A stretch of 64,000 nt of DNA from Nitrospirota bacterium. Its GTDB lineage: Bacteria > Nitrospirota > UBA9217. The position numbers were made by a program, and so were the translations under genes. The DNA lies in the NCBI GenBank assembly GCA_963737155.1, contig CAVTRN010000002.1, forward strand, positions 1 through 64,000, written 5' to 3'. Numbering within the stretch: position 1 is the first letter of the stretch; each line of letters opens with the position of its first letter. Under the pieces are notes generated by a model. It worked only from the letters and a program-made list of their open reading frames with translations. It did no database searches and was not told the origin of the DNA. Shown here piece by piece: positions 1 to 64,000 of this stretch.

Positions 1-895
1 CCTGTGGGATTATTGACCTCAAATTTCCCGGAGAGTGACACGGTTCCTCCGCTTTGGCTAAATGAGCCAGTAAAACGTAATAATCCGGCATATAAACGAA
101 ACGGGCCAAGATGTTGTAGAGTCACCTTGTCTGGTGTCACTATTCCTAATACACCACCTTTCAACCGTCCCATGAAATTATTATTTGTTACACGAAGGGA
201 GAGGCGCGCCACCGATTCAAGCAGCGAGTAATTGCTTTGGAAGCGGACATCTTTATGGAAATAAATGTACATGTCAAAATATCCTTGCTTCGATTGGAAT
301 ATCGAAAAGCTACAAGTATACTAGCTTCAGAGAGATTTACGGTTCCGACCGTCACAAGCAGCGTCGCAGCGCGCTGCATCGTGGCGATTGTTTAAAATAG
401 TTAGAAAGCCTTCCGAGAAGGGATCAGAAGACCCTCTTGCATTATCTTGATGCACTGATTCAAAATAACGGAAGCGTGGTGTGGTGATGACGTTCTCAGA
501 TTCGTTTTATACATTATGAATCACGCTTTTCAAATAGTACAATGCTTTCTTGAAAGTCAATATCGATAGCAATATACATACTAAGATCCCTGTAGCGTAA
601 GGAAGAGCGGCAACGCTCTCAGGTAATTTTGATATGAAAGGCATCCCCACTATTAGTTGAAAACCATATCACAAAACGCATAACACAAAACGTATTAAGC
701 GATTATATTATTTGGGGAAATTATCCGTTCCGTTAAGGATTCGCTGGAATGACTCGACTAAGCCGGTAGCAATCGGATAGCCGGTTTTAAGATATTGATC
801 GTAGCACATCATATGTCCATGGTTCTCAAGATAGGTGATTGATTTATTCACCGCTCCATGCTGCGAGGTTATCAGCTTTCTTTTTGTTAATAGTA

Positions 896-1957
896 TTATT
901 TCCCCCTTTTATTTATTTTAGTCTTTGCAGATAATATTATCTTTACAATTAATAACAATATTAAAATGCCAAAAACAACAAATAATAACCTGTGCATAGC
1001 ATTTAAAACGGGTGCCGACATGTCAGCCACTAATTGAGATGTTGACGCTCCTGCCACATCTACATTCCGAGTATTTGAACCAATTATTTGCTTTAGCATA
1101 TTAGCCGATGCATCCGTTACTGCATTCATGCCATTTGGGGCTCCTGGTAATGATGCATTGTTATCAGTATATAGTTTTTGCGCAACAGATAACGTCCAAT
1201 TTCTAGTAGCTTCATTAAGAATCATATCGTCGGCATATTGATCCATTCTGGCCCCAGAGGGATTGTCAACCGATAAATACGCATCATTCATGATCACTGC
1301 AAGTGGATCGCTGATAACACTAAGCACACCGCCAAAATAATAAACATTTGAATGCGGCGCGCGTTTTGAAAATAAATTATTTGCAGTTACGATAAGAGCT
1401 TGGACACGAGCACGACTGAAATGAGACTTGGCAGGATTGTTTGCATCTATTACCGCTGTTATATAGTTGGTGCCATCCGAAACTTCGTATCTTGGCAATT
1501 CTCCAAACAAACATGATCTTTTTAGGTTCCCATCCGTATGATCCATTTCGTCTATAGACCAGTTGCTATTGAAATGGTATTTCATACCACTTTCAAATAA
1601 AATACCGCTTAATGATGTATTGACCTGTGAACCTGGGTAATTATAATTCAAATAGTCTGCAAAAGCTTTTTTGGTTTGTTCGCTGCCGTGCCCATATTTC
1701 CTTTCTATATCTGCATAGGTGCTCTGAAGAATGTTCTCTACACTCAATCTATGAGCCTCAACCTGCTGCCACCATTGAATCGTGTTTTGGAATCCATTAA
1801 CTGGGTCAGGTGCTGGGCTGGCAAAAACTGTGGTAGAATTAAATACGATGATTATTATGATTGCGTAAAGAGAATTTGTGAGCATGTACTTATTCTTTCC
1901 CCAAGTTATTCGCCTTTGACGACAGCTTGCGGCTTGAATCGGTACCACAGTCGCCAA
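896..1957 (-). CDS. hypothetical exported/membrane-anchored protein
   Basis: 353-aa ORF with a signal-like hydrophobic stretch (LYAIIIIIVFNSTTVFA) and a C-terminal TM helix plus basic tail. The true start is probably the internal MLTNSL. Confidence 0.65.
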   Translation of the reverse strand: MATVVPIQAASCRQRRITWGKNKYMLTNSLYAIIIIIVFNSTTVFASPAPDPVNGFQNTIQWWQQVEAHRLSVENILQSTYADIERKYGHGSEQTKKAFADYLNYNYPGSQVNTSLSGILFESGMKYHFNSNWSIDEMDHTDGNLKRSCLFGELPRYEVSDGTNYITAVIDANNPAKSHFSRARVQALIVTANNLFSKRAPHSNVYYFGGVLSVISDPLAVIMNDAYLSVDNPSGARMDQYADDMILNEATRNWTLSVAQKLYTDNNASLPGAPNGMNAVTDASANMLKQIIGSNTRNVDVAGASTSQLVADMSAPVLNAMHRLLFVVFGILILLLIVKIILSAKTKINKRGK

Positions 1958-2177
1958 GCAAGTACCTTCTGCTGTATTTAGAACTTCGTCGAGCCCCTAT
2001 ATGCCCGATGTAACGGTAAAATCTTAATAACGCATCTCAGAAGAATTGCAGTGTGGGCAACTTCTTTTATTTTTATTTAGATCAACCATTAGAGCAAGCT
2101 TTATTCTTGAATCTTCAATCTATTTACGGACGAATATATGCCAGATTTAGATCTATGTCAATGTCATTGGATGGGTT

Positions 2178-2420
2178 TGTCAAGGCAAAGTAAAAATGTC
2201 CTACTCTTAGCAAAGTAAAAGTGTCCGCTTTTTAGGAAGCAGCGGGAAGTTGTACAGATGCTCTTCTGAGCCTCTTCCAAGAATGATCTGCCGGCTGATA
2301 CCGTCTATCAATTAATACTGGCGTTTTTGGATTCTCTTTGACTGGCCGTCTCTTGATCTCCCGATATCTTAAATCCAAACTTTTGTGAGTTATGTGTAGA
2401 GATCCGTCCCAGCTTGGTCT
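2178..2420 (-). mobile_element. ISNCY-like transposase C-terminal remnant with element end
   Basis: Peptide DGSLHITHKSLDLRYREI...PADHSWKR followed by a terminus carrying two copies of GCAAAGTAAAA(A/G)TGTCC and ending TGTCAA at 2178. Confidence 0.6.
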
Positions 2421-2754
2421 GCTTCCACCACCCCTTTGACCTGAAGAAAGTAAGTTGAGCGAAAGGCTCGAAGAACAAAAGAGATTAGGTAAAGGGATCA
2501 CGAGAGTGAAGCATCACCACAACCACACTTTAACAGATGGTGCTTATAATAGCTTGACAACTTCCTTAGAAGAAAAAGTTCTTGTTGCCAGGAAAACCAT
2601 GTCATAATATCCATGATTCAAACAGAAGATTTCACCTTCCTAAAAATTCTTAACCTCCCACATCACCCACAAGTTTGCAGTCCTGTTGACTAAATTTCTA
2701 TGCGGTATTCCGGTTGTATCTTTGATATGAACGCTGTCGTGAGGGGCGCGGTCT

Positions 2755-3231
2755 TTAGTGACCCTCTCGATGGCGATGTTGGACACGATGTTTCTTAACG
2801 ACAATAGCTAGTCGACAAAAAATGATCACAGAACTAAGGAATGAAAAGAGAATGAAGGAGCCCCATATGGCTCCAACAGATTTTTGATAAGAATTACCAG
2901 GATTCCTTGGATCGTAAAGAATATCTATTGCTTGACCTTCTTCGTAAACGCTGAATAGGGTTGGGGCTGGTTTTGAAAGTTCATATTCATTTCCAGTAGC
3001 TGTATGGTACTTAATAATCGGAAATCTAAACATGTACGTTTCTCGCCTTCCTCCATAACGACTTTCTATATTCGCTATAACCGACTGGCTTCTAAACCCT
3101 TTCACTGTCCCAACGGTAGGGATAGCCACTCTCAGAAATAGAAGAGTCGTAAAAAAGTGGTAAGCCGCTATGGTGAGGAATAGCAGCGCCCACATGGTAG
3201 ATATTTTAACAGCGGCTCCTAAGATTCGCAC
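2755..3231 (-). CDS. DUF3592-like membrane protein
   Basis: TM - GTVKG...FPIIKYHTATG...GQAIDILYDPRNP - TM layout. Confidence 0.7.
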   Translation of the reverse strand: MRILGAAVKISTMWALLFLTIAAYHFFTTLLFLRVAIPTVGTVKGFRSQSVIANIESRYGGRRETYMFRFPIIKYHTATGNEYELSKPAPTLFSVYEEGQAIDILYDPRNPGNSYQKSVGAIWGSFILFSFLSSVIIFCRLAIVVKKHRVQHRHREGH

Positions 3232-3392
3232 TGACAGACTCTTTCCGCAGGTTTGACAAGTGATTGACGGAACCCCCTCGATTTGATATAATTCACCAAT
3301 TTGCTCATCACAAATCCTTCAGATAAAGTATGCATCCGCTGGTCACAAATCAGCTTTTGAACCAGTCAGGTAGAACAAAGTCCTGCTAGTAA

Positions 3393-4499
3393 CTATTCCC
3401 CAACATATTTGTTATTTTCCCATCGGCCTCTTTGTGTTTTTGTTCCATCAGAATTGCTCATCGTGCCTTGTCCGTTGATTTTACCATCCTTGAATTCTCC
3501 AACATATCTACTGCCATTGGCCCATGTGAATGTCCCTTGTCCGTTATATTTACCATCTTTAAACTCACCAATATACTTACTGCCGTTCATGCGAATAAGA
3601 GTCCCATATCCCTGTAATTTATCATTTTTGAACTCGCCAACATACTTATCATTATTGGCCCATGTGAATGTCCCTTGTCCGTTATATTTACCATCTTTGA
3701 ACTCACCCACATACTTATTGCCGTTCATGCGAATAAGCGTCCCATGTCCCTGTAATTTGCTATTTTTGAACTCGCCAATATACTTATCAGTATTGTCCCA
3801 TGTAAAAGTCCCTTGTCCGTTATATTTACCATCCTTGAACTCACCCACATATTTACTACCACTGGAGATTGTAAGAGTCCCTTGACCGTTATTACAATCT
3901 CCTGAAGTACAAGTGCAACTAATAAAAGACCTCATAACCTGCCGTTTGTCATTTTTATTACTTTCCTTATCCAGTGCAGTTCCAATAAAAAAGCCAATTG
4001 CTCCTGCAATAATTAGAAAAGCGATAATGCTACCGAGAATCTTTATTTTATCTTTATATTTTGGACTTTTATGCCATTTTATAAAAACAGGATTGTCATT
4101 TTCCTTTTTCAAAAGATTATTTGCGTGACGAACATCACTAAGTTTTTCATTGATAGCTCGATTTGGCTCAGGACGGCTTTTCCCACAATTCCAGCATTCA
4201 GTAAATTGATCTTCGATGTTTTCGCCACATGAATCGCATTTCCAAAAACTGGTCATCTTCTTTGCTGCGAGTGTTTCATCAACTATGCGTTTTGCTTCTG
4301 AATAATCACTATCCTCTACGCATAGTTGAGGCCAACTCTCAATCGGTGGAATCTCACCGACACCAGCTAAAAGAAATTCGTTTTTGATCCAGCACGTGAT
4401 CCCCCGTTCTTCCAGGATACTCTGGAATATGCTCACAAGCGAGATATTTGCTGCGCTGTAAACCGTCTGCATTGGCCCTCTCTGGTTATCCGAAGGCAT
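3393..4499 (-). CDS. DUF2007-like domain + Zn ribbon + TM + MORN-repeat protein
   Basis: N-terminal LEERGITCWIKNE...WPQLCV; WKCDSCGE...CWNCG; a TM helix; 23-aa repeats YVGEFKDGKYNGQGTFTW. Confidence 0.85.
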   Translation of the reverse strand: MPSDNQRGPMQTVYSAANISLVSIFQSILEERGITCWIKNEFLLAGVGEIPPIESWPQLCVEDSDYSEAKRIVDETLAAKKMTSFWKCDSCGENIEDQFTECWNCGKSRPEPNRAINEKLSDVRHANNLLKKENDNPVFIKWHKSPKYKDKIKILGSIIAFLIIAGAIGFFIGTALDKESNKNDKRQVMRSFISCTCTSGDCNNGQGTLTISSGSKYVGEFKDGKYNGQGTFTWDNTDKYIGEFKNSKLQGHGTLIRMNGNKYVGEFKDGKYNGQGTFTWANNDKYVGEFKNDKLQGYGTLIRMNGSKYIGEFKDGKYNGQGTFTWANGSRYVGEFKDGKINGQGTMSNSDGTKTQRGRWENNKYVGE

Positions 4500-4722
4500 T
4501 TAACACGTGCTTGTATCAAATAGCAAAATAAACTTCGTACTACCTGGAGTGCGCGGTAAATAATTCGGCACCACACAATTCAACCACAATCACTCACATC
4601 ATTCGAGAAATAGCAGTTCCATTGGCCACCTCCTACTGTACAATTTCAATAATGTGGCAATGTTAAATAATGCTGGCAAAATATTCACACTGCCAGAAAT
4701 ACCGAAACTGTAATTCATATAC

Positions 4723-5166
4723 TTAGGTGTTTGTTCTTTCATATGCAAACACCGCATCTTTAACGGCATTAAGCATACGAACGAGTCGCAAAGTTACTAT
4801 CTTTTTGTTGAATGGACTAATTAGAAAAAATTTTCCACCCTTGCTCGTAACGCCGACTTCCACCATGGTTCTGGTGGCCTGTCCATGAACATAAATGGGG
4901 TAGAGGGAACCATAGCTATTCCATGTTATTCTTTCGTTTAATATTACTGCAAGATGTTGTTCGTCATAGTCATCAATCCGATAGCCGTTTTGGATCGCGA
5001 ACGACATTATTGCTTTGAAAGTTCTATCGGGCGGAAGATCTGTAAAAAATGTCTCACTGTAATGCGATTGTGTTGTCTTCAGTGATCCTTTTCGGATTTG
5101 ATCATTGATGATAAAGATACCAATAATCCATAGCGGGATCAGGTACGGAAGCCAATTCATTATCAT
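4723..5166 (-). CDS. hypothetical membrane-anchored protein
   Basis: 147-aa ORF with an N-terminal hydrophobic helix. Confidence 0.6.
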   Translation of the reverse strand: MIMNWLPYLIPLWIIGIFIINDQIRKGSLKTTQSHYSETFFTDLPPDRTFKAIMSFAIQNGYRIDDYDEQHLAVILNERITWNSYGSLYPIYVHGQATRTMVEVGVTSKGGKFFLISPFNKKIVTLRLVRMLNAVKDAVFAYERTNT

Positions 5167-5551
5167 GCTAACTCCCTAAAGTGATAATAAATGAATAATG
5201 TTAATTGCCGCCTAATAATATAATGGACAGAAATGAGATACTTCTGTATCTACCAGGAGTGAAAGATGTCAAAATTAATGTAAATTGGGCAACACTTTTC
5301 CATAAAAAATGATTTCGGTGGTCTGTAGCATTCTATGTGGGTGATGCAATGTTGATATATCTTGCTTTGAAAGCAAGTATGCATGTCATCAGCATATGCT
5401 TGCGACAGCGATGGGTTTAGGGGATTCCAAAAATATAGAATGTAGTTTTGACTGTTTCTACGAATTAAAGCTCCAATGTTTCACGAAGTTGTTCTCTAAC
5501 ATTTATTGCAACCAGAAATCATTTACTTTATTCGGAGAATAAACGCTCCAT

Positions 5552-6085
5552 CTAACGCGCGGCAACCTTGTCCACCGCCGCTTTGATAGCTGAGGGATTG
5601 TATCCTCGGATGATCGTTCCTCCGATGTCGATAAACGGAATGGCAGTTGATCCACCACTTTTCTGTCTTAATTCCGCTTTCCGGGATGGCTGGGTTTCAA
5701 TGTCGTACTGTACCAGGTTCACGCCAAGCGATCGAATATATGCTCCGGCCTGCTTGCAGTAGGGACACCAACTTGCCATGTACATTTCCGCAGTTACGCT
5801 TCCATAATTCGGGGTACGTTTTTGGTAGACTGCTCCCTCTTGAGATTGTGTACTTCGATTCTCCCTTGTGGCCTGTTCCTGTTCTCTCGAAGGAGTCGAC
5901 CAGTAGACGCCATCATCCTTTAGCTGTTTTTCCTTCGCACCAGAGTCGGAAGGAGGCCTGTCGGTAACGATCAAAACTCCATTCTTATCCGTGTACTGGT
6001 AAAGCTGCGCCTGTGCTGAAGCCGCGAGTGCTACGACGATGCAAAGGAAGGCAAAGGACATAATGTAGTTTTGTTTTCTGATCAT
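5552..6085 (-). CDS. exported DUF4124 + glutaredoxin-domain protein
   Basis: Signal peptide, YQYTDKNGVLIVTDRPP, then WCPYC and IPFIDIGGTIIRGY. Start moved to ATG 6085, which follows GAGG. Confidence 0.85.
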   Translation of the reverse strand: MIRKQNYIMSFAFLCIVVALAASAQAQLYQYTDKNGVLIVTDRPPSDSGAKEKQLKDDGVYWSTPSREQEQATRENRSTQSQEGAVYQKRTPNYGSVTAEMYMASWCPYCKQAGAYIRSLGVNLVQYDIETQPSRKAELRQKSGGSTAIPFIDIGGTIIRGYNPSAIKAAVDKVAAR

Positions 6086-6661
6086 TGGTTTGACCTCAAT
6101 GTGGAATATTGCCGGCCCAAGAATTATAGAGGACCGCAAAAGTAATGCAACATAGCCTTGTCGTTTTAAACCAGTTTTTGCAGGTGCTTTATGATGGCAG
6201 AGCGTTGCATTACTTATGTTGCTCTCTATAAATCGAACTTTCATGGTTCGTTAAAGATTAATAAGTTTAGATAATCAAATTATTCCAAATTGCCTGTTAT
6301 CCAAGCCAAAGACAACGAAATAGATACTTGCTTTATTATAAATATATGCCTGATATAAAAAGATGTCAACGGCTAACGATATGCTTGCGACGGGGTGTTT
6401 TGGGGTATATGACGAATAACGAGGTGAAGAATACAGGTTGATAATTTATGTTGTTGCCAGAAATTTAAACTCCAAGAGTACAGGAAGCAGTCGCTGACGG
6501 TAAACTTTATCACAAAATGTATGATACAAAATGCTTTTTGCACCTTCACTAATATTATACGAAACTCGGCTTCACCTACAACTGTACAACGTCAATATTA
6601 TGACAAGGGCCAATTATACTGTTTGTAGTCTGCGCCATAATAGCTGTAATCTACCATAGTA

Positions 6662-8002
6662 TCACGCGAAGCATCTGCCAAAAGCCTTGAACAGTTGCAT
6701 CTGTCCCTTGACGCGAATCCTTCTCAAAATTATCTCCTTGAACATCGAACTTTCTTTATGCAGCACCCGCAGCCAGGTTTTTGCATCTGCATGCACCCGT
6801 AGGTCCGGAAGGCCTGCGTGTCCCTCTTGTACGCTGATTGTTTTGTCTTTGATAATGACCGTTGCTTTGATCTGCTCGTTGCCCTCGAACGTGAAATGAT
6901 AGGTAGCATTCAGTCCTTCGGACTGGTGGCGTTGGAAGGCAAGGGGCATGGACGCGAGAAAGGCTGCGACGGACGGCGGTCTGATGCCGTTGCCCACGCG
7001 TTTTATTTTTTTATGCGGGAACATGCTCAGAACATGGTTCTCTGCGTCGGAACCCGGGAGGACATAAACTGTCTCTTTTCTTTGTTGGAGCGGCTTAACC
7101 ACGTCCTCGACAAATTTCTTTTTGTCCGCAAGATACTGCGGGATCACCTCGTCGCCCGCTGGGCAGACTGCCATACAATAAACCGATTTGTAGCACGGCC
7201 CGTTCGCTAGGCTTTGCCACATTGATACAGTCTCGGCATCGCTTGTTCTGGTCCGGTAATCGATTGCGCTCTTACTGTCCGCGATATTTTCAACCCAGTT
7301 CGTGAATCCGCCCAACAGTTCCCGATAGGTATGCGTGAGGCAGTTTATGGGGTTGAAGACCCCGTCCGGGCCTATGGCGCCTGTCGGACAAGCAATCGAG
7401 CAAAGCTTGCAATCAAGACAGGGGTTATATTCCAAGGGACTGCTGTATTCGTCCACCTCAGCATCGATAAGTACGGTATTGAGCAGTACAAAACTCCCGA
7501 ACACCGGGTGAATGACATTCCGGTGCAGACCGATCTTCCCGAGTCCGGCGGCTACGGCTACGGGCTTGTGCGACACCAAATGCATTTTGCCGAGCCACCT
7601 GTCCGCTTCCATGGGAAACCCTGCAGCCGGCGTTGCGGCACGTATGCCTTTACGCTCGAGGGCTGCTGCTAATGCATGGGTGACGTGGGTCAACCGCTCT
7701 TCCACCTGATGCAGCTCAAGACTTGCAATGGAGCGGGCAGGACTTCTGAGGTTTTCCCGATTGAGCCGTCCGACAAAACTGATGAGCGCCTTCGTCCAAG
7801 GGAATATGCCGAGAATGTCTGCCTTCTGATCAGCTAATGATGGCCGGTCGATCTCGACAAAACCCACGTCATCAGCGCCGAATTCAAGACATATGCGGCG
7901 CAGATCCCGGGCTTTCAGTTTCGGAACGGTCGTGTGAAGCATGTTTGATGCCTTCCTCTCGTGATAGCGTTTTACCGTCGGGTGGTCATTCAAATCCTTC
8001 AT
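6662..8002 (-). CDS. QueG/reductive-dehalogenase-like 4Fe-4S protein with C-terminal SCP2 sterol-binding domain
   Basis: GADDVGFVE, HKPVAVAAGLGKIG, CLDCKLCSIACP, CMAVCP; C-terminal ATYHFTFEG...IRVKG resembles SCP2. Confidence 0.8.
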   Translation of the reverse strand: MKDLNDHPTVKRYHERKASNMLHTTVPKLKARDLRRICLEFGADDVGFVEIDRPSLADQKADILGIFPWTKALISFVGRLNRENLRSPARSIASLELHQVEERLTHVTHALAAALERKGIRAATPAAGFPMEADRWLGKMHLVSHKPVAVAAGLGKIGLHRNVIHPVFGSFVLLNTVLIDAEVDEYSSPLEYNPCLDCKLCSIACPTGAIGPDGVFNPINCLTHTYRELLGGFTNWVENIADSKSAIDYRTRTSDAETVSMWQSLANGPCYKSVYCMAVCPAGDEVIPQYLADKKKFVEDVVKPLQQRKETVYVLPGSDAENHVLSMFPHKKIKRVGNGIRPPSVAAFLASMPLAFQRHQSEGLNATYHFTFEGNEQIKATVIIKDKTISVQEGHAGLPDLRVHADAKTWLRVLHKESSMFKEIILRRIRVKGQMQLFKAFGRCFA

Positions 8003-8535
8003 TTAAGCCTCCTTTGTTGTATATCCAACATCATCGTCAAAAAAAATTACTCCTCGTTTTTCCTGTCTAACGTGTCATGGAGCTTCCGAACCGCCGCAAA
8101 CCTCTCTTCTCCCTACCCATCCAACTGGAACTTTTTTCTGACCCCTAACCGTCATGTAGCACGCGCCACCAGAAACGGAAACCCGCGGGGGATTGTCCCA
8201 ATGGGTAGTAGGCATTCAGGACGATTTGGTCCACGCATTCATAAGCTCCGTCTAACAAGGCGAAATAGTAATTGCTGAATTCGTCGGTATGCATGGTTCT
8301 CCCTGGTCGGTGATGGAATGATCTACCTATAAAGAGAACTGATCATAGTATCAACTGCCCCGAAGGGGCCATATCTGCCGGGCGAGGTCCCAGCCGACAC
8401 GTAGTCTCTAACATTTACCTTATGAACAGTGTCATAGAAGAGACGCACGATCGAATTTGTGTCTTCTGGTTTAAATTCCCGAATCATAAATTATGTCACA
8501 TCCTCGATAAGGGATTTGCGCAACGGGCTCAAAAA

Positions 8536-9225
8536 TCAGGCTCCTTTCTTTTTGAGCAAACGCCATAGGGTATACGAATGCAGTAAAATAGCGCGCGGGA
8601 CCGCCACTGCTGGAATTAGCAGAAGCGGAAAAATCAATTGCATTGGCGGATTCGCGACGATAACCTTGAGCGCCGGACTGGAAAGTATTCCGATGGCAAG
8701 CGCATTGATAAGATCAGCAATGCCGAAAATATTCCAGAATATGGCAATACCGCGCGACCACGGTTTTTGCTTGTAATACCAGTAAGCGACAAACGGTGCG
8801 GCTGCACCGGTAATAAAATCACCAATACCCGCAGGAATTGCGAAAACTCCAGGTAAAGTACCTTGCGCATATCGTACAAGGAATACCACACCACCAACTC
8901 TAAAGGTTTGAATGGCGATTAACCAGTACATAGGAAATGCGAGAAACATTTTTTTAAATGTCGCTGAAAAAAGAAACGCAAAACCGATCACGAGGCTCAC
9001 TAAAACTGTTATCGGGATGGCTGTACCATTAGCGCTGAAGAAGCCCTGGACGCCGAGTATGGATGCAACAAGAAGCCATCCCCACAAAAGAACGCCGGCC
9101 ACAATTGCAATGGTGCGTTTTGAACCTACCGGGATGTCCATTCTACGCAATACTATATAGATGCCGATCCACCAGAGAGTGGCGGTAATGACTTGTGAAC
9201 TTATGCCGACTATATTGGTAATCAT
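8536..9225 (-). CDS. polytopic membrane protein of unknown function
   Basis: 229 aa, about 7 TM segments, AAGGAGG SD. Paralogous to 11546..12028. Confidence 0.8.
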   Translation of the reverse strand: MITNIVGISSQVITATLWWIGIYIVLRRMDIPVGSKRTIAIVAGVLLWGWLLVASILGVQGFFSANGTAIPITVLVSLVIGFAFLFSATFKKMFLAFPMYWLIAIQTFRVGGVVFLVRYAQGTLPGVFAIPAGIGDFITGAAAPFVAYWYYKQKPWSRGIAIFWNIFGIADLINALAIGILSSPALKVIVANPPMQLIFPLLLIPAVAVPRAILLHSYTLWRLLKKKGA

Positions 9226-9405
9226 ATATCCTCCTTATTGGTCTTTTTTATTAGTAGTGTTTCATAAACCTGGAAATAACATAGTAGATAGTAGTATACT
9301 GCTTCATTTTTGGGGCAGGGCATCTCGCAAAACTGTTTTGGCTCAGCGTGAACTGGACTTTTAGCCGATTTGAGATACACTACTATCTCGAACGGAGGAA
9401 AGTCC

Positions 9406-9714
9406 ATGAAAAAGAAACGTCACAACTACACACCCGAAGAAAAAGTCATGATCCTCAAACGTCATTTGACCGAAGGAGTCGCTGTTTCCGTTTTGTGCGA
9501 CGAGTACCATCTTCAGCCCAAAGTTTTCTACGATTGGCAGAAGCAGTTGTTTGAGAATGCCTCGGCAGCATTCATTCGAGGCACCAATGGCTCCAACCGC
9601 AAAGATCAGAAGCGCATCCAACAGCTTGAAGAGAAGCTCCAAAAAAAGAATGAAGTAGTGTCCGAGCTGATGGAGGAGCATGTAAAGTTAAAAAAAGAAC
9701 TTGGGGAGCTTTAA
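9406..9714 (+). CDS. IS3 transposase OrfA (HTH)
   Basis: RHNYTPEEKVMILKRHL...FYDWQKQL followed by a coiled coil; GGAGG SD. Confidence 0.9.
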   Translation: MKKKRHNYTPEEKVMILKRHLTEGVAVSVLCDEYHLQPKVFYDWQKQLFENASAAFIRGTNGSNRKDQKRIQQLEEKLQKKNEVVSELMEEHVKLKKELGEL

Positions 9715-10739
9715 CCGGCGTCTGGGTTCCCCATGATACAAGAGACGCTATCGTTGACTTTGTCCAGAAATGGAACGATAAGACTGGCATCCCGATCACA
9801 CATTTCATCGACTGGCTTGCCGTCCGCAAGAGCAAATTCTACACCTGGATCAAACGCTACGGCAAGGTCAACGAGCATAATGCCCCCATCCCTCGTGATT
9901 TTTGGCTGGAGGAATGGGAACGAGAAGCAATTATTCAGTTCTGCATCAATAACCCGCTTGAAGGCTACCGGCGGCTCACGTTCATGATGCTCGACCGGAA
10001 CGTGGTTGCAGTCAGCCCCGCCAGTGTATGGCGTATTCTTTCAAAGGCAGGGCTTTTAGAGCGGTGGAACAAAAAACCCAGCAAGAAGGGCACCGGCTTT
10101 GTTCAGCCGCTTCTGCCCCACGAACATTGGCACGTAGACGTTTCATACATCAACATTTGCGGCACGTTTTACTACTTGTGCAGCTTTCTCGACGGATGCA
10201 GTCGTTTTATCATCCACTGGGAGATCCGGGAGAAGATGGAGGAGACGGATATCGAGATCATCCTTCAAAAGGCAAAGGAGAAGTTCCCGGAAGCGCGTCC
10301 CCGGATCATATCGGACAACGGTCCACAGTTCATCGCCAAGGACTTCAAAGAGTTCATTCGGCTGTCCGGTATGACGCATGTACGGACGTCGCCTTATTAT
10401 CCGCAGTCAAACGGCAAACTGGAGCGGTTCCATAAAACAATCAAAGGAGAATGCATTCGCCCGAAGACACCGCTCTCACTTGACGAAGCCAGGAGACTTG
10501 TGGCAGAGTACATCGAGCACTACAACACCGTCCGACTCCATAGCGCCATCGGTTACATCGCCCCCGCAGACAAACTGAACGGTAGGGATAAGGAGATTTT
10601 CAAAGAACGGGATCAGAAGCTTGAAGCCGCCCGGGAACAACGCAGAGTCAAGAGACAGCAGGTATATGAGAAAAGCGCCCGATCCGGGGCATCCGGATAT
10701 CCCTTAACTCAGATGGCTACACTGTCCACTTCCGACTGA
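9690..10739 (+). CDS. IS3 transposase OrfB (DDE), joined to OrfA by a -1 frameshift
   Basis: A7G slippery run at 9690-9697; the -1 frame continues into WHVDVSY, IISDNGPQF, SNGKLERFH, RLHSAIGY. Confidence 0.9.
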   Translation, partial: KKRTWGALTGVWVPHDTRDAIVDFVQKWNDKTGIPITHFIDWLAVRKSKFYTWIKRYGKVNEHNAPIPRDFWLEEWEREAIIQFCINNPLEGYRRLTFMMLDRNVVAVSPASVWRILSKAGLLERWNKKPSKKGTGFVQPLLPHEHWHVDVSYINICGTFYYLCSFLDGCSRFIIHWEIREKMEETDIEIILQKAKEKFPEARPRIISDNGPQFIAKDFKEFIRLSGMTHVRTSPYYPQSNGKLERFHKTIKGECIRPKTPLSLDEARRLVAEYIEHYNTVRLHSAIGYIAPADKLNGRDKEIFKERDQKLEAAREQRRVKRQQVYEKSARSGASGYPLTQMATLSTSD

Positions 10740-10885
10740 GGCAAAACAAAACCATATCCGACTCGGAAAGAATCAGTTGCCTATGATGACTGCTCCAACT
10801 TTTTATTTACGTTCAGTCAGATGACACTGCCAAGACTGCGCCACTATCTCATTTCCAGCGCTTCAAAACGGACTTCAACATTCTG

Positions 10886-11374
10886 CTAAATTAATTCCTT
10901 TGTTAAACGAGACATCTTTTCATCAAGCATACGAGCTACGGACTTGACATCTTCGTCTCCAAATTGCTCAAGAAGCGTCGAGGGCCGGTCATAAGTGATA
11001 CGAGTTTTACCATCGGGTCCTTCATAAACCGAAACTCGCAGCGGAGCATATACGCCGATCGCGGGGTTTCTTTCGAACATCCGATTCGCGAGAACCGGGT
11101 TCCCGATGAGGTACACGGTCATTTTCTTTTTCTTTCCCATCAACGAGACTAAAGGCCCCTGGTCGAGTTTTGCGAGGACCAAAAAGCCTAAGTCACCAAC
11201 CATACCCTCAACAACGTCCTCAATTTCTCTGGTGCTCGCCCCAGCTGCGGCCAAGCGGGCAAAAGCAGAAGAATCCGCCATCGGGATTCTACGCTCGAAT
11301 GCTGCTATCGTTTCAGAAAATTTTTTTGTTGAAGTAACCTCTACTCTTTCGCCATCAAAACGATACTTTTCCAT
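10886..11374 (-). CDS. DUF302 domain protein
   Basis: GNPVLANRMF...YAPLRVSVYE...YDRPS motif. Confidence 0.85.
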   Translation of the reverse strand: MEKYRFDGERVEVTSTKKFSETIAAFERRIPMADSSAFARLAAAGASTREIEDVVEGMVGDLGFLVLAKLDQGPLVSLMGKKKKMTVYLIGNPVLANRMFERNPAIGVYAPLRVSVYEGPDGKTRITYDRPSTLLEQFGDEDVKSVARMLDEKMSRLTKELI

Positions 11375-11545
11375 AATTGTTCCCCCTTTGTGTATCTTTC
11401 TTGCCTCGAAGATCCGGTCCTCTACGGAGAGGTTTTGACTGATCGAGGTTAAGCATCATCAAAATCAGTCTATCCAAGTCGAAACCAGTCACAATGGAAG
11501 CGAACACCGATTGGCTCGTTGCCCGCCTCCACGCTGCAGCATGCG

Positions 11546-12028
11546 TCAAGCTCTTGGGCGAATGAGAAGCCGGAATATCAGGCCATGCGTAATAAGGTAT
11601 GGTGGCACCAACACAGTTGGTATAAAGAATGCGGCACCAAGCATTCCAGCGTCAAGCTGGATTGACAGCCCCTGGTAATATGCAAATAAGAGGTCGACCG
11701 TGCCCCATATATTGAACAGCCACACAAGCACGATGGCCAAGGAAGCACGCCTGGAAAGTGCAATGCTAGTCCCGACAGCGAGCATGGTTGCAACCAGATC
11801 TCCGTATGCAACTGGAACGGCGAAGACCGTAGGTAGCGCGGCCGAGACGACGCCAGGCACGAGAAAGCTGAGTCCAATGAATCGAAACGCGTGGGGCACC
11901 ACCAAGGCGATGAGTGCGTCGTCATGTCCCAATATCCGAAGCCGCGGCCATATATAAAGCTTCGTGACCAACCCAAAGGCAACAAAACTCATGATGATGC
12001 TGAGTCCAAATAATGCTCGAATATCCAT
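11546..12028 (-). CDS. membrane protein of unknown function
   Basis: 160-aa hydrophobic ORF with HAFRFIGLSFL, AYGDL and NIWGTVDL motifs shared with 8536..9225. Confidence 0.8.
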   Translation of the reverse strand: MDIRALFGLSIIMSFVAFGLVTKLYIWPRLRILGHDDALIALVVPHAFRFIGLSFLVPGVVSAALPTVFAVPVAYGDLVATMLAVGTSIALSRRASLAIVLVWLFNIWGTVDLLFAYYQGLSIQLDAGMLGAAFFIPTVLVPPYLITHGLIFRLLIRPRA

Positions 12029-12146
12029 TTTCCCCTCCTCACACGTGCTAATAAATCGTGGCTTACGTGTTAACTCTTCCTATGTCAGAGAACCCGACAT
12101 TACACCAGATGTAAATCCAGCTCCTGTCCGTCCTTCCATTCCACCC

Positions 12147-12275
12147 TCACGCCGCCAAGAGATCCTTCTCGTCCGCAGTGAGCGTAAGTCCGTAAGAGAG
12201 GGCATGCAAGAGTATATGCAAACGATAGTCATCTTCGCTCTCGATTTCGTGTCCGCAAATGCATAAGGTCTTCAT
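12147..12275 (-). CDS. 42-aa putative zinc-finger miniprotein (absent from the ORF track)
   Basis: AAGGAGGTGA SD, then MKTLCICGHEIESEDDYRLHILLHALSYGLTLTADEKDLLAA* (CxC...HxxxH). Confidence 0.65.
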   Translation of the reverse strand: MKTLCICGHEIESEDDYRLHILLHALSYGLTLTADEKDLLAA

Positions 12276-12345
12276 CTCACTCACCTCCTTGTAAAGATTA
12301 CAGATTCGTGTTTTTGCTTTGCCTTTTCATTATTAAACACATTAT

Positions 12346-12357
12346 GTGTATATACAC
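12346..12357. promoter_or_regulatory. candidate MarR operator palindrome GTGTATATACAC
   Basis: Perfect palindrome upstream of the miniprotein operon; a near-identical copy lies upstream of marR. Confidence 0.65.
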
Positions 12358-12375
12358 CTATTTAGTTAAAAAAAT

Positions 12376-12858
12376 TTACTTTCCGACTACTTGTTTCACT
12401 ACTTCTTTGAGATTTGCCTCCAGAGCTGTCCAGCGTTCCTGACCCATTCCCCTGACAACACGGGCTTGAGCCTTTTCCCATAACGGAAGTGCCCTTGCTA
12501 AAACCTCTTTACCCCGCGTCGTCAAAGTAACAATTCGCGTGCGCTGGTCGTCTCCAGGCGTGACATTCATCAAACCCTTTTTTTCGAGAGGTCTTAGATT
12601 ACGGGCCAATGTCGTTCGATCCATTACTACAATCTCTGCAAGGTGTGTCACGGTTACTGGTTCAAGTCTCGTGGTTGCTATCAGGAGCGAAAACTGGGTA
12701 CACCGTAGACCCGATGGCCGGAGTACTTCGTCGTACAACTGAGTAATTGCACGAGCGGTCTTTCGCAGGTTAAAGCACACACAGTCCATGTATTTTGCCA
12801 CCGTTAGCTTATTTACCCGTTGTTCTATCGCTCTATTGTCTTCAAGTATCTTGGTCAT
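12376..12858 (-). CDS. MarR-family transcriptional regulator
   Basis: CVCFNLRKTARAITQLYD...MDRTTLARNLRPLEKKGL...DQRTRIVTLTTRG. Start set at MTKILED after AGAGAGG. Confidence 0.9.
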   Translation of the reverse strand: MTKILEDNRAIEQRVNKLTVAKYMDCVCFNLRKTARAITQLYDEVLRPSGLRCTQFSLLIATTRLEPVTVTHLAEIVVMDRTTLARNLRPLEKKGLMNVTPGDDQRTRIVTLTTRGKEVLARALPLWEKAQARVVRGMGQERWTALEANLKEVVKQVVGK

Positions 12859-12876
12859 ATCATTTTTCCTCTCTAT

Positions 12877-12894
12877 TAGGAGTATATACACCTA
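12877..12894. promoter_or_regulatory. candidate MarR autoregulatory operator TAGGAGTATATACACCTA
   Basis: Near-perfect palindrome with the same core as 12346..12357. Confidence 0.65.
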
Positions 12895-13176
12895 TTATGG
12901 AAAAAGTCAAGTGCTTTTTTTAATGACGCTTGGGCTGTGCTGATTGGGCTGTCAGGGCATTGTCTATTGGGTATACCGCCGATGGGTGTCAGTATGGCTA
13001 TCGTTGACGGGGTCGAAGAGGTAATAAGTAAGTAGAACGCCAACATCTACATGTTGTAAATTACATCGTTTCAAGGAATGATAACTCGTTTGCTTCAGGA
13101 AGTAGCTATTGACGGAATAATATATCACAAAATGCAATGATACAATTTAAAATTGTGATTGGCACTTTTTAAACAC

Positions 13177-13293
13177 TGTCCGAGGTCAGTCGGAACTGCT
13201 GTCCGAACTAATTTGGAAATTATGTCCGAAACTGATCGTAACTGGTGTCCGAATCAAAATGGAATTGATGTCCGATGCTGGTCGGAATCTGCA
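13177..13293 (+). mobile_element. IS21-family-like terminus (five TGTCCGA units, 23-bp period)
   Basis: TGTCCGA at 13177, 13200, 13223, 13246 and 13269, ending CGGAATCTGCA next to a truncated integrase. Confidence 0.6.
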
Positions 13294-13782
13294 TCAAGGG
13301 AGATACAGGTGCGCGAAACCTGGGGAAGAAGAAAGTGGGTGTCTCCTAAGACAGAAACATCCAACCGGGACATCGACATGTCACCGATAGTGGAGGAAGC
13401 ATTGAAGAGATAAAAAACAAGAACCGGCTATAACGAAATCGTTTTCCCCACGAGGAGTGGGATACCCTTGGACCATGCAGATATCACCAGAAGGGTATGG
13501 TATCCGACGCTCAAAAAGGCCGGATTAGCTCCAAGGGCTCCTTATCAGTCCAGGCATACGGCTGCCAGTATATGGCTTGCCTCCGGTGAAAACCCTGAGT
13601 GGGTGGCCCGCCAGCTCGGGCATACGAACACCGAAATGCTCTTTAAAACATATTCAAAATACGTTCCGAACCTGACAAGAAAGGATGGATCGGCCTTTGA
13701 AAAGTTCATTGAAGAAAAGCTGAACGCTCAAATCTTGGGGATAAACTCCTCAGTAAAGAATGACAAGCACGATAAGAAATAG
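13294..13782 (+). pseudogene. phage-type tyrosine integrase, C-terminal remnant
   Basis: PKTETSNRDIDM, in-frame TAA at 13411-13413, then PYQSRHTAAS...VARQLGHTNTEMLFKTY. Confidence 0.85.
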
Positions 13783-13817
13783 CGATATATTAAGAAACCA
13801 ATCCCATCTAACGTAAC

Positions 13818-13850
13818 CACGGGGCTACTGTGTTAGCAGTAACCCCGTGG
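13818..13850. terminator. GC-rich hairpin between convergent genes
   Basis: CCACGGGGCTACTG-tgttag-CAGTAACCCCGTGG. Confidence 0.55.
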
Positions 13851-13994
13851 ACGAATCCTTAGCGTGGCGAGATTCCATGATGCCATAAGCTGCACAGTCT
13901 CGCAGCAGATCCCGCGATGCTCGATTTGAAGCCTTGACTTCAAACAAGGGCAGAAGACCATGTCATGCTATTTTAACAAAGCTTCTGGGGGTTG

Positions 13995-14606
13995 CTATGT
14001 GGCACCTGAAGACTCCGTAACACGGTAAGTTATTATCTGAATTGTCTTATGAACTTCCGATAAGAATTCCCTTGAGCTTTCAATTTCAGCCATCAGCAAG
14101 ATGCATTTATCTTGTATCGGGGAGGTGATCATTGGTTTCAGATCGAGTTCTCGCGATATGATAGAAAAATACAACTCGTATAAGACTTCTTGAAGAAGCT
14201 GAAGTGAAGTCGTACCGCCGTTTACCGACATTGCATCAACGATCGAACTTCGCACCGGATTGCAATCATCTCGATAACATGTAGTCAGCAGATCACATAA
14301 AAATAATTCAATTTCGGGGGGCGATGATAAGCGTGAACTAAAGAGCTTAATATACGCACGCTCATCCAGAAGCTTTCTCGATTGCGCCTCGTAAAAAAGG
14401 GTTTCCGACTCTTGCTGGATGATGATGTCGCACAAAGCATCGGACAATACATAATTATGTGCATGCGCTGTAACAATGATGAATGGCAAGAAGCGCTCAA
14501 GGGGCAAGTCATGGATGCCGCAAATATTGTACACGAGGTCAAACAGGTAATACACAGTAGGGTGGTGCAGCTTGAATGTTTTTACGGCGGATTTAACTTT
14601 TTTCAT
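13995..14606 (-). CDS. hypothetical protein
   Basis: 203-aa ORF with AAGGAG SD; no recognisable motif. Confidence 0.65.
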   Translation of the reverse strand: MKKVKSAVKTFKLHHPTVYYLFDLVYNICGIHDLPLERFLPFIIVTAHAHNYVLSDALCDIIIQQESETLFYEAQSRKLLDERAYIKLFSSRLSSPPEIELFLCDLLTTCYRDDCNPVRSSIVDAMSVNGGTTSLQLLQEVLYELYFSIISRELDLKPMITSPIQDKCILLMAEIESSREFLSEVHKTIQIITYRVTESSGAT

Positions 14607-14938
14607 ATGGTGTTTCTCCTTTTTTTATTTGAATTAACAGTCTTGTAAGACTTGATTCTCGTAAAACAATTGAAGCTTTTGGCAGCAATGCGACCTCTCT
14701 GTGGCCGCCTAAAAAAAAGATGTGTGCTAGCGCATCATGACAATAATGGTCTTCCCCGGTTCCGCGTAAGATACTTCTGCCGGCGATTTAAAGAATAAAT
14801 CAATTTGACCTCCTTCTTATTTCTTTGTCTGTCTGTAACCGCAGCCAGGCGAAATAAATAATGCCCCACGCAGAACAGTCAGCTGTGTTGACAATCGCGA
14901 ATGATAAATTCCGCTAATCACTCGGTGGCGATTGGCTA

Positions 14939-17338
14939 TCATTTCGTCAAAATCGGCACTTTACGTCCGATTCGCTTGTGCTGTTGATCAAGCAAGAATT
15001 GTGTCGTAACAGTCTTCTTCGTACTGCCTTGCAGCTCCGGCGGCAGGGTAAGATAACTTACTTGCAACAGGTACTCAGCCTGCCTGGATGACATCGTAAC
15101 TGCTTTAGCTTCATAGTGGCTCGACATCAAATAAAAGATCCAATCGACTACCTCGATATAAGATGCAATGGCAATATTTGCGCTGCCGTGGCCCAAAAGG
15201 TGTGCCAGGATCTGGAGCGCATAGGTAAACGATTCCTGTCCTTCTTTATGTTCACCCTGCCCCAGAAACAGCATTCTGAAACTGGCGATAGCTTCCTGAG
15301 AAAAAAGGTCATATTTACGAAAGGGGGTATCGAGAGGAACCATATGCTCATATACTGCGTAAAACCATTTCATGAGAGTCCAGCAGGCAAACGCATCGCG
15401 CAGCAAGTGAAAATGAAAATCGGCCATGCCCTGCTGCTTGAAGGCTTCTCGGACCGCATCAGTGAGCGACTTGTCGTCCAGTTTATGGTAGGCGCTGTTG
15501 ACAAAGAGATAATCGCTCTGGCAATCCAGAGACCACCGGTAGGCAAGATAATCGTTAAACTCCGTTAAAAACGAAGCGGGCAGGAGAAGCGAAAGAGGCA
15601 AATAGCGCTCAGCATTGATTGTTTTGCCGTCGCGGACGTACAGCATGATCCCGTTATCTTCGAGGACGTCCGTGCGTTTGAGGTCGATGCCCTCGTTAAC
15701 GCGGAGTCCAGTATAAAAACACAATTTAGTTATTGTCCTGCGTGTATAGGCCAAGTGTTGATCGGGATTGCCGGTAAATCGCGAAAGCGGCATCAAGGCA
15801 TCGAGCGCCCGGTCAAGCACGTCGCAGGTAATTATCGGTTTAAGGGTGGGTTTTTTGTCAAAATCCAATTTGTATATCCGGGCAAGTAAAAACAAATTGG
15901 GCGCAATGAAAGAATCATCCCGCTCAATCGACACATACTGGAGGAATGCATTCGTCGAACTTAATATATTTGGAGTAGAATGTCGGAGCGTCAAACGAAT
16001 CAGAATCCAAACGCAATCATAATCTGTCAGGTCATAGACGATCTTGCCCAAATTGGAGAGTTCGGACAGGACACCTGCAAGGGGGGAAACACAAGCACTC
16101 AACGCAGACATTTTTTTAAAAACATGCAGCAAGGAAATTATCCAGCGTCCGTAAAAATCCAGATTGATGAAATCGTTCGGCGCAAGGATTGATTTATATT
16201 CGACAATTGTTTCCAGGATACCTTTTTCCGCCTGACCCACCATCTTCTTCCAATCATCGTATTTTTCGAGATCGCCCCTGAGCGCGGTTATCTTCGATAT
16301 GGCCTTGTAAAGCGGAATATTTTGGAATTCTATGAACCCGATATTTTTCTTTTTTATGACGTAATCCTTCCTCCCCGGTAAGTAACCAGGGACGAGGCAG
16401 GTGAGGCCATCATTTTTAGACGCGAAATTTGGGACTATGTCGGAAAGTGACGCGGTGACGAAGGACGGATAGGGACCTGTACCCACAGATGCATCGCCCA
16501 TACTCAGTACAGATGACGCCACCACGGCATTACGAAGGTCGTCGGGGCTTATGCCGTCGACTTTGGATTTATAATGCTGTTCAAGCACAGGCTTTGACCA
16601 GCGCTGGTAGACGGCAGGAAAGGATTTAACAGTGAAGCTCTTGAACAGAAACGCCGGGGACTCCAGGGTAAGCTTCCCGGCCCCCCTTGCGCCCAGTTCC
16701 CCCATGCTAAAAAGCAGGAACTGGTTCAAAAAAAGATTTGCGGGATACGGCAGGAAGTACCGCCGGAGAGCATCGGAGTTTTCAACGCCCCTGATCAGGT
16801 AATAAGGGTTGAAATAAATCTGGCCAAGCTGCAGCGAAAGAAGGAACTCATCACAACCGGGGAAAGTAATATTGCCCCAGATAACGGCGGCGGTAAAAAA
16901 ATAACAGGCATAATGGACTTCAAGATCGTGGGGGTCTTTTGACGGCGGTGGCGGCAGTTTAAGCAGGTAATGCGCCAGGATGTCTATGTATTCGAGGTGG
17001 CTGATCGGGAACTTGCCCGCATGAACGATTAATAGGCGCTCAGTCTGCTGGGGCGTCCAAATGTATTTGCTTAAGAAGCCGCAAGACAGCGACAAACGCC
17101 AGTTCAGCTGGTTGTAGCAATTCCAGCAGAGAATTGTAAGCGGGTCGTGAGGATACCCCATGATTAAATCCTCGCGTATGCGTTCGAGCACAGAGTCGGC
17201 AATAACAGGTTTGCCGCTCGAGAAATCCACGTTTTCCCCGATGTAACGTGATACTTTCCTGATGATGGCCAGGCTATATTTTGGGTCCCTCGAATTGAGA
17301 TCGTTTCCCGCCGTTTTGATGAAATCATTGATATTCAT
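14939..17338 (-). CDS. large tyrosine recombinase/integrase (799 aa)
   Basis: YTGLRVNE (R), DGKT (K), HLLRDAFA (HxxR), LLGHG, ASY; GGAGG SD. Confidence 0.85.
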   Translation of the reverse strand: MNINDFIKTAGNDLNSRDPKYSLAIIRKVSRYIGENVDFSSGKPVIADSVLERIREDLIMGYPHDPLTILCWNCYNQLNWRLSLSCGFLSKYIWTPQQTERLLIVHAGKFPISHLEYIDILAHYLLKLPPPPSKDPHDLEVHYACYFFTAAVIWGNITFPGCDEFLLSLQLGQIYFNPYYLIRGVENSDALRRYFLPYPANLFLNQFLLFSMGELGARGAGKLTLESPAFLFKSFTVKSFPAVYQRWSKPVLEQHYKSKVDGISPDDLRNAVVASSVLSMGDASVGTGPYPSFVTASLSDIVPNFASKNDGLTCLVPGYLPGRKDYVIKKKNIGFIEFQNIPLYKAISKITALRGDLEKYDDWKKMVGQAEKGILETIVEYKSILAPNDFINLDFYGRWIISLLHVFKKMSALSACVSPLAGVLSELSNLGKIVYDLTDYDCVWILIRLTLRHSTPNILSSTNAFLQYVSIERDDSFIAPNLFLLARIYKLDFDKKPTLKPIITCDVLDRALDALMPLSRFTGNPDQHLAYTRRTITKLCFYTGLRVNEGIDLKRTDVLEDNGIMLYVRDGKTINAERYLPLSLLLPASFLTEFNDYLAYRWSLDCQSDYLFVNSAYHKLDDKSLTDAVREAFKQQGMADFHFHLLRDAFACWTLMKWFYAVYEHMVPLDTPFRKYDLFSQEAIASFRMLFLGQGEHKEGQESFTYALQILAHLLGHGSANIAIASYIEVVDWIFYLMSSHYEAKAVTMSSRQAEYLLQVSYLTLPPELQGSTKKTVTTQFLLDQQHKRIGRKVPILTK

Positions 17339-17350
17339 TTTTGTATCCTC

Positions 17351-19900
17351 CTATTTCCAAAGATGAGGTATTTTAAAGCCGAGGTCATCAATCATGCGGA
17401 TAATGACCGGCAGACAATGCTTTGCGGCCCCGGCCAGGGTCGAAGAGGAGTAGAGGTTCAGGATTTCGCGGCCGGCGTGGTTATGGCCAATAAAAACGTC
17501 AATGCTGTCATTGGTAAGACATTTACTGATATCCGCCTCAATACTTTTACCGATGAATCCATCACTGGTGCAGGCGTGATAGAGCGTGTTCCTCAGGAAA
17601 TGCCGCGGCATGTTGGCACGCAAAACGTAATCGATCCCGATGCTTTTCAGGAGTTTCCGGGACTTGTCAATCCGGAAATCTTCCATGGAACCGTCTGCGC
17701 CGAAAAAAAAGAAAATGGCATCATTATCCATATGTTTGAGGTTCGGGTCGATTTCGGTTTTTATGTACTGTCTAGTCGAATCAGCCGCGCGGCGCAGCGT
17801 GGCAAGAAGACTGCACATGACAGGAGGAAGGGGGAGCAGGCGCTCCTCATGGTACTGTGCGCTCTCTTTGTCTCGAATAACGATCAGGGTTTTGCTCTCG
17901 CTGTAATCCGACCAGTGAAGCTGAGGTTTGTTGTGCGGCCGCAGGCCGACACAAAACTGCAAGCACAGGTATACATAAATCGTGAACAAGTTGAACCTTA
18001 GAAGCTCGTTGCGCGTCGACAATATGGAATGGTTAAGAACGGTTATCATGTTGTTTATATATGATGTCGACGGGATGATGGATGAACCGTAGCCTTCGGT
18101 GTTTGACTCATCTATTTGGAGCACAGACTGGTCGGACAGCATAAGGACTGATTCGGGGTGGGCAGTCAGCGATATCATGTTATTCCCGACGCATTTATGA
18201 AGATTGGCCAGAATAGCGTTGTCGACTAAGTTATAACGATTTACATAGTGGCGTTCGAAAGCAAACCGCAAAATAAAGATATAATGTGCCTGCGACCTGA
18301 AAAGGTGCTGTCTCTTATCGCTCCGGATTAGTGCGGCAATTATCGGGTCCATTCCGAACCGGCTGACATAGAGGGCGTCAAAAGAACGAGCGATTCTGAA
18401 GACTGTGATCCGGAAATCGTACCCGCTATATTGTGGCGATTTATTGATACTTGCGTTAAGAAAATCAGCAATCGTCTGGAGATCGACTTTTTTCCGGCCA
18501 TGCTTATCCATGAAGCTGAAGACCGGCCCCTTTGCAGTGAGCGAAATCCTGCCAATCAGCTTGCCTATTTTATCCGACAGCGGGATTAGGACCGTATCGC
18601 GGCTTTGAGGGCAGTGGTCGAATGCTTGAGGGTTAACGCCGCGGATCAATAAAGGTGTGTCGATATAATATCTGCCGTCCCTGAATAGCAGGGCTGGAGT
18701 AGTTTCGGTTGGCGTGTCCAGGCCCGTGGCGAGGTTGATCAGGACCTTCGGCGCGATGCCTGTATGGATCAGAATATACAGGAACAATACAATTACATCG
18801 TAAAGCGGCACGTTTAAAAGCTCCGTAGCCATAAGGACTGCATACAGGACGGAGTAGTGGTGCAGACTGAGATATTTCGGGTCGATGTAAAAAACAAAAT
18901 TACGCATATGGGCTAGAGGAGACATTGCACTTGCCAAATGAGGTCGTTTTTTTCTGATCGGACTGTCTCCGGGTGCATCGACCTGCTGTTCCGGAATAGG
19001 GTGATCGTCGCTATCTGCTCCGGCGTCCTGCTCCACCGAAATTACATTCACTACGCCGGGATAATTTGGCGGATATATGGTTTCCTCCTCCTCGGGATCG
19101 GTTGGATATTGCGAACCGGATGACCGCCGTCTGAGCGGAAAATCCAGCAAAAGGGACTTGATTTTATAGCGGTAGTCTTTTGCCGTCCTGGACAGACCCG
19201 ATTCACTGCCAGTCGTTGCCGTGCTGAAATTCTGCATAGCATCATCCATATAAGGGATAAAATCATCGCTGGTAACCTCGGGATGGAGGTATGCGGGCAT
19301 CCTTTTGTACCGCTCTGACAAATATTCAAAAAAATGCCGCCCCGCTAAAAGACGTCCTGAATACATACTGTCGGTTGGATTCCTCCGTTCATGGACGCGG
19401 ATAGCAGCGTGGAAGATAGGGCCGAATGCCGTATAAAGCGGGCAGTTGGACTCGATTTTATCCAGGACGCTAAACGTATATGCACAATAGTGGAAGTACA
19501 GCAGGGGTGAATCGTAGAGAAGAGGTCTGCCATCATAGATATCGAAGTCGGGCGATAGCTCAAGGGCCTCGATAAATTCCGGATACACATCCAAGAACTC
19601 GTCCTTCACTGGAGGTTGTGTTTCGGTGAGCTCCAGGAAATATTGAGCCAGGATCCGAAGCGGTATTCTCAGGCGATATATTCCTCGCAAGGATGTTGGC
19701 GCATTGACGAGGTCAGCCAAAAATTGCTGGAAACTTGCGATGTCTTCTATGCTAAGCGAAGTGGATTTGGCTTTTTGGTCGAGCAGGATGGACACTTTTT
19801 TTGCCAAATCCAAAATCTTCGGATTCAGCGGGGTGGTACGCCTGAGCGTATCCGAAACAGAGTACAATTCCGCTACTAGAAGGGAAGCCGGGGTGTCCAT
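17351..19900 (-). CDS. large tyrosine-recombinase-like protein (849 aa)
   Basis: C-terminal VGLRPH, IRDKES, RLLPLP, PRHFLR, FIGHN motifs. Confidence 0.7.
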   Translation of the reverse strand: MDTPASLLVAELYSVSDTLRRTTPLNPKILDLAKKVSILLDQKAKSTSLSIEDIASFQQFLADLVNAPTSLRGIYRLRIPLRILAQYFLELTETQPPVKDEFLDVYPEFIEALELSPDFDIYDGRPLLYDSPLLYFHYCAYTFSVLDKIESNCPLYTAFGPIFHAAIRVHERRNPTDSMYSGRLLAGRHFFEYLSERYKRMPAYLHPEVTSDDFIPYMDDAMQNFSTATTGSESGLSRTAKDYRYKIKSLLLDFPLRRRSSGSQYPTDPEEEETIYPPNYPGVVNVISVEQDAGADSDDHPIPEQQVDAPGDSPIRKKRPHLASAMSPLAHMRNFVFYIDPKYLSLHHYSVLYAVLMATELLNVPLYDVIVLFLYILIHTGIAPKVLINLATGLDTPTETTPALLFRDGRYYIDTPLLIRGVNPQAFDHCPQSRDTVLIPLSDKIGKLIGRISLTAKGPVFSFMDKHGRKKVDLQTIADFLNASINKSPQYSGYDFRITVFRIARSFDALYVSRFGMDPIIAALIRSDKRQHLFRSQAHYIFILRFAFERHYVNRYNLVDNAILANLHKCVGNNMISLTAHPESVLMLSDQSVLQIDESNTEGYGSSIIPSTSYINNMITVLNHSILSTRNELLRFNLFTIYVYLCLQFCVGLRPHNKPQLHWSDYSESKTLIVIRDKESAQYHEERLLPLPPVMCSLLATLRRAADSTRQYIKTEIDPNLKHMDNDAIFFFFGADGSMEDFRIDKSRKLLKSIGIDYVLRANMPRHFLRNTLYHACTSDGFIGKSIEADISKCLTNDSIDVFIGHNHAGREILNLYSSSTLAGAAKHCLPVIIRMIDDLGFKIPHLWK

Positions 19901-20808
19901 AGCTTAAGATCCTCCTTGTAATCGCAATTTTTTGTGAATGAAAAGCCATTGTATTGGCAGTAGACTACTTTTTCGATTTTGTCCTCACTGTGATGAATCG
20001 TACGGATAAATATTCTCCCTCCACAGCCATCCTTGGGACACCGTTGACCGACCACTTCCTCGATGAAAAAACTGATCGGGGAGCCCTTCAGGTAGCGTTC
20101 TTTGAATTCATATTCTGTGAAAATGATGTAAAAGTCGCAGCGCTTTTGCACATTTCGGATTTCCTCCGGTGTGGCGTGCTTGGGGATCCTTTTACTGGTG
20201 CCGTGGTAGCTGCACGCACACTTATACGTTTTAATTGGCGCCTCAGGGTCAATGGGGACGTTATTTCTCGGCGCGAGAATCATCCCTTTTGTGCAGCCCG
20301 CACAATTCTGATGGGCCTGTTTTTTCAACGTGCGCGAGTCCGTAGAGGGACTATGGTTGCTCCATAATTGAATGAGTGTATTGATGTGTTTGGCATTCGC
20401 CGCGTCGGCCTTTTGCAGGGACTCGATTAGTGCTTCAATCCGCTTGTCGAGGTCTTTGTCCGTGATGCTTTCCTTATCTTCTATGATTCCCGCAGCTATA
20501 AGGTGGTCAGTCAAGCTCTCTCTATCGAATTCGAGGAACCGGCCAGGCAGCGTATTGTCTTGATCAATCGTGTCATATATGGGGCGATTGGTTATTACAA
20601 TATAATTGTTAGTCCCCTTACGATGATGCACCACGGGAGCATGTGTGTAGAGGACATACAGCTTCTTTTCGAGCGGCAGACTCTGCAGCCCCGTCAGGTT
20701 GACTTTGCCTTTAAGAAGCTTTCTGTGTAGTGAGAACACGATGCTGTTGTCCCGCGGATTTAAGAAAACCTCACGGAATGGGCCGATTATGTGATTTTTA
20801 TTTGCCAT
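19876..20808 (-). CDS. accessory protein of the recombinase module with Cys-rich Zn-ribbon-like motifs
   Basis: CAGC, CACS, CPKDGCGG, VYCQY...NCDY; overlaps the start of the 849-aa gene. Confidence 0.7.
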   Translation of the reverse strand: MANKNHIIGPFREVFLNPRDNSIVFSLHRKLLKGKVNLTGLQSLPLEKKLYVLYTHAPVVHHRKGTNNYIVITNRPIYDTIDQDNTLPGRFLEFDRESLTDHLIAAGIIEDKESITDKDLDKRIEALIESLQKADAANAKHINTLIQLWSNHSPSTDSRTLKKQAHQNCAGCTKGMILAPRNNVPIDPEAPIKTYKCACSYHGTSKRIPKHATPEEIRNVQKRCDFYIIFTEYEFKERYLKGSPISFFIEEVVGQRCPKDGCGGRIFIRTIHHSEDKIEKVVYCQYNGFSFTKNCDYKEDLKLWTPRLPF

Positions 20809-20957
20809 CCAGTCATCCTTTTGCGATGTTGTTAAGTCTTAACTTATCCGATTTTTTGCAGGCTGGGAATATGCCAAATATACAAGAAAGATTTATTTTG
20901 TTGTCGTTTAGTGATAAATCAGCTTGACGTCTTGGTCTGGAAATAGGATTATGGGCC

Positions 20958-22031
20958 ATGATCTATGACTATCAGCGGGTTGTCGAGCAATACAGGCGGG
21001 CTTACAAGAAGGGCTATTCGTTGCCGGAACTGGCGGATTTAACGAATGCTCCCGTACGCATGTTGCAGAGGATGATGAAGGGCATATGGCGAAACCGCGA
21101 GCCTGAGACTATCAAGGATGTGATGTCACTCTATAAACAGGGTGCATCGGTGGAGCAAATAGGGGAACTTGTCGGGATTAGCCAGCCTTCCGTTTCGAAC
21201 ATTATTCATGAATATCTGGAAGATCCAGCATTCAAGCGTGGATATTATGTTCCAGCAAAGGAGAGAATGGCAAAGAGCGTAGTATATATGCTCCCCTCAA
21301 AATCCCACCGAGGTGCTTTGAATCAGGCGAAAAAGCCCAAGCTATATGACTATGATGATGTCGTTGCTCAATATCGCAGCTTATTTGAAGAAGGGATGAC
21401 GATACGTGAACTGCATCTAAAAACCAACGCTCCGGTACGAACGCTCCAGTGCATGTTGAGGTGGGATGCCGCGACAAAAAAAGCAGAACGGGCGAAGAGG
21501 ATCGTGGAACTGGACCGGCAGGGTTCGACCCAGACGCAGATAGCTCGGACAGTCGGCATCTGCCAGTCCAGGGTTCATACGATTCTGAAGTCATTGGAAG
21601 AGGGGATTGATAACCTCAATTACAGAAATTACGATGCAATGATAAGAAGCGGGATATATAACAACCCTACGGCATTTCGTGACGCTCTATACAACGAAAG
21701 GGACGATAAGAGGCGGGATCGGATCCGGCAATTAAGAGAACTTCCCGACGTGAATAAAACAAACTATTCCAGTGTCGTCAGTGGCTGGCAAACCCTGGCT
21801 CACGCGTTACGTCTTATTTATGGTCATTTGAGGAAGCGTAAAGCATCCAAGGCACTTTCGCCGGCGCAATATTTTGAGCAAAAAATGGGCATTCCGATTA
21901 AACCGGTTAAAATATTGGTTCAAGCTTATCAAGAGATTGATAAAGGGACGGCAATCCTGACGCTTCCCCTGAAGGATGTAGACGACTTGATCGACCAGTA
22001 TTACTATACACGGGGGAGGCGTAAGAAATAA
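20958..22031 (+). CDS. multi-HTH DNA-binding protein with internal duplication
   Basis: Duplicated YDY..VV.QYR...G....EL...TNAPVR.LQ.M block and two HTHs (SVEQIGELVGISQPSVS, TQTQIARTVGICQSRVH). Confidence 0.75.
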   Translation: MIYDYQRVVEQYRRAYKKGYSLPELADLTNAPVRMLQRMMKGIWRNREPETIKDVMSLYKQGASVEQIGELVGISQPSVSNIIHEYLEDPAFKRGYYVPAKERMAKSVVYMLPSKSHRGALNQAKKPKLYDYDDVVAQYRSLFEEGMTIRELHLKTNAPVRTLQCMLRWDAATKKAERAKRIVELDRQGSTQTQIARTVGICQSRVHTILKSLEEGIDNLNYRNYDAMIRSGIYNNPTAFRDALYNERDDKRRDRIRQLRELPDVNKTNYSSVVSGWQTLAHALRLIYGHLRKRKASKALSPAQYFEQKMGIPIKPVKILVQAYQEIDKGTAILTLPLKDVDDLIDQYYYTRGRRKK

Positions 22032-22113
22032 CAGTGGGCGCTAAGGCATTCGGCAGTAAGAGAACCGTACTACCCGGGGCGGTTTCGCGTGGAAAAAATA
22101 TAGAGCATGCGGT

Positions 22114-22251
22114 CATTTCACACACCATTTCACACGCTATTTCCCATTTCACACGCAAAGTGTGAAACGGGAAAATTTATGGAGAAGAGGGGATGTGTGA
22201 AATGGCGTGTGAAATGGAAAATCCCTTCATTTTTTTTCCGCGTGTGAAATG
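22114..22251. repeat. cluster of direct and inverted CATTTCACAC repeats
   Basis: CATTTCACAC at 22114, 22126, 22145; GTGTGAAA(C/T)G at 22160, 22195, 22207, 22242. Confidence 0.85.
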
Positions 22252-22500
22252 GAAATTGATGAATATGGCTGGAATATCAACTACTTATCAAATTATTTTT
22301 TTTGATGCCCCTGGCGGAAAAAGGCATTTACAGAGACTACCCGAAGTGCTTTTGGACAGCACGCGCATTTCTGATGGGATCTTGTTCTTTATTTATACGA
22401 CCCCATGGTCCAACAATAATACGGAGTAAGCATCTGTAGACTAGGCTTCTCATAAGTGCTATAATCAGACCTATTAATAGCACCATTAAGGGGGTCTTCT

Positions 22501-22770
22501 ATGGGCATTAAATTTTCCGAAGACATTGTTCCGCTTAGCGACCTGAAGGTGAACCCCGGCAAGGTGGTTTCGCATGCTAATGAGACGCACCGGCCTATTT
22601 TACTCACGAGCAGGGGTCGCGGGGTAGCCGTTGTCCAATCACTCAAGGATTATGAAGAAGAAACGAAAGAGCGCGTCTTCATGCAGGGCGTGGTGAAGGG
22701 GCTGATGGACCTGGAAGAAGGCCGAGAACTGTCCCTGAGCGAGGCAAAAAAGCGCCTCGGTCTAAAATAG
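22501..22770 (+). CDS. Phd/YefM-family antitoxin
   Basis: IVPLSDLK...RPILLTSRGRGVAVV. Confidence 0.9.
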   Translation: MGIKFSEDIVPLSDLKVNPGKVVSHANETHRPILLTSRGRGVAVVQSLKDYEEETKERVFMQGVVKGLMDLEEGRELSLSEAKKRLGLK

Positions 22771-22774
22771 TCCC

Positions 22775-23074
22775 ATGGCGGAAAAAAATCAGATCTCGTT
22801 TGCTGCGTCCGCGGTGATGGACCTTGAGGACATGCAGGCGTATTATTCCGACGAAGGTGCGCTCGATGTTGGGAAAAGGCTTGCCGCAGAGATCATTTCC
22901 CGGGTTGAGCGGCTCCAAGCGCATCCGCTGAGCGGCCGTGTCGTACCCGAGTTCCATGTTGAACATCTGCGAGAGATCATTCACCCGCCTTTCCGAATCG
23001 TCTATCGGCACGATAAAAACAAAGTGCGCATTATCCGAATTTGGCGAAGTGAAAGAATGCTGAGAATACCATAA
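22775..23074 (+). CDS. RelE/ParE-family toxin
   Basis: AVMDLEDM...HPLSGRVVPE...LREIIHPPFRIVY. Confidence 0.9.
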   Translation: MAEKNQISFAASAVMDLEDMQAYYSDEGALDVGKRLAAEIISRVERLQAHPLSGRVVPEFHVEHLREIIHPPFRIVYRHDKNKVRIIRIWRSERMLRIP

Positions 23075-23425
23075 CATCCTGGCCGTTGCACAAAGAACTC
23101 CGGATTCCGTATTCTTATAAAAGACATTCTGAAGAACCGTTCACAGATGGTAAATAACAAGCTTCAGCCGGGAGTAGTCATTTAAAAAACCGTATCGATG
23201 CATAATCCTTCCCTTTTCAAATCTTACCGAAATGCAGGCTTCTTATAATCTTTCCTGACAAAAATTTCCGTCGCCTTTGCCGTTCTCCGAAGCGGATTTT
23301 CAAGAAATGGGAAACCTTTTTAAGGGGAATTCGGGCAGGGCTAGCTGTCCTGACAGAAATAACGGGCAAACGCGCCCGCGCTGACTTCTTGATAAGTCTG
23401 GCCAGCCCGGGCCGGACCCCTTCGG

Positions 23426-23446
23426 GTCGGGTTCATGACCCGAAGG
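23426..23446 (+). repeat. tRNA-fMet-derived site, copy A (anticodon arm only)
   Basis: GTCGGGTTCATGACCCGAAGG versus the typical tRNA-fMet GTCGGGCTCATAACCCGAAGG. Confidence 0.6.
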
Positions 23447-23504
23447 ATCCTTCGCGTAATCCACCTTAAGCGGTCCAAATGCCTTATCTCATCTGGTATT
23501 TTAT

Positions 23505-23533
23505 TTGACAACTGTCACGTGACGCGTTATAAT
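23505..23533 (+). promoter_or_regulatory. consensus sigma70 promoter of higBA with palindromic operator
   Basis: TTGACA-17 bp-TATAAT; the spacer contains GTCACGTGAC; the start codon is 7 nt downstream. Confidence 0.85.
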
Positions 23534-23540
23534 TTGCAAT

Positions 23541-23822
23541 GTGATAAAGACATTTTCTGATAAGCACACTTATGAGTTCTACGTGATCGGAAAATCCAAA
23601 CGTCTTCCGGCTGATTTACTGAAGCGTGCTATGCGGCGGCTGGAGTATATTAATCTTGCATCAACTGTAGATGACTTAAAGGTTCCTCCAAGCAACCGAC
23701 TTCATGCTTTGAAAGACGACCGTGAGGGTCAATACTCGATTTCAATCAACGACCAATGGCGCATTTGCTTTCGATTTAAAGACGGTGATGCTTACGATGT
23801 TGAAATAACCGATTATCATTGA
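23541..23822 (+). CDS. higB: HigB-family toxin
   Basis: MIKTFSDK...DLKVPPSNRLHALK.DREGQYSISINDQWRICF...VEITDYH. Confidence 0.92.
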   Translation: MIKTFSDKHTYEFYVIGKSKRLPADLLKRAMRRLEYINLASTVDDLKVPPSNRLHALKDDREGQYSISINDQWRICFRFKDGDAYDVEITDYH

Positions 23823-23832
23823 GAGGTGTATT

Positions 23833-24147
23833 ATGGCTGTCGCAAATACAGCTGTACGAATTGTAAAACCAACGCATCCGGGAGAAATGCTTCGTGAGGA
23901 TTTTATGCCTGATTACAGGCTTACCGCAACAAGTCTCGCCGAAGCTCTTGGCGTCTCCCGTCAAACGATCAATGAGATATTGCGTGAGCGCAGGGCTATT
24001 TCTCCGGCTATGGCACTGATGTTGTCTCGCCTTTTTGGCAACTCTCCTGAGTTCTGGCTCAATGCCCAGCGCACGGTGGACCTTTGGGAGGCAAAGAAGC
24101 ATCAGGAAAAGAAGCTTAGACGCATACAACCACTGACCGCTGCTTGA
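23833..24147 (+). CDS. higA: HigA-family antitoxin
   Basis: PTHPGEMLREDF...LAEALGVSRQTINEI...SPEFWLNAQ. Confidence 0.92.
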   Translation: MAVANTAVRIVKPTHPGEMLREDFMPDYRLTATSLAEALGVSRQTINEILRERRAISPAMALMLSRLFGNSPEFWLNAQRTVDLWEAKKHQEKKLRRIQPLTAA

Positions 24148-24233
24148 TACTCATTATTTTTTTGATCACCCACTTTCCCGACGACTGCGAGAACGAGTTC
24201 CTGCTGATCATACGAAGCCAAATTATAAAACTT

Positions 24234-24325
24234 TCAGGTTCATGACCCGAAGGGGTTGGAACGAGTTGCCAACTTTATCAAGGGATTACAGCATTTGCCG
24301 GAGCCCCTTTTTTTAACAGGACCGT
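24234..24325 (+). repeat. tRNA-fMet-derived att-like site, copy B (degenerate)
   Basis: GGTTCATGACCCGAAGG...CCAACTTTATCAAGGGATTACAGCATTTGC...CCCCTTTTTTTAACAGGAC. Confidence 0.7.
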
Positions 24326-24739
24326 ATCGGGATTGTCCCGCGGTTTAAGCCCTGACCTTCTGCTTAGCAGACCCTCATGACGGGCCCTCAAGCCCCTTCT
24401 GCTGGCCGGTCAACGCAGTTCTTCGCCCTGTTCCACCGCATAGCATATTCAAGTCCTGTAACCGGTAAAGTGTCGACTTTTCGCGCCCCCCATGACAGAT
24501 GACGGAAACAAGAGGCGAACAGTGACAATATTAATTATGGAAGACGCCGGCCGGAGTCATTAAAAAAGGAAATTCCGGATCTTTTATAAGGTTGACGGGC
24601 TGTTTCCCATGGCCACGCCCTCTGTGAGGTGCTCTGTCCAGGCCTCCAGGGTCAGGTGGGCAGGCCCGTTGTCTCTTGACTGAAGGGCGCGAACGGCATA
24701 TAATCAGAATATCAGAAATTCATATTTTCGGAGGTACCT

Positions 24740-25012
24740 ATGCCCACAGTCCGCATTCGTGAGCGCGGCCAGGTAACCATACCCTCTTCCTATCGGAAGG
24801 ACCTTGGCCTCGAAGAGAACGATTCCCTGAATGTGGTCAAGATCGATGAGATGCTCATCCTTACGCCGCGGAAACCCTTTGGCGACGCCGTGGCCAGGAA
24901 AGTCGAAGCCGGCATGAAGCACAAGGGGCTGACCCTCGACGACCTTCTGGACAATCTGAAAGAGCAGCGCAAAAGTTATACTCGTGAGGCCTATGGCAAA
25001 GTCAAAGCCTAA
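24740..25012 (+). CDS. AbrB/MazE-family antitoxin
   Basis: VRIRERGQVTIPSSYRKDLGL; TTGACT-17-TATAAT at 24676-24704. Confidence 0.9.
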   Translation: MPTVRIRERGQVTIPSSYRKDLGLEENDSLNVVKIDEMLILTPRKPFGDAVARKVEAGMKHKGLTLDDLLDNLKEQRKSYTREAYGKVKA

Positions 25013-25445
25013 AGTCTTTCTGGATACGAGCGCGCTCATCGCGGGGGTCGCCTCCTCAAAAGACGCAGCCCGCGAGGTCCTGCGTCTGGCGGAAATAGGG
25101 CTCATTGAGGCGATCGTGTCGCGCCAGGTGGTAGTAGAGGCCGACCGGAACATCACGGCGAAACTCCCTGAATGCCTCGATGACTTCCGTGCCTATGTGG
25201 AAACGCTTGCTCCAGTACTTATCGAAGACCCTTCTGCCAGAGACGTCAAACGGTTTTCCTTGCTTATCGATCCCGGCGATGCCCCGATCCTGGCTGCAGC
25301 GTCGGCGGCAAAGGCGGACTATCTCGTCACCTGGGACAGAAAGCATTTTATGACGAACGGGCCGCGGGCTCTCTCCCGTCCGAAAGTCATGACGCCGGGC
25401 GAGTTTCTGCAAGAATTCAGAACGTTGCTGAATGAGGGAGCATAA
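24993..25445 (+). CDS. PIN-domain (VapC-like) toxin
   Basis: VFLDTSALIA...DAPILAAA...ADYLVTWDRKHF. Confidence 0.9.
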   Translation: MAKSKPKVFLDTSALIAGVASSKDAAREVLRLAEIGLIEAIVSRQVVVEADRNITAKLPECLDDFRAYVETLAPVLIEDPSARDVKRFSLLIDPGDAPILAAASAAKADYLVTWDRKHFMTNGPRALSRPKVMTPGEFLQEFRTLLNEGA

Positions 25446-25719
25446 CATTGCTTCAGCTCTTATAAGAGAGACACTGTTTGCTTCATTTGCTGCTCCTCTT
25501 AGGAGCCATATTCGCGAACCCGATAGGGTAGCCCAATGTGTCCGGTCCGGACCGCCAGACGTATCAGGAAGTTGCCGCATGCGGAGGGGCCCCATTATTT
25601 TTATTAGGACGGAAGGCCCTGACCGGATTCCTCTCAAGGTTCGCTGAGGGAATATATCCAGTAGTAGAAAATGATAATGGATACTTGACTTATTCTTATG
25701 GATAGTATAGTATCCATGC

Positions 25720-26328
25720 ATGATCTTCCGCAACATACTAGAATCCGTCTTCGGCAGTCCTGCGAAAATCCGCATCCTTCGTGTTCTTTTTGCTTCTCCG
25801 CAACCCCTGAGCGGCAGGCAGGTAGGAGAGCTTGCGCGGCTCAGTCACCGGGGGGCAATTCAGGCGCTAGGCTCCCTAGTCGATCTCGGCGCGGTGCAGC
25901 AGCGGAGAGTCGGCAAAGCATATCAGTACTCCCTCGTGCGGAACAATGTGGCTGTTGAAAAGATCATTCTTCCTTGCATCCAGGCCGAAGCGTCTTTGAT
26001 CGATGGCCTCAAACTGGACATCAAAGCCCACTTTGGTCGAAATACAGTCAGTCTCACCCTCTATGGCAGTCTCGCTCGTGGCATGGGGAAAAAGGAGAGC
26101 GATATAGATGTTTTGGCAATTGCTCGGGATGGTAGAATAAAGACGCAACTAGAGGATAAGGCCGAGTCGCTTATTTCATTCTACCGGCAGCGTTATAATT
26201 CGCTCCTTTCCCTATATTGTCTTGCTCTTCCTGAACTGAAAGACAAAAAGACCTTGCCGTTGCTTCGGTCTATTCTGACGGAAGGCGTTACGATTTCGGG
26301 CAAACCACTTCGTGAATTATTGGCATGA
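25720..26328 (+). CDS. HTH + minimal nucleotidyltransferase (MNT) protein
   Basis: N-terminal HTH; LYGSLARG...SDIDVL. Confidence 0.88.
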   Translation: MIFRNILESVFGSPAKIRILRVLFASPQPLSGRQVGELARLSHRGAIQALGSLVDLGAVQQRRVGKAYQYSLVRNNVAVEKIILPCIQAEASLIDGLKLDIKAHFGRNTVSLTLYGSLARGMGKKESDIDVLAIARDGRIKTQLEDKAESLISFYRQRYNSLLSLYCLALPELKDKKTLPLLRSILTEGVTISGKPLRELLA

Positions 26329-26738
26329 CAAAAAAAAGGAAAACACGTTCTATCGACAAAAATGCGTATCGAGATTTCCTCGTCAAGGCGAAAGATTTTG
26401 CCTCCATGATGGATGTTTCGATTTCAGAGGGCAAATGGAACTCCGCTGGACTTCAGGCCGTTCATACCGTGATCTCCGCCAGCGACGCCGTGATCGCGTA
26501 CTACGGCGGGGTGAGGAACATCGAACTAGACCACAGGGAAGTTGTTGGCTTACTTCACGACATCGTAGGCGAGTCTGCGGCGGCAGCGGCAGCGGGCAGG
26601 CACGTTTCGCGGGTTATTGCAAAAAAGAATCTTGTTGAATATGAGGGCAGATCCATCACACAGTCAGACGCAAAGGAAATGGTGGAACACGCCAAGCGAT
26701 TTATTGAATGGGCGGTTGGGAACCTGCCGCATGAATAG
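26325..26738 (+). CDS. HEPN-domain protein
   Basis: WNSAGLQAVHTVISASDA...KNLVEYE; overlaps the MNT stop codon. Confidence 0.8.
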   Translation: MTKKRKTRSIDKNAYRDFLVKAKDFASMMDVSISEGKWNSAGLQAVHTVISASDAVIAYYGGVRNIELDHREVVGLLHDIVGESAAAAAAGRHVSRVIAKKNLVEYEGRSITQSDAKEMVEHAKRFIEWAVGNLPHE

Positions 26739-27022
26739 CTCTCCATCGTGAACCATTCGGGGGAAGTGCGTTTAACGCTCCTCACAGATGCACGTTAACC
26801 AGTAGTTTTTGCCTTTGTCACAAACTTGACACTACAACCTTGTTGAGCTCAACATTAGAAAACGGGCGAATACTTTACTTCGAGTTGAAAGTCACAAGTG
26901 CTAATATGCTTTCTATCCTGGAAACGAAGTATGAAAGAGCCCATAGGGTCTACAATCCGAAGGATTATGCACTGAACAATGAGGCCGGTGAGCTTTTATT
27001 TCCGACTGTTGCAAACAACCGG

Positions 27023-27262
27023 CTAAGCACTCTTTTGATGGCGAGAAGAGTACCAATCGACAAGCTGACGTATCATTTTTTGATATGATGTGTGATGCCT
27101 CTTGGCCTCTTTCTTAAAGAATTCAACACTCGACTTTTTTAGAGCAAGCGTTACCTTGACATTGTCTTCTCGAAGTGCCAACTGATCCGGTGATGGCAGA
27201 AAATCGTTTATCACTTTCAATTTACCCATCGGCTCATCGGTGTATTTAATTTTGTTCTTCAT
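27023..27262 (-). CDS. BrnA/CopG-type antitoxin
   Basis: MKNKIKYTDEP...DFLPSPDQL...KVTLAL...YQKMIRQLVD. Confidence 0.8.
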   Translation of the reverse strand: MKNKIKYTDEPMGKLKVINDFLPSPDQLALREDNVKVTLALKKSSVEFFKKEAKRHHTSYQKMIRQLVDWYSSRHQKSA

Positions 27263-27523
27263 ATATTTTTCTTCCTTTCCTCCAATATCCAGCACCCTAT
27301 ATGCGGATAACACTTCCTCGAAACGTAAATCTAACAGTCATGATTCCTTGCCAACACGTCCGATGCAATAAAATCTATTCTCCGCGGCGCTATGCTCCAA
27401 GTCCTCCACGATGACACGGTGAGGGTCGAGAAAAGCATGTTGTGCAAGCGAAAAAGACACATTATGCTTTCTTTGATGTTCCTTGTCTTTTACCTCATCC
27501 CATGCAAAGTGGGTTTTCTTCAT
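27236..27523 (-). pseudogene. brnT: BrnT-family toxin, frameshifted
   Basis: FAWDEVKD...KHNVSF...EHSAAENRFYCIG; the C-terminal IMTVRFT...IRI..GAGYWRKG part lies in another frame. Confidence 0.75.
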
Positions 27524-27795
27524 TGCGTTATCTTATCACAAGAACGGCCTTATTGCAAAATTAATATATGGCAAGAAGTATGGTAAAATATATGGGAAGA
27601 ATAGGGCACTGCAAACGGCTGCTCGTGATATTTATAAGCGAGGAATCAATTATTTGCCTATTGGCGGCCGGTTTTCTAAGCCGAATGCCGGGTGTCCAAG
27701 GGAGAAAAAGCGTAAAATCTGATGAATCCCTTCAGAATGCCGGCGGTAGCCTAGGGGGAAATGCGCCAGGAAGCGAATACGAGATGAGTCACTTG

Positions 27796-27884
27796 GGTTT
27801 GTAACCAGGAGTCGTCGGTTCAAATCCGGCCCCCGCTACAAATCAATTCTTAGGGTTACGGCAGCTGCTGTAGCCCTTTTTTTA
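27796..27884 (+). repeat. tRNA-fMet-derived att-like site, copy C
   Basis: GTCGTCGGTTCAAATCCGGCCCCCGCTAC followed by hairpin AGGGTTACGGC...GCTGTAGCCCT and a T-run. Confidence 0.85.
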
Positions 27885-28310
27885 TCCCCCCTGTTAAACT
27901 GTTAGAAGGTGAGGAGGGGATACTGACTTCTTTTAATAAGAGAAATCAGATAGATGAAAGAGTAGCAGGTACGGTCTTTAGCGGAGACTGCCCGAGGGTA
28001 CGCCCCGCAGTTATTTTACCGAGCTGAGATTTGGGTTATTGGCAAAAAGATACTACTAAAAGCACCCATGTCATTCTTAAGTTTTCAGTTCAATATTCCC
28101 CTGGTGAGGATAACATAACAGTTCTGAAAAAAGATAATTTAAGTGCTATCCTTAAAAAGGAGATAATCTATCTCGCTTAAATTATTACGTAATTCGATGT
28201 ATCACATGGGAGGTTACTTTGATAGTTTATTGAGCAATGTTCTTGCCTACCATGCGTGAAGAGAAAGTTGTGCCGACTCAGGGGAGAAAAGGTGTTCATA
28301 ATAAAGCCAT

Positions 28311-30182
28311 ATGCATGAGATGATAGATACCGGAATAATGAAAAAACCACTTCGTATACTCCTTGTCTCTGATAACGTCGATGATAACGCACGAACAGTC
28401 CAGGAATTGAACAAAGAGTTTGTCGCGCAGGTGACCGAGATCAGAGACGAAGCAGGACTGGATAAAGCTCTGGATTCAGGTCCCTTCGATATCGTCATAA
28501 CTGATTACCACCCTGGACTACCTGTTCTGAAAAAAATGAAGTCACGCTATCCTGCATGTCCTGTAATCGAATGCACCACGAACGGAAGCGAAACAGTCGC
28601 GGCGGAGGCGATGAAAATCGGTGCACATGACTTTATTGTGAAATCTCCATCGCTCTGGGAGCAGATAAACGAGCTGGTACGATCTGCGCTTATAAAGGGA
28701 GCGGAGAGCCAGGCTCGCAGACGGGCGGAGGAAGCTCTCAAGGCAAGCGAGGAGAAGTATCGTCTTCTGTTCGAGACGGCGAGGGACGTTCTCATATTCC
28801 TGGACAGGGATGGCGACGTCGTTGATATCAACCCGCATGGAGAAAAGCTTCTCGGCTACTCACGCTCCGATTTGATGCGGCTAAACGCCATTAAGGAGCT
28901 AGTTATTCCGGAAGACCAGCATGTTGTCCGCAATCTGATCCAGAGGGCAATAGAAGGCCTGAATTCGACCTATGAGGTCCATTATCGAACGAAAGAAGGG
29001 AAGATCGTCTCTTTTGATGGAGTAACCGTTCCACTAACATCCTCAAATGGAGAATTTTTATCGACCTTCTGCACCCTGCGGGACATAACCGACCGAAAAC
29101 TTGTCGAAGAGAAGTTGCGCCAGAGTGAACACGACCTTGCAGAGGCGCAAAGGATGGCAGGGCTGGGCAACTGGAGATTTGACATCATGGCTAATACCGT
29201 GAGATGGTCGGAAGAGCTTTACCGGATTTTTGATGTCGAAAAGACAGAGTTTGGTGGCTTATATGAGTCTTTCCTAGACCGTGTTTATCCTGACGACAAG
29301 TCGCTGGTGCTAGAGAAGAACAGAATAGCCAGAGAAAAAGGAGAACCCTTCGAGGTCGAATATCGCATCGTGACACAAGCCGGTCAGCTGAAATATATAA
29401 GGGAGGTCGGATATGCTATAAAGGACGCCACGGGCAGGGTTGTTGGCTTGTTCGGAACCGCTCAGGACATCAGCATCCGCAAGAAGGTTGAGGAAGAGCT
29501 CCGCTCCTATCAGGATGCTCTCCGTGCCCTGGCCTCGGAACTGGCCATTGTCGAAGAGCGTGAGCGGCACCGTATCGCGACGGACTTGCATGACAATATC
29601 GGTCAGGCCCTGGCGATTGCGAATATAAAAATGGGGGCACTGAGGGAATATACGAAAGTCCCGGAGGTTACCGCTGCCGTGGATGAGATCCGCAGGCTCA
29701 TAGAGGATGCCATCGGATACACGAGGTCCCTCACCTTCGAACTGAGCCCGCCCATCCTGTACGAACTGGGCCTCATACCTGCCTTGTCATGGCTCGCGGA
29801 GCAGTTCCAAGACCAGCACGGCATCCCAATCGAGGTCAGTGACGACGAAAGACCAAAGCCTATGGACGAGGAAATGCAGATCACGCTTTTCAAGGTGGTG
29901 AAGGAATTATTGATGAACATTGTGAAGCATGCTAAGGCGCGAAAAGCGGTCATATCTCTCCACAGGGAGGCCGGATCGATACGGATCACAGTCGAGGACG
30001 ACGGCATGGGCTTCGATACCTCTGCTCTTAAGACCCCCAAGACCGGCGGGTTTGGCCTCTTCAACATCCGGGAGCAGCTCCACTTTATCGGGGGCAGCCT
30101 TGAGATTGATTCAGCGCCACTCAGCGGGACTAAGGTCACTATTGTTGCGCCCTGCTGCCTTGACGAGCCGGCAAGAACATGA
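28311..30182 (+). CDS. REC-PAS-PAS sensor histidine kinase (HisKA_3)
   Basis: ERHRIATDLHDNIGQ, NIVKHA, VEDDGMGF, GFGL. Confidence 0.92.
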   Translation: MHEMIDTGIMKKPLRILLVSDNVDDNARTVQELNKEFVAQVTEIRDEAGLDKALDSGPFDIVITDYHPGLPVLKKMKSRYPACPVIECTTNGSETVAAEAMKIGAHDFIVKSPSLWEQINELVRSALIKGAESQARRRAEEALKASEEKYRLLFETARDVLIFLDRDGDVVDINPHGEKLLGYSRSDLMRLNAIKELVIPEDQHVVRNLIQRAIEGLNSTYEVHYRTKEGKIVSFDGVTVPLTSSNGEFLSTFCTLRDITDRKLVEEKLRQSEHDLAEAQRMAGLGNWRFDIMANTVRWSEELYRIFDVEKTEFGGLYESFLDRVYPDDKSLVLEKNRIAREKGEPFEVEYRIVTQAGQLKYIREVGYAIKDATGRVVGLFGTAQDISIRKKVEEELRSYQDALRALASELAIVEERERHRIATDLHDNIGQALAIANIKMGALREYTKVPEVTAAVDEIRRLIEDAIGYTRSLTFELSPPILYELGLIPALSWLAEQFQDQHGIPIEVSDDERPKPMDEEMQITLFKVVKELLMNIVKHAKARKAVISLHREAGSIRITVEDDGMGFDTSALKTPKTGGFGLFNIREQLHFIGGSLEIDSAPLSGTKVTIVAPCCLDEPART

Positions 30183-30187
30183 GACCT

Positions 30188-30841
30188 ATGAAAATAAAAA
30201 TTCTACTGGCGGACGATCATAAGATCGTACGTGAAGGCTTGAGCACGCTCATCGAAAAGCAGAGCGATATGGAGGTCATGGCCGAGGTTGAGGATGGGCG
30301 TGCGGCGGTACATCTTGCCCGGAAGCTCTCACCGGATGTGGTTATCATGGACATCGGCATGCCAGGGCTGAATGGTATCGAGGCCACTCGCCAGATCTGC
30401 AGGGAACTCCCGGGTACTAAGGTTATTGCACTGTCCATGCATGCTGATAAGCGGTTTGTGATCGAAATGCTGAATGCCGGTGCAGAGGGCTATTTGCTGA
30501 AAAGTTCGGCTTTTGAGGAACTGGTACATGCCGTCCATGCCGTAATGGCGCAGAAATCATATGTGAGTCCGCCACTAGCTGGTATCCTGGTGAAGTACTC
30601 CCGTCGCCCTTTACCCAAAAAAGAATTCTCGGTTTTCTCCATTCTTACCAGACGGGAACGAGAAGTGCTTCAGCTTGTAGCTGAAGGGAACTGCACGAAG
30701 GAGATCGCCGACCGCCTCCATGTTAGCGTCAAGACTATCGAAACCCACCGCCTGCAGATCATGAAAAAATTGGAGATCTACAGCATCGCAGAATTGACCA
30801 AGTTCGCCATCCGGGAAGGCCTCACCTCAGTCAATGCTTGA
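30188..30841 (+). CDS. NarL/LuxR-family response regulator
   Basis: ILLADDH, MDIGMP, LTRREREVLQL...SVKTIETHR. Confidence 0.95.
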   Translation: MKIKILLADDHKIVREGLSTLIEKQSDMEVMAEVEDGRAAVHLARKLSPDVVIMDIGMPGLNGIEATRQICRELPGTKVIALSMHADKRFVIEMLNAGAEGYLLKSSAFEELVHAVHAVMAQKSYVSPPLAGILVKYSRRPLPKKEFSVFSILTRREREVLQLVAEGNCTKEIADRLHVSVKTIETHRLQIMKKLEIYSIAELTKFAIREGLTSVNA

Positions 30842-31192
30842 TCTTATGCTTGGATCCCCCGTCCCAGGGTCAGTTCCAAAAATCAGGGAATCCCCTATAG
30901 TTTTTCCTGCATGTCCCGCTAATATAAAGAATATCTTTTCATTCCTGAATGCGCTTCCTCTAGACATCTATATGATTGCATTATAATTCGTATTCCGCAG
31001 CTCATTTAACCAAGCGATGGTTGTAGGTGGGCTTCGGAGCGCAGTGTTCACGAGACAATTGACGGCTACCATTAGAAGTTTTCAGCCAAGCATGTATGCA
31101 GTATCTAATATTTAATAATATCGATCAGGCCACACATTGTGCGGTAAAAAGAGACTCTCTTTAAAGCGAAGGTTGGGTTCAGTGGAGATTAG

Positions 31193-33997
31193 ATGTTAAT
31201 CCAGGAAGACTATTTCAAGAACATTTTTAATACAGCGCGTGAAGGCATGCTCATACTGGATGAAAACATGAGAGTTCTGTCGGCCAATCGCAGTTTCTTA
31301 AATATTTTTAAAGTAGATAGCGCAAATACTGTCGGCTTTTTTTTATACGATCTTGGAAACGGACAATGGAACATCCCGGAACTTCGCGTGATGCTTGAGG
31401 AAATTTTACCGAAGAATGACACAGTTAATGACTATGAAATTGAACATGTTTTTGAGAGCATCGGACTGAAAACCATGCTCCTTAACGCCTGCAAGATCAG
31501 AGAAAAGAATAATGACCTGCCGGTAATCTTTCTCGCCATTGAGGACAGTACCGAACGCAGGCTACTGGAAAATCTGTTAACAGAGTCTGAAGAGCGCTAT
31601 AGGCGTCTCTTTGAGACCGCAAGCGACGGGATAGTGCTTCTCGAAAAACGCGGAGGGAGTATAATTCATGCTAATCCGGCCGCCGAGAAAATGCTGGGTT
31701 ATTCGAAAGAGGAGTGTATCGGGAAAAACCTTCAGGATATCGGTGTATCACTCGATATGAGTGATTTCTCAACGATTATGCAAACCTTGAGCAAAAGCGG
31801 CACTATTAATTACGATGATGTTCAGGTAAAAACAAAGTCGGGAAAAGATATCTACACAGTTATATTTATGGCCGACAGGGCGAGGCTGGCACAATGTAAT
31901 ATCCGTGATGTCACGGAACGGAAGCAGAAGGATGATAACATCCGGAGCCTGAACCGGGTCTTATTGGCGCGCAGCGAAAGCAGCAAGGTCATGATGAGCG
32001 CCGGGGATGAGGAATGGTATCTTAATGAGGTCTGCCGGATCATTGTGGAGGTCTGCGGCTATGCCCTGGTCTGGATCGGGTTTGCAGAGAAGGACGAAGG
32101 CAGGACCGTAAGGCAGGTGGCTCACTTCGGCATTGATGAGGGCTACCTTGATACAATACATATCACGTGGGCGGATTCAGAACGCGGTCAAGGTCCTGTC
32201 GGAACAGCCATTAGAACAGCCAAACCTTCCATCGTACGCGACATCTTCGGCGACATTGCATTCGAACTTTGGCGCGAAGATGCTGTCAAGAGGGGATATG
32301 CTGCGATAATCAGCGTCCCACTTCTGACAGGGGGAAAAGCCTTCGGGTCTCTCAACATATACTCCAGACACCGAGATCCATTTTCCGAAGAAGAAGTGCA
32401 ACTGCTTAATGATCTGGCCGCGGATCTGTCTTACGGCATTGCCGCTATTAGGCTGCGTACCGTGCAGGCGGAAACGGCATCGGCGCTGCAGAAGAGCGAG
32501 CGCAAATACAAAAGCCTTGTTGAAACGACCATTGACGGTGTTTATCAAAGTGATTTAGATGGTAAATTTACATTTATAAATCAAGCTGGGGCCGAGATAT
32601 TCGGTCATGGAGCGCCGGATGAAATGTACGGCAAAGCTGTTATCGACTATTGGGTTGATCCTGGAGAAAGAATTAAGTTCGTCACCGAATTAAAGAATAA
32701 AAAAACCCTGAAATCCTATCCTTTGCGGGCGAAAAAGAAGAATGGAGTTGAGATTCAACTGGAGATGTCTAGCCACATTATTGAGGATGATCTGGGTCGT
32801 TTCACGGGGATAGAGGGCATATTGCGAGACGTGACCGAGAGGAAAAAACTTGAAGTCCAGCTCCGCCACTCTCAAAAGATGGAGGCAGTCGGTACTCTGG
32901 CCGGGGGTATTGCACACGATTTTAATAATATCCTAAATGTGATAAGTGGGTATGGCTTGATGGTGCTGAACAGTCTGGAAGCCGATAGCCCTTCAAAGAA
33001 ACACATGAATGAGGTGCTCACCGCTGCTGATAGGGCTGCGAATCTCACCAAAAGGCTGCTTGATTTCAGCAGAAAACAGGTTGTTGAAGTGAAGCCTATT
33101 AATATCAACGAGCTTATCCTCAACCTGCAGAAAATGCTTGTCCGGATTATCAGAGAGAGTATTGATTTTAATGTGGTCCTTGCGGACAGACCCTTGATAG
33201 TGCTGGCAGATGCCGGGCAAATTGAACTCGTGCTGATAAACCTTGTCACAAATGCCAAGGACGCGATGCAAGAGGGCGGACGGCTTACGATTAGCACTGG
33301 ATTTGAGGAATTGTATGATGAGCATGTTGTATTATATGGATATGGAAAGCCTGGCAAGTATGCGCTTATTAAGGTTGCTGACACAGGTCACGGGATGGAC
33401 GCCGAAACTCAGAAGAAGATATTCGAGCCCTTTTTTACCACAAAAGGTATTGGAGAAGGGACAGGGCTTGGACTTGCAATTTCCTACGGGATAATAAAGC
33501 AGCATGATGGATACATAAAAGTCTACAGCGAGCCAGGACAAGGAACTGTATTCAAAATATACCTGCCTCTCAGTAATGCAGCGGTATCTTCGGACAAGAA
33601 GACGGGGGCTGACTTCGCAGTCAAGGGCGGAAATGAGACCGTCCTTGTGGCCGAGGATGACGCTTCCTTGAGAAATTTGACAAACATAGTGCTGGAGTCC
33701 TTCGGTTACAGTGCTATCCTGGCAGTGGACGGCGAAGATGCCATCACAAAATTCATGGAGAACAAGGAACAAATTAGCCTCGTCCTGCTTGATACGATTA
33801 TGCCGAAGAAAAATGGGAAAGAGGTCAGTGACACAATCAAGAAAATCAATCCCCGGATGAAAATACTTTTTACGAGCGGATACTCCATGGATATTATCAA
33901 GACCAAGGAATCGGCAACAGCCGGTTCAGACTTCATCCAAAAGCCTTACCTGCCGAAAGACCTTTTGAAAAAGATGAGGGAGGTTCTTGATAGATGA
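31193..33997 (+). CDS. hybrid histidine kinase PAS-PAS-GAF-PAS-HisKA-HATPase-REC
   Basis: QKMEAVGTLAGGIAHDFNN, FEPFFTTK, GTGLGL, C-terminal receiver. Confidence 0.95.
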   Translation: MLIQEDYFKNIFNTAREGMLILDENMRVLSANRSFLNIFKVDSANTVGFFLYDLGNGQWNIPELRVMLEEILPKNDTVNDYEIEHVFESIGLKTMLLNACKIREKNNDLPVIFLAIEDSTERRLLENLLTESEERYRRLFETASDGIVLLEKRGGSIIHANPAAEKMLGYSKEECIGKNLQDIGVSLDMSDFSTIMQTLSKSGTINYDDVQVKTKSGKDIYTVIFMADRARLAQCNIRDVTERKQKDDNIRSLNRVLLARSESSKVMMSAGDEEWYLNEVCRIIVEVCGYALVWIGFAEKDEGRTVRQVAHFGIDEGYLDTIHITWADSERGQGPVGTAIRTAKPSIVRDIFGDIAFELWREDAVKRGYAAIISVPLLTGGKAFGSLNIYSRHRDPFSEEEVQLLNDLAADLSYGIAAIRLRTVQAETASALQKSERKYKSLVETTIDGVYQSDLDGKFTFINQAGAEIFGHGAPDEMYGKAVIDYWVDPGERIKFVTELKNKKTLKSYPLRAKKKNGVEIQLEMSSHIIEDDLGRFTGIEGILRDVTERKKLEVQLRHSQKMEAVGTLAGGIAHDFNNILNVISGYGLMVLNSLEADSPSKKHMNEVLTAADRAANLTKRLLDFSRKQVVEVKPININELILNLQKMLVRIIRESIDFNVVLADRPLIVLADAGQIELVLINLVTNAKDAMQEGGRLTISTGFEELYDEHVVLYGYGKPGKYALIKVADTGHGMDAETQKKIFEPFFTTKGIGEGTGLGLAISYGIIKQHDGYIKVYSEPGQGTVFKIYLPLSNAAVSSDKKTGADFAVKGGNETVLVAEDDASLRNLTNIVLESFGYSAILAVDGEDAITKFMENKEQISLVLLDTIMPKKNGKEVSDTIKKINPRMKILFTSGYSMDIIKTKESATAGSDFIQKPYLPKDLLKKMREVLDR

Positions 33998-35178
33998 GTG
34001 AAAAGATACTGCTCGTTGACGATGAAGAGGCCAATCTCAAGCTGCTCATCCAGTGGCTCATCCCATTAGGCTATGATATTGAACTTGCATCAAACGGGGA
34101 AGAGGCGGCGCAGAAGACCAGAAGCAGCAGGCCTGACCTGATAATACTTGATATCATGATGCCGGTCATGGATGGCTACGAAGCCTGCAGGATTTTAAAA
34201 GCAGACCCAGAGACAAAGAATATACCGATCATTATGGTGACGGCGCTTCACGAAAGGGAATCAAAATTAAAAGGGCTCTCGGTCTCCGCAAATGATTTTC
34301 TTTCCAAACCCATCGATCAAACCGAATTAATTATACGTGTTAAGAACCTTCTCAAAATCAAGGCATATGAAGACTTTATGCTCAGGCATAATCAGATGCT
34401 TGAAGAGGAGTTGATACACTCGAATAAGATGTCTGCTCTAGGGATGCTCGTCTCGAGTGTAGCTCACGAGGTGAATAATCCGAACAATTTTATCATGTTC
34501 AACAGTTCGCTCCTATCAGGTGTGTGGAAGGATATAGCAGCGATCCTCGACCGTTACGCGGCAGAGGATCCAACCTTCCGTATTGCGGGCTTGCCCTATA
34601 CCGAGATGCGCGAGGCTATTCCGAAACTGCTAGCGGGCATCACCGACGGATCCCGCCGAATCAAGGACATGGCGAGCCGATTGCGCGAGCTTTCCTGCGA
34701 GGACCGGTCAGGACTGGACGGTGTAATCGATGTCAATGCTGCTGTGCGGAGCGCGGTGATGATCATGGAGAATCAGATCATGAAGTACTCGGAAAATTTT
34801 GCGTTGGAACTCGCAGAATCGCTGCCCCCGGTGCCTGGTAGTAACCAGCAAATCGAACAGGTGGTCATCAATATAATCCAGAATGCACTGCAGGCGCTGT
34901 GCGACCGGCAAGGTATGGTTACGGTGAAGACCTTTTCCGATAATGCGAAACACCAGTCTGTTATCGAGGTGCGGGACAGTGGTCAGGGGATCTCCACTCA
35001 GAATCTTAAGCGCATCAAAGAACCGTTTTTTACGACCAAGCTGGATTTGGGAGGTACTGGTCTGGGTCTGTACATATCGAATTCGATTATACAGGACCAC
35101 CACGGTGCCCTTGATATTCAGTCCGAAGAAGGAAGAGGGACAACTGTCCGGGTTCACCTACCGGGAAAAGAAGTCTAA
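33994..35178 (+). CDS. receiver-histidine kinase hybrid
   Basis: ILLVDD...LDIMMP; VAHEVNNP; EPFFTTK; GTGLGL. Confidence 0.92.
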   Translation: MSEKILLVDDEEANLKLLIQWLIPLGYDIELASNGEEAAQKTRSSRPDLIILDIMMPVMDGYEACRILKADPETKNIPIIMVTALHERESKLKGLSVSANDFLSKPIDQTELIIRVKNLLKIKAYEDFMLRHNQMLEEELIHSNKMSALGMLVSSVAHEVNNPNNFIMFNSSLLSGVWKDIAAILDRYAAEDPTFRIAGLPYTEMREAIPKLLAGITDGSRRIKDMASRLRELSCEDRSGLDGVIDVNAAVRSAVMIMENQIMKYSENFALELAESLPPVPGSNQQIEQVVINIIQNALQALCDRQGMVTVKTFSDNAKHQSVIEVRDSGQGISTQNLKRIKEPFFTTKLDLGGTGLGLYISNSIIQDHHGALDIQSEEGRGTTVRVHLPGKEV

Positions 35179-35424
35179 TTTGAGCTGATGGATGACCTTC
35201 TACCCAATAACTGATTCAGCCAGAAGCGATAATCTCAGGTGTGCATGATACAACCAGCTATTCTTTGCCATCGTCAAAACATTGGCAGTGCAAGATAGAG
35301 GATTTTATGCAAACACTTCACATAATAGGTGTAGAGCGCAATATCCAGAAAATGCAACTCTTGTGATCTTCATGATGTAGTTCACGCCTATACGGGAGGA
35401 ATTGATTTACACAATATTATACTA

Positions 35425-35542
35425 TTGGTGTCTGTAATCTCGAAGATCAGAGGTTCAAATCCGGCCAACGCTACCAAATATATCAATGGGTTACAGCATA
35501 TCTGTAACCCTCTTTTTTATTATCAGGACAGAAACAGGACAG
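35425..35542 (+). repeat. tRNA-fMet-derived att-like site, copy D
   Basis: CGAAGATCAGAGGTTCAAATCCGGCCAACGCTACCA, TATCAATGGGTTA, hairpin GGGTTACAG..CTGTAACCC, then CAGGACAG twice. Confidence 0.85.
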
Positions 35543-35644
35543 CTTATTATTAAAAACTAGTTTATATTTCGTTATAAATATTGTATAATTATATACAAAT
35601 AATTGTACGAAATTATACAAATATTTGTACTTATTAATACAATA

Positions 35645-36224
35645 ATGGAATATAGAATTGATAAACAAGCAGTGCTAAACATAATGGAACAATGGAATCT
35701 TTTTTTACGAAAAAAGGTTCATCTCATTGCCTGTAGCGGAACCGCGATGACGTTATTAGGTGTTAAGTCTTCGACAAGGATATCGATTTCATGGTTCCAA
35801 ATGAGCCCGAATACGAGAATCTGATCAAGGTCCTTCAGCAACTCGGTTATGAGCAGGAGACAGCATCCGGGTGGAAACGAAAAGACGAAATCTTCAGATT
35901 CGACCTTTTTAAGGGGAACAAGATCCATACAACGGAATTGCCGAATCACCCCTTAAGAAAGAAAATCATACAGTTCTGAAGGAGTATTCACGCTTATATA
36001 TAGGGATACTGAATCCATACGATCTTATCGCGAGCAAACTGTTCCGCGGAACAGATGTTTATTTTCAGGATTGCCTCATGCTAGTAAGAGCCAATCGGAT
36101 CATCAACGTCGATCGTCTTAAACGCCACTACGAAGAAATGGTCAACTATGATGTTTCAGAACAGCGGATCAGTCCGCATATTGATCACCTTATCGAACTC
36201 CTCAGAGAGGAAAACCTAGTATGA
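35645..36224 (+). pseudogene. DUF6036-like nucleotidyltransferase, two frameshifts
   Basis: HLIACSGTAMTLLGVKSST / DIDFMVP... / LNPYDLIASKLFRG..FQDC spread over three frame segments. Confidence 0.7.
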
Positions 36225-36892
36225 CTAACAAAACTTTGATGGAAAAAGTAGCGCGGCTTGGATTGCCGCTCATGGAGACTAGCGAGGAAGTAGACGTAAA
36301 CCAGACTCTTGCCGAAGTCGTGAAAAGCGGTGATATCCGGCTTTGGGAAGGATTTCCCGTTTTGCTCTTAAACTCAATGAAGGACAACAACTTCAAGTAT
36401 GAACAGGTCTCAAATAACTTGACACCGAATGAACGAGCGACATTTCACGCGTTATTGCTTTTGTCGTTGACCCTCTATTTGAATTATCATCTTTCATTTT
36501 CATGGGTGAAACAGCTAAAGAACAGATTTTCGGACGAAGAGAAAAGTCGACTAAAGCAACTACGGAATTGGCTTGCCCATAACGATTCTTTTGTTTATAA
36601 CAACACGCGGTTTGACGCAATACGCCTAAAGAAAATGTTTGAGCTTTATTATGAGAAGGATGCAGAGAAGGGCAGGCAGAAGAAAGAAAGTTTTGAAAGT
36701 CTTTCTTTTGAATATTCATTATCTCAAATGTTTTCTCCCAAACAGAAAGAGTTGCTCAAGAAGAGGCTGGAGGGGCTGCCTTTGACAAAGACGGAACAAG
36801 AATATTATTCCCGGACAGTCAAGAAAAAGCTTGCCGCCCTGGCCAATTCGGAATTGCATCATACGGCACAGCGGTTATTGCAGCAGAGATAG
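36221..36892 (+). CDS. hypothetical partner of the nucleotidyltransferase
   Basis: 223 aa; ATGA overlap with the upstream gene; C-terminal LTKTEQEYYSRTVKKKL. Confidence 0.75.
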   Translation: MTNKTLMEKVARLGLPLMETSEEVDVNQTLAEVVKSGDIRLWEGFPVLLLNSMKDNNFKYEQVSNNLTPNERATFHALLLLSLTLYLNYHLSFSWVKQLKNRFSDEEKSRLKQLRNWLAHNDSFVYNNTRFDAIRLKKMFELYYEKDAEKGRQKKESFESLSFEYSLSQMFSPKQKELLKKRLEGLPLTKTEQEYYSRTVKKKLAALANSELHHTAQRLLQQR

Positions 36893-37005
36893 GCGGATCA
36901 ATCTGTACCCCTTTTTGTAACCCTCAGTGGGGAAAATGACCGGATGCTTAGACTAAGCGGAGACCAGCCACCTTCAATGGTTTATGCGTTTTTGGTCTTT
37001 TAGTA

Positions 37006-37092
37006 CTCATAACCCGAAGGTCGTCGGTTCAAATCCGGCCCCCGCTACCAAACTTATCATGGGGTTACAGCTTACGCTATAACCCTTTTTTC
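37006..37092 (+). repeat. tRNA-fMet 3' half (att-like site, copy E) with hairpin
   Basis: CTCATAACCCGAAGGTCGTCGGTTCAAATCCGGCCCCCGCTACCA (37006-37050) has the CAT anticodon and CCA end but no 5' half upstream. Confidence 0.92.
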
Positions 37093-37211
37093 TAACGGTT
37101 CTAATGCCCTGCCTTGTGTCCCGCCATAATAAAAATCGCAATTGTGAATGATAAGCCATTGAATTGATTGGGCGGGGATAGGGGAGATATCAAATCGGCA
37201 TCGGAGAGACT

Positions 37212-37313
37212 ACCCGATGGTCAGAGGTTCAAGTCCGGCCCTGGCTAGCAAACTCATCATGGGGTTACAGCATTTGCTGTAAACAATTTTTTTATCAGGC
37301 TGCATCAGGACAG
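37212..37313 (+). repeat. tRNA-fMet-derived att-like site, copy F
   Basis: ACCCGATGGTCAGAGGTTCAAGTCCGGCCCTGGCTAGCA, then CATCATGGGGTTACAGCATTTGCTGTAA and CAGGACAG. Confidence 0.85.
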
Positions 37314-37490
37314 TTACAATACAGTTCGAAATATGTAACGTTAAAACACCCGCGACTGCCGCCGGGGAGTTTCACCCTATACAGATTCCGAAGGATAGCT
37401 ATCAGACGTTACGATTCATTCCAGTCTAACCCACCGGCAATTCTACAAGTCGTCATTCCAAATGATGTCTGCCCACTTAGTTGTTCATCT

Positions 37491-37790
37491 TTATGTATGC
37501 TCAACACTAGCGTGCAATCGCAAACCAAGAGCGCGTACTACCTTGAGTATTGTGGCAAACTCCGGGTTGCCGTTGGGAGAGAGGGCTTTATAAAGGCTTT
37601 CGCGGCCAAGTCCGGCTTTGCGAGCAACCTGTGACATGCCCTTTGCTCTGGCAATGTCTCCCAAGGTTGCCGCAATCAGAGCCGGGTCGCCATCCTCGAT
37701 GGCGGCTTCAAGATAATTAGCCATGTCCTTGTCGGTCTTCAAATAATCCACTGCGTCCCATTTTGTCGTTTTAAGTTTTTCTTTTTTCAT
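37491..37790 (-). CDS. addiction-module antidote protein (HTH)
   Basis: WDAVDYL...GDIARAKGMSQVARKAGLGRESLYKALS..GNPEFAT. Confidence 0.92.
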   Translation of the reverse strand: MKKEKLKTTKWDAVDYLKTDKDMANYLEAAIEDGDPALIAATLGDIARAKGMSQVARKAGLGRESLYKALSPNGNPEFATILKVVRALGLRLHASVEHT

Positions 37791-37799
37791 GTTGTCCTC

Positions 37800-38090
37800 C
37801 TACAGAATCCGTGCCAAGTCGAGGGCTTTTTCAATGTCCCGCGCCTGTGTGCGTTTATCGCCGCCCGCAAGCAGGATTACCACTTCCCGGCCGCGCTTTA
37901 TGAAGTAAACCCGGTAGCCAGGACCGTAATCGATTCGTAGCTCCGAAACGCCCTCTCTCACAGGCGACACGTCTCCAGGGTTCCCTAGCATCATGCGCCG
38001 AAGCCGCGCGTTAATTCTTGCAACGGCCTGTCGATCACGAAGCCCCGTAAGCCAACGCTCAAAAACATCAGTCTTCCGAATTTCGATCAC
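37800..38090 (-). CDS. RelE/ParE-like addiction-module killer protein
   Basis: FERWLTGLRD...GVSELRIDYGPGYRVYF...LLAGGDKRTQ. Confidence 0.92.
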   Translation of the reverse strand: MIEIRKTDVFERWLTGLRDRQAVARINARLRRMMLGNPGDVSPVREGVSELRIDYGPGYRVYFIKRGREVVILLAGGDKRTQARDIEKALDLARIL

Positions 38091-38147
38091 AGACTAATTG
38101 TATCCTATGGGATTCAAAAAGCAAGCTCTATTTTTGAGTTATCTCCG

Positions 38148-38788
38148 AACTCTTTATGGTACTTTCAAAAGTCGCCACATGCTGAGGATTGTTGTGGAGG
38201 AACGGAGTTTCGATTCTTATTCTGCCGGGCACATAATTGTAATAATAATCTATGCCATGCCCTTCTTCATCAGACGTTTTTGCCTTAGACATAATAAAAT
38301 AACTTTTTTTTCGAGAACGCTGGTGATTTGTTCATGTTTGATCTTATTTTCATCGAAATGAATTAATGCGCTGCCGGTAACAGCGTCGGTTTCTACCGAC
38401 GTTATCCCTTCCAAACTCTTTATGGTACTTTCAAAAGTCGCCGCATTGCTGAGGATTGTTGTGGAGGAACGGAGTTTCGATTCTTATTCTACCGGGCACA
38501 TAATTGTAATAATAATCTATTCTATGCCCTTCTTCATCAGACGTTTTTGCCTTAGACATAATAAAATAACCCTTTTCCTCGAGAACGTTGGTGATTTGTT
38601 CATGTTTGATCTTATTTTCGTCGAAATGAATTAATGCGCTGCCGGTAACAGCGTCGGTTTCTACCGACGTTATCCCTTCCAAACTCTTTATGGTACTTTC
38701 AAAAGTCGCCGCATTGCTGAGGATTGTTGTGGAGGAACGGAGTTTCGATTCTAATTCTACCGGGCGCATAATGGTAATAATAACCCAT
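38148..38788 (-). pseudogene. HMA2-like domain gene, frameshifted and tandemly repeated (about 267 bp x 2.4)
   Basis: AACTCTTTATGGTACTTTCAAAAGTCGCC recurs near 38148, 38414 and 38682; peptide YYYH..PGRIRIETP...LEGITSVETDAVTGSALIHFD. Confidence 0.8.
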
Positions 38789-39428
38789 CAAATATTCCTC
38801 TCCTCTATTATTAAAATACGACACAGCACTGTTTAGCAAAGTTAAGTTATAAGTTAAGTCGCTTCAGGGTTAAGTGTGGGAGCCCTAATATGTTGATATA
38901 AGCTGTTTTCGCACTGAAAGGGGTAACTGATCGATAATGCAAGGCTTTCCACCTTAACTGCTGGGGTTTATTCTTTTTCCTCTATTCTACATTTTGGTGC
39001 TTCCCACACTCGTTCCGGAAGGGCCTAAGTTAATAGTATGTTGATTTCTTATACATCATAAATTATATAAAAACTATTAGAGATATTCAATCTCCCGTTT
39101 CAGCTTTCACCCATTTCGGTTAATTATTGAAAGGTTTTACTCTTTCTCGTCGCCCAATGGCGGCATGTTTAATGGTTGGAGTAACAACATGTATAATAAA
39201 ATTAGAGTCCTGTTTCTGTACACTCGATTAAGTAAATTCGTGTAGCGAATTCTGGTGGTCCATTCCTTTTTTACAAGGACTGAACTCAACACGCGGGCCT
39301 GTCGGTAAAAAACGCAAGACGTTCAAACATGATATAATATTGCAGAGTACAATCAATAATAACTAAAAGCTATCTTTGAAAACCATAAGTCATAATTAAT
39401 CGACAGGAACGAGTTTATTCGCCGGCAA

Positions 39429-39731
39429 ATGAAGTTTACGGCATTTGCCTCAATAATTCTGGTTTTGTCTCTCGGGATCGGAATTGGAGGGTATCATAGT
39501 TTTGGGAAACTGCCTTGGCTAGATGCCTTTCTCAATGCTTCAATGATTTTAACGGGAATGGGCCCAATCGATCATCTTGAAACGGACAGTGCCAAGTTAT
39601 TTGCTGCTTTTTATGCACTTTATAGCGGCGCAGCTTTTCTCGCGTTTGTTGGTGTACTATTTGCGCCTTTATACCACCGTTTCTTTCATAAATTTCATTT
39701 TAACATGGAGGATACTAAGGATGATCATTAA
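39429..39731 (+). CDS. small two-TM membrane protein (channel pore-like)
   Basis: LPWLDAFLNASMILTGMGP...KLFAAFYALYSG; possibly 5'-truncated. Confidence 0.7.
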   Translation: MKFTAFASIILVLSLGIGIGGYHSFGKLPWLDAFLNASMILTGMGPIDHLETDSAKLFAAFYALYSGAAFLAFVGVLFAPLYHRFFHKFHFNMEDTKDDH

Positions 39732-39981
39732 ACAGGGTATTGCTGTTGTAGTGCCTTAAAGTATTACACTGAATATATTTGTATTGGTATTCCTCAGCTA
39801 TTAAGCGGTAGCGTGTTCTGGATAAGTCTCCATTAAGGGAAATTCGCCGAATAAGACCGAGGAGAAAAACCTGGAGGTTATCGCCGGTAGTACAACACTT
39901 AGCCACACTCCATCAGAACTGTCCGGCCTGCAGAAATGATCGGAGGAAACAATCATAAAAGGCAAGAGGGAGGCGCAAGGC

Positions 39982-41667
39982 ATGCGGTTGCCCTTTTTTC
40001 AGGGAATCATTCCCATCAAAGGTTCGCAGGCGCTGACGGATATCATAGCCGGTCTCACGCTGGCCGCCCTCGCCATTCCCGAGGTGATGGGCTACACGAA
40101 AATATCCGGGACCCCCGTAATCACCGGCCTCTACACCATCCTCATCCCGATGACTCTATTCGCACTTTTCGGCTCATCCCGTCACCTTGTCGTCGGTGCC
40201 GACTCTGCGACGGCGGCTATTCTTGCCGGTACTCTCACCGGGATGGCCGTGATCGGGTCGGCTCAGTGGCTTGCGCTGGCTGAAGTCCTGGCGGCTCTGT
40301 CGGCCGGTTTGCTGATCATCGCCCGTATCATTCGCCTGGGGTTCCTTGCGGATTTTCTGTCTCGAACGGTGCTCATCGGGTTTTTGTCAGGTGTAGGCGT
40401 TCAGGTCGCTCTTGATGAAATCTCGACCATGTTAGGGCTTCCGGGAGGAGGGCATGGTCCAATCCAAAAGATCGTTAACGATCTTCATCAGGTCAAACAG
40501 ACGAATTTCTACGCCCTGGGTGTCTCCCTGGCCGTGCTTGCGGTTATCACCGGATCAAAAAAGATTTCAAAAAAGATCCCTGGTGCGTTGATCGCAGTAA
40601 CAGCAGCCATTGTCTCCAGCTCGGCGCTCAATCTTGAAGCTCACGGCGCACATGTGCTTGGCGCAGTTCCGAGCGGCCTGCCAGCGATCGGACTGCCTGA
40701 TGTGCATTGGGATACCGGCCTTATTTTGAAATTGCTTCCCACCGCGTTCGCCATGTTCGTGGTGATCCTGGCCCAGAGCGCGGCGACATCCCGCGTCTAT
40801 GCAACTCGCTACAACGAACGATTCAGCGAAAACGTGGATTTGGTGGGCCTGGGCCTTGCTAATGTTGGCGCCGCGCTGAGCGGGACTTTTGTTGTGAATG
40901 GAAGCCCTACCAAGACTCAAATGGTCGATAGTGCCGGCGGTCGCAGTCAGCTCGCCCAGATTACTGCAAGCTTCATTGTCCTTCTAGTGCTGCTTTTCCT
41001 GACGGGTCCGCTGGCCAGCATGCCAATTGCCGCCCTCTCCGCGGTAGTTTTCCTGATAGGCGTTGAATTGATCGATGTCAAAGGGATGCGGAAGATCTGG
41101 GTACAACGCCCGCCGGAATTCTGGGTGGCGTTGATCACGGCTATCGCGGTGATTGTAGTCGGTGTCGAGCAGGGTATTCTCCTTGCGATGGTACTGTCAC
41201 TCATAGAGCACGTGCGGCGAAGCTACCGATGTAAGAACGCCGTACTCGCACCTGACGAGAAGGGTGGCTGGCGGGCGTTGCCGGTGGCCACTCCTGAACA
41301 AGTCCGGCCCGGCCTACTACTATATAGCTTCAGTCATACTATGTACTATGCAAACGCCGAACAGCTCTCGACAGAGGTTGTCGAACTTGCAAAGGGGGCT
41401 CAGCCTCCCCTGATCTGGTTCTGTATCGACGCGTCGGCGGTTGCAGATGTTGATTTCACTGCGGCATCAACTATTCGCGACATCTACGGCATCTTAGAGA
41501 AGGAGGGCATCCGGCTTGTGTTTTCCGAAGTTATTGACCCCGTCAAGGCTGAGTTGGACAGATATGAGCTTACCGACCTGTTTGGGAAAGATGCCTTTTA
41601 CGATACAATCAATGCAGTAGTAAGTGCATATGACAATAGGTCTGCAGGCAACCAAGACAGGAAATGA
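39982..41667 (+). CDS. SulP-family anion transporter with STAS domain
   Basis: DIIAGLTLAALAIPEVMGY, FGSSRHLVVG, C-terminal IDASAVADVDFTAA. Confidence 0.95.
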   Translation: MRLPFFQGIIPIKGSQALTDIIAGLTLAALAIPEVMGYTKISGTPVITGLYTILIPMTLFALFGSSRHLVVGADSATAAILAGTLTGMAVIGSAQWLALAEVLAALSAGLLIIARIIRLGFLADFLSRTVLIGFLSGVGVQVALDEISTMLGLPGGGHGPIQKIVNDLHQVKQTNFYALGVSLAVLAVITGSKKISKKIPGALIAVTAAIVSSSALNLEAHGAHVLGAVPSGLPAIGLPDVHWDTGLILKLLPTAFAMFVVILAQSAATSRVYATRYNERFSENVDLVGLGLANVGAALSGTFVVNGSPTKTQMVDSAGGRSQLAQITASFIVLLVLLFLTGPLASMPIAALSAVVFLIGVELIDVKGMRKIWVQRPPEFWVALITAIAVIVVGVEQGILLAMVLSLIEHVRRSYRCKNAVLAPDEKGGWRALPVATPEQVRPGLLLYSFSHTMYYANAEQLSTEVVELAKGAQPPLIWFCIDASAVADVDFTAASTIRDIYGILEKEGIRLVFSEVIDPVKAELDRYELTDLFGKDAFYDTINAVVSAYDNRSAGNQDRK

Positions 41668-41716
41668 GCAAGTTCGTCCAGCGGATTTGGAGTTTGTCTC
41701 ATTAGCTGATTTGAGA

Positions 41717-42508
41717 TTAATTCTTACTGGAAGGACGGTTCACAAAGTCTTCGATTACGTGGCGCAATCGAATAATTTCTTCTTGGATGTCTTGAAGCGA
41801 CTTCTGACGTGCAATTTCTGTATTTTGATCTTTGGTGACTCGATCAATGAAAAATGTCGCAATGAGGGCAGTGAGATACCCAAAAACCGCTATCGCGTAG
41901 ACAGATATGGCGAGACATAGAATGCGCCCGCCGGTCGTTTTTATTGGATAGCCGCTACCGATGTTCGTTATCTGCATGGCCGTCCACCAAAGAGCATTCG
42001 GATATGTGTGAATACTTTGAGGATCATCGGAGATTCTCTCAAAATGGAGCATCCCGGCTGCACCAGCGAAGATCACCACAAGGGTGAATGTGAGCACATA
42101 AGCGGCACCGCGGCGTCCGAAGGAACGACGAATAGAACTCATGCCCTGTTCCGCTGATGCGAAAATCCAGATCACCTGCATTCCGAAAGTCGCAGTCAGA
42201 GCACGTACCAGCGGGAAGGAATTCATGAAGGGGAAAAATCGCAGTACAGAGGCAAGAATCGCTAAAACAAAGAGCCAATTCCTTTTGAAAAAAGCTTTCT
42301 GATCGTCAACAGTCGCCAGACGCACGGCGAAATAAAAAATAAATAAAATCCAAATGCCTGTGCCACAATAAGATATCACGGGATTTGTGCTGTAGACGAG
42401 CTCGGTGATTAGTATGCAGAGCCAGACAAAACTGAGAAATAACATCGGCAGTTCGAGTATTTTCTCCAGAGCTAAAAGCTTCGGGTATTTTGGCGTATTG
42501 AGAGTCAT
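41717..42508 (-). CDS. voltage-gated potassium-channel-like ion transporter
   Basis: Six TM segments; ALWWTAMQITNIGSGYPIKTTGGR pore region with a non-canonical filter. Confidence 0.8.
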   Translation of the reverse strand: MTLNTPKYPKLLALEKILELPMLFLSFVWLCILITELVYSTNPVISYCGTGIWILFIFYFAVRLATVDDQKAFFKRNWLFVLAILASVLRFFPFMNSFPLVRALTATFGMQVIWIFASAEQGMSSIRRSFGRRGAAYVLTFTLVVIFAGAAGMLHFERISDDPQSIHTYPNALWWTAMQITNIGSGYPIKTTGGRILCLAISVYAIAVFGYLTALIATFFIDRVTKDQNTEIARQKSLQDIQEEIIRLRHVIEDFVNRPSSKN

Positions 42509-42900
42509 CAGCCCCCCTATTTTGCGGCGAGAGGATTGTTTGTCTTTCATGGCCGCATTATATTTGCAAAGGATCTTAGCAAAATCTACAGCGAGACAGA
42601 CAATTGCATTCTCAGACCCTAGAGTGCACGCTATGGTATGAAACATCACCAGATTGCAAAAGCCACTTGTGATCAGACTGTAGGATGGACCAATGCGCGT
42701 ATCCGGCGCTTCTGTTGAAAAATAATGCTTCGAACGCCTCCGTGTGAATGCTCCACCATAGCCCCGGTAGTAACAATAAGTTTTAGTGAACTTGCCTCTG
42801 ATATGTCCTTAATTATATCAATTATTAATCGCTTATGCTCCGGCCGATTTTTTGGCATACAGTCAAAGTATTTTATCATGCTTAGATTTATAAAACAGTC

Positions 42901-43035
42901 CTGAAATACCCAGCAGCTTGCTGCTGGGATGAAAAGGACATCCTGGCGAAGCCAGGATAAGTCTTCAGCTTCTTTGTTGTGCTTTTTTAAGGTTTCAAGT
43001 TCCGATGCCCCGCAGCTTGCTGCGGGGTAATTCAC
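42901..43035. mobile_element. 135-bp non-autonomous IS200/IS605-type element
   Basis: Two terminal palindromes CCCAGCAGCTTGCTGCTGGG and CCCCGCAGCTTGCTGCGGGG with no transposase between them. Confidence 0.65.
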
Positions 43036-43655
43036 TCTCTTTCATGTGCGTAAGTCCCATCATTGTAATGCACAGTTTGGAAATTACTGCAGCTGAAAAT
43101 ACGTAAACTATAAACACCTGGACAAATCCCAGAATAATCTGGCCGACAACATATCTGTCTAGACATATAACGTTCATCTTGTCGTTCTCTACACCTTGAT
43201 GGGCGGAAATGTATCGTCAAAATTCGACATTTGAATTTATTGATTGCTTTTTCGAAGCATTATTAATAATTAGCTTGCCGCAGAACTATCCAATATAAAT
43301 TTCGAGTAATACAGAGGTGCATCAATCGGATAAAGTAGGCTTGTCAAATACTACTTTATCTAAAAAAGGATATTCCCGAGAACAAGTTTAACAGTATTTT
43401 TCGGAAAGATTATGCGTATATTTTCGCAGTAGGATTTTATAAGAGCGGCTAGGGAAACATGAGCAGAATAAATGCATAAATAATTTGAGCGTTTGGCCAG
43501 CTTGTAGCGATTTAGTGCTGGCAAGAAGAACTCATTTTAACGTAAACATAATTGAAACAGCACCCAAAATTAACTCCATGATTGACAGAAGTATTCTCCA
43601 TTGCTATTGATAATTGCCAATTGGTAAGATATAATGGCAATTATTGGAGGCGGGC

Positions 43656-43919
43656 ATGAAAACAACGCTGGACCGTTTCGGACGAGTAGTGATCCCCAAG
43701 GACATCCGGGATCGGCTGGGATTACGGCCGGGGGCGGAAATTGAGATTGACGAGAAAGGCAATGAGGTCGTGCTGAAACCCGTTGAACACGAACCCCCGC
43801 TCAGGGTGAAAGAGGGCATCCTTGTTTTCTCAGGGTCAGCGACCGGAGATATCAGGGGCGCTGTTCGGGCGCATCGTGAAGAACGGCTGAGACAGGCTGC
43901 GTCCGGAAAGAAATCATGA
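43656..43919 (+). CDS. AbrB/MazE-family antitoxin
   Basis: MKTTLDRFGRVVIPKDIRDRLGL.PG. Confidence 0.92.
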   Translation: MKTTLDRFGRVVIPKDIRDRLGLRPGAEIEIDEKGNEVVLKPVEHEPPLRVKEGILVFSGSATGDIRGAVRAHREERLRQAASGKKS

Positions 43920-44350
43920 AAGCGCTGCTCGACACCTCGGTGCTCGTAGCCGCACTCGTGGAGCCGCACCCAGAGCATCTGCGCGCGCTTCCGTGGCTTG
44001 CAAAGGCGAAATCGAGGTCAACTGAACTGGTGATATCCTCTCACACCATCGCCGAACTCTACGCCGTGCTCACAACCCTGCCGGTCAGTCCGAGGATCAC
44101 ACCGGGTTTTGCATGGCGGCTTATCCACGAAAGTATTGAGCCTCATGTTTCTATCGTGTCACTCACATCCTCCGAATATATTGCAACCGTCAGACACCTG
44201 AGCGAAATAGGGCTTTCCGGAGGCGCTGTTTATGACGCTCTCATCGTGAAGGCTGCGCAGAAGGCCGAGGCCGATCGCATAGTGACCTTTAACGTGAACG
44301 ATTTTAAACGTGTCTGGCCCGAAGGTGCGAGCGATATCGTCGCGCCATGA
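43916..44350 (+). CDS. PIN-domain (VapC-like) toxin
   Basis: LLDTSVLVAA...GGAVYDALI...IVTFN..DF. Confidence 0.92.
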   Translation: MKALLDTSVLVAALVEPHPEHLRALPWLAKAKSRSTELVISSHTIAELYAVLTTLPVSPRITPGFAWRLIHESIEPHVSIVSLTSSEYIATVRHLSEIGLSGGAVYDALIVKAAQKAEADRIVTFNVNDFKRVWPEGASDIVAP

Positions 44351-44723
44351 ACACGCGCTGTGTAAGCGCTTACGTAACGGCCTGTAAGAGATTTGTGTCA
44401 CATAAAGCGTCTCCACATCATCAACTATAGGGTCATCTTCGTCGATGAATGAAACGTTGTGCTCGTTTACGAAGTAAAGCATAGACAGGAGGCATACTGT
44501 GATTAAGTCACAGATCGTGAAAGAAAACGACAAACCGGTGGACTGCGGTGTCTATCTATGGGAGTCTGTAAATGGATGGTAGGATTCTTACAGCATTTTT
44601 AGCATCCGAGCGATTTGACTGACGAAAGACAGGAGATCAGAAATGCCGTAAATCGGTTGAATAAAGTCATTAGTCGCGAGTATTAATATCCGGCTCACCC
44701 TGGAAGCGAAGCTTAAAAGATCC

Positions 44724-44820
44724 TTGGTGTCTGCAACCCGAAGGTCGTCGGTTCAAATCCGGCTCCCGCTAGCAAACTTATCATGAGGTTACAGCATTTG
44801 CTGTACCCCTATTCTTTTTT
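44724..44820 (+). repeat. tRNA-fMet-derived att-like site, copy G
   Basis: AACCCGAAGGTCGTCGGTTCAAATCCGGCTCCCGCTAGCA, then TATCATGAGGTTACAGCATTTGCTGTAC. Confidence 0.88.
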
Positions 44821-44974
44821 AACATCCTGTCTCGCGTCCTGCCAATAAAACGCATTTGTGTATGATAAGCTCTTGAATTGTTTGGGACGGGAAAGGGGAG
44901 ACATTGAGCATGAATGAGGGAGCCCACCCGAAGAGGGTTTTCCCGATACAGACGGTTTTGTCGGCGAGGTAGCT

Positions 44975-45220
44975 TTATGAATTAACATTGAGGGTCTGGA
45001 GCTGGGTGACCTCCTGTTTAAAATATCGAGGAAGACCGCTTAAAATTGCGTCAAGTATGTCTGCAACTCGGGGGAACTTTCCTTTTACGGCTGCCAGCCG
45101 TTTCTTGTCGCGTCCGCAGACGATGACCGTGCTGCCGCGCCCGTGAAACGCCTCGGCAATGTCGAGACCGATGCCGCTGGTGCCTCTTGTTGCGAGAACG
45201 GATCTGCCCGATAGTTTCAT
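44975..45220 (-). pseudogene. short-chain dehydrogenase N-terminal remnant
   Basis: SVLATRGTSGIGLDIA...VIVCGRD Rossmann start, truncated. Confidence 0.7.
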
Positions 45221-45274
45221 GGCAGCTCCTCATCAAAGGCATGATGGCTGATAAGGTCCTTCGCTGATTCTCTT

Positions 45275-45790
45275 TTAAATCAACGGCAACAGGCTGCTGA
45301 AGTCATTATTAATCCCCATCATCTCTAAATAAAGAGAAAGCATGCCCCGATGATGGGTTTGGTGATTAAATATATGCAAAATGGAACCCCCGACATTTTT
45401 ACTGACCGTCTCCCCTCTCATATTCGCAAATGATAATGTCTTATCCAGATCGTTTTCCGTAAGCTCATCCATAAGCATGATTAGTTTTTTATCCAGTTCA
45501 TCTCTTTTAGAAAGGTAGTCAACAACGGCAACGAAAGGCTGCGAACCATAGGTTAAGTTCTGATCGAAAAGGGGATCTTTAAAATATTGAAAATCCCTGA
45601 ATTGGCCGAACCTTTTGAGCCAGCTGAAATCACTGATATAAATATGGCCGCACAGGTGCTCCATGGTCTTGAAGTATCCCGCTAACTCCCGGTTCCACTG
45701 CGTGTTACTTAACGTGCGAATTTTGTCAGCCATTTTTTGATTTGCAACCAGATTATACTGCGCCAACAACTTGCATGTCTTGATATCCAT
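45275..45790 (-). CDS. DinB-family protein
   Basis: LAQYN..ANQ, HIYISD, HIFNHQTHHRG. Confidence 0.88.
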   Translation of the reverse strand: MDIKTCKLLAQYNLVANQKMADKIRTLSNTQWNRELAGYFKTMEHLCGHIYISDFSWLKRFGQFRDFQYFKDPLFDQNLTYGSQPFVAVVDYLSKRDELDKKLIMLMDELTENDLDKTLSFANMRGETVSKNVGGSILHIFNHQTHHRGMLSLYLEMMGINNDFSSLLPLI

Positions 45791-46551
45791 ATAACCTCCT
45801 GATCCGTGATAGGGGGACAGGAACGACCTTAATTCTTATTGTTTCCACTACTATAGAGTCATCGATCAGAAATCGTGTACCCGTTGCTATATAGTTTAGC
45901 AGAAAAAGATGCCATGATTGATCTGATGTATGATCGGATCTCAGCATGATTGGAAATTATCAGATTTTGCGGCCCAGAAAACAGACAGTGGCAGCCCCAC
46001 GGCGCAGAAAAGGCCGTCCGCATGCAAGCGCTTGCCTTAATACAAGCAATCAAGCCCATATCAGGGGGTAGCTTCCATTTACAACGGCGGGCTCTATGTA
46101 GCGAGCATCAGCAGTTTTGTATATGTGATCGACCGCAGAGGGGATAAAATGTAGTTGACGGGAAGATACGAATAGAAAAAATAGATTATCAGTGATTTTT
46201 TTGGTGAGGATGGAAAAAAGTTGAACCCTCATGGGATTGCTACCGCGACATTTTGAGTCTCGGTTGTATGCCAGTTCCACCACATCCCCGGCTAATTTTT
46301 TAGCCAAATTTTAGCGAGGTTTTTAAAGCAGAGCGTTACTGACCGGTTTTGAAAGGGAAATAATTCTTAGACGCAGAAGACCTCAACGGATATTGAGTCC
46401 TCTTTAAAAGTATATGGGGGAGAAAATCCAGGGCAGTCCGTAAGATTCCTTAGGGGGGAGACTACCTTAAGTGGTCAGGAAATGCATCTTTCCGCGAATC
46501 TCAAGGCTCTCAATCCTTGACATATGTAATCAATTGTAGTACATTGTATAC

Positions 46552-47049
46552 ATGAAGATTGTATTTGATTCTTCTGCGCTTATTCTACTAGCAAAAACAG
46601 ATCTGCTTCGGGAAGTGGCGAAACAGGTTGTTATAATTATTTCAGAAGATGTAAAGAGAGAATGCCTGGTAAAAAAGACTCCTGACGCGGAACTCGTTTC
46701 CCTTCTTATTCAAGAGGGAAAGATCATCGTGCAGGAAGCAGTTGATGCCAAGGCAATCAAGAAACTCCAGATGGATTTTCGGATTGCAAAAGCAGAGGCG
46801 GAGGCGGTTTGGTTGGCTAAAAAATATGAACTTCCAATAGCCATTGACGACGGGCCGGGAATAAAGGCGAGCAAAGTGCTTGGACTGCGGTTTTTAACGG
46901 CAATACACTTCCTGCTTCGCCTTTCATCTCACAATAAACTGTCACCGGAATTGGCGCAGGAAAAACTTACGAAATTGGCCCAGATGGGGAGATACAACAC
47001 GAGAATCATCGAAGATGCGATGAACCGGTTGAAAGAGGGGAGAGAATAA
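46552..47049 (+). CDS. PIN-like (DUF3368-type) protein
   Basis: MKIVFDSSALILLAK...AEAEAV.LA...IDD. Confidence 0.85.
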   Translation: MKIVFDSSALILLAKTDLLREVAKQVVIIISEDVKRECLVKKTPDAELVSLLIQEGKIIVQEAVDAKAIKKLQMDFRIAKAEAEAVWLAKKYELPIAIDDGPGIKASKVLGLRFLTAIHFLLRLSSHNKLSPELAQEKLTKLAQMGRYNTRIIEDAMNRLKEGRE

Positions 47050-47051
47050 CT

Positions 47052-47336
47052 ATGGGTGTAATAAGTTTACGGCTTGAGAATTCAGAGTTGCGGCGCATCG
47101 ATGATCTTTCCAGCCAGGAGCATAAGGGACGATCGACGATTGCCCGTGAGCTTATTCAACAGGGCTTGCAGTTTCGGATGATAAAACAGTACCGGGAGGG
47201 GAAGCTGTCCCTGGGAATCCTGGCAAAGAGCCTTGATGTCTCGATCGGCGAGGCAATCGATATGCTGGCCGAGTTCGGGATAGAATCGCCTGTTGAGTAT
47301 GAAGATTATCTCAAGGGTTTGGATGTTAAGTGGTAA
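47052..47336 (+). CDS. UPF0175-family putative antitoxin
   Basis: RHH-like start plus YREGKLSLG.LAKSLDVS. Confidence 0.85.
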   Translation: MGVISLRLENSELRRIDDLSSQEHKGRSTIARELIQQGLQFRMIKQYREGKLSLGILAKSLDVSIGEAIDMLAEFGIESPVEYEDYLKGLDVKW

Positions 47337-47344
47337 TTATTTTG

Positions 47345-47826
47345 TGATGTTTCATTAATCATACCTTCACGTCGGTTACCGGTCCTGATCCTGACCACTT
47401 CGTTGGTGAGTTTAGATACATAACGTTCGGCATGTCTGCGATGGGCAGAGTGCTTGTGATTATTCATGCCGACGCAAAAGACACAATCAGAATAATGAGT
47501 GGTCGTGTGGCGAGCAAAGGAGAACGAAAGCTTTATGAAGAAGAACAAACCATCATCTCAAAATGAACTTTGTGAGGAGTACAGGCGAGCGGATTTCACC
47601 GGCCCGCTGGTACGAGGTAAGTATGACCACCCGGTTGCGCGAGGCATCGAACATCATTGTCCTGAAACCAGATGTTGCGGCGGTATTTCCTAACGGAGAA
47701 GCAGTCAATAAAGCCTTGCAATCCCTGATCGCAGTTGCTCGAGCAACGACGAGTCTGAAAAAGCGGCCAAGCGTGCGCGACAATAAAGTCGGTCTGCCTA
47801 GCCTCGTGTTTCAAATAGTAAGATAG
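47345..47826 (+). pseudogene. decayed BrnT/BrnA-like pair
   Basis: PDPDHFVGEFRYITFGMS..GRVLVIIH...IRIMSGRVASKGERKLYEE, then a frameshifted MKKNK...VRGKY / VLKPDVAAVFPN.EAVNKAL. Confidence 0.7.
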
Positions 47827-48112
47827 CGCAGTTAAGAAAATCGCAATTCAATGGTTATTTCTTCAGACCTCTTCGATGCCTACCTTAACTGCCCATCCAA
47901 GTGGCGGTTCCGTTTTAAAAATGAAGTGGCTACTGGCATATGTATTCTCAGGTCCACACAGGACGTGTGGAATTCATTTATTCTGGTCAAGACAGGATAT
48001 GTGTGGAGTACGTGTGTATGTCCGCACATAATGTGCGGATAGTGTTGAGATATTAAATTATATATGAAAATCATACGTAAAATTTTGTGAAAAAAGGCGC
48101 TCAAAGAGCCCG

Positions 48113-48230
48113 CCCGACGGTCAGAGGTTCAAAATCCGGCCCCGTCGCCAAACGTATCAGGAGGTTACCGTATTTACTGCAGCCCCTTTTTTTATCAGGA
48201 CAGTAACAAGACAGCTACAGGAAAGTTCGA
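48113..48230 (+). repeat. tRNA-fMet-derived att-like site, copy H
   Basis: CCCGACGGTCAGAGGTTCAAAATCCGGCCCCGTCGCCA, TATCAGGAGGTTA, T-run, then CAGGACAG/CAAGACAG. Confidence 0.82.
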
Positions 48231-48442
48231 CTACCCGCTCATCACCCTTGCAGCATGCCAGTTTCCCACTCCGGATATCCTCTTGCACACCTTGAAATCA
48301 CTTCGCTCAGGCAGGTTATAATGGCGTTGTCATTATTTCCGCACCAAAAACGGATAAAGCCTGTGCATCTGTCATTGAATATAGTTGACATCTGATGAGA
48401 GGGAGTGCTATCTTATAGACATCTATTAGAAAAGAGGGTGCC

Positions 48443-48706
48443 TTGGTATACGAAGACTTTGATTGGGACGCAGCCAACATCGAACATATAGCTGAACACA
48501 ACGTCACTCCGGATGAAGTAGAAGAAGCGTGCGTGGGCGACCCGTACACGCGCAAGACCGGTGAGGGCCACTATCTAGTTTACGGAGCCACTGACAACGG
48601 CAGATATCTTTTCATTGTTGGCATTAATAAGGGACGCGGTGTTTTCAGGACCATTACGGCACGAGACATGACTGATCGGGAAAAATCATTGTATAAGAGG
48701 AGATGA
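48443..48706 (+). CDS. brnT: BrnT-family toxin
   Basis: FDWDAANIEHIAEHNVT..EVEE...GATDNGRYL...ITARDMT.REK..Y. Confidence 0.88.
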   Translation: MVYEDFDWDAANIEHIAEHNVTPDEVEEACVGDPYTRKTGEGHYLVYGATDNGRYLFIVGINKGRGVFRTITARDMTDREKSLYKRR

Positions 48707-48972
48707 TCCGTATGAGTAAAATGAAAAAAATACCTAAATTTAAATCAGAAAAAGAAGAGGCCGATTTTTGGTCAACACACGATAGTACCGGGTACGAATC
48801 AGAAGAAACGAAAGTCAAGTTTGTACGTCCTAAGAAAAAGCTCGTATCTCTCAGGCTGGACGATAAAACGATTCATCAGCTGAAAAAAATCGCGGAGAGC
48901 AAAGGTATAGGTTACCTTCAACTGGTCCGCATGTGGGTGCTTGAAAATCTCAGCAAAACAAAGGCCGCTTGA
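48703..48972 (+). CDS. BrnA/CopG-type antitoxin
   Basis: IPKFKSEKEEADFWSTHD...SLRLD...KGIGYLQLVRMW. Confidence 0.88.
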   Translation: MIRMSKMKKIPKFKSEKEEADFWSTHDSTGYESEETKVKFVRPKKKLVSLRLDDKTIHQLKKIAESKGIGYLQLVRMWVLENLSKTKAA

Positions 48973-49274
48973 TTAATGTTAGAAGCATATCAAGTGTTTT
49001 AGTTGGGTGGAGTCTGCGTTATCGGCGTTCCAGTAGTTACAGCAGGTTCTGTCGAAACTTGCTTGAATGTTGACTAGTCCTCGTCGTTCTTCATAACAAA
49101 GTAGTCGCCGGTTACAGCCATCGTATGAGGTTGAAGATGTTGATTGCTCAGTAGTTGCACCCCCGGCGTAATCGAATCGCCGTTCATTTCGAAGGCCTAC
49201 TTGGAGCGCCGTAAAAAAACTGTCTGCTCCCTGGTTTGGTATTTTTCTCCAAGGATAAACCCTGAGGCAACTGT

Positions 49275-49604
49275 TTGTGTGCTAACCCTTCAACAAAGCT
49301 GTTGTTCGAAATGGGTAAATCACTCGGCTACACTTTTGACGAAATGCATGTTAAACGAGCGATCTATGCACCAGAAGCTCATGCCCAGAATGAGAATGAA
49401 GCCTTGCTTATTCGGCGAGGTTTAATCGGGTTGCTGTCTGGAAATGCCCGTCTTAAAATGGACGTCACAAGCCATCCTGTCCGTGAAGAAATGCTTGCGG
49501 AGCAGAAGGTCCTTAGGGATGGGATACAAGAGTTGATCGATGGAAAGCGGAAATTAGGAGTTTTTATTTCCCGTGAAGCCGATAGTAAGCAAAAGGATAC
49601 GTAA
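49275..49604 (+). pseudogene. 3' fragment of a conserved hypothetical gene
   Basis: Coherent peptide LLFEMGKSLGYTFDE.HVKRAIYAPEAH with no credible start. Confidence 0.45.
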
Positions 49605-49863
49605 CAATCCGATGGAATAGCCCGTTACGCGTCTCTTCCCCCTTTTCATACCAGCTGTATTACAATCTGCTTAGGCGCACCTACCCTGCATTGAGGAAAA
49701 AGATAGATATGATTTTAATGTTCATACTCTTCTACCACCCAACGCCGATGAGTTACGTAATCGATAAGTGCTCCTTCGCTTTATAGACGCGACCGTCAAA
49801 GACCGATCCGGCTTCTGTTTGAGAAGGCGGAGGAATCGTCTGTTCATCAAACTTCACTGCATC

Positions 49864-50946
49864 TTACTTTTCAAAGAGCTTCGAGTACGTCCCGTACCCG
49901 TCCTTTACCAAGTCCTCCTTGGGGATGAACCTGAGCGCCGCGGAATTCATGCAGTAGCGCAGGCGCGTCGGAGCCGGGCCGTCGTTGAACACATGACCAA
50001 GGTGTGAGTTGGCATGTTTGCTTCTTACCTCTGTCCTGACCGAAACCAAACTGCGGTCCTCTTTCGTCACAATGTTGCCGGGTACGAGTGGCTTGGTGAA
50101 GCTCGGCCATCCGGTGCCTGAATCGTATTTGTCGAGGGAGCTGAACAGGGGCTCGCCGGAGACGATATCGACATAGATCCCTGGTCTGTGGTTGTCCCAG
50201 TACTCATTGCCGTAAGGCGGCTCTGTGCCTTCCTGTTGAGTCACATTGTATTGTATCGGGGTCAGTTTTTTTCTCAACTCTTCTTTGGACTGCTTCACAT
50301 AAACAGCTGTATTATTGGCTTCATCATTCTCTGTGTGTATCATGGCCTCCTTTCCCCAAACCTTTTTTAGGTACTGATCGCGGCCCGAATTGTACCGGTA
50401 AAACTTATACCGGATCGGGTTCTTTTTCCAATAATCCTGATGGTACTCCTCAGCACGGTAAAAGGGGCCGGCAGGTCGGATCTCAGTAACGATTGGTTTA
50501 TTGAACCGCCCCGATCGTTCAAGGTCCTTTTTCGATTCTTCCGCCAGCCGCTTTTGTTCCTCGTTATGATAAAAGATGGCGGACATGTACGACGGCCCTC
50601 GGTCAACGAACTGACCACCGGCGTCAGTGGGGTCAATTTGTCTCCAGAACACATCAAGGAGCTTCTTGTAGCTCACCATCGCAGGATCATACATGATTTC
50701 CACGGATTCCAGGTGGCCCGTGGTTTCGGAAGTCACATCCTCATAGGTAGGATTAACTGTATGCCCGCCGGTATAGCCGGAGATAACCTCCTTTACTCCG
50801 TCCAGTTTCTCGAAAGGCGGGGTCATGCACCAGAAGCACCCTCCCGCGAAGGTCGCTTTATCAAGAGGCGGCATAGTACCCGCGTTGGCTTGGGTTACAG
50901 TGAGCGGCAGAACCAGTAATATCCCCATCAATAATTTCTCAAGCAT
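49864..50946 (-). CDS. msrAB: exported bifunctional methionine sulfoxide reductase MsrA-MsrB
   Basis: Signal peptide; [21 protein letters not shown]; [17 protein letters not shown]...RYCMNS. Confidence 0.96.
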
Positions 50947-50948
50947 GG

Positions 50949-51311
50949 TCAGTTCCTCTCTTTCATCTTCATTGTTTCCACATACGTCCCTGCCTTCTTC
51001 AAGGCCGTTTCCATCTCTTCAATCGTGATCACCTTCGGATCGTAATAAACAGTATCTGTCTCATGAACATAATGAAAGCCTGTCTCGATCTTCTCAATTC
51101 CCCTTAGCCCCTGCAGGGCCGCCTTGCCTTCGTCATAGCACTTGACCTTGAAGATCACCTTCGACGTTCCCGCTTCCTGTGCCAAGGCTACGCGGTCACC
51201 TGAGAACAAGGACAGGTATGCCGTCCTGACAGCTCCGCCTGCATGGGTGAGCAGCACAATGAGCGCGAAGACGAACACCGCTATGCCTGTGGCGATAAAT
51301 TTTGTCTTCAT
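50949..51311 (-). CDS. exported HMA-like small protein with a single Cys
   Basis: Signal/[32 protein letters not shown]. Confidence 0.7.
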
Positions 51312-51422
51312 AAACCCCTCCCCGAGAGAAATGTCTCATGAACTTGTTTCGTCACAGGTTTTCCTCTGTGCCCTTTGTAGTTTCATGATTTATCCCTCTG
51401 TTTGATTAAAAGATACCTTTTT

Positions 51423-51464
51423 AAGGTCACGAAATCATCACAATGGGATAATATGATGGTCACG
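51423..51464. promoter_or_regulatory. candidate OmpR-type operator, copy 1
   Basis: AAGGTCACGAAATCATCACAATGGGATAATATGATGGTCACG; repeated at 56968 and 58810. Confidence 0.7.
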
Positions 51465-51579
51465 TGGATGTATAAACCTAAAGACTGATTGGCTATGGGC
51501 GAATGGTTATGGAAGGTCCCGGTTAACGGGAGGTTGAAGGAGTTAAGGGATAACCGGCGCGAAAAACGCGCCAGTTATC

Positions 51580-53202
51580 TCAGAACTTCTGACTTTTGCT
51601 AAACAGTCCGGATGCCCCGCTGGGAGCGGGCGGCATCGCTTCAACGATCTGTGGGGTGTTGCTCCCGTCATAACAGCGCACTGTGAAAGTGTGTTTGCCC
51701 GGCTCGAACGGCCAGTCATAGCGCCAGATCACCCATGTCATTTGCGACAAAGGAGTTCTAATCTCAGCCGTCTGCCAAGGGCCGTCATCAACCTGAACCT
51801 CGACCTTCGAGATTCCGCGGGCGCCCGCGTGGGCGATGCCGCCGATGGGCACCAGTTTCCGCTGGTCAGCGCTGATTATAGTCATATCGACAGCGATGGT
51901 GTCGATCACGGACGTTGCCTTCATCTTTGCGACCTTGTCCCAGCCACGGACCACCCAGTAGCCCGGTTCCCAATGGTCCATTGCCTCGATGGACTCAATC
52001 CATTTGGGCTGTTTCATCCCGTGTACGTCCGGAATGTAGATCCGCAGCGGAAAGCCATGGTCTTCAAGCAGCGGCACCCCGTCCCAGGAATATGCCAGCA
52101 TTACCCGCTCGTCTGCCACGATCGTCGCGAGGGGCAGGGTTTCCCAAAATCCGTCTGCTGAACTGATTTTCAGGTGCGTGGCGCTGGGCTTCAGGCCGAG
52201 GTCAGGCAGGAGGCTCTTCAGGCTGACACCGGTCCAGCGGGTTGTTCCTATAAGATCGCCACCCACCGGATTGGAGATGCAGGACAGAGTGACGAATTGG
52301 TGCAAGGGTTCATAACGCTGGATGTCGTCCAGGCTGAAGGACAGAGGCTTTTCGACATGGCCTCCTATTTTGAGCCGCCACATCATGCCATCGATCTTCG
52401 GCGGGGTCGTGTTGATGTCAATGCGGTAGTGCCGCTCCAGGGGGGTGAATTCGGGTCGTGTGCCGGGTGCAGGTTTGACCGCGGCCCCGGCGTTCGGCAG
52501 GACGTGCGTTGCGGACCAAGGCATCAGACTCGACAGTTTCATCCGGCTGTGGCGCTCCGACAGAAGACCAACCATTGCCCCGCTCACCGTGATGGTCGCA
52601 GTGAACCCCGCAAGCCGGATCAGGAATTTACGCCGGCTGACCCGCTGAACGGATGGCAGGTCCGAAACCCGTTCAACGGACGCGCTGAGGTCGGACAGTC
52701 GCAGGTAAGACACACCGAAAGCCATCCCCCAGGAGGAAAAGACGAACAGGATCCAGAGCGCGCTAACCATCGGCGGGGCAACGGCTGTCTTGCCGAGATA
52801 GGAACTGATGAGCACGGCGGGAATGGCAGCGAACAATCCAAGGAAAAAGCCAGACACGTAAGCATAGCGGCCTCGCAGCACGCGCAGCACGCTGAAGAGA
52901 ATGGCGCCGGCAACGACGCCTGTGATGAACAGGCCGGCAATCCCCATCGTCTGCTCAATAATCTTGGCGGCTACAGATGTGGGACCCAGGTGCAACCCCC
53001 GAATGGCAGCAACCATGGCGCTGATGATAAATTCGATGAACGCTCCAGGCAGTACGCGGGTCGTCCAGTCGAATACATCAAAAGGGACGAAGGGCAGGTC
53101 CGCCAGCCTCCATCCCGCGTAAAAGACGGCGATCAGTGCTGCGGTCAGCAATGCCCCGACCATTGAGCCCATAAGAGCTCCTGGCGTGCCCCGCATCTTC
53201 AT
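51580..53202 (-). CDS. membrane-bound sulfite-oxidase-family molybdopterin oxidoreductase (MsrP/SoxC-like)
   Basis: N-terminal TMs, internal SRRKFL, LSCISN, HGFPLR..P..GMKQPKW, C-terminal dimerisation domain. Confidence 0.9.
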   Translation of the reverse strand: MKMRGTPGALMGSMVGALLTAALIAVFYAGWRLADLPFVPFDVFDWTTRVLPGAFIEFIISAMVAAIRGLHLGPTSVAAKIIEQTMGIAGLFITGVVAGAILFSVLRVLRGRYAYVSGFFLGLFAAIPAVLISSYLGKTAVAPPMVSALWILFVFSSWGMAFGVSYLRLSDLSASVERVSDLPSVQRVSRRKFLIRLAGFTATITVSGAMVGLLSERHSRMKLSSLMPWSATHVLPNAGAAVKPAPGTRPEFTPLERHYRIDINTTPPKIDGMMWRLKIGGHVEKPLSFSLDDIQRYEPLHQFVTLSCISNPVGGDLIGTTRWTGVSLKSLLPDLGLKPSATHLKISSADGFWETLPLATIVADERVMLAYSWDGVPLLEDHGFPLRIYIPDVHGMKQPKWIESIEAMDHWEPGYWVVRGWDKVAKMKATSVIDTIAVDMTIISADQRKLVPIGGIAHAGARGISKVEVQVDDGPWQTAEIRTPLSQMTWVIWRYDWPFEPGKHTFTVRCYDGSNTPQIVEAMPPAPSGASGLFSKSQKF

Positions 53203-53639
53203 AGTCTTTCCTCTCTTTCTTAATGAATAGGGTTGTTATGACCCACGTTCGGTAGTCCTCTGTTACTATATCAACAGGATAAATGTCAAACGGAGAAATG
53301 AATAGGAATCCCGTGAATTCGACCAAGGACCCCTGTGTCCATACACTAACGACTAGTTCGATCCCCGCTTGATCGTTGAAGGCATGTAGCCAGACTGGGA
53401 CTCATCCGGTCCCCCGGCAGGAGCCTTGGGACATACGTCATAGAGGTAGGCGGCTGTCCGCAGGTATGGCACCGCTCCACTTCCCGGTGATTACCCAGAT
53501 ACTGCTGTACCATGATGATGAACGCGGCATGGCTCCACATAAAGGGTAACCAAAACCACATCTCCAGTAAAGGGATTAACCTGCTCTGCGAGGACCCCTT
53601 AAGACAACGCCCTTTCGCAAGCGCAGTTCAAAACGGCGA

Positions 53640-53960
53640 CTGACTTTCGCACCTCAACCTTGTTCTTTGCCTTTTGATCAGATATGCATACCATAATGTA
53701 CAGATGATTCAAGGGTTCCCGGGGATGTCGGCACGGTCACGCTCTGATAGCGGTCGAATTCGTACCTCGCCAACCCACCGATCTCTGTCTGACGCCAGAG
53801 CTTTTCTTTCAGCGCTTTGATGGTATTGACAATCTTTCCATCCGATGCCGAGAAAACACCGAAGGGGAAGAGTCCGCAGAGGCTTGCATCAAACCTAAAG
53901 TCCTTCTGCAGTGAGCCAACACGCTCGGAAACTCCGTTCATGAAAACATGGCCTTGGGCG
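53640..53960 (-). pseudogene. glycoside hydrolase family 15 fragment
   Basis: DASLCGL..FGVF..SD......IKAL..KLW.QTEIGGLARYE.D.Y motif with no full gene. Confidence 0.6.
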
Positions 53961-54647
53961 TGGTTCTCGCTGCCCATGCTTGGAATGCAGAAGTCCCGCA
54001 CAAGCCCTGACTTATCAGACAGAATCAACAGAGAGCCATACCTTATTGGTATGTCCCTCGGCATGTCATCCTGCCTTTTCGAGGCTTAACTACAAAGGAG
54101 TGAGAACAACGCGATAAGCTGGCCAACTGGATATCTTTCAACGATTATATCATATACACGCGTGGACAAGTATGGCAGGTCAAAGGATCATGTTGTCACA
54201 TTATGCCGGAATGAAATAGGATACATGTAAATGCTTAAATGAAAAAGATATTCTTGCCAGTGCTGAGAACCAAGGAAAAAAGTCAAAGGGCAATTGCAAT
54301 AAACATTGCAGTGTAAGAAACCCCCAACTCCCGCTGGGGGGAGTCATTCGCCGCCTTCTAGGCCGTCATGGTTTTTGTTTTTCTCAGGTTTAGATATTTT
54401 ATGTAAGCGGATATTGACAACATTGTTTCAGGACAATCGCTATGGCATTCCAAATACTATATTCTATGAAGTCTCCTCGTGTAACTCGCCCACCCGGGGA
54501 TGGGGATCTCGTTAATTTTACAAGCAAGCCTGACGATCTTAGGCTGAGCCGACACATCTCCAAACAGGAGGCAGGTTTTTTGTGCGGCCTGATCAAGTAC
54601 CATAAGATCGCATTCTTTCTTTAAGGAAATTCAGTCGGCTTACAGCT

Positions 54648-55088
54648 TCATTTCATCATGCCTTCATTCATTTTTTTGCCTTTGTCCATCATCATCTGAC
54701 CCTCTTGCATCATCATGTCGCCCTCTTTCATCATCATGTCGTTATCCATTTTACCTTTTTTCATCATCTTTCCGTCTTTCATCATCATCTTACCATCCTT
54801 CACCATCATGTCGTCCTTCATCTTTTTTCCGACCTTCTCCATCATCTTCCCATCCTGCATCATCACGTCGCCCTCTTTCATCATCGTGTCTCTATCCATC
54901 ATGCCTTCCTTCAACTTCTTGCCTTCATCCATCATCATCTGCCCCTTCTTCATCATCGTATCGCCCTGTTTCATCGTCATGTCATTGTCCATCATCTTCT
55001 CATCCGCTTGGACGAATTTGATCCCCATTGAAAGCATCAGGACTATCGTGGATATAATTACTGTGGCAAATACAAATGTCTTTTTCAT
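54648..55088 (-). CDS. secreted methionine-rich repeat protein
   Basis: 28-aa signal peptide; 38 Met in the 118-aa mature part; MMKEGD-like repeats; AAGGAGG SD. Confidence 0.88.
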   Translation of the reverse strand: MKKTFVFATVIISTIVLMLSMGIKFVQADEKMMDNDMTMKQGDTMMKKGQMMMDEGKKLKEGMMDRDTMMKEGDVMMQDGKMMEKVGKKMKDDMMVKDGKMMMKDGKMMKKGKMDNDMMMKEGDMMMQEGQMMMDKGKKMNEGMMK

Positions 55089-55491
55089 GGAAAATCCTCC
55101 TTTAATTGTTTAATAAATTCTAAAACTTGTTTTCAGACAGCCAACAGAATTATTTGCAGAAACTTAAGAGGCACCCGCAATTTTCCAGGCCATGACTTCA
55201 TAAGATTGCTTTTATCATTATAGATCCTCCTTTTCAGTTAAGTTCGATTTTTCCGTTTATTCGATCATTGCGTTTTATTGCAATTTACTACCTGACAAGC
55301 GAAATCAGCGTCAGATCGGGATCTCCACTTAAGATCGAGAATACAGTTGTGACAAGTAGAACATTGATAATTTAAGTGAAATTAAAATGTCCTTTTGAGC
55401 TCTCTGCAAAGACAAGGGTGCACTGTATACACGCTGCACCCCCTCTCTGTTTTTGACCACTGATGCCCCTTTGTTTGTTCAGTCACCTGTC

Positions 55492-56592
55492 TTAGCGTGC
55501 CGCTATGCCTTGTGCAAAAATAGAGAATCCACCAGGGATTGTACCCAAATTTTTCAAGCTGCCGTCGTGTTCAATATGGAACATGTCTACAGTTCCATTC
55601 GCAGGGTCCAACGCATAGAGAAAACGTCCGTTACCTGTTATGGACATATCGAGAGGCGTGTTTCCCGTGCCAGCAACACCGTTAAGCAGAGTAAGGGTCC
55701 CCTCTACAGTCATGTCTGTATAGGCTGAAATGGAGTGGGTGCCCGGGTTGTCAGTAAATATTTCTCCGCGCTCATTGCCAGCTATCCAGCAGGCCGCTAT
55801 CTGCTCGTTGGGCACTGATCCGCTAATCACCTGCAAGGTGTCATCTGGCTGAATCTTGTAAGACGAAACCGCATTGGTGCCCGCTTCAACCACCAGCAGG
55901 TGCCCCCATTGATCAAAAATAAACCCAAAGGGGGTAACGCCGTAGGATGGTGAAGTTACAGGGGTCGTGCCTGGCAATCCGTCATGGCCTACGGAGTAGA
56001 CGAGAATCTTATTGTCTGCTTTATCTGTAACTACCAGTGTCTCGCCCTCTGGATCGAATCCCACCTGGGCAAATCCTCCGGCTCCCAACGGCCGAGTGGA
56101 CATAGTGAGAGCGATCAACTTACCTGCATGGCCTAGGCTGAATCCAGTAATGTTCGGAGAGCCCCCGGCATTCAGGACGTAGACAAGGTTATGGAAGACG
56201 GTCACGCTCACAGGAAATACTCCACCAGAATCAACCTTGTCGACCAAATCCAGCCCATCTCGCAGGACTCTGAAGACGGAAATTTCATTACTTCCTGCAT
56301 TAACAGCCACGAGCCAACTGTGGTCCTCGCTGAGCACGAGTGACCCCTGTGAACCCAGTGGATCTAACGCGCTGCCGGAACCGGTCCCGCCTGTTGCTAT
56401 TGAGCCTGCATTTGTCAAATTGCCCTCGTAGTCCCGATCAAAAAAAACCACTTCATTACCACCGGCGGCATTAGTCATGGCGTACACAGCCCCGGCCTTT
56501 TCGTCGTCTCGCGCGCCGTCTGCAAAGACTTCGATGGCCAAGATCATCAGTATCGCTGCAGTCATAACTGCTACTAACATTTTCTTATTCAT
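55492..56592 (-). CDS. exported lactonase-family beta-propeller protein
   Basis: Signal peptide; AVYAMTNA..GNEV, GTGSG...LGSQG, VNAGSNEISVF, ACWI, GRFLYAL. Confidence 0.85.
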   Translation of the reverse strand: MNKKMLVAVMTAAILMILAIEVFADGARDDEKAGAVYAMTNAAGGNEVVFFDRDYEGNLTNAGSIATGGTGSGSALDPLGSQGSLVLSEDHSWLVAVNAGSNEISVFRVLRDGLDLVDKVDSGGVFPVSVTVFHNLVYVLNAGGSPNITGFSLGHAGKLIALTMSTRPLGAGGFAQVGFDPEGETLVVTDKADNKILVYSVGHDGLPGTTPVTSPSYGVTPFGFIFDQWGHLLVVEAGTNAVSSYKIQPDDTLQVISGSVPNEQIAACWIAGNERGEIFTDNPGTHSISAYTDMTVEGTLTLLNGVAGTGNTPLDMSITGNGRFLYALDPANGTVDMFHIEHDGSLKNLGTIPGGFSIFAQGIAAR

Positions 56593-56967
56593 TGTTTCCT
56601 CCTTGTCTTCATTATTGAAAATTGTCTGGAGGCACTCTGCCTGATTAGTAAACAGTGACGCACTAGATCCACCTCATGTCCTACCTTTAGCATCCCTCCT
56701 TTCGCTGATACTTATTATGACTCGTGAGCAATGACACATATGAAGCAGGATGATTTATAAACCGCATTGCTATATTCTTCGTGGTTACCAAAGCGAGAGC
56801 AGTCGACAAATATGCAATTAACGAAATGAGTGATCCAGGAACGTTGGTTTAAAGCCGCAATAAAAATCAGACTGATTGTAATTTTTCTTATTTGTTTAAA
56901 TCGGCAAGTGCAGAATATCGGATTTTTTTAAACTTTACTTTCAAACTTGTGGAAAGTATAGCTGACG

Positions 56968-57009
56968 AAGGTCACGAAATCATCACGGAAGGATAAAATC
57001 TTGGTCACG
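56968..57009. promoter_or_regulatory. candidate OmpR-type operator, copy 2
   Basis: AAGGTCACGAAATCATCACGGAAGGATAAAATCTTGGTCACG. Confidence 0.7.
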
Positions 57010-57058
57010 ATAAAGGCTAATTCTAAAGACTGGGTCTCTCAAGTTCGATCTTGTGGGA

Positions 57059-58543
57059 TTATGCTTGAGTTTTATAAACAGGCAGGGTGAACGTAAAGGA
57101 AGTGCCGACATTGACGGCGCTTTTAACTTGGATATCGCTCCCGTGGAGTTCCAGGATTCTCTTGACAATGGCAAGACCAAGCCCGGCCCTATCTGCGGCC
57201 TTCGGACGTTCTCCCTTTAGCCGGGAAGAGCGGTCAAATAGTTGCACAATATCCTCCGGCCGGATGCCAGAGCCAGTATCCGAAACCTGCATTTCCATTC
57301 GTTCGTCTTTGGGAATGACATTGACACAGATAGATCCATCTTCACCAGTATATCGGACGGCATTTTCTATAAGATTTTCAAGTACGCGTTCGCATAACCC
57401 AATATCAGCGAGCGCCAGGGGAAGGGATCCCGCAGCGTTCGTGTGAAGATTGATTTTTTTCATCTTGGCAACGAGCTGGAACTTCTGCAGAACATCCTGA
57501 ATGAGTTCGCCCAGAGAGAACGGCTCGAAGCTAACCTGAACATCAGGAGAATCCAATTTTGCGAGTTCAAATAGTTCGGAAACGAGTTTTCCTAATTGCT
57601 CGGAACGCTTGATGGCAATCGTGAGATAGCTCTGATGTTGCTCAGGCGTCAACCCTCCTTCCTTAATGAGCAGGGTCTCGAGATAGCCCTGAAGTGAGGT
57701 CAGCGGAGTTCGAAGATCATGCGCAATATTCGTCACTAATTCCCGCCGGAGCGCATCGGCCTCTCTAAGTTCCTTTATTTGGTGAACGATGCGATCGGCC
57801 ATATGCGTGAAGATCGTCCCGAGCCGGTCGATTTCGTTTCTTGAGCCGGTTCGAAACTGGCTCAATAAATCAGGAGGCCCTGAGAAATCACTCTGTCTGA
57901 AGGTTTCCATGGTCGCGGTTAGACTCTGGAGCCTTCGAGTCATCCGGCTGAAGAGAAGAAGCGCGGTCAGTAAGGCAAACAGCAATACTCCTGCTGCAGC
58001 CCACACACTGAGACGGAGGATGTAGCTGCCTTGAAGCATCTGGGCGACTGTATCAAATTCCTCGCCACCCAAGATAACGTAGACGTATCCTTGCATGCTG
58101 CCTTCCAGAGCGATTGGTGAAACGGAGAATATTTTCTTATGTGTAAGATCGCGCGGATCGTCACCCATAATGGGTAAAGAGGATGTTCCGTTCAGAAGCT
58201 GTTTTATGGGACTTAATGAAACAGTCTGCCGTTTCATCTTTCCAGGAGGCGCGGAGAACGCCAGGATAGTGCCGTTCGGATCGAGGAGATAAACCTCGAT
58301 GCCAGGGTTCACGACCATCAGCATGCGAAAGATATCCTGAAGGGATTCTTGATTGACCCGACCGTCTTTTATCAAGATTTTTTCCATCGCTAAATTCTGC
58401 GCTAGCGTACGGTTGAGTTTCTGGTTCACCTCCTGAAAATACATCCGGGTAGTGTAGAGCGTCAGCAGGATGTAAAGTACTCCTATCAGACAGAATATCC
58501 CCACGAGCACAGCGGCCAGTTTGAAGTAAAGGGTTTTAAACAT
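57059..58543 (-). CDS. HAMP-domain sensor histidine kinase
   Basis: Two TMs flanking a periplasmic domain; NIAHDLRTPL; NLIENAVRY; AGLGLAIVK. Confidence 0.93.
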   Translation of the reverse strand: MFKTLYFKLAAVLVGIFCLIGVLYILLTLYTTRMYFQEVNQKLNRTLAQNLAMEKILIKDGRVNQESLQDIFRMLMVVNPGIEVYLLDPNGTILAFSAPPGKMKRQTVSLSPIKQLLNGTSSLPIMGDDPRDLTHKKIFSVSPIALEGSMQGYVYVILGGEEFDTVAQMLQGSYILRLSVWAAAGVLLFALLTALLLFSRMTRRLQSLTATMETFRQSDFSGPPDLLSQFRTGSRNEIDRLGTIFTHMADRIVHQIKELREADALRRELVTNIAHDLRTPLTSLQGYLETLLIKEGGLTPEQHQSYLTIAIKRSEQLGKLVSELFELAKLDSPDVQVSFEPFSLGELIQDVLQKFQLVAKMKKINLHTNAAGSLPLALADIGLCERVLENLIENAVRYTGEDGSICVNVIPKDERMEMQVSDTGSGIRPEDIVQLFDRSSRLKGERPKAADRAGLGLAIVKRILELHGSDIQVKSAVNVGTSFTFTLPVYKTQA

Positions 58544-58547
58544 AAGC

Positions 58548-58740
58548 TTATGCCTTTCGTGTTTCTTCGGGATCGGAGAACTTGTAGCCGACTCCAAAGA
58601 CGCACAAAATGTGAAACACCTGAGCAGGGTTGTCTGTGGCCCTCAGACAGTTGATATGAATATTGCCATCACGTTCGTAGCCCTCATCCTCGTAACCCCG
58701 AACTAAATTCAGCAACTCCTTGCTTACGTGAAAGGTTATT
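58548..58740 (-). pseudogene. response-regulator C-terminal remnant
   Basis: KELLNLVRGYEDEGYERDGNIHINCLR is a degenerate copy of the end of 59122..59841. Confidence 0.75.
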
Positions 58741-58809
58741 ACTTTACGGATTTGGTCCAGACCGCATACATGATTCATGCGCAGTCGTCTAATCAAAGGA
58801 TACCCTGCA

Positions 58810-58851
58810 ATGGTCACAAAACCATCACAGCAGGATAATATGTTGATCACA
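58810..58851. promoter_or_regulatory. candidate OmpR-type operator, copy 3
   Basis: ATGGTCACAAAACCATCACAGCAGGATAATATGTTGATCACA. Confidence 0.65.
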
Positions 58852-58914
58852 GGAAAAGGGAAGTACTAAAGGCGCAATTGGTCACTACCGGTCATGTGCT
58901 TACGTTATAACTGA

Positions 58915-59118
58915 GAGTTGTAAACCGACAAGCGGACGTAAAGGTCGTTCCGTACAATAACTAACTACGAACTTCGTTGGGGCTCTCATGCAGTTCGAGG
59001 ATTCTCTTGGTGAATACATCCGGGCGGTGTACAGCGTGAGCAGGATGTACAGGACGCCGATCAACAAGAACAGCTTGATTGGAACGGCAGCAAGTCTGGT
59101 GAAAGGTTTTTAGACACG
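58915..59118 (-). pseudogene. internally deleted histidine-kinase remnant
   Basis: DNA resembles both the 5' end (58440-58545) and the 3' end (57070-57165) of the intact kinase. Confidence 0.65.
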
Positions 59119-59121
59119 ACG

Positions 59122-59841
59122 CTACCCCTTGTCCATATCTGCTGAATCGGAAAGCTTATAGCCAATCCCCCTCACACTCAAAATGTACCGAGGTTGGGCA
59201 GGGTTTATCTCGATTTTGGCCCTGAGGCGGTTAATATGGGAATTGACCGTGTGCTCGTAGCCCTCATACCCGTAACCCCAGACTAAATTCAGCAGCTCCT
59301 TGCGTGTGTTCACCCTTCCTGGACAATTCATAAAATGGAGTAACAGGTCGAACTCTTTGGCTGTCAACATTACAGGATTTCCTCGGAGAGTAACATTCCG
59401 CTTTTCAACATCAACCACGAGATCGCCTGCCTGGATCGTTTCGTGCGATTGATGCGCCGCCTCCAACTTAAGCGCCTCCACGCGACGGAACAGAGCCTTA
59501 ACCCGCGCCATAAGTTCGCGAATGCCGAATGGTTTTGTCAGGTAATCGTCTGCTCCGATCTCCAGGCCGAGAACCCGGTCAATCTCGGAAGACCGAGAGG
59601 TCAGCATTAAGACGGGAATGTAGGTCGCGGCGGTTCTCAAACGCCGACAGATCTCCAGCCCGTCTATGCCTGGCAGCATCAGATCCAGAATAATCAGGTC
59701 GTGTTTCTTCGAGAGGGCTTGCTCGAAACCAGCATTGCCGTCAAAGGCCAAATATGCTTCGTATCCTGTATCCCTCAGATGAAGCTCCACAAGATGAGCG
59801 ATATCTTTATCGTCTTCAATTATAAGAACTCTGCGAGGCAT
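59122..59841 (-). CDS. OmpR/PhoB-family response regulator
   Basis: VLIIEDD, LDLMLP, GADDYLTKPF, LTAKEFDLL, TVNSHINRLRAK. Confidence 0.96.
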   Translation of the reverse strand: MPRRVLIIEDDKDIAHLVELHLRDTGYEAYLAFDGNAGFEQALSKKHDLIILDLMLPGIDGLEICRRLRTAATYIPVLMLTSRSSEIDRVLGLEIGADDYLTKPFGIRELMARVKALFRRVEALKLEAAHQSHETIQAGDLVVDVEKRNVTLRGNPVMLTAKEFDLLLHFMNCPGRVNTRKELLNLVWGYGYEGYEHTVNSHINRLRAKIEINPAQPRYILSVRGIGYKLSDSADMDKG

Positions 59842-60013
59842 ACTTTTCTACTCTTTCAGCATATTTGTCTTGATAATAGTAAAAAGTATATCATAAAAAT
59901 ACCGGAAAATTTTGCTGCTACTCTGAAAATACTCATTCCCAGTTATTTAAACGATAAGCTTCCGGTTTCGCATTTCTATTGCTTTCAACAATGGAAAGGT
60001 GGGACAATTTACC

Positions 60014-60862
60014 ATGGCCGAACTGCACGATCCCACAATATCCCGTTTCCAAAGATACTCGATACTCCTGCTGGTGCTGGTTGCCGGTACCGCGGCCTAC
60101 TTCGCAATTGAAAGGGGGCAGCATACCATGAGCCCGAGCGCTTTTGCTTCCTCTCCCAACTCTTCGAAACCCCTGATCGACACCTTCGCGCCAAAACAGA
60201 TCGCTACGGCCACCTTTGCAATGGGCTGATTCTGGGGCCCGGACTCCCGGTTCGGGAGCCTGGCTGGCGTTGTCAGGACGCGCGTGGGGTACGCAGGCGG
60301 GAAAAAACAGAACCCCACCTACCATGCTCTCGGCGACCATACCGAGACCATCCAGATCGACTACGATCCCTCTAAGATATCGTACCGCGATCTGCTCAGG
60401 GCCTTCTGGACTGGTCATGATCCTACCTATCAAAACTGGTCCCGTCAGTACGCCTCCATTATCTTCGTGCACAACGTCGAACAGCGGCGGGAGGCCGAGG
60501 AAACGAGAACAGAGGTCGAACAGGAGCGAGGCAGGAAGGTCTATACTGAAATCGACGCGTACAGTGGCTTTACTCTTGCCGAAGACTATCATCAGAAGCA
60601 CAGTCTCCGTCAGTTCCCGGCCTTCTACGAAGAGCTCAGCCGCCTCTATCCTTCCTTTAACGGCTTCGTTGCTTCGACGGCCGTAGCTCGGGTGAACGGA
60701 TATCTCGGTGGCGAGGGCTCCTATGAGGAACTCAAAAAGGAAGCGGACAGTCTTGGTTTGTCCTCGGCGCGGAAAGAGGAACTCCTCCAACTCGTAGAGC
60801 GGCAGAGGGGTAGGCAGGACTGTCCAATACCGACGAAGGGTCTTGCCGCAGGCGCTCACTGA
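60014..60862 (+). CDS. msrA: selenocysteine-containing, membrane-anchored MsrA (282 aa with UGA read as Sec)
   Basis: ATATFAMG-TGA(60227)-FWG places UGA at the GCFWG catalytic Cys; the frame continues into RVGYAGG, HTETIQIDYDP, AEDYHQK. Confidence 0.9.
60239..60263 (+). promoter_or_regulatory. bacterial SECIS-like hairpin
   Basis: CCGGA-CTCCCG-GTT-CGGGAG-CCTGG; the G-containing apical loop is about 20 nt after the UGA. Confidence 0.7.
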
Positions 60863-61045
60863 TCGGAAAGATCCCTTTGGGGCAGATTCTCAACGTTTGT
60901 ATGATCGGGAAGAAGATTATGTTGCAGCAATAGATTCATATACACAAGCACTTAAGTTCAGTGAGGATTTAAATCTCAGCTGACACGATCGTCTCATTTC
61001 GTATCGACACTGCTGAATTTACATTATAAACCAAAAGGAGAAAAC

Positions 61046-61687
61046 GTGAAAAAAGCACTTGTTGCAGCAGCACTACTATCACTGACACTTGCAGTACCCG
61101 CATTCGCAACTGAGGGTGGTCAGACGCCGAATACGCATAGCCAAGCCTTAGTGCTCTTTGAGCAGGGAGAAAGCTTACTTCAAAGCGACAAGTACGGAGA
61201 AGCCAAAAAGGCTTTTACCGAGGCGATTGCCCTGAATCCAAATTATGCTGAAGCCTATGACAGCCTAGGGAAAGTTTTTATGCTGCAATTAAAATACGAT
61301 GAAGCAACAAAAGAATTTGCCAAAGCAATCAATCTCAACCCTGACGACTACACGGCTTACTTCAATCAAGGAATTGCATTTTATCATTTGGGGAAAACTA
61401 ACGAGGTCATCCATAATTTCACTGAGGTTATTCGCCTCTACCCCAATAACCAGGCCGCTTACAACATTCGCGGCATTGCCTATTTCGAGCAGGGAAAACT
61501 CGACGAAGCTATCCGCGACTATTCAAAAGCCATCGAGCTCAATTCAGGCTATACTAAGGCGTATAATAATCGTGGAATTGCTTATTTGCGACAGGGGAAA
61601 ACTGCTGAAGCAGAGCGTGATTTCGTTAAATCTGGACAACCTATGCCTGGAGCAACAGGAACGCGTCTTAACGAATGTGCCTTTTAA
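61046..61687 (+). CDS. exported TPR-repeat protein
   Basis: Signal peptide; repeats AIALNPNYAEAY, AYNIRGIAY, AYNNRGIAY. Confidence 0.9.
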   Translation: MKKALVAAALLSLTLAVPAFATEGGQTPNTHSQALVLFEQGESLLQSDKYGEAKKAFTEAIALNPNYAEAYDSLGKVFMLQLKYDEATKEFAKAINLNPDDYTAYFNQGIAFYHLGKTNEVIHNFTEVIRLYPNNQAAYNIRGIAYFEQGKLDEAIRDYSKAIELNSGYTKAYNNRGIAYLRQGKTAEAERDFVKSGQPMPGATGTRLNECAF

Positions 61688-61979
61688 TTGCAGGCAGAAT
61701 ATATTTGATAATTTATTATTTAACCCACCTGATGTGATTGGGCAGTTGTAAATGTTTGTGAGACCTGCAATATTGAAAACACAGGAATCTAAACGGGAAT
61801 TTAAACCAACACCGGTCCGCTTGACCCGCCTCCTGGCGCTTCGCGCCTAGCAGAGGGAATGCGCGGACCAGAGTGCAAAAAGTCGGGGAAGAACGCCAGC
61901 CGGCCCATGGTGTGACGGCTGCTTTTGGACCCAACCAGAGCAAGAAAGACCGTTTTTGTAGAGTTCCTCAAAAAAACTT

Positions 61980-62396
61980 ACCATCTGCAGTTTTCGCAAT
62001 TAATTCATCCGCCAGCATATGTTTCTCCCCCATGCAACGATTGGACAAGGCGTCTTTATTGGCGCCAATAGTGTAATTAGCCCAGGATGTATTCTCAAGG
62101 ACCACACATTCATCCACAGCGGAGTGACCGTAGGGCATGACACGATCCTTCACGACTACGTGCGTTTGAATCCCGGATGCAATATAGCCGGCCATATTGA
62201 AATATATGACAATGTGGAGATTGGCCCTGGCGCAAACGTAATAGAAGAACTCATTATTGGTAAAAGCGCTGTGGTTGCGGCCGGAGCAGTCGTTATCAGG
62301 GATGTAAAAGAAAAAACACTAGTTGCAGGTGTTCCAGCGATTGTAAAGAAAGTCTATGATAGACGAGCCAGTGAAATGCAAACATTAAAATTATAG
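61980..62396 (+). pseudogene. hexapeptide-repeat sugar acetyltransferase (NeuD/PglD-like), 5'-truncated
   Basis: IGQGVFIGANSVI...VGHDT...AGAVVIRDV...VAGVPA; LIHP lies upstream in another frame. Confidence 0.7.
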
Positions 62397-62471
62397 TCGC
62401 ATCAGGATAAAGTGTAGGAAACCCCACTATGTTGATATAGGCTGGTTTCGCACTGAAAGGGAGGTTCGGGC

Positions 62472-62651
62472 GTGAATATTCAGGAAGTCAGAAGCATAGC
62501 AAGAAAAATGGGGATTGACACAAGGAAAGTGACTGTGACAGACCTTGTCAGGGATATTTAAACAGCAGAAGGGAACAGACCTTGTTTTGCTACATCCTCT
62601 GTTCAGACATGTGGTCAAATGAATTGCATGTGGCGTTCAGATTGCAAGTAG
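62472..62651 (+). pseudogene. small SAP-like/Cys-rich protein with a premature TAA
   Basis: MNIQEVRSIARKMGI...LVRDI*TAEGNRPCFAT...CGQMNCMWRSDCK; TAA at 62559; GGAGG SD. Confidence 0.7.
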
Positions 62652-63030
62652 GATTTTAAAATCAGATTAATAAAAGTTGATACTTATTTCCTCCGTGAGA
62701 GAGCATCACCTGTTCTCTGCTATTACCCTAATTCAAATCCTATAGGAGCCTGTGCATAAATCACATGAAATATTTATACGAATATTATAGTATTGGCCAT
62801 CACGCGTATAAGGAGACGCTCGATGGCCTGCAATTTCAAAGACTGCAACCGAAAGAGACTTTATAAGGGCAGGAGATATCCTTTATATCCTTCACAGGCT
62901 TTACATGAATCATATTGTCATCAAAACGCTTTTCAATTTTAATTGAGGAGGGAAGTTTCTGCATTCACCTGTAGAAAGACAGGGGAAATTATAATCACAG
63001 TTGGTAGTCTTTTTTATCGCTTCATTCAAT

Positions 63031-63279
63031 TTAATCAAGAAACTTGCCACCACTTATTTTGTCAAATGGTTCATCGAACGCTCCTAAAGGGTATTCAAAT
63101 ATCGTCCGTGTATATGATATCTTTTTGCCGCAATTGCATTTAATTAGGTCTTCAGCGGTATGAATGGCTTCTGATCCCATTTCCCTGTCATTGTCGCTTT
63201 CAACTAAATCAAAAATGAGTTCAACGTTAATTCTATTCTTACATTTTTCACATTCTATAATCGCTGATGTTGGTGGCAT
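63031..63279 (-). CDS. small Zn-ribbon hypothetical protein
   Basis: CEKC...DREMGSE...CNCG...FEYPLG; AAGGA SD. Confidence 0.6.
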   Translation of the reverse strand: MPPTSAIIECEKCKNRINVELIFDLVESDNDREMGSEAIHTAEDLIKCNCGKKISYTRTIFEYPLGAFDEPFDKISGGKFLD

Positions 63280-64000
63280 TAGATTAAATTTCCTTTTGTT
63301 TTATTAGAATATCGGGAGCTTACAATAGTTCGATTACCCATGCAATTATAATCTTTGGGTTGGGATGTGATGTCGTCAGATTTACTGATAAATCGGTGCT
63401 CCCAGTGTTGAAGCAATGATATCCTCAACATCTTCATTGGTCAAGGCTAGTTCTTCATTCATTTCCCTAGCTCGGTCTTTTGCTCTGGTGTAGGTACATT
63501 GCCGGCGAGCCCAAAATGCTGCCCTCAGAACGGGAATAGCACTATGGGTAGCAGGAAAGCTCTTTCAATGGCAGTGAAACAAATTGACAATCGGAAGAGG
63601 CAGACGGCTTTAAGTTACTTGGTGGTGAATTTAAATTTTATCGGTAGGAACTCATTAGGACTGCCTGAACATTACAGATAAAAAAACGTACCTTGGGTTT
63701 AAAGTTACTCGAGGTGAATAGCATCTTCTTCCGCCTTAACAGAAGCATTAGGCTTCCCTCTTTGTAGCTGATGAGGGCTTGCACACTGCAATCTGGTTTA
63801 GGTGAATTAAATACAGTTAACCTCGACTTCAAAACCCAAGGTATTTCATGAAATGAATGGATGCTTTATCACATTCCTTATCAATATCGAACTTATTTGT
63901 GCTTATATTATTAATCTAGCACTTTAAATATAAAAGTCAAGGTGGGAGGAACCCCCTTTTCAGTTGCATAATCCTTATTGCTCCGTGTCTTGCCTAAGTC

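Follow-up and report, generated by a model that had tools for sequence, protein, structure and literature searches.

A tRNA-fMet-derived array of small toxin–antitoxin cassettes in a soil Nitrospirota genome looks like an integron but was probably built by tRNA integrases

In the 64-kb window analysed here (the whole stretch of DNA under study, on contig C2 of the soil Nitrospirota metagenome-assembled genome G000), fragments of an initiator tRNA gene alternate with small cargo modules, which raises the question of whether the locus is an integron-like platform or was assembled by another route. The first-pass annotation had listed eight such fragments between 23 and 48 kb, and all eight positions proved to be initiator-tRNA 3′ sequence on the + strand; four more co-oriented sites were found at ~22335, ~25500, ~26943, and ~44921. 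The copy at 37006-37050 matches the final 45 nt of the intact tRNA-fMet gene without a difference. A 25-nt T-arm/acceptor word, allowing up to three mismatches, was matched at 27817, 35452, 37026, and 44750, and gave no match in 100 shuffles. Repeat search in the window returned a 79-nt family with six members (27802, 35437, 37011, 37211, 44735, and 48111), a 62-nt tail family that brings in 24265, and a 20-nt family joining 23427, 24234, and 37001. As had been claimed, a tRNA 5′ half was found in none of the window copies, and neither ARAGORN nor Rfam detected a tRNA-fMet in the window. About 14 further sites lie elsewhere on C2, and the array extends beyond 23–48 kb.

A full site measures about 150–200 nt and comprises arms, the tRNA half, and a terminator. 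From left to right, all on the + strand, the series includes a partial site at 22335..22348, which ends in GAGACTACCCGAAG and lies left of the Phd-ParE cassette, and a second one at 23427..23446 (the first of the eight copies reported earlier), where the 20-nt anticodon-arm word stands alone. The site at 24200..24340 joins a decayed T-arm to a type-A tail with CAGGAC boxes, and that at 25500..25633, absent from the first-pass annotation, is decayed yet complete. An alpha-type left arm and an anticodon arm make up the partial site at 26915..26965, which has a 23-nt internal deletion relative to its paralog at C2:66949, and the site at 27760..27981 carries a type-D tail and shares 91% identity over 180 nt with C2:182783-182964 (−). 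A chimeric T-arm (AGAGG-TTCAAAT-CCGGC) is followed by a type-A tail at 35395..35545. In the site that looks youngest (36996..37190), the 45 nt of the tRNA 3′ part precede a type-B tail of ~135 nt with inverted CAGGAC boxes; together with its neighbor at 37191..37330 (gamma-type left arm, chimeric T-arm, type-A tail) it brackets a cargo-less unit of ~200 bp that also occurs in the relative G011 at 597669-597976. The right part of the array contains a site with alpha-type left arm and type-B tail (44672..44904), a partial site with a gamma-type left arm and CCCACCCGAAGAGGG, to which cargo is directly attached (44905..44934), and a site with a chimeric T-arm, a type-A tail, and three CAGGAC-like boxes (48096..48232).

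Since the additional sites fall between the toxin–antitoxin (TA) pairs, every TA pair forms a cassette of its own. The small segments of the window each contain one TA operon with its own promoter-like site at the left edge, and terminator-like hairpins lying within the sites close the cassettes on the right; in the relatives, all four tested inter-site segments of up to 1.5 kb likewise carry one TA operon each. The Phd-ParE cassette (22436..23078, +) is 86% identical to a cassette situated between two sites on G001:C11. It is followed on the + strand by higBA (23505..24147), whose left edge has a 12/12 promoter-like site and whose homology to G001, G003, and G010 begins at 23498-23500, and by MazE/AbrB-PIN (24676..25445), with an 11/12 promoter-like site and a 95.5% identical paralog at C2:64383-65183. 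For the MNT-HEPN cassette (25634..26963, +) the counterpart at G011:C3:524645-525984 is 96% identical; in both genomes a site adjoins the right end, and in the window the left end is the edge of a site's tail. The larger modules are a four-gene two-component signaling cluster with PAS/GAF histidine kinases and response regulators (28311..35178, +), a Gp49-like killer with an HI1420-type antidote (37491..38090, −), a SulP sulfate permease (+) and an ion-channel protein (−) at 39982..42649, a second MazE/AbrB-PIN pair of VapC type (43644..44350, +), and a cassette of DinB, a 165-aa ORF, and a UPF0175-like ORF (44935..48108). Beyond the last of these lies a BrnT-CopG cassette (48353..48974, +), which is 90% identical to G001:C1:157567-158188 and follows a site there as well. 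Most of this cargo had been named correctly from the sequence. The proposed BrnTA is present as a truncated BrnT of 61 aa with a small neighboring ORF (27023..27523, −), the supposed PIN-UPF0175 pair yielded a sub-threshold UPF0175 match and nothing more, and the “NTase pair” (35603..36892, +) consists of ORFs that had no Pfam or NCBIfam match. Single-TA-operon cassettes are 0.8–1.5 kb long, and TA and defense genes prevail in the cargo.

The position of the intact gene bears on the origin of the sites. The sole initiator-type tRNA-Met of G000 is at C1:66303-66379 (−), where it is followed by the same tail as the window sites, and C1 also has short partial sites 3′ of it, at 60.3 and 46.2 kb. 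Thirteen co-oriented fragments, extending to 777.6 kb, come after the intact gene of G011 (C3:519522-519598), and four after that of G014; the tRNA-like part of these four is more decayed with increasing distance from the gene. Since in G011 an upstream block, the tRNA, the array, and a block matching C2:281-301 kb follow one another, synteny, rather than GC skew, supports a contig order in which the reverse complement of C1 would precede C2. The island is then estimated at ~350 kb, starting at C1:66303-66379 and probably crossing the contig junction into C2; arrays span 250–350 kb, and the window contains the densest stretch of the island. The entry site of the platform is the intact tRNA-fMet gene itself.

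The tail, in turn, is best read as the arm of an inserted element. The sequence 3′ of the intact tRNA-fMet is not constant: G000 and G014 have type A there, G001 has type B, and G011 has type C. Of the at least four tail families, A, B, and C have two or three direct repeats spaced 11 nt, the boxes reading CAGGACAG, its inverted form, or GGGCCGGT; these repeats look like arm-type integrase sites. CAGGAC boxes were confirmed in four window copies (24308, 35524, 37296-37324, and 48196), and the IHF word WATCAANNNNTTR, proposed earlier for two copies, was matched in those at 24234 and 35437 and in 20 of the 69 extracted sites overall. The hairpin of the tail, accompanied by a T-run, is the top terminator-like match at 27852 and 35488. 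Over the 42 copies compared, pairing holds in 90.9% of the hairpin cells, and changes on both sides were counted in 15 cells, which none of 500 shuffles attained. Left arms likewise group into families, the alpha and gamma types among them. Chimeric T-arms were found among the 69 sites (AGAGG/CCGGC in three, GAAGG/CCGGC in five) beside the paired AGAGG/CCTCT variant (six). The left arm and site at 35395..35545 are 84% identical to G011:C3:658320-658534, whose T-arm is the paired variant, so that one left arm is joined to two different right halves (G000 35422 vs. G011 658415). The chimeric T-arms point to the T-loop as the putative crossover position, although the partial sites, which end after CCCGAAGG, are at odds with it.

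Recombinase genes are scarce in the arrays themselves. In three relatives (L059, G002:C86, and G010:C100) a tyrosine integrase lies convergently right against the tail of the intact tRNA-fMet, and the window holds the same site-then-integrase layout in ruins: an arm-type integrase fragment (13288..13743, +) with one internal TAA, 71% identical to a 426-aa integrase on C1, lies convergent with a decayed site remnant that retains the tail hairpin (13818..13900, −). C1 carries two intact arm-type integrases; that no recognizable site lies beside either of them, and that neither G001 nor G011, both with large arrays, yielded a member of their family, counts against the serial-insertion reading given below. 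PF00589 had no match between C2:15760 and C2:1050776 and none on G014:C17; in the array of G011:C3 it matched one IS-disrupted integrase (two fragments, 527–530 kb), 1.1 kb after the second site, and one copy of a multi-copy 313-aa gene, and on G001:C1 62-450 kb just two copies of a multi-copy 295-aa gene. The window gave no resolvase match and the G000 genome no large serine recombinase, and the claim that inter-site segments lack an integrase was upheld, as none in the window contained a tyrosine or serine recombinase, even a decayed one.

Comparison with relatives showed that the breakpoints of gene content coincide with site edges, as had been predicted, and that the order of cassettes is not conserved between genomes. 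Besides the MNT-HEPN block at 96%, cassettes are 86–90% identical to the relatives' copies, vs. 75–79% in the syntenic flank. A search for circles joining adjacent sites had also been suggested, and in a metagenome contig of run X1 position 48108 does continue via ACTACCCGAAG, 11 site-like letters, into 44935, with the joint exactly at two site cores. A circle or a tandem copy would give such a junction, but it comes from one 1164-nt contig (depth 5.45) of one run, from a relative with 3–4% other letters, and could equally stem from a tandem copy or another order of the cassettes. Neither decayed integrases in the segments, nor a scattered repeat, nor breakpoints away from the sites were encountered outright; the repeat does extend beyond the window, yet still at module boundaries. 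On the other side, module boundaries outnumber recognizable sites (for example around SulP, where the borders of the SulP/ion-channel block have none, at 46028/46504, and at 47346), and numerous window sites are so decayed or truncated that they could not now be active.

The intact gene heads the arrays of G011 and G014, an integrase abuts it in three relatives, and the tail differs by genome; therefore, the sites are regarded as attP-like junctions of serial integration. We consider it fairly probable that they arose by serial tyrosine-integrase insertion into the single tRNA-fMet and that the units between them are non-autonomous, CIME-like cassettes. An incoming element would bring an attP that replaces the tRNA 3′ part, the terminator hairpin, and the downstream arm, and the displaced old 3′ part would move downstream at each insertion, by which every internal site would come to combine three pieces: one element's left arm, a tRNA-like core, and an older neighbor's right arm. 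The cassettes themselves most likely were inserted, excised, and shuffled by integrases of autonomous elements using the same tRNA, plausibly in trans; candidate sources are the integrases directly 3′ of the intact tRNA in relatives and the two on C1. TA addiction may then promote their retention.

The same sites could also be a fossil array, in which autonomous, integrase-bearing islands inserted and later lost their integrases and most of their cargo, the cassettes did not move as units at any time and are now immobile, and TA operons with a few useful genes persist because their loss is counter-selected. We hold this possible rather than probable. Integrase-bearing elements do use tRNA-fMet in relatives, the disrupted integrase of G011 is what pure decay predicts, and the integrase fragment at 13.3-13.9 kb, the many degraded sites, and the gradient of decay in G014 fit it as well; however, PF00589 matches are rare in the arrays while unselected 100-nt sites stay recognizable, minimal cargo is still flanked by both arms, and the 88–96% interspecies identity of the cassettes, their shuffled order, and the back-joint speak against it. 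That the sites are instead a dispersed tRNA-derived repeat, MITE- or SINE-like or a portable terminator, spread by transposition or duplication and intergenic by chance, is very unlikely: copies in G000 do reach 1.59 Mb away with 3 of 22 inverted, and the hairpin with T-run and conserved pairing is terminator-like, but no target-site duplications were seen around the copies, and the co-oriented arrays headed by the intact gene, the adjacent integrases, the arm-like repeats of tail families that differ by genome, the chimeric cores, and the homology breaks at site edges speak against it.

A true integron-like platform, in which a resident, dedicated recombinase beside the array (the 799/849-aa proteins) captures cassettes at tRNA-derived stand-ins for attC, is close to refuted. 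A three-gene module (310, 849, and 799 aa; 14939..20808, −) does lie 1.5–2.6 kb left of the first partial sites (~22335 and 23427) and residues 527-653 of its 799-aa protein form a tyrosine-recombinase domain. Yet the 799/849-aa proteins turned up in only two of five searched genomes (G000 and G014); the searches of G001 and G011, with 23 and 21 site matches, respectively, did not find them, and in G014 they are encoded on C22 while the array is on C17; furthermore, the arrays of G011 and G014 begin at the tRNA gene and not at a recombinase gene. The module is rather a putative separate mobile element. The integron-integrase model gave no match reaching its cut-off, and integron identity was rejected, as there is no IntI and the sites are sequence-conserved tRNA derivatives, not attC.

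The preferred reading, serial insertion at tRNA-fMet with non-autonomous cassettes, describes a locus that looks like an integron but was built via the ordinary tRNA-integrase route. Sedentary chromosomal integrons form long co-oriented arrays of small, site-bounded cassettes with many TA pairs and no recombinase inside, and they have IntI, an attI entry site, and structure-defined attC. The present array shares the co-oriented, recombinase-free series of small site-bounded cassettes rich in TA pairs, and differs by the lack of IntI, by sequence-conserved, tRNA-derived sites with arms, by entry via the tRNA gene, and by cassettes with their own promoter-like sites.

Closer parallels come from islands at RNA genes. 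In Dehalococcoides, tandem islands are bounded by 20-bp direct repeats of the 3′ end of the single-copy ssrA (tmRNA) gene, all 3′ of the intact gene and within 100 kb, with conservation beyond the minimal repeat and an inferred insertion point in the T-loop; 16 islands have a serine integrase, the cargo is rdhA genes, and 15 islands without integration module were proposed to be cis-mobilizable elements (PMC3146451). Tandem units, 3′-end repeats downstream of one intact RNA gene, conservation past the minimal repeat, and integrase-less members are common to both, whereas here the site is ~150–200 nt, the integrases are tyrosine-type and almost absent from the arrays, and largely single TA operons of 0.8–1.5 kb fill arrays of 250–350 kb. 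CIMEs of streptococcal ICEs and IMEs keep attL and attR, have lost integration and transfer genes, and join other elements in a tandem at the target gene's 3′ end, where a neighbor's integrase could mobilize them; the tandems described there comprise two or three elements from decayed ICEs (PMC5704250). Integrase-less units in tandem at a target gene 3′ end are found here, too, unlike them with ~12 sites within 26 kb and over 20 per genome, with cassettes often of one operon, and with no conjugation genes seen among the island genes scanned. In Prochlorococcus tycheposon islands, repeated integration at one tRNA pushes older elements inward and leaves scattered partial tRNAs and fragmented integrases (10.1101/2020.12.28.424599). 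Partial tRNAs and broken integrases are likewise found here, and serial integration at one tRNA is the preferred reading, in a soil Nitrospirota with an initiator tRNA as target and cargo in which TA and defense genes dominate. The locus most likely grew by tandem accretion at its tRNA gene, with CIME-like cassettes that lack an integrase; it comes closest to the known accretion with cis-mobilizable elements, the Dehalococcoides ssrA islands, and the tycheposon islands.

The first-pass annotation had described eight co-oriented sites derived from the 3′ part of tRNA-fMet in the window, and this observation was both borne out and extended. A 25-nt word from the T-arm and acceptor of tRNA-fMet had four matches on the + strand of the window with at most three mismatches and none in 100 shuffles, and the 45 nt at the 3′ end of the intact gene were identical to 37006–37050. 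Repeat finding gave a 79-nt family with copies at six positions (27802, 35437, 37011, 37211, 44735, and 48111), a tail family that added a copy at 24265, and a 20-nt family at 23427, 24234, and 37001, all on the + strand. All eight sites were present, but the set proved incomplete, as alignment revealed four more in the same orientation: a complete but decayed site at 25500–25633 and partial ones at 26943–26965 (with a 23-nt internal deletion relative to a paralog at C2:66949, C2 being the contig that the window belongs to), at 44921–44934, and at about 22335, left of a Phd-ParE pair. Twelve co-oriented sites were counted between 22.3 and 48.2 kb, and decay was seen in many sites. Neither ARAGORN nor Rfam called a tRNA-fMet in the window, where Rfam at gathering thresholds gave no match at all. 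The tail following the tRNA-like core consists of a TATCA word, a GGGGTTACAGC...GCTGTAACCCC hairpin, and a T-run, accompanied in four window copies by CAGGAC boxes. Among 42 copies taken from five genomes, pairing was found in 90.9% of the hairpin cells, compared with 36–52% in slid controls, and 15 cells had changes on both sides, a number that none of 500 shuffles attained; the best terminator-like matches of the window were these same hairpins. The IHF consensus, previously noted in two copies, was matched in 20 of the 69 sites extracted.

The genome is assembled in two contigs, the window being C2:1–64000. The intact target gene was located on the other one, C1, where the only initiator-type tRNA-Met (66303–66379, − strand) is followed by the same tail. 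An iterated nhmmer profile detected 22 fragment sites on C2, 19 on the + and three on the − strand, of which eight lie in the window and the others at 67, 150, 183, 204, 261, 306, 307, 315, 336, 420, 586, 629, 798, and 1594 kb. Downstream of the intact gene, C1 carries two short partial sites, at 60.3 and 46.2 kb. At C1:46150–46200 (− strand) the partial site continues into a sequence that, read on the opposite strand, resembles the T-arm of another tRNA (GGTTCGATTCC) and may be what is left of another target tRNA. In the island segment closest to the intact tRNA-fMet (C1:26–60 kb) are defence-type genes encoding an EcoRII endonuclease, a NERD-UvrD helicase, an AAA_15/AAA_21 ATPase, a DUF2326 protein, and a helicase with an MrfA Zn-binding-domain partner.

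In the relative G011 a single contig presents, in this order, a block matching C1:85–88 kb, the tRNA gene, the array, and a 20-kb block collinear with C2:281–301 kb. From this synteny we infer that the reverse complement of C1 joins C2 at position 1, which would place the window array approximately 90–115 kb downstream of tRNA-fMet on the same strand; GC skew fitted either orientation of C1, and the contig-end repeats likewise gave no decision on the join. The target gene heading an array of displaced 3′ fragments on the same strand was observed on one contig each in G011, where the intact gene (C3:519522–519598) precedes 13 fragments, all in its orientation and spread over 258 kb, and in the relative G014, where four fragments follow it; in G001, a further relative, the arrays and the intact gene are on separate contigs. 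A tail-less second tRNA-fMet-like copy, absent from the genome under study, lies 4–27 kb upstream of the tail-bearing gene in these relatives (G001:C8:499635–499709; G011:C3:492792–492867, for which ARAGORN reads a four-base anticodon; and G014:C17 at about 112189, without an ARAGORN call). Site matches were found in 25 of the 31 genomes searched (the present one and 30 relatives), and matches including the tail numbered 23, 21, and 6 in the well-assembled genus members G001, G011, and G014, respectively, and five in G016, which belongs to another genus. Judged by record titles, 14 of 16 loci matching the exact pattern were Nitrospirota or Nitrospiraceae MAGs. On one contig, titled as an Alphaproteobacteria MAG (L068, 4291–6555), four sites share an orientation and a stretch of 2.3 kb, an x-PIN pair separating the first from the second; either this contig was mis-binned or the sites were transferred beyond the phylum. 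A pattern scan of viral contigs found no phage or satellite sequence with a site.

The proposal that the sites are att-derived was upheld by abutting integrases, arm-like tail families, and chimeric T-arms. In three relatives a tyrosine integrase gene converges on and abuts the tail of the intact tRNA-fMet. The 355-aa integrase of the locus L059 has its stop codon within the tail hairpin region, the 429-aa frame in G002:C86 lies 108 nt after the site and is about 30% identical to the integrases found on C1, and the C-terminus of the G010:C100 integrase abuts the tRNA and is 61% identical to that of L059. A decayed version of this layout occupies 13.3–13.9 kb of the window. The sequence after the intact gene varies by genome, and at least four tail families were distinguished over the 69 extracted sites: family A has two or three ATCAGGACAG boxes with 11-nt spacing, family B contains the box ATCAGGACAG inverted, family C repeats GGGCCGGT with 11-nt spacing, and family D has another word. 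Such differences would follow from the tail being the right arm contributed by the most recently integrated element, and the candidate arm-type repeats, CAGGACAG and GGGCCGGT, would then be binding sites of the integrases. The left flanks also fell into families. Chimeric T-arms were of two kinds, three AGAGG/CCGGC (all in the window) and five GAAGG/CCGGC, as against six paired AGAGG/CCTCT variants. The same left arm is joined to a paired T-arm variant in G011 and to a chimera in the present genome, which places at least one crossover within the T-loop or immediately after it. Partial sites ending after CCCGAAGG recurred, and these CCCGAAGG-ending forms may be deletions or mark a second crossover position. 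At C2:2985266–2985690 a decayed integrase with stop codons, 41% identical to the L059 type, adjoins a tRNA-Glu and is followed by a hairpin tail resembling that of tRNA-fMet; tRNA-Glu was formerly a target of a related element family.

The cargo listed by the first-pass annotation was mostly confirmed by Pfam, but its "NTase pair" had no family match and the PIN partner of the UPF0175-like ORF was not confirmed. The extra sites make each TA pair in 22.4–27.8 kb a cassette of its own (Phd-ParE, higBA, MazE-PIN, MNT-HEPN, and BrnTA), and the three best promoter-like matches near TA cassettes lie at left edges, at 23505, 24676, and 25685. Window cassettes are bounded by sites with both arms and none of them has a recombinase match; the absence of integrases from the cassettes was thereby confirmed, as no PF00589, PF00239, or PF07508 match occurred between the sites at 22.3 and 48.2 kb. 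Several other features were recorded in or beside the array. A 150-nt repeat at 42887–43036, between an ion-channel gene and a MazE-PIN pair, has more than 20 copies of 99–100% identity over both contigs and looks like a MITE. Three tandem units of about 267 nt (38138–38803), 94–96% alike and with related copies at C2:487 kb and C2:762 kb, overlap a − strand ORF with a heavy-metal-associated domain. ARAGORN called an 88-nt "tRNA-Phe (aaa)" at 46202–46289 (− strand), where Rfam gave no tRNA match at gathering score; it falls between modules (45072–46028 and 46504–47346) found apart in relatives, and so may be another decayed attachment remnant. Just beyond the window, at C2:64075–65183, a rearranged duplicate places the MazE-PIN module (95.5% identical) head-to-head with the beginning of the MNT gene in inverted orientation (95%), and its junction coincides with the left boundaries of the MazE-PIN and MNT-HEPN cassettes.

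Comparison of segment order across relatives showed that cassette order differs between genomes. The MNT-HEPN segment (25634–26963) is 96% identical to G011:C3:524645–525984; it starts at the exact tail edge of the window site and ends at a site in both genomes. Homology of higBA to three relatives (G001, G003, and G010) begins at 23498–23500, and in G001 it ends inside a site. Copies in other species are 88–90% identical for the DinB cassette, 90% for the 165-aa/UPF0175-like pair, 90% for BrnT-CopG, and 86% for Phd-ParE, while the identity of syntenic flanks is lower, 75–79%. All four tested inter-site segments of at most 1.5 kb in relatives contain one TA operon each, and a cargo-less unit of about 200 bp, in which a right arm is fused to a left arm, is common to the present genome and G011. 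Several module borders have no recognisable site. Seven soil metagenome runs were examined as contigs, each containing at most 0.22 of the sampled words, a share that says nothing about habitat or abundance; uncovered stretches are likewise uninformative. In run X1 a contig of 1164 nt (depth 5.45, 3–4% other letters) leads from 47277–48108 via ACTACCCGAAG to 44935–45258, both ends of the junction being site cores; such a joint is what an excised circle or a tandem copy would give, and another order of the cassettes in the relative that it comes from would account for it equally well. Runs X2–X4 yielded short pieces only; the one further joint, a 250-nt skip at 40916/41167 in X3 with 24 letters on the shorter side, was too weak for use.

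Recombinase genes were sought in the whole genome. A six-frame PF00589 scan gave 12 matches, none between C2:15760 and C2:1050776. Of 16 resolvase matches in the genome none lies in the window, and the genome gave no match for a large serine recombinase. Eleven of the 16 resolvase matches are copies of a resolvase-domain gene (175–198 aa, nine of them exactly 192 aa) within a 1.3-kb repeat, for example, at C2:184491, C2:234831, and C1:1754397, with one copy 5 kb from the end of C1; we take it to be an IS607-like element. The sole recombinases in the arrays of relatives were multi-copy 295/313-aa genes and, in G011, an integrase disrupted by an IS and lying 1.1 kb beyond the second site. This disrupted integrase shows no relation to that of L059 and no systematic proximity to sites, and it has no close homologue in the present genome (best, an Xer-like frame, E 3.2e-7). 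Two intact integrases of 426 and 398 aa with arm-binding domains are encoded at C1:23760–26392, together with two fragments. No site adjoins the intact pair even by unfiltered nhmmer at E up to 50, no tandem CAGGAC or GGGCCGG boxes were found near them, and their family was not detected in G001 or G011. The 799- and 849-aa proteins, once suggested as the array recombinase, were rejected in this role because they were found in only two of the five genomes searched (the present one and G014), in G014 off the array contig. They belong to a co-directional 310/849/799-aa trio (14939–20808, − strand) with a tyrosine-recombinase domain only in the 799-aa protein, and the G014:C22 pair, 28–31% identical to the 849/799-aa proteins, lies near two further integrases. 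The trio is probably a separate, uncharacterised mobile element with large tyrosine recombinases.

The interpretation of the first-pass annotation therefore stands as regards att-derived sites and integrase-less cassettes, but not as regards an integron or the 799/849-aa recombinase. A six-frame scan of the genome for IntI with TIGR02249 gave nine matches, all under the 265-bit cut-off; the best (88.7 bits) was a 325-aa Xer-like open frame at C2:2368742–2369542, and the 799-, 426-, and 398-aa proteins scored 24–25 bits or had no match. The array is not an integron. A looser kinship, which we regard as doubtful, is that the tRNA-fMet island evolved independently as a functional analogue of the chromosomal integron. 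Each minimal circular cassette would then comprise a single operon, usually a TA pair under its own promoter, and one complete attP-like site. Capture, excision, and reordering would be performed in trans by at least one integrase encoded at another place; insertion would use displaced sites within the array as well as the tRNA gene; and several arm-specificity families would share one target. Soil Nitrospirota species would have in common a standing, exchangeable pool of addiction and defence modules. Insertion at internal sites would account for a perfect, young site (37003) in the middle of the array and for the repeated occurrence of partial sites without the 3′ part of the tRNA. An explanation by decay alone holds that autonomous islands lost their integrases and left a fossil array in which cassettes never moved as units, and one decayed integrase in G011 fits it.

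If the cassettes do move as units, ordinary tRNA-integrase components would here form an integron-like system for collecting genes, showing that cassette arrays can arise by a second route, and the island would offer a natural system for trans mobilisation of integrase-less modules and for the colonisation and stabilisation of arrays by TA genes. On the conservative reading, a single island of defence and TA genes, anchored at tRNA-fMet, makes up about 5–7% of the genome in a genus of uncultured soil Nitrospirota. Its att architecture can be read clearly, from the left arm through the tRNA half and the terminator to arm repeats of several specificity families; this should be useful for island-finding software, which usually expects an integrase in each island.

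Integron attC sites are imperfect palindromes conserved in structure rather than sequence, in IMEX/pdif modules 28-bp XerC/XerD dif-like sites stand at module borders, and tycheposons have a characteristic tyrosine recombinase and replication module. The present sites cannot pass for attC stand-ins as had been supposed, being conserved in sequence and derived from about positions 27–77 of tRNA-fMet plus the tail; their only helix is the near-perfect terminator-like hairpin. The array shares with integrons the co-oriented arrangement of small recombinase-less cassettes but has neither IntI nor attC. A literature search covering articles without their supplementary material listed no paper on tRNA-fMet arrays in Nitrospirota. 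The closest known match is tandem accretion with cis-mobilizable elements (PMC5704250). Also very close are the ssrA islands of Dehalococcoides, for which more than 12 repeats of the tmRNA 3′-end downstream of the gene and 15 islands without integration modules are reported (PMC3146451). The tycheposon islands of Prochlorococcus are reported to show the same inward pushing of older elements and scattered partial tRNAs (10.1101/2020.12.28.424599). The present array differs in its dense single-operon TA cassettes with complete two-armed sites, in the near-absence of integrases over 250–350 kb, and in the several arm families that share one target, the initiator tRNA.
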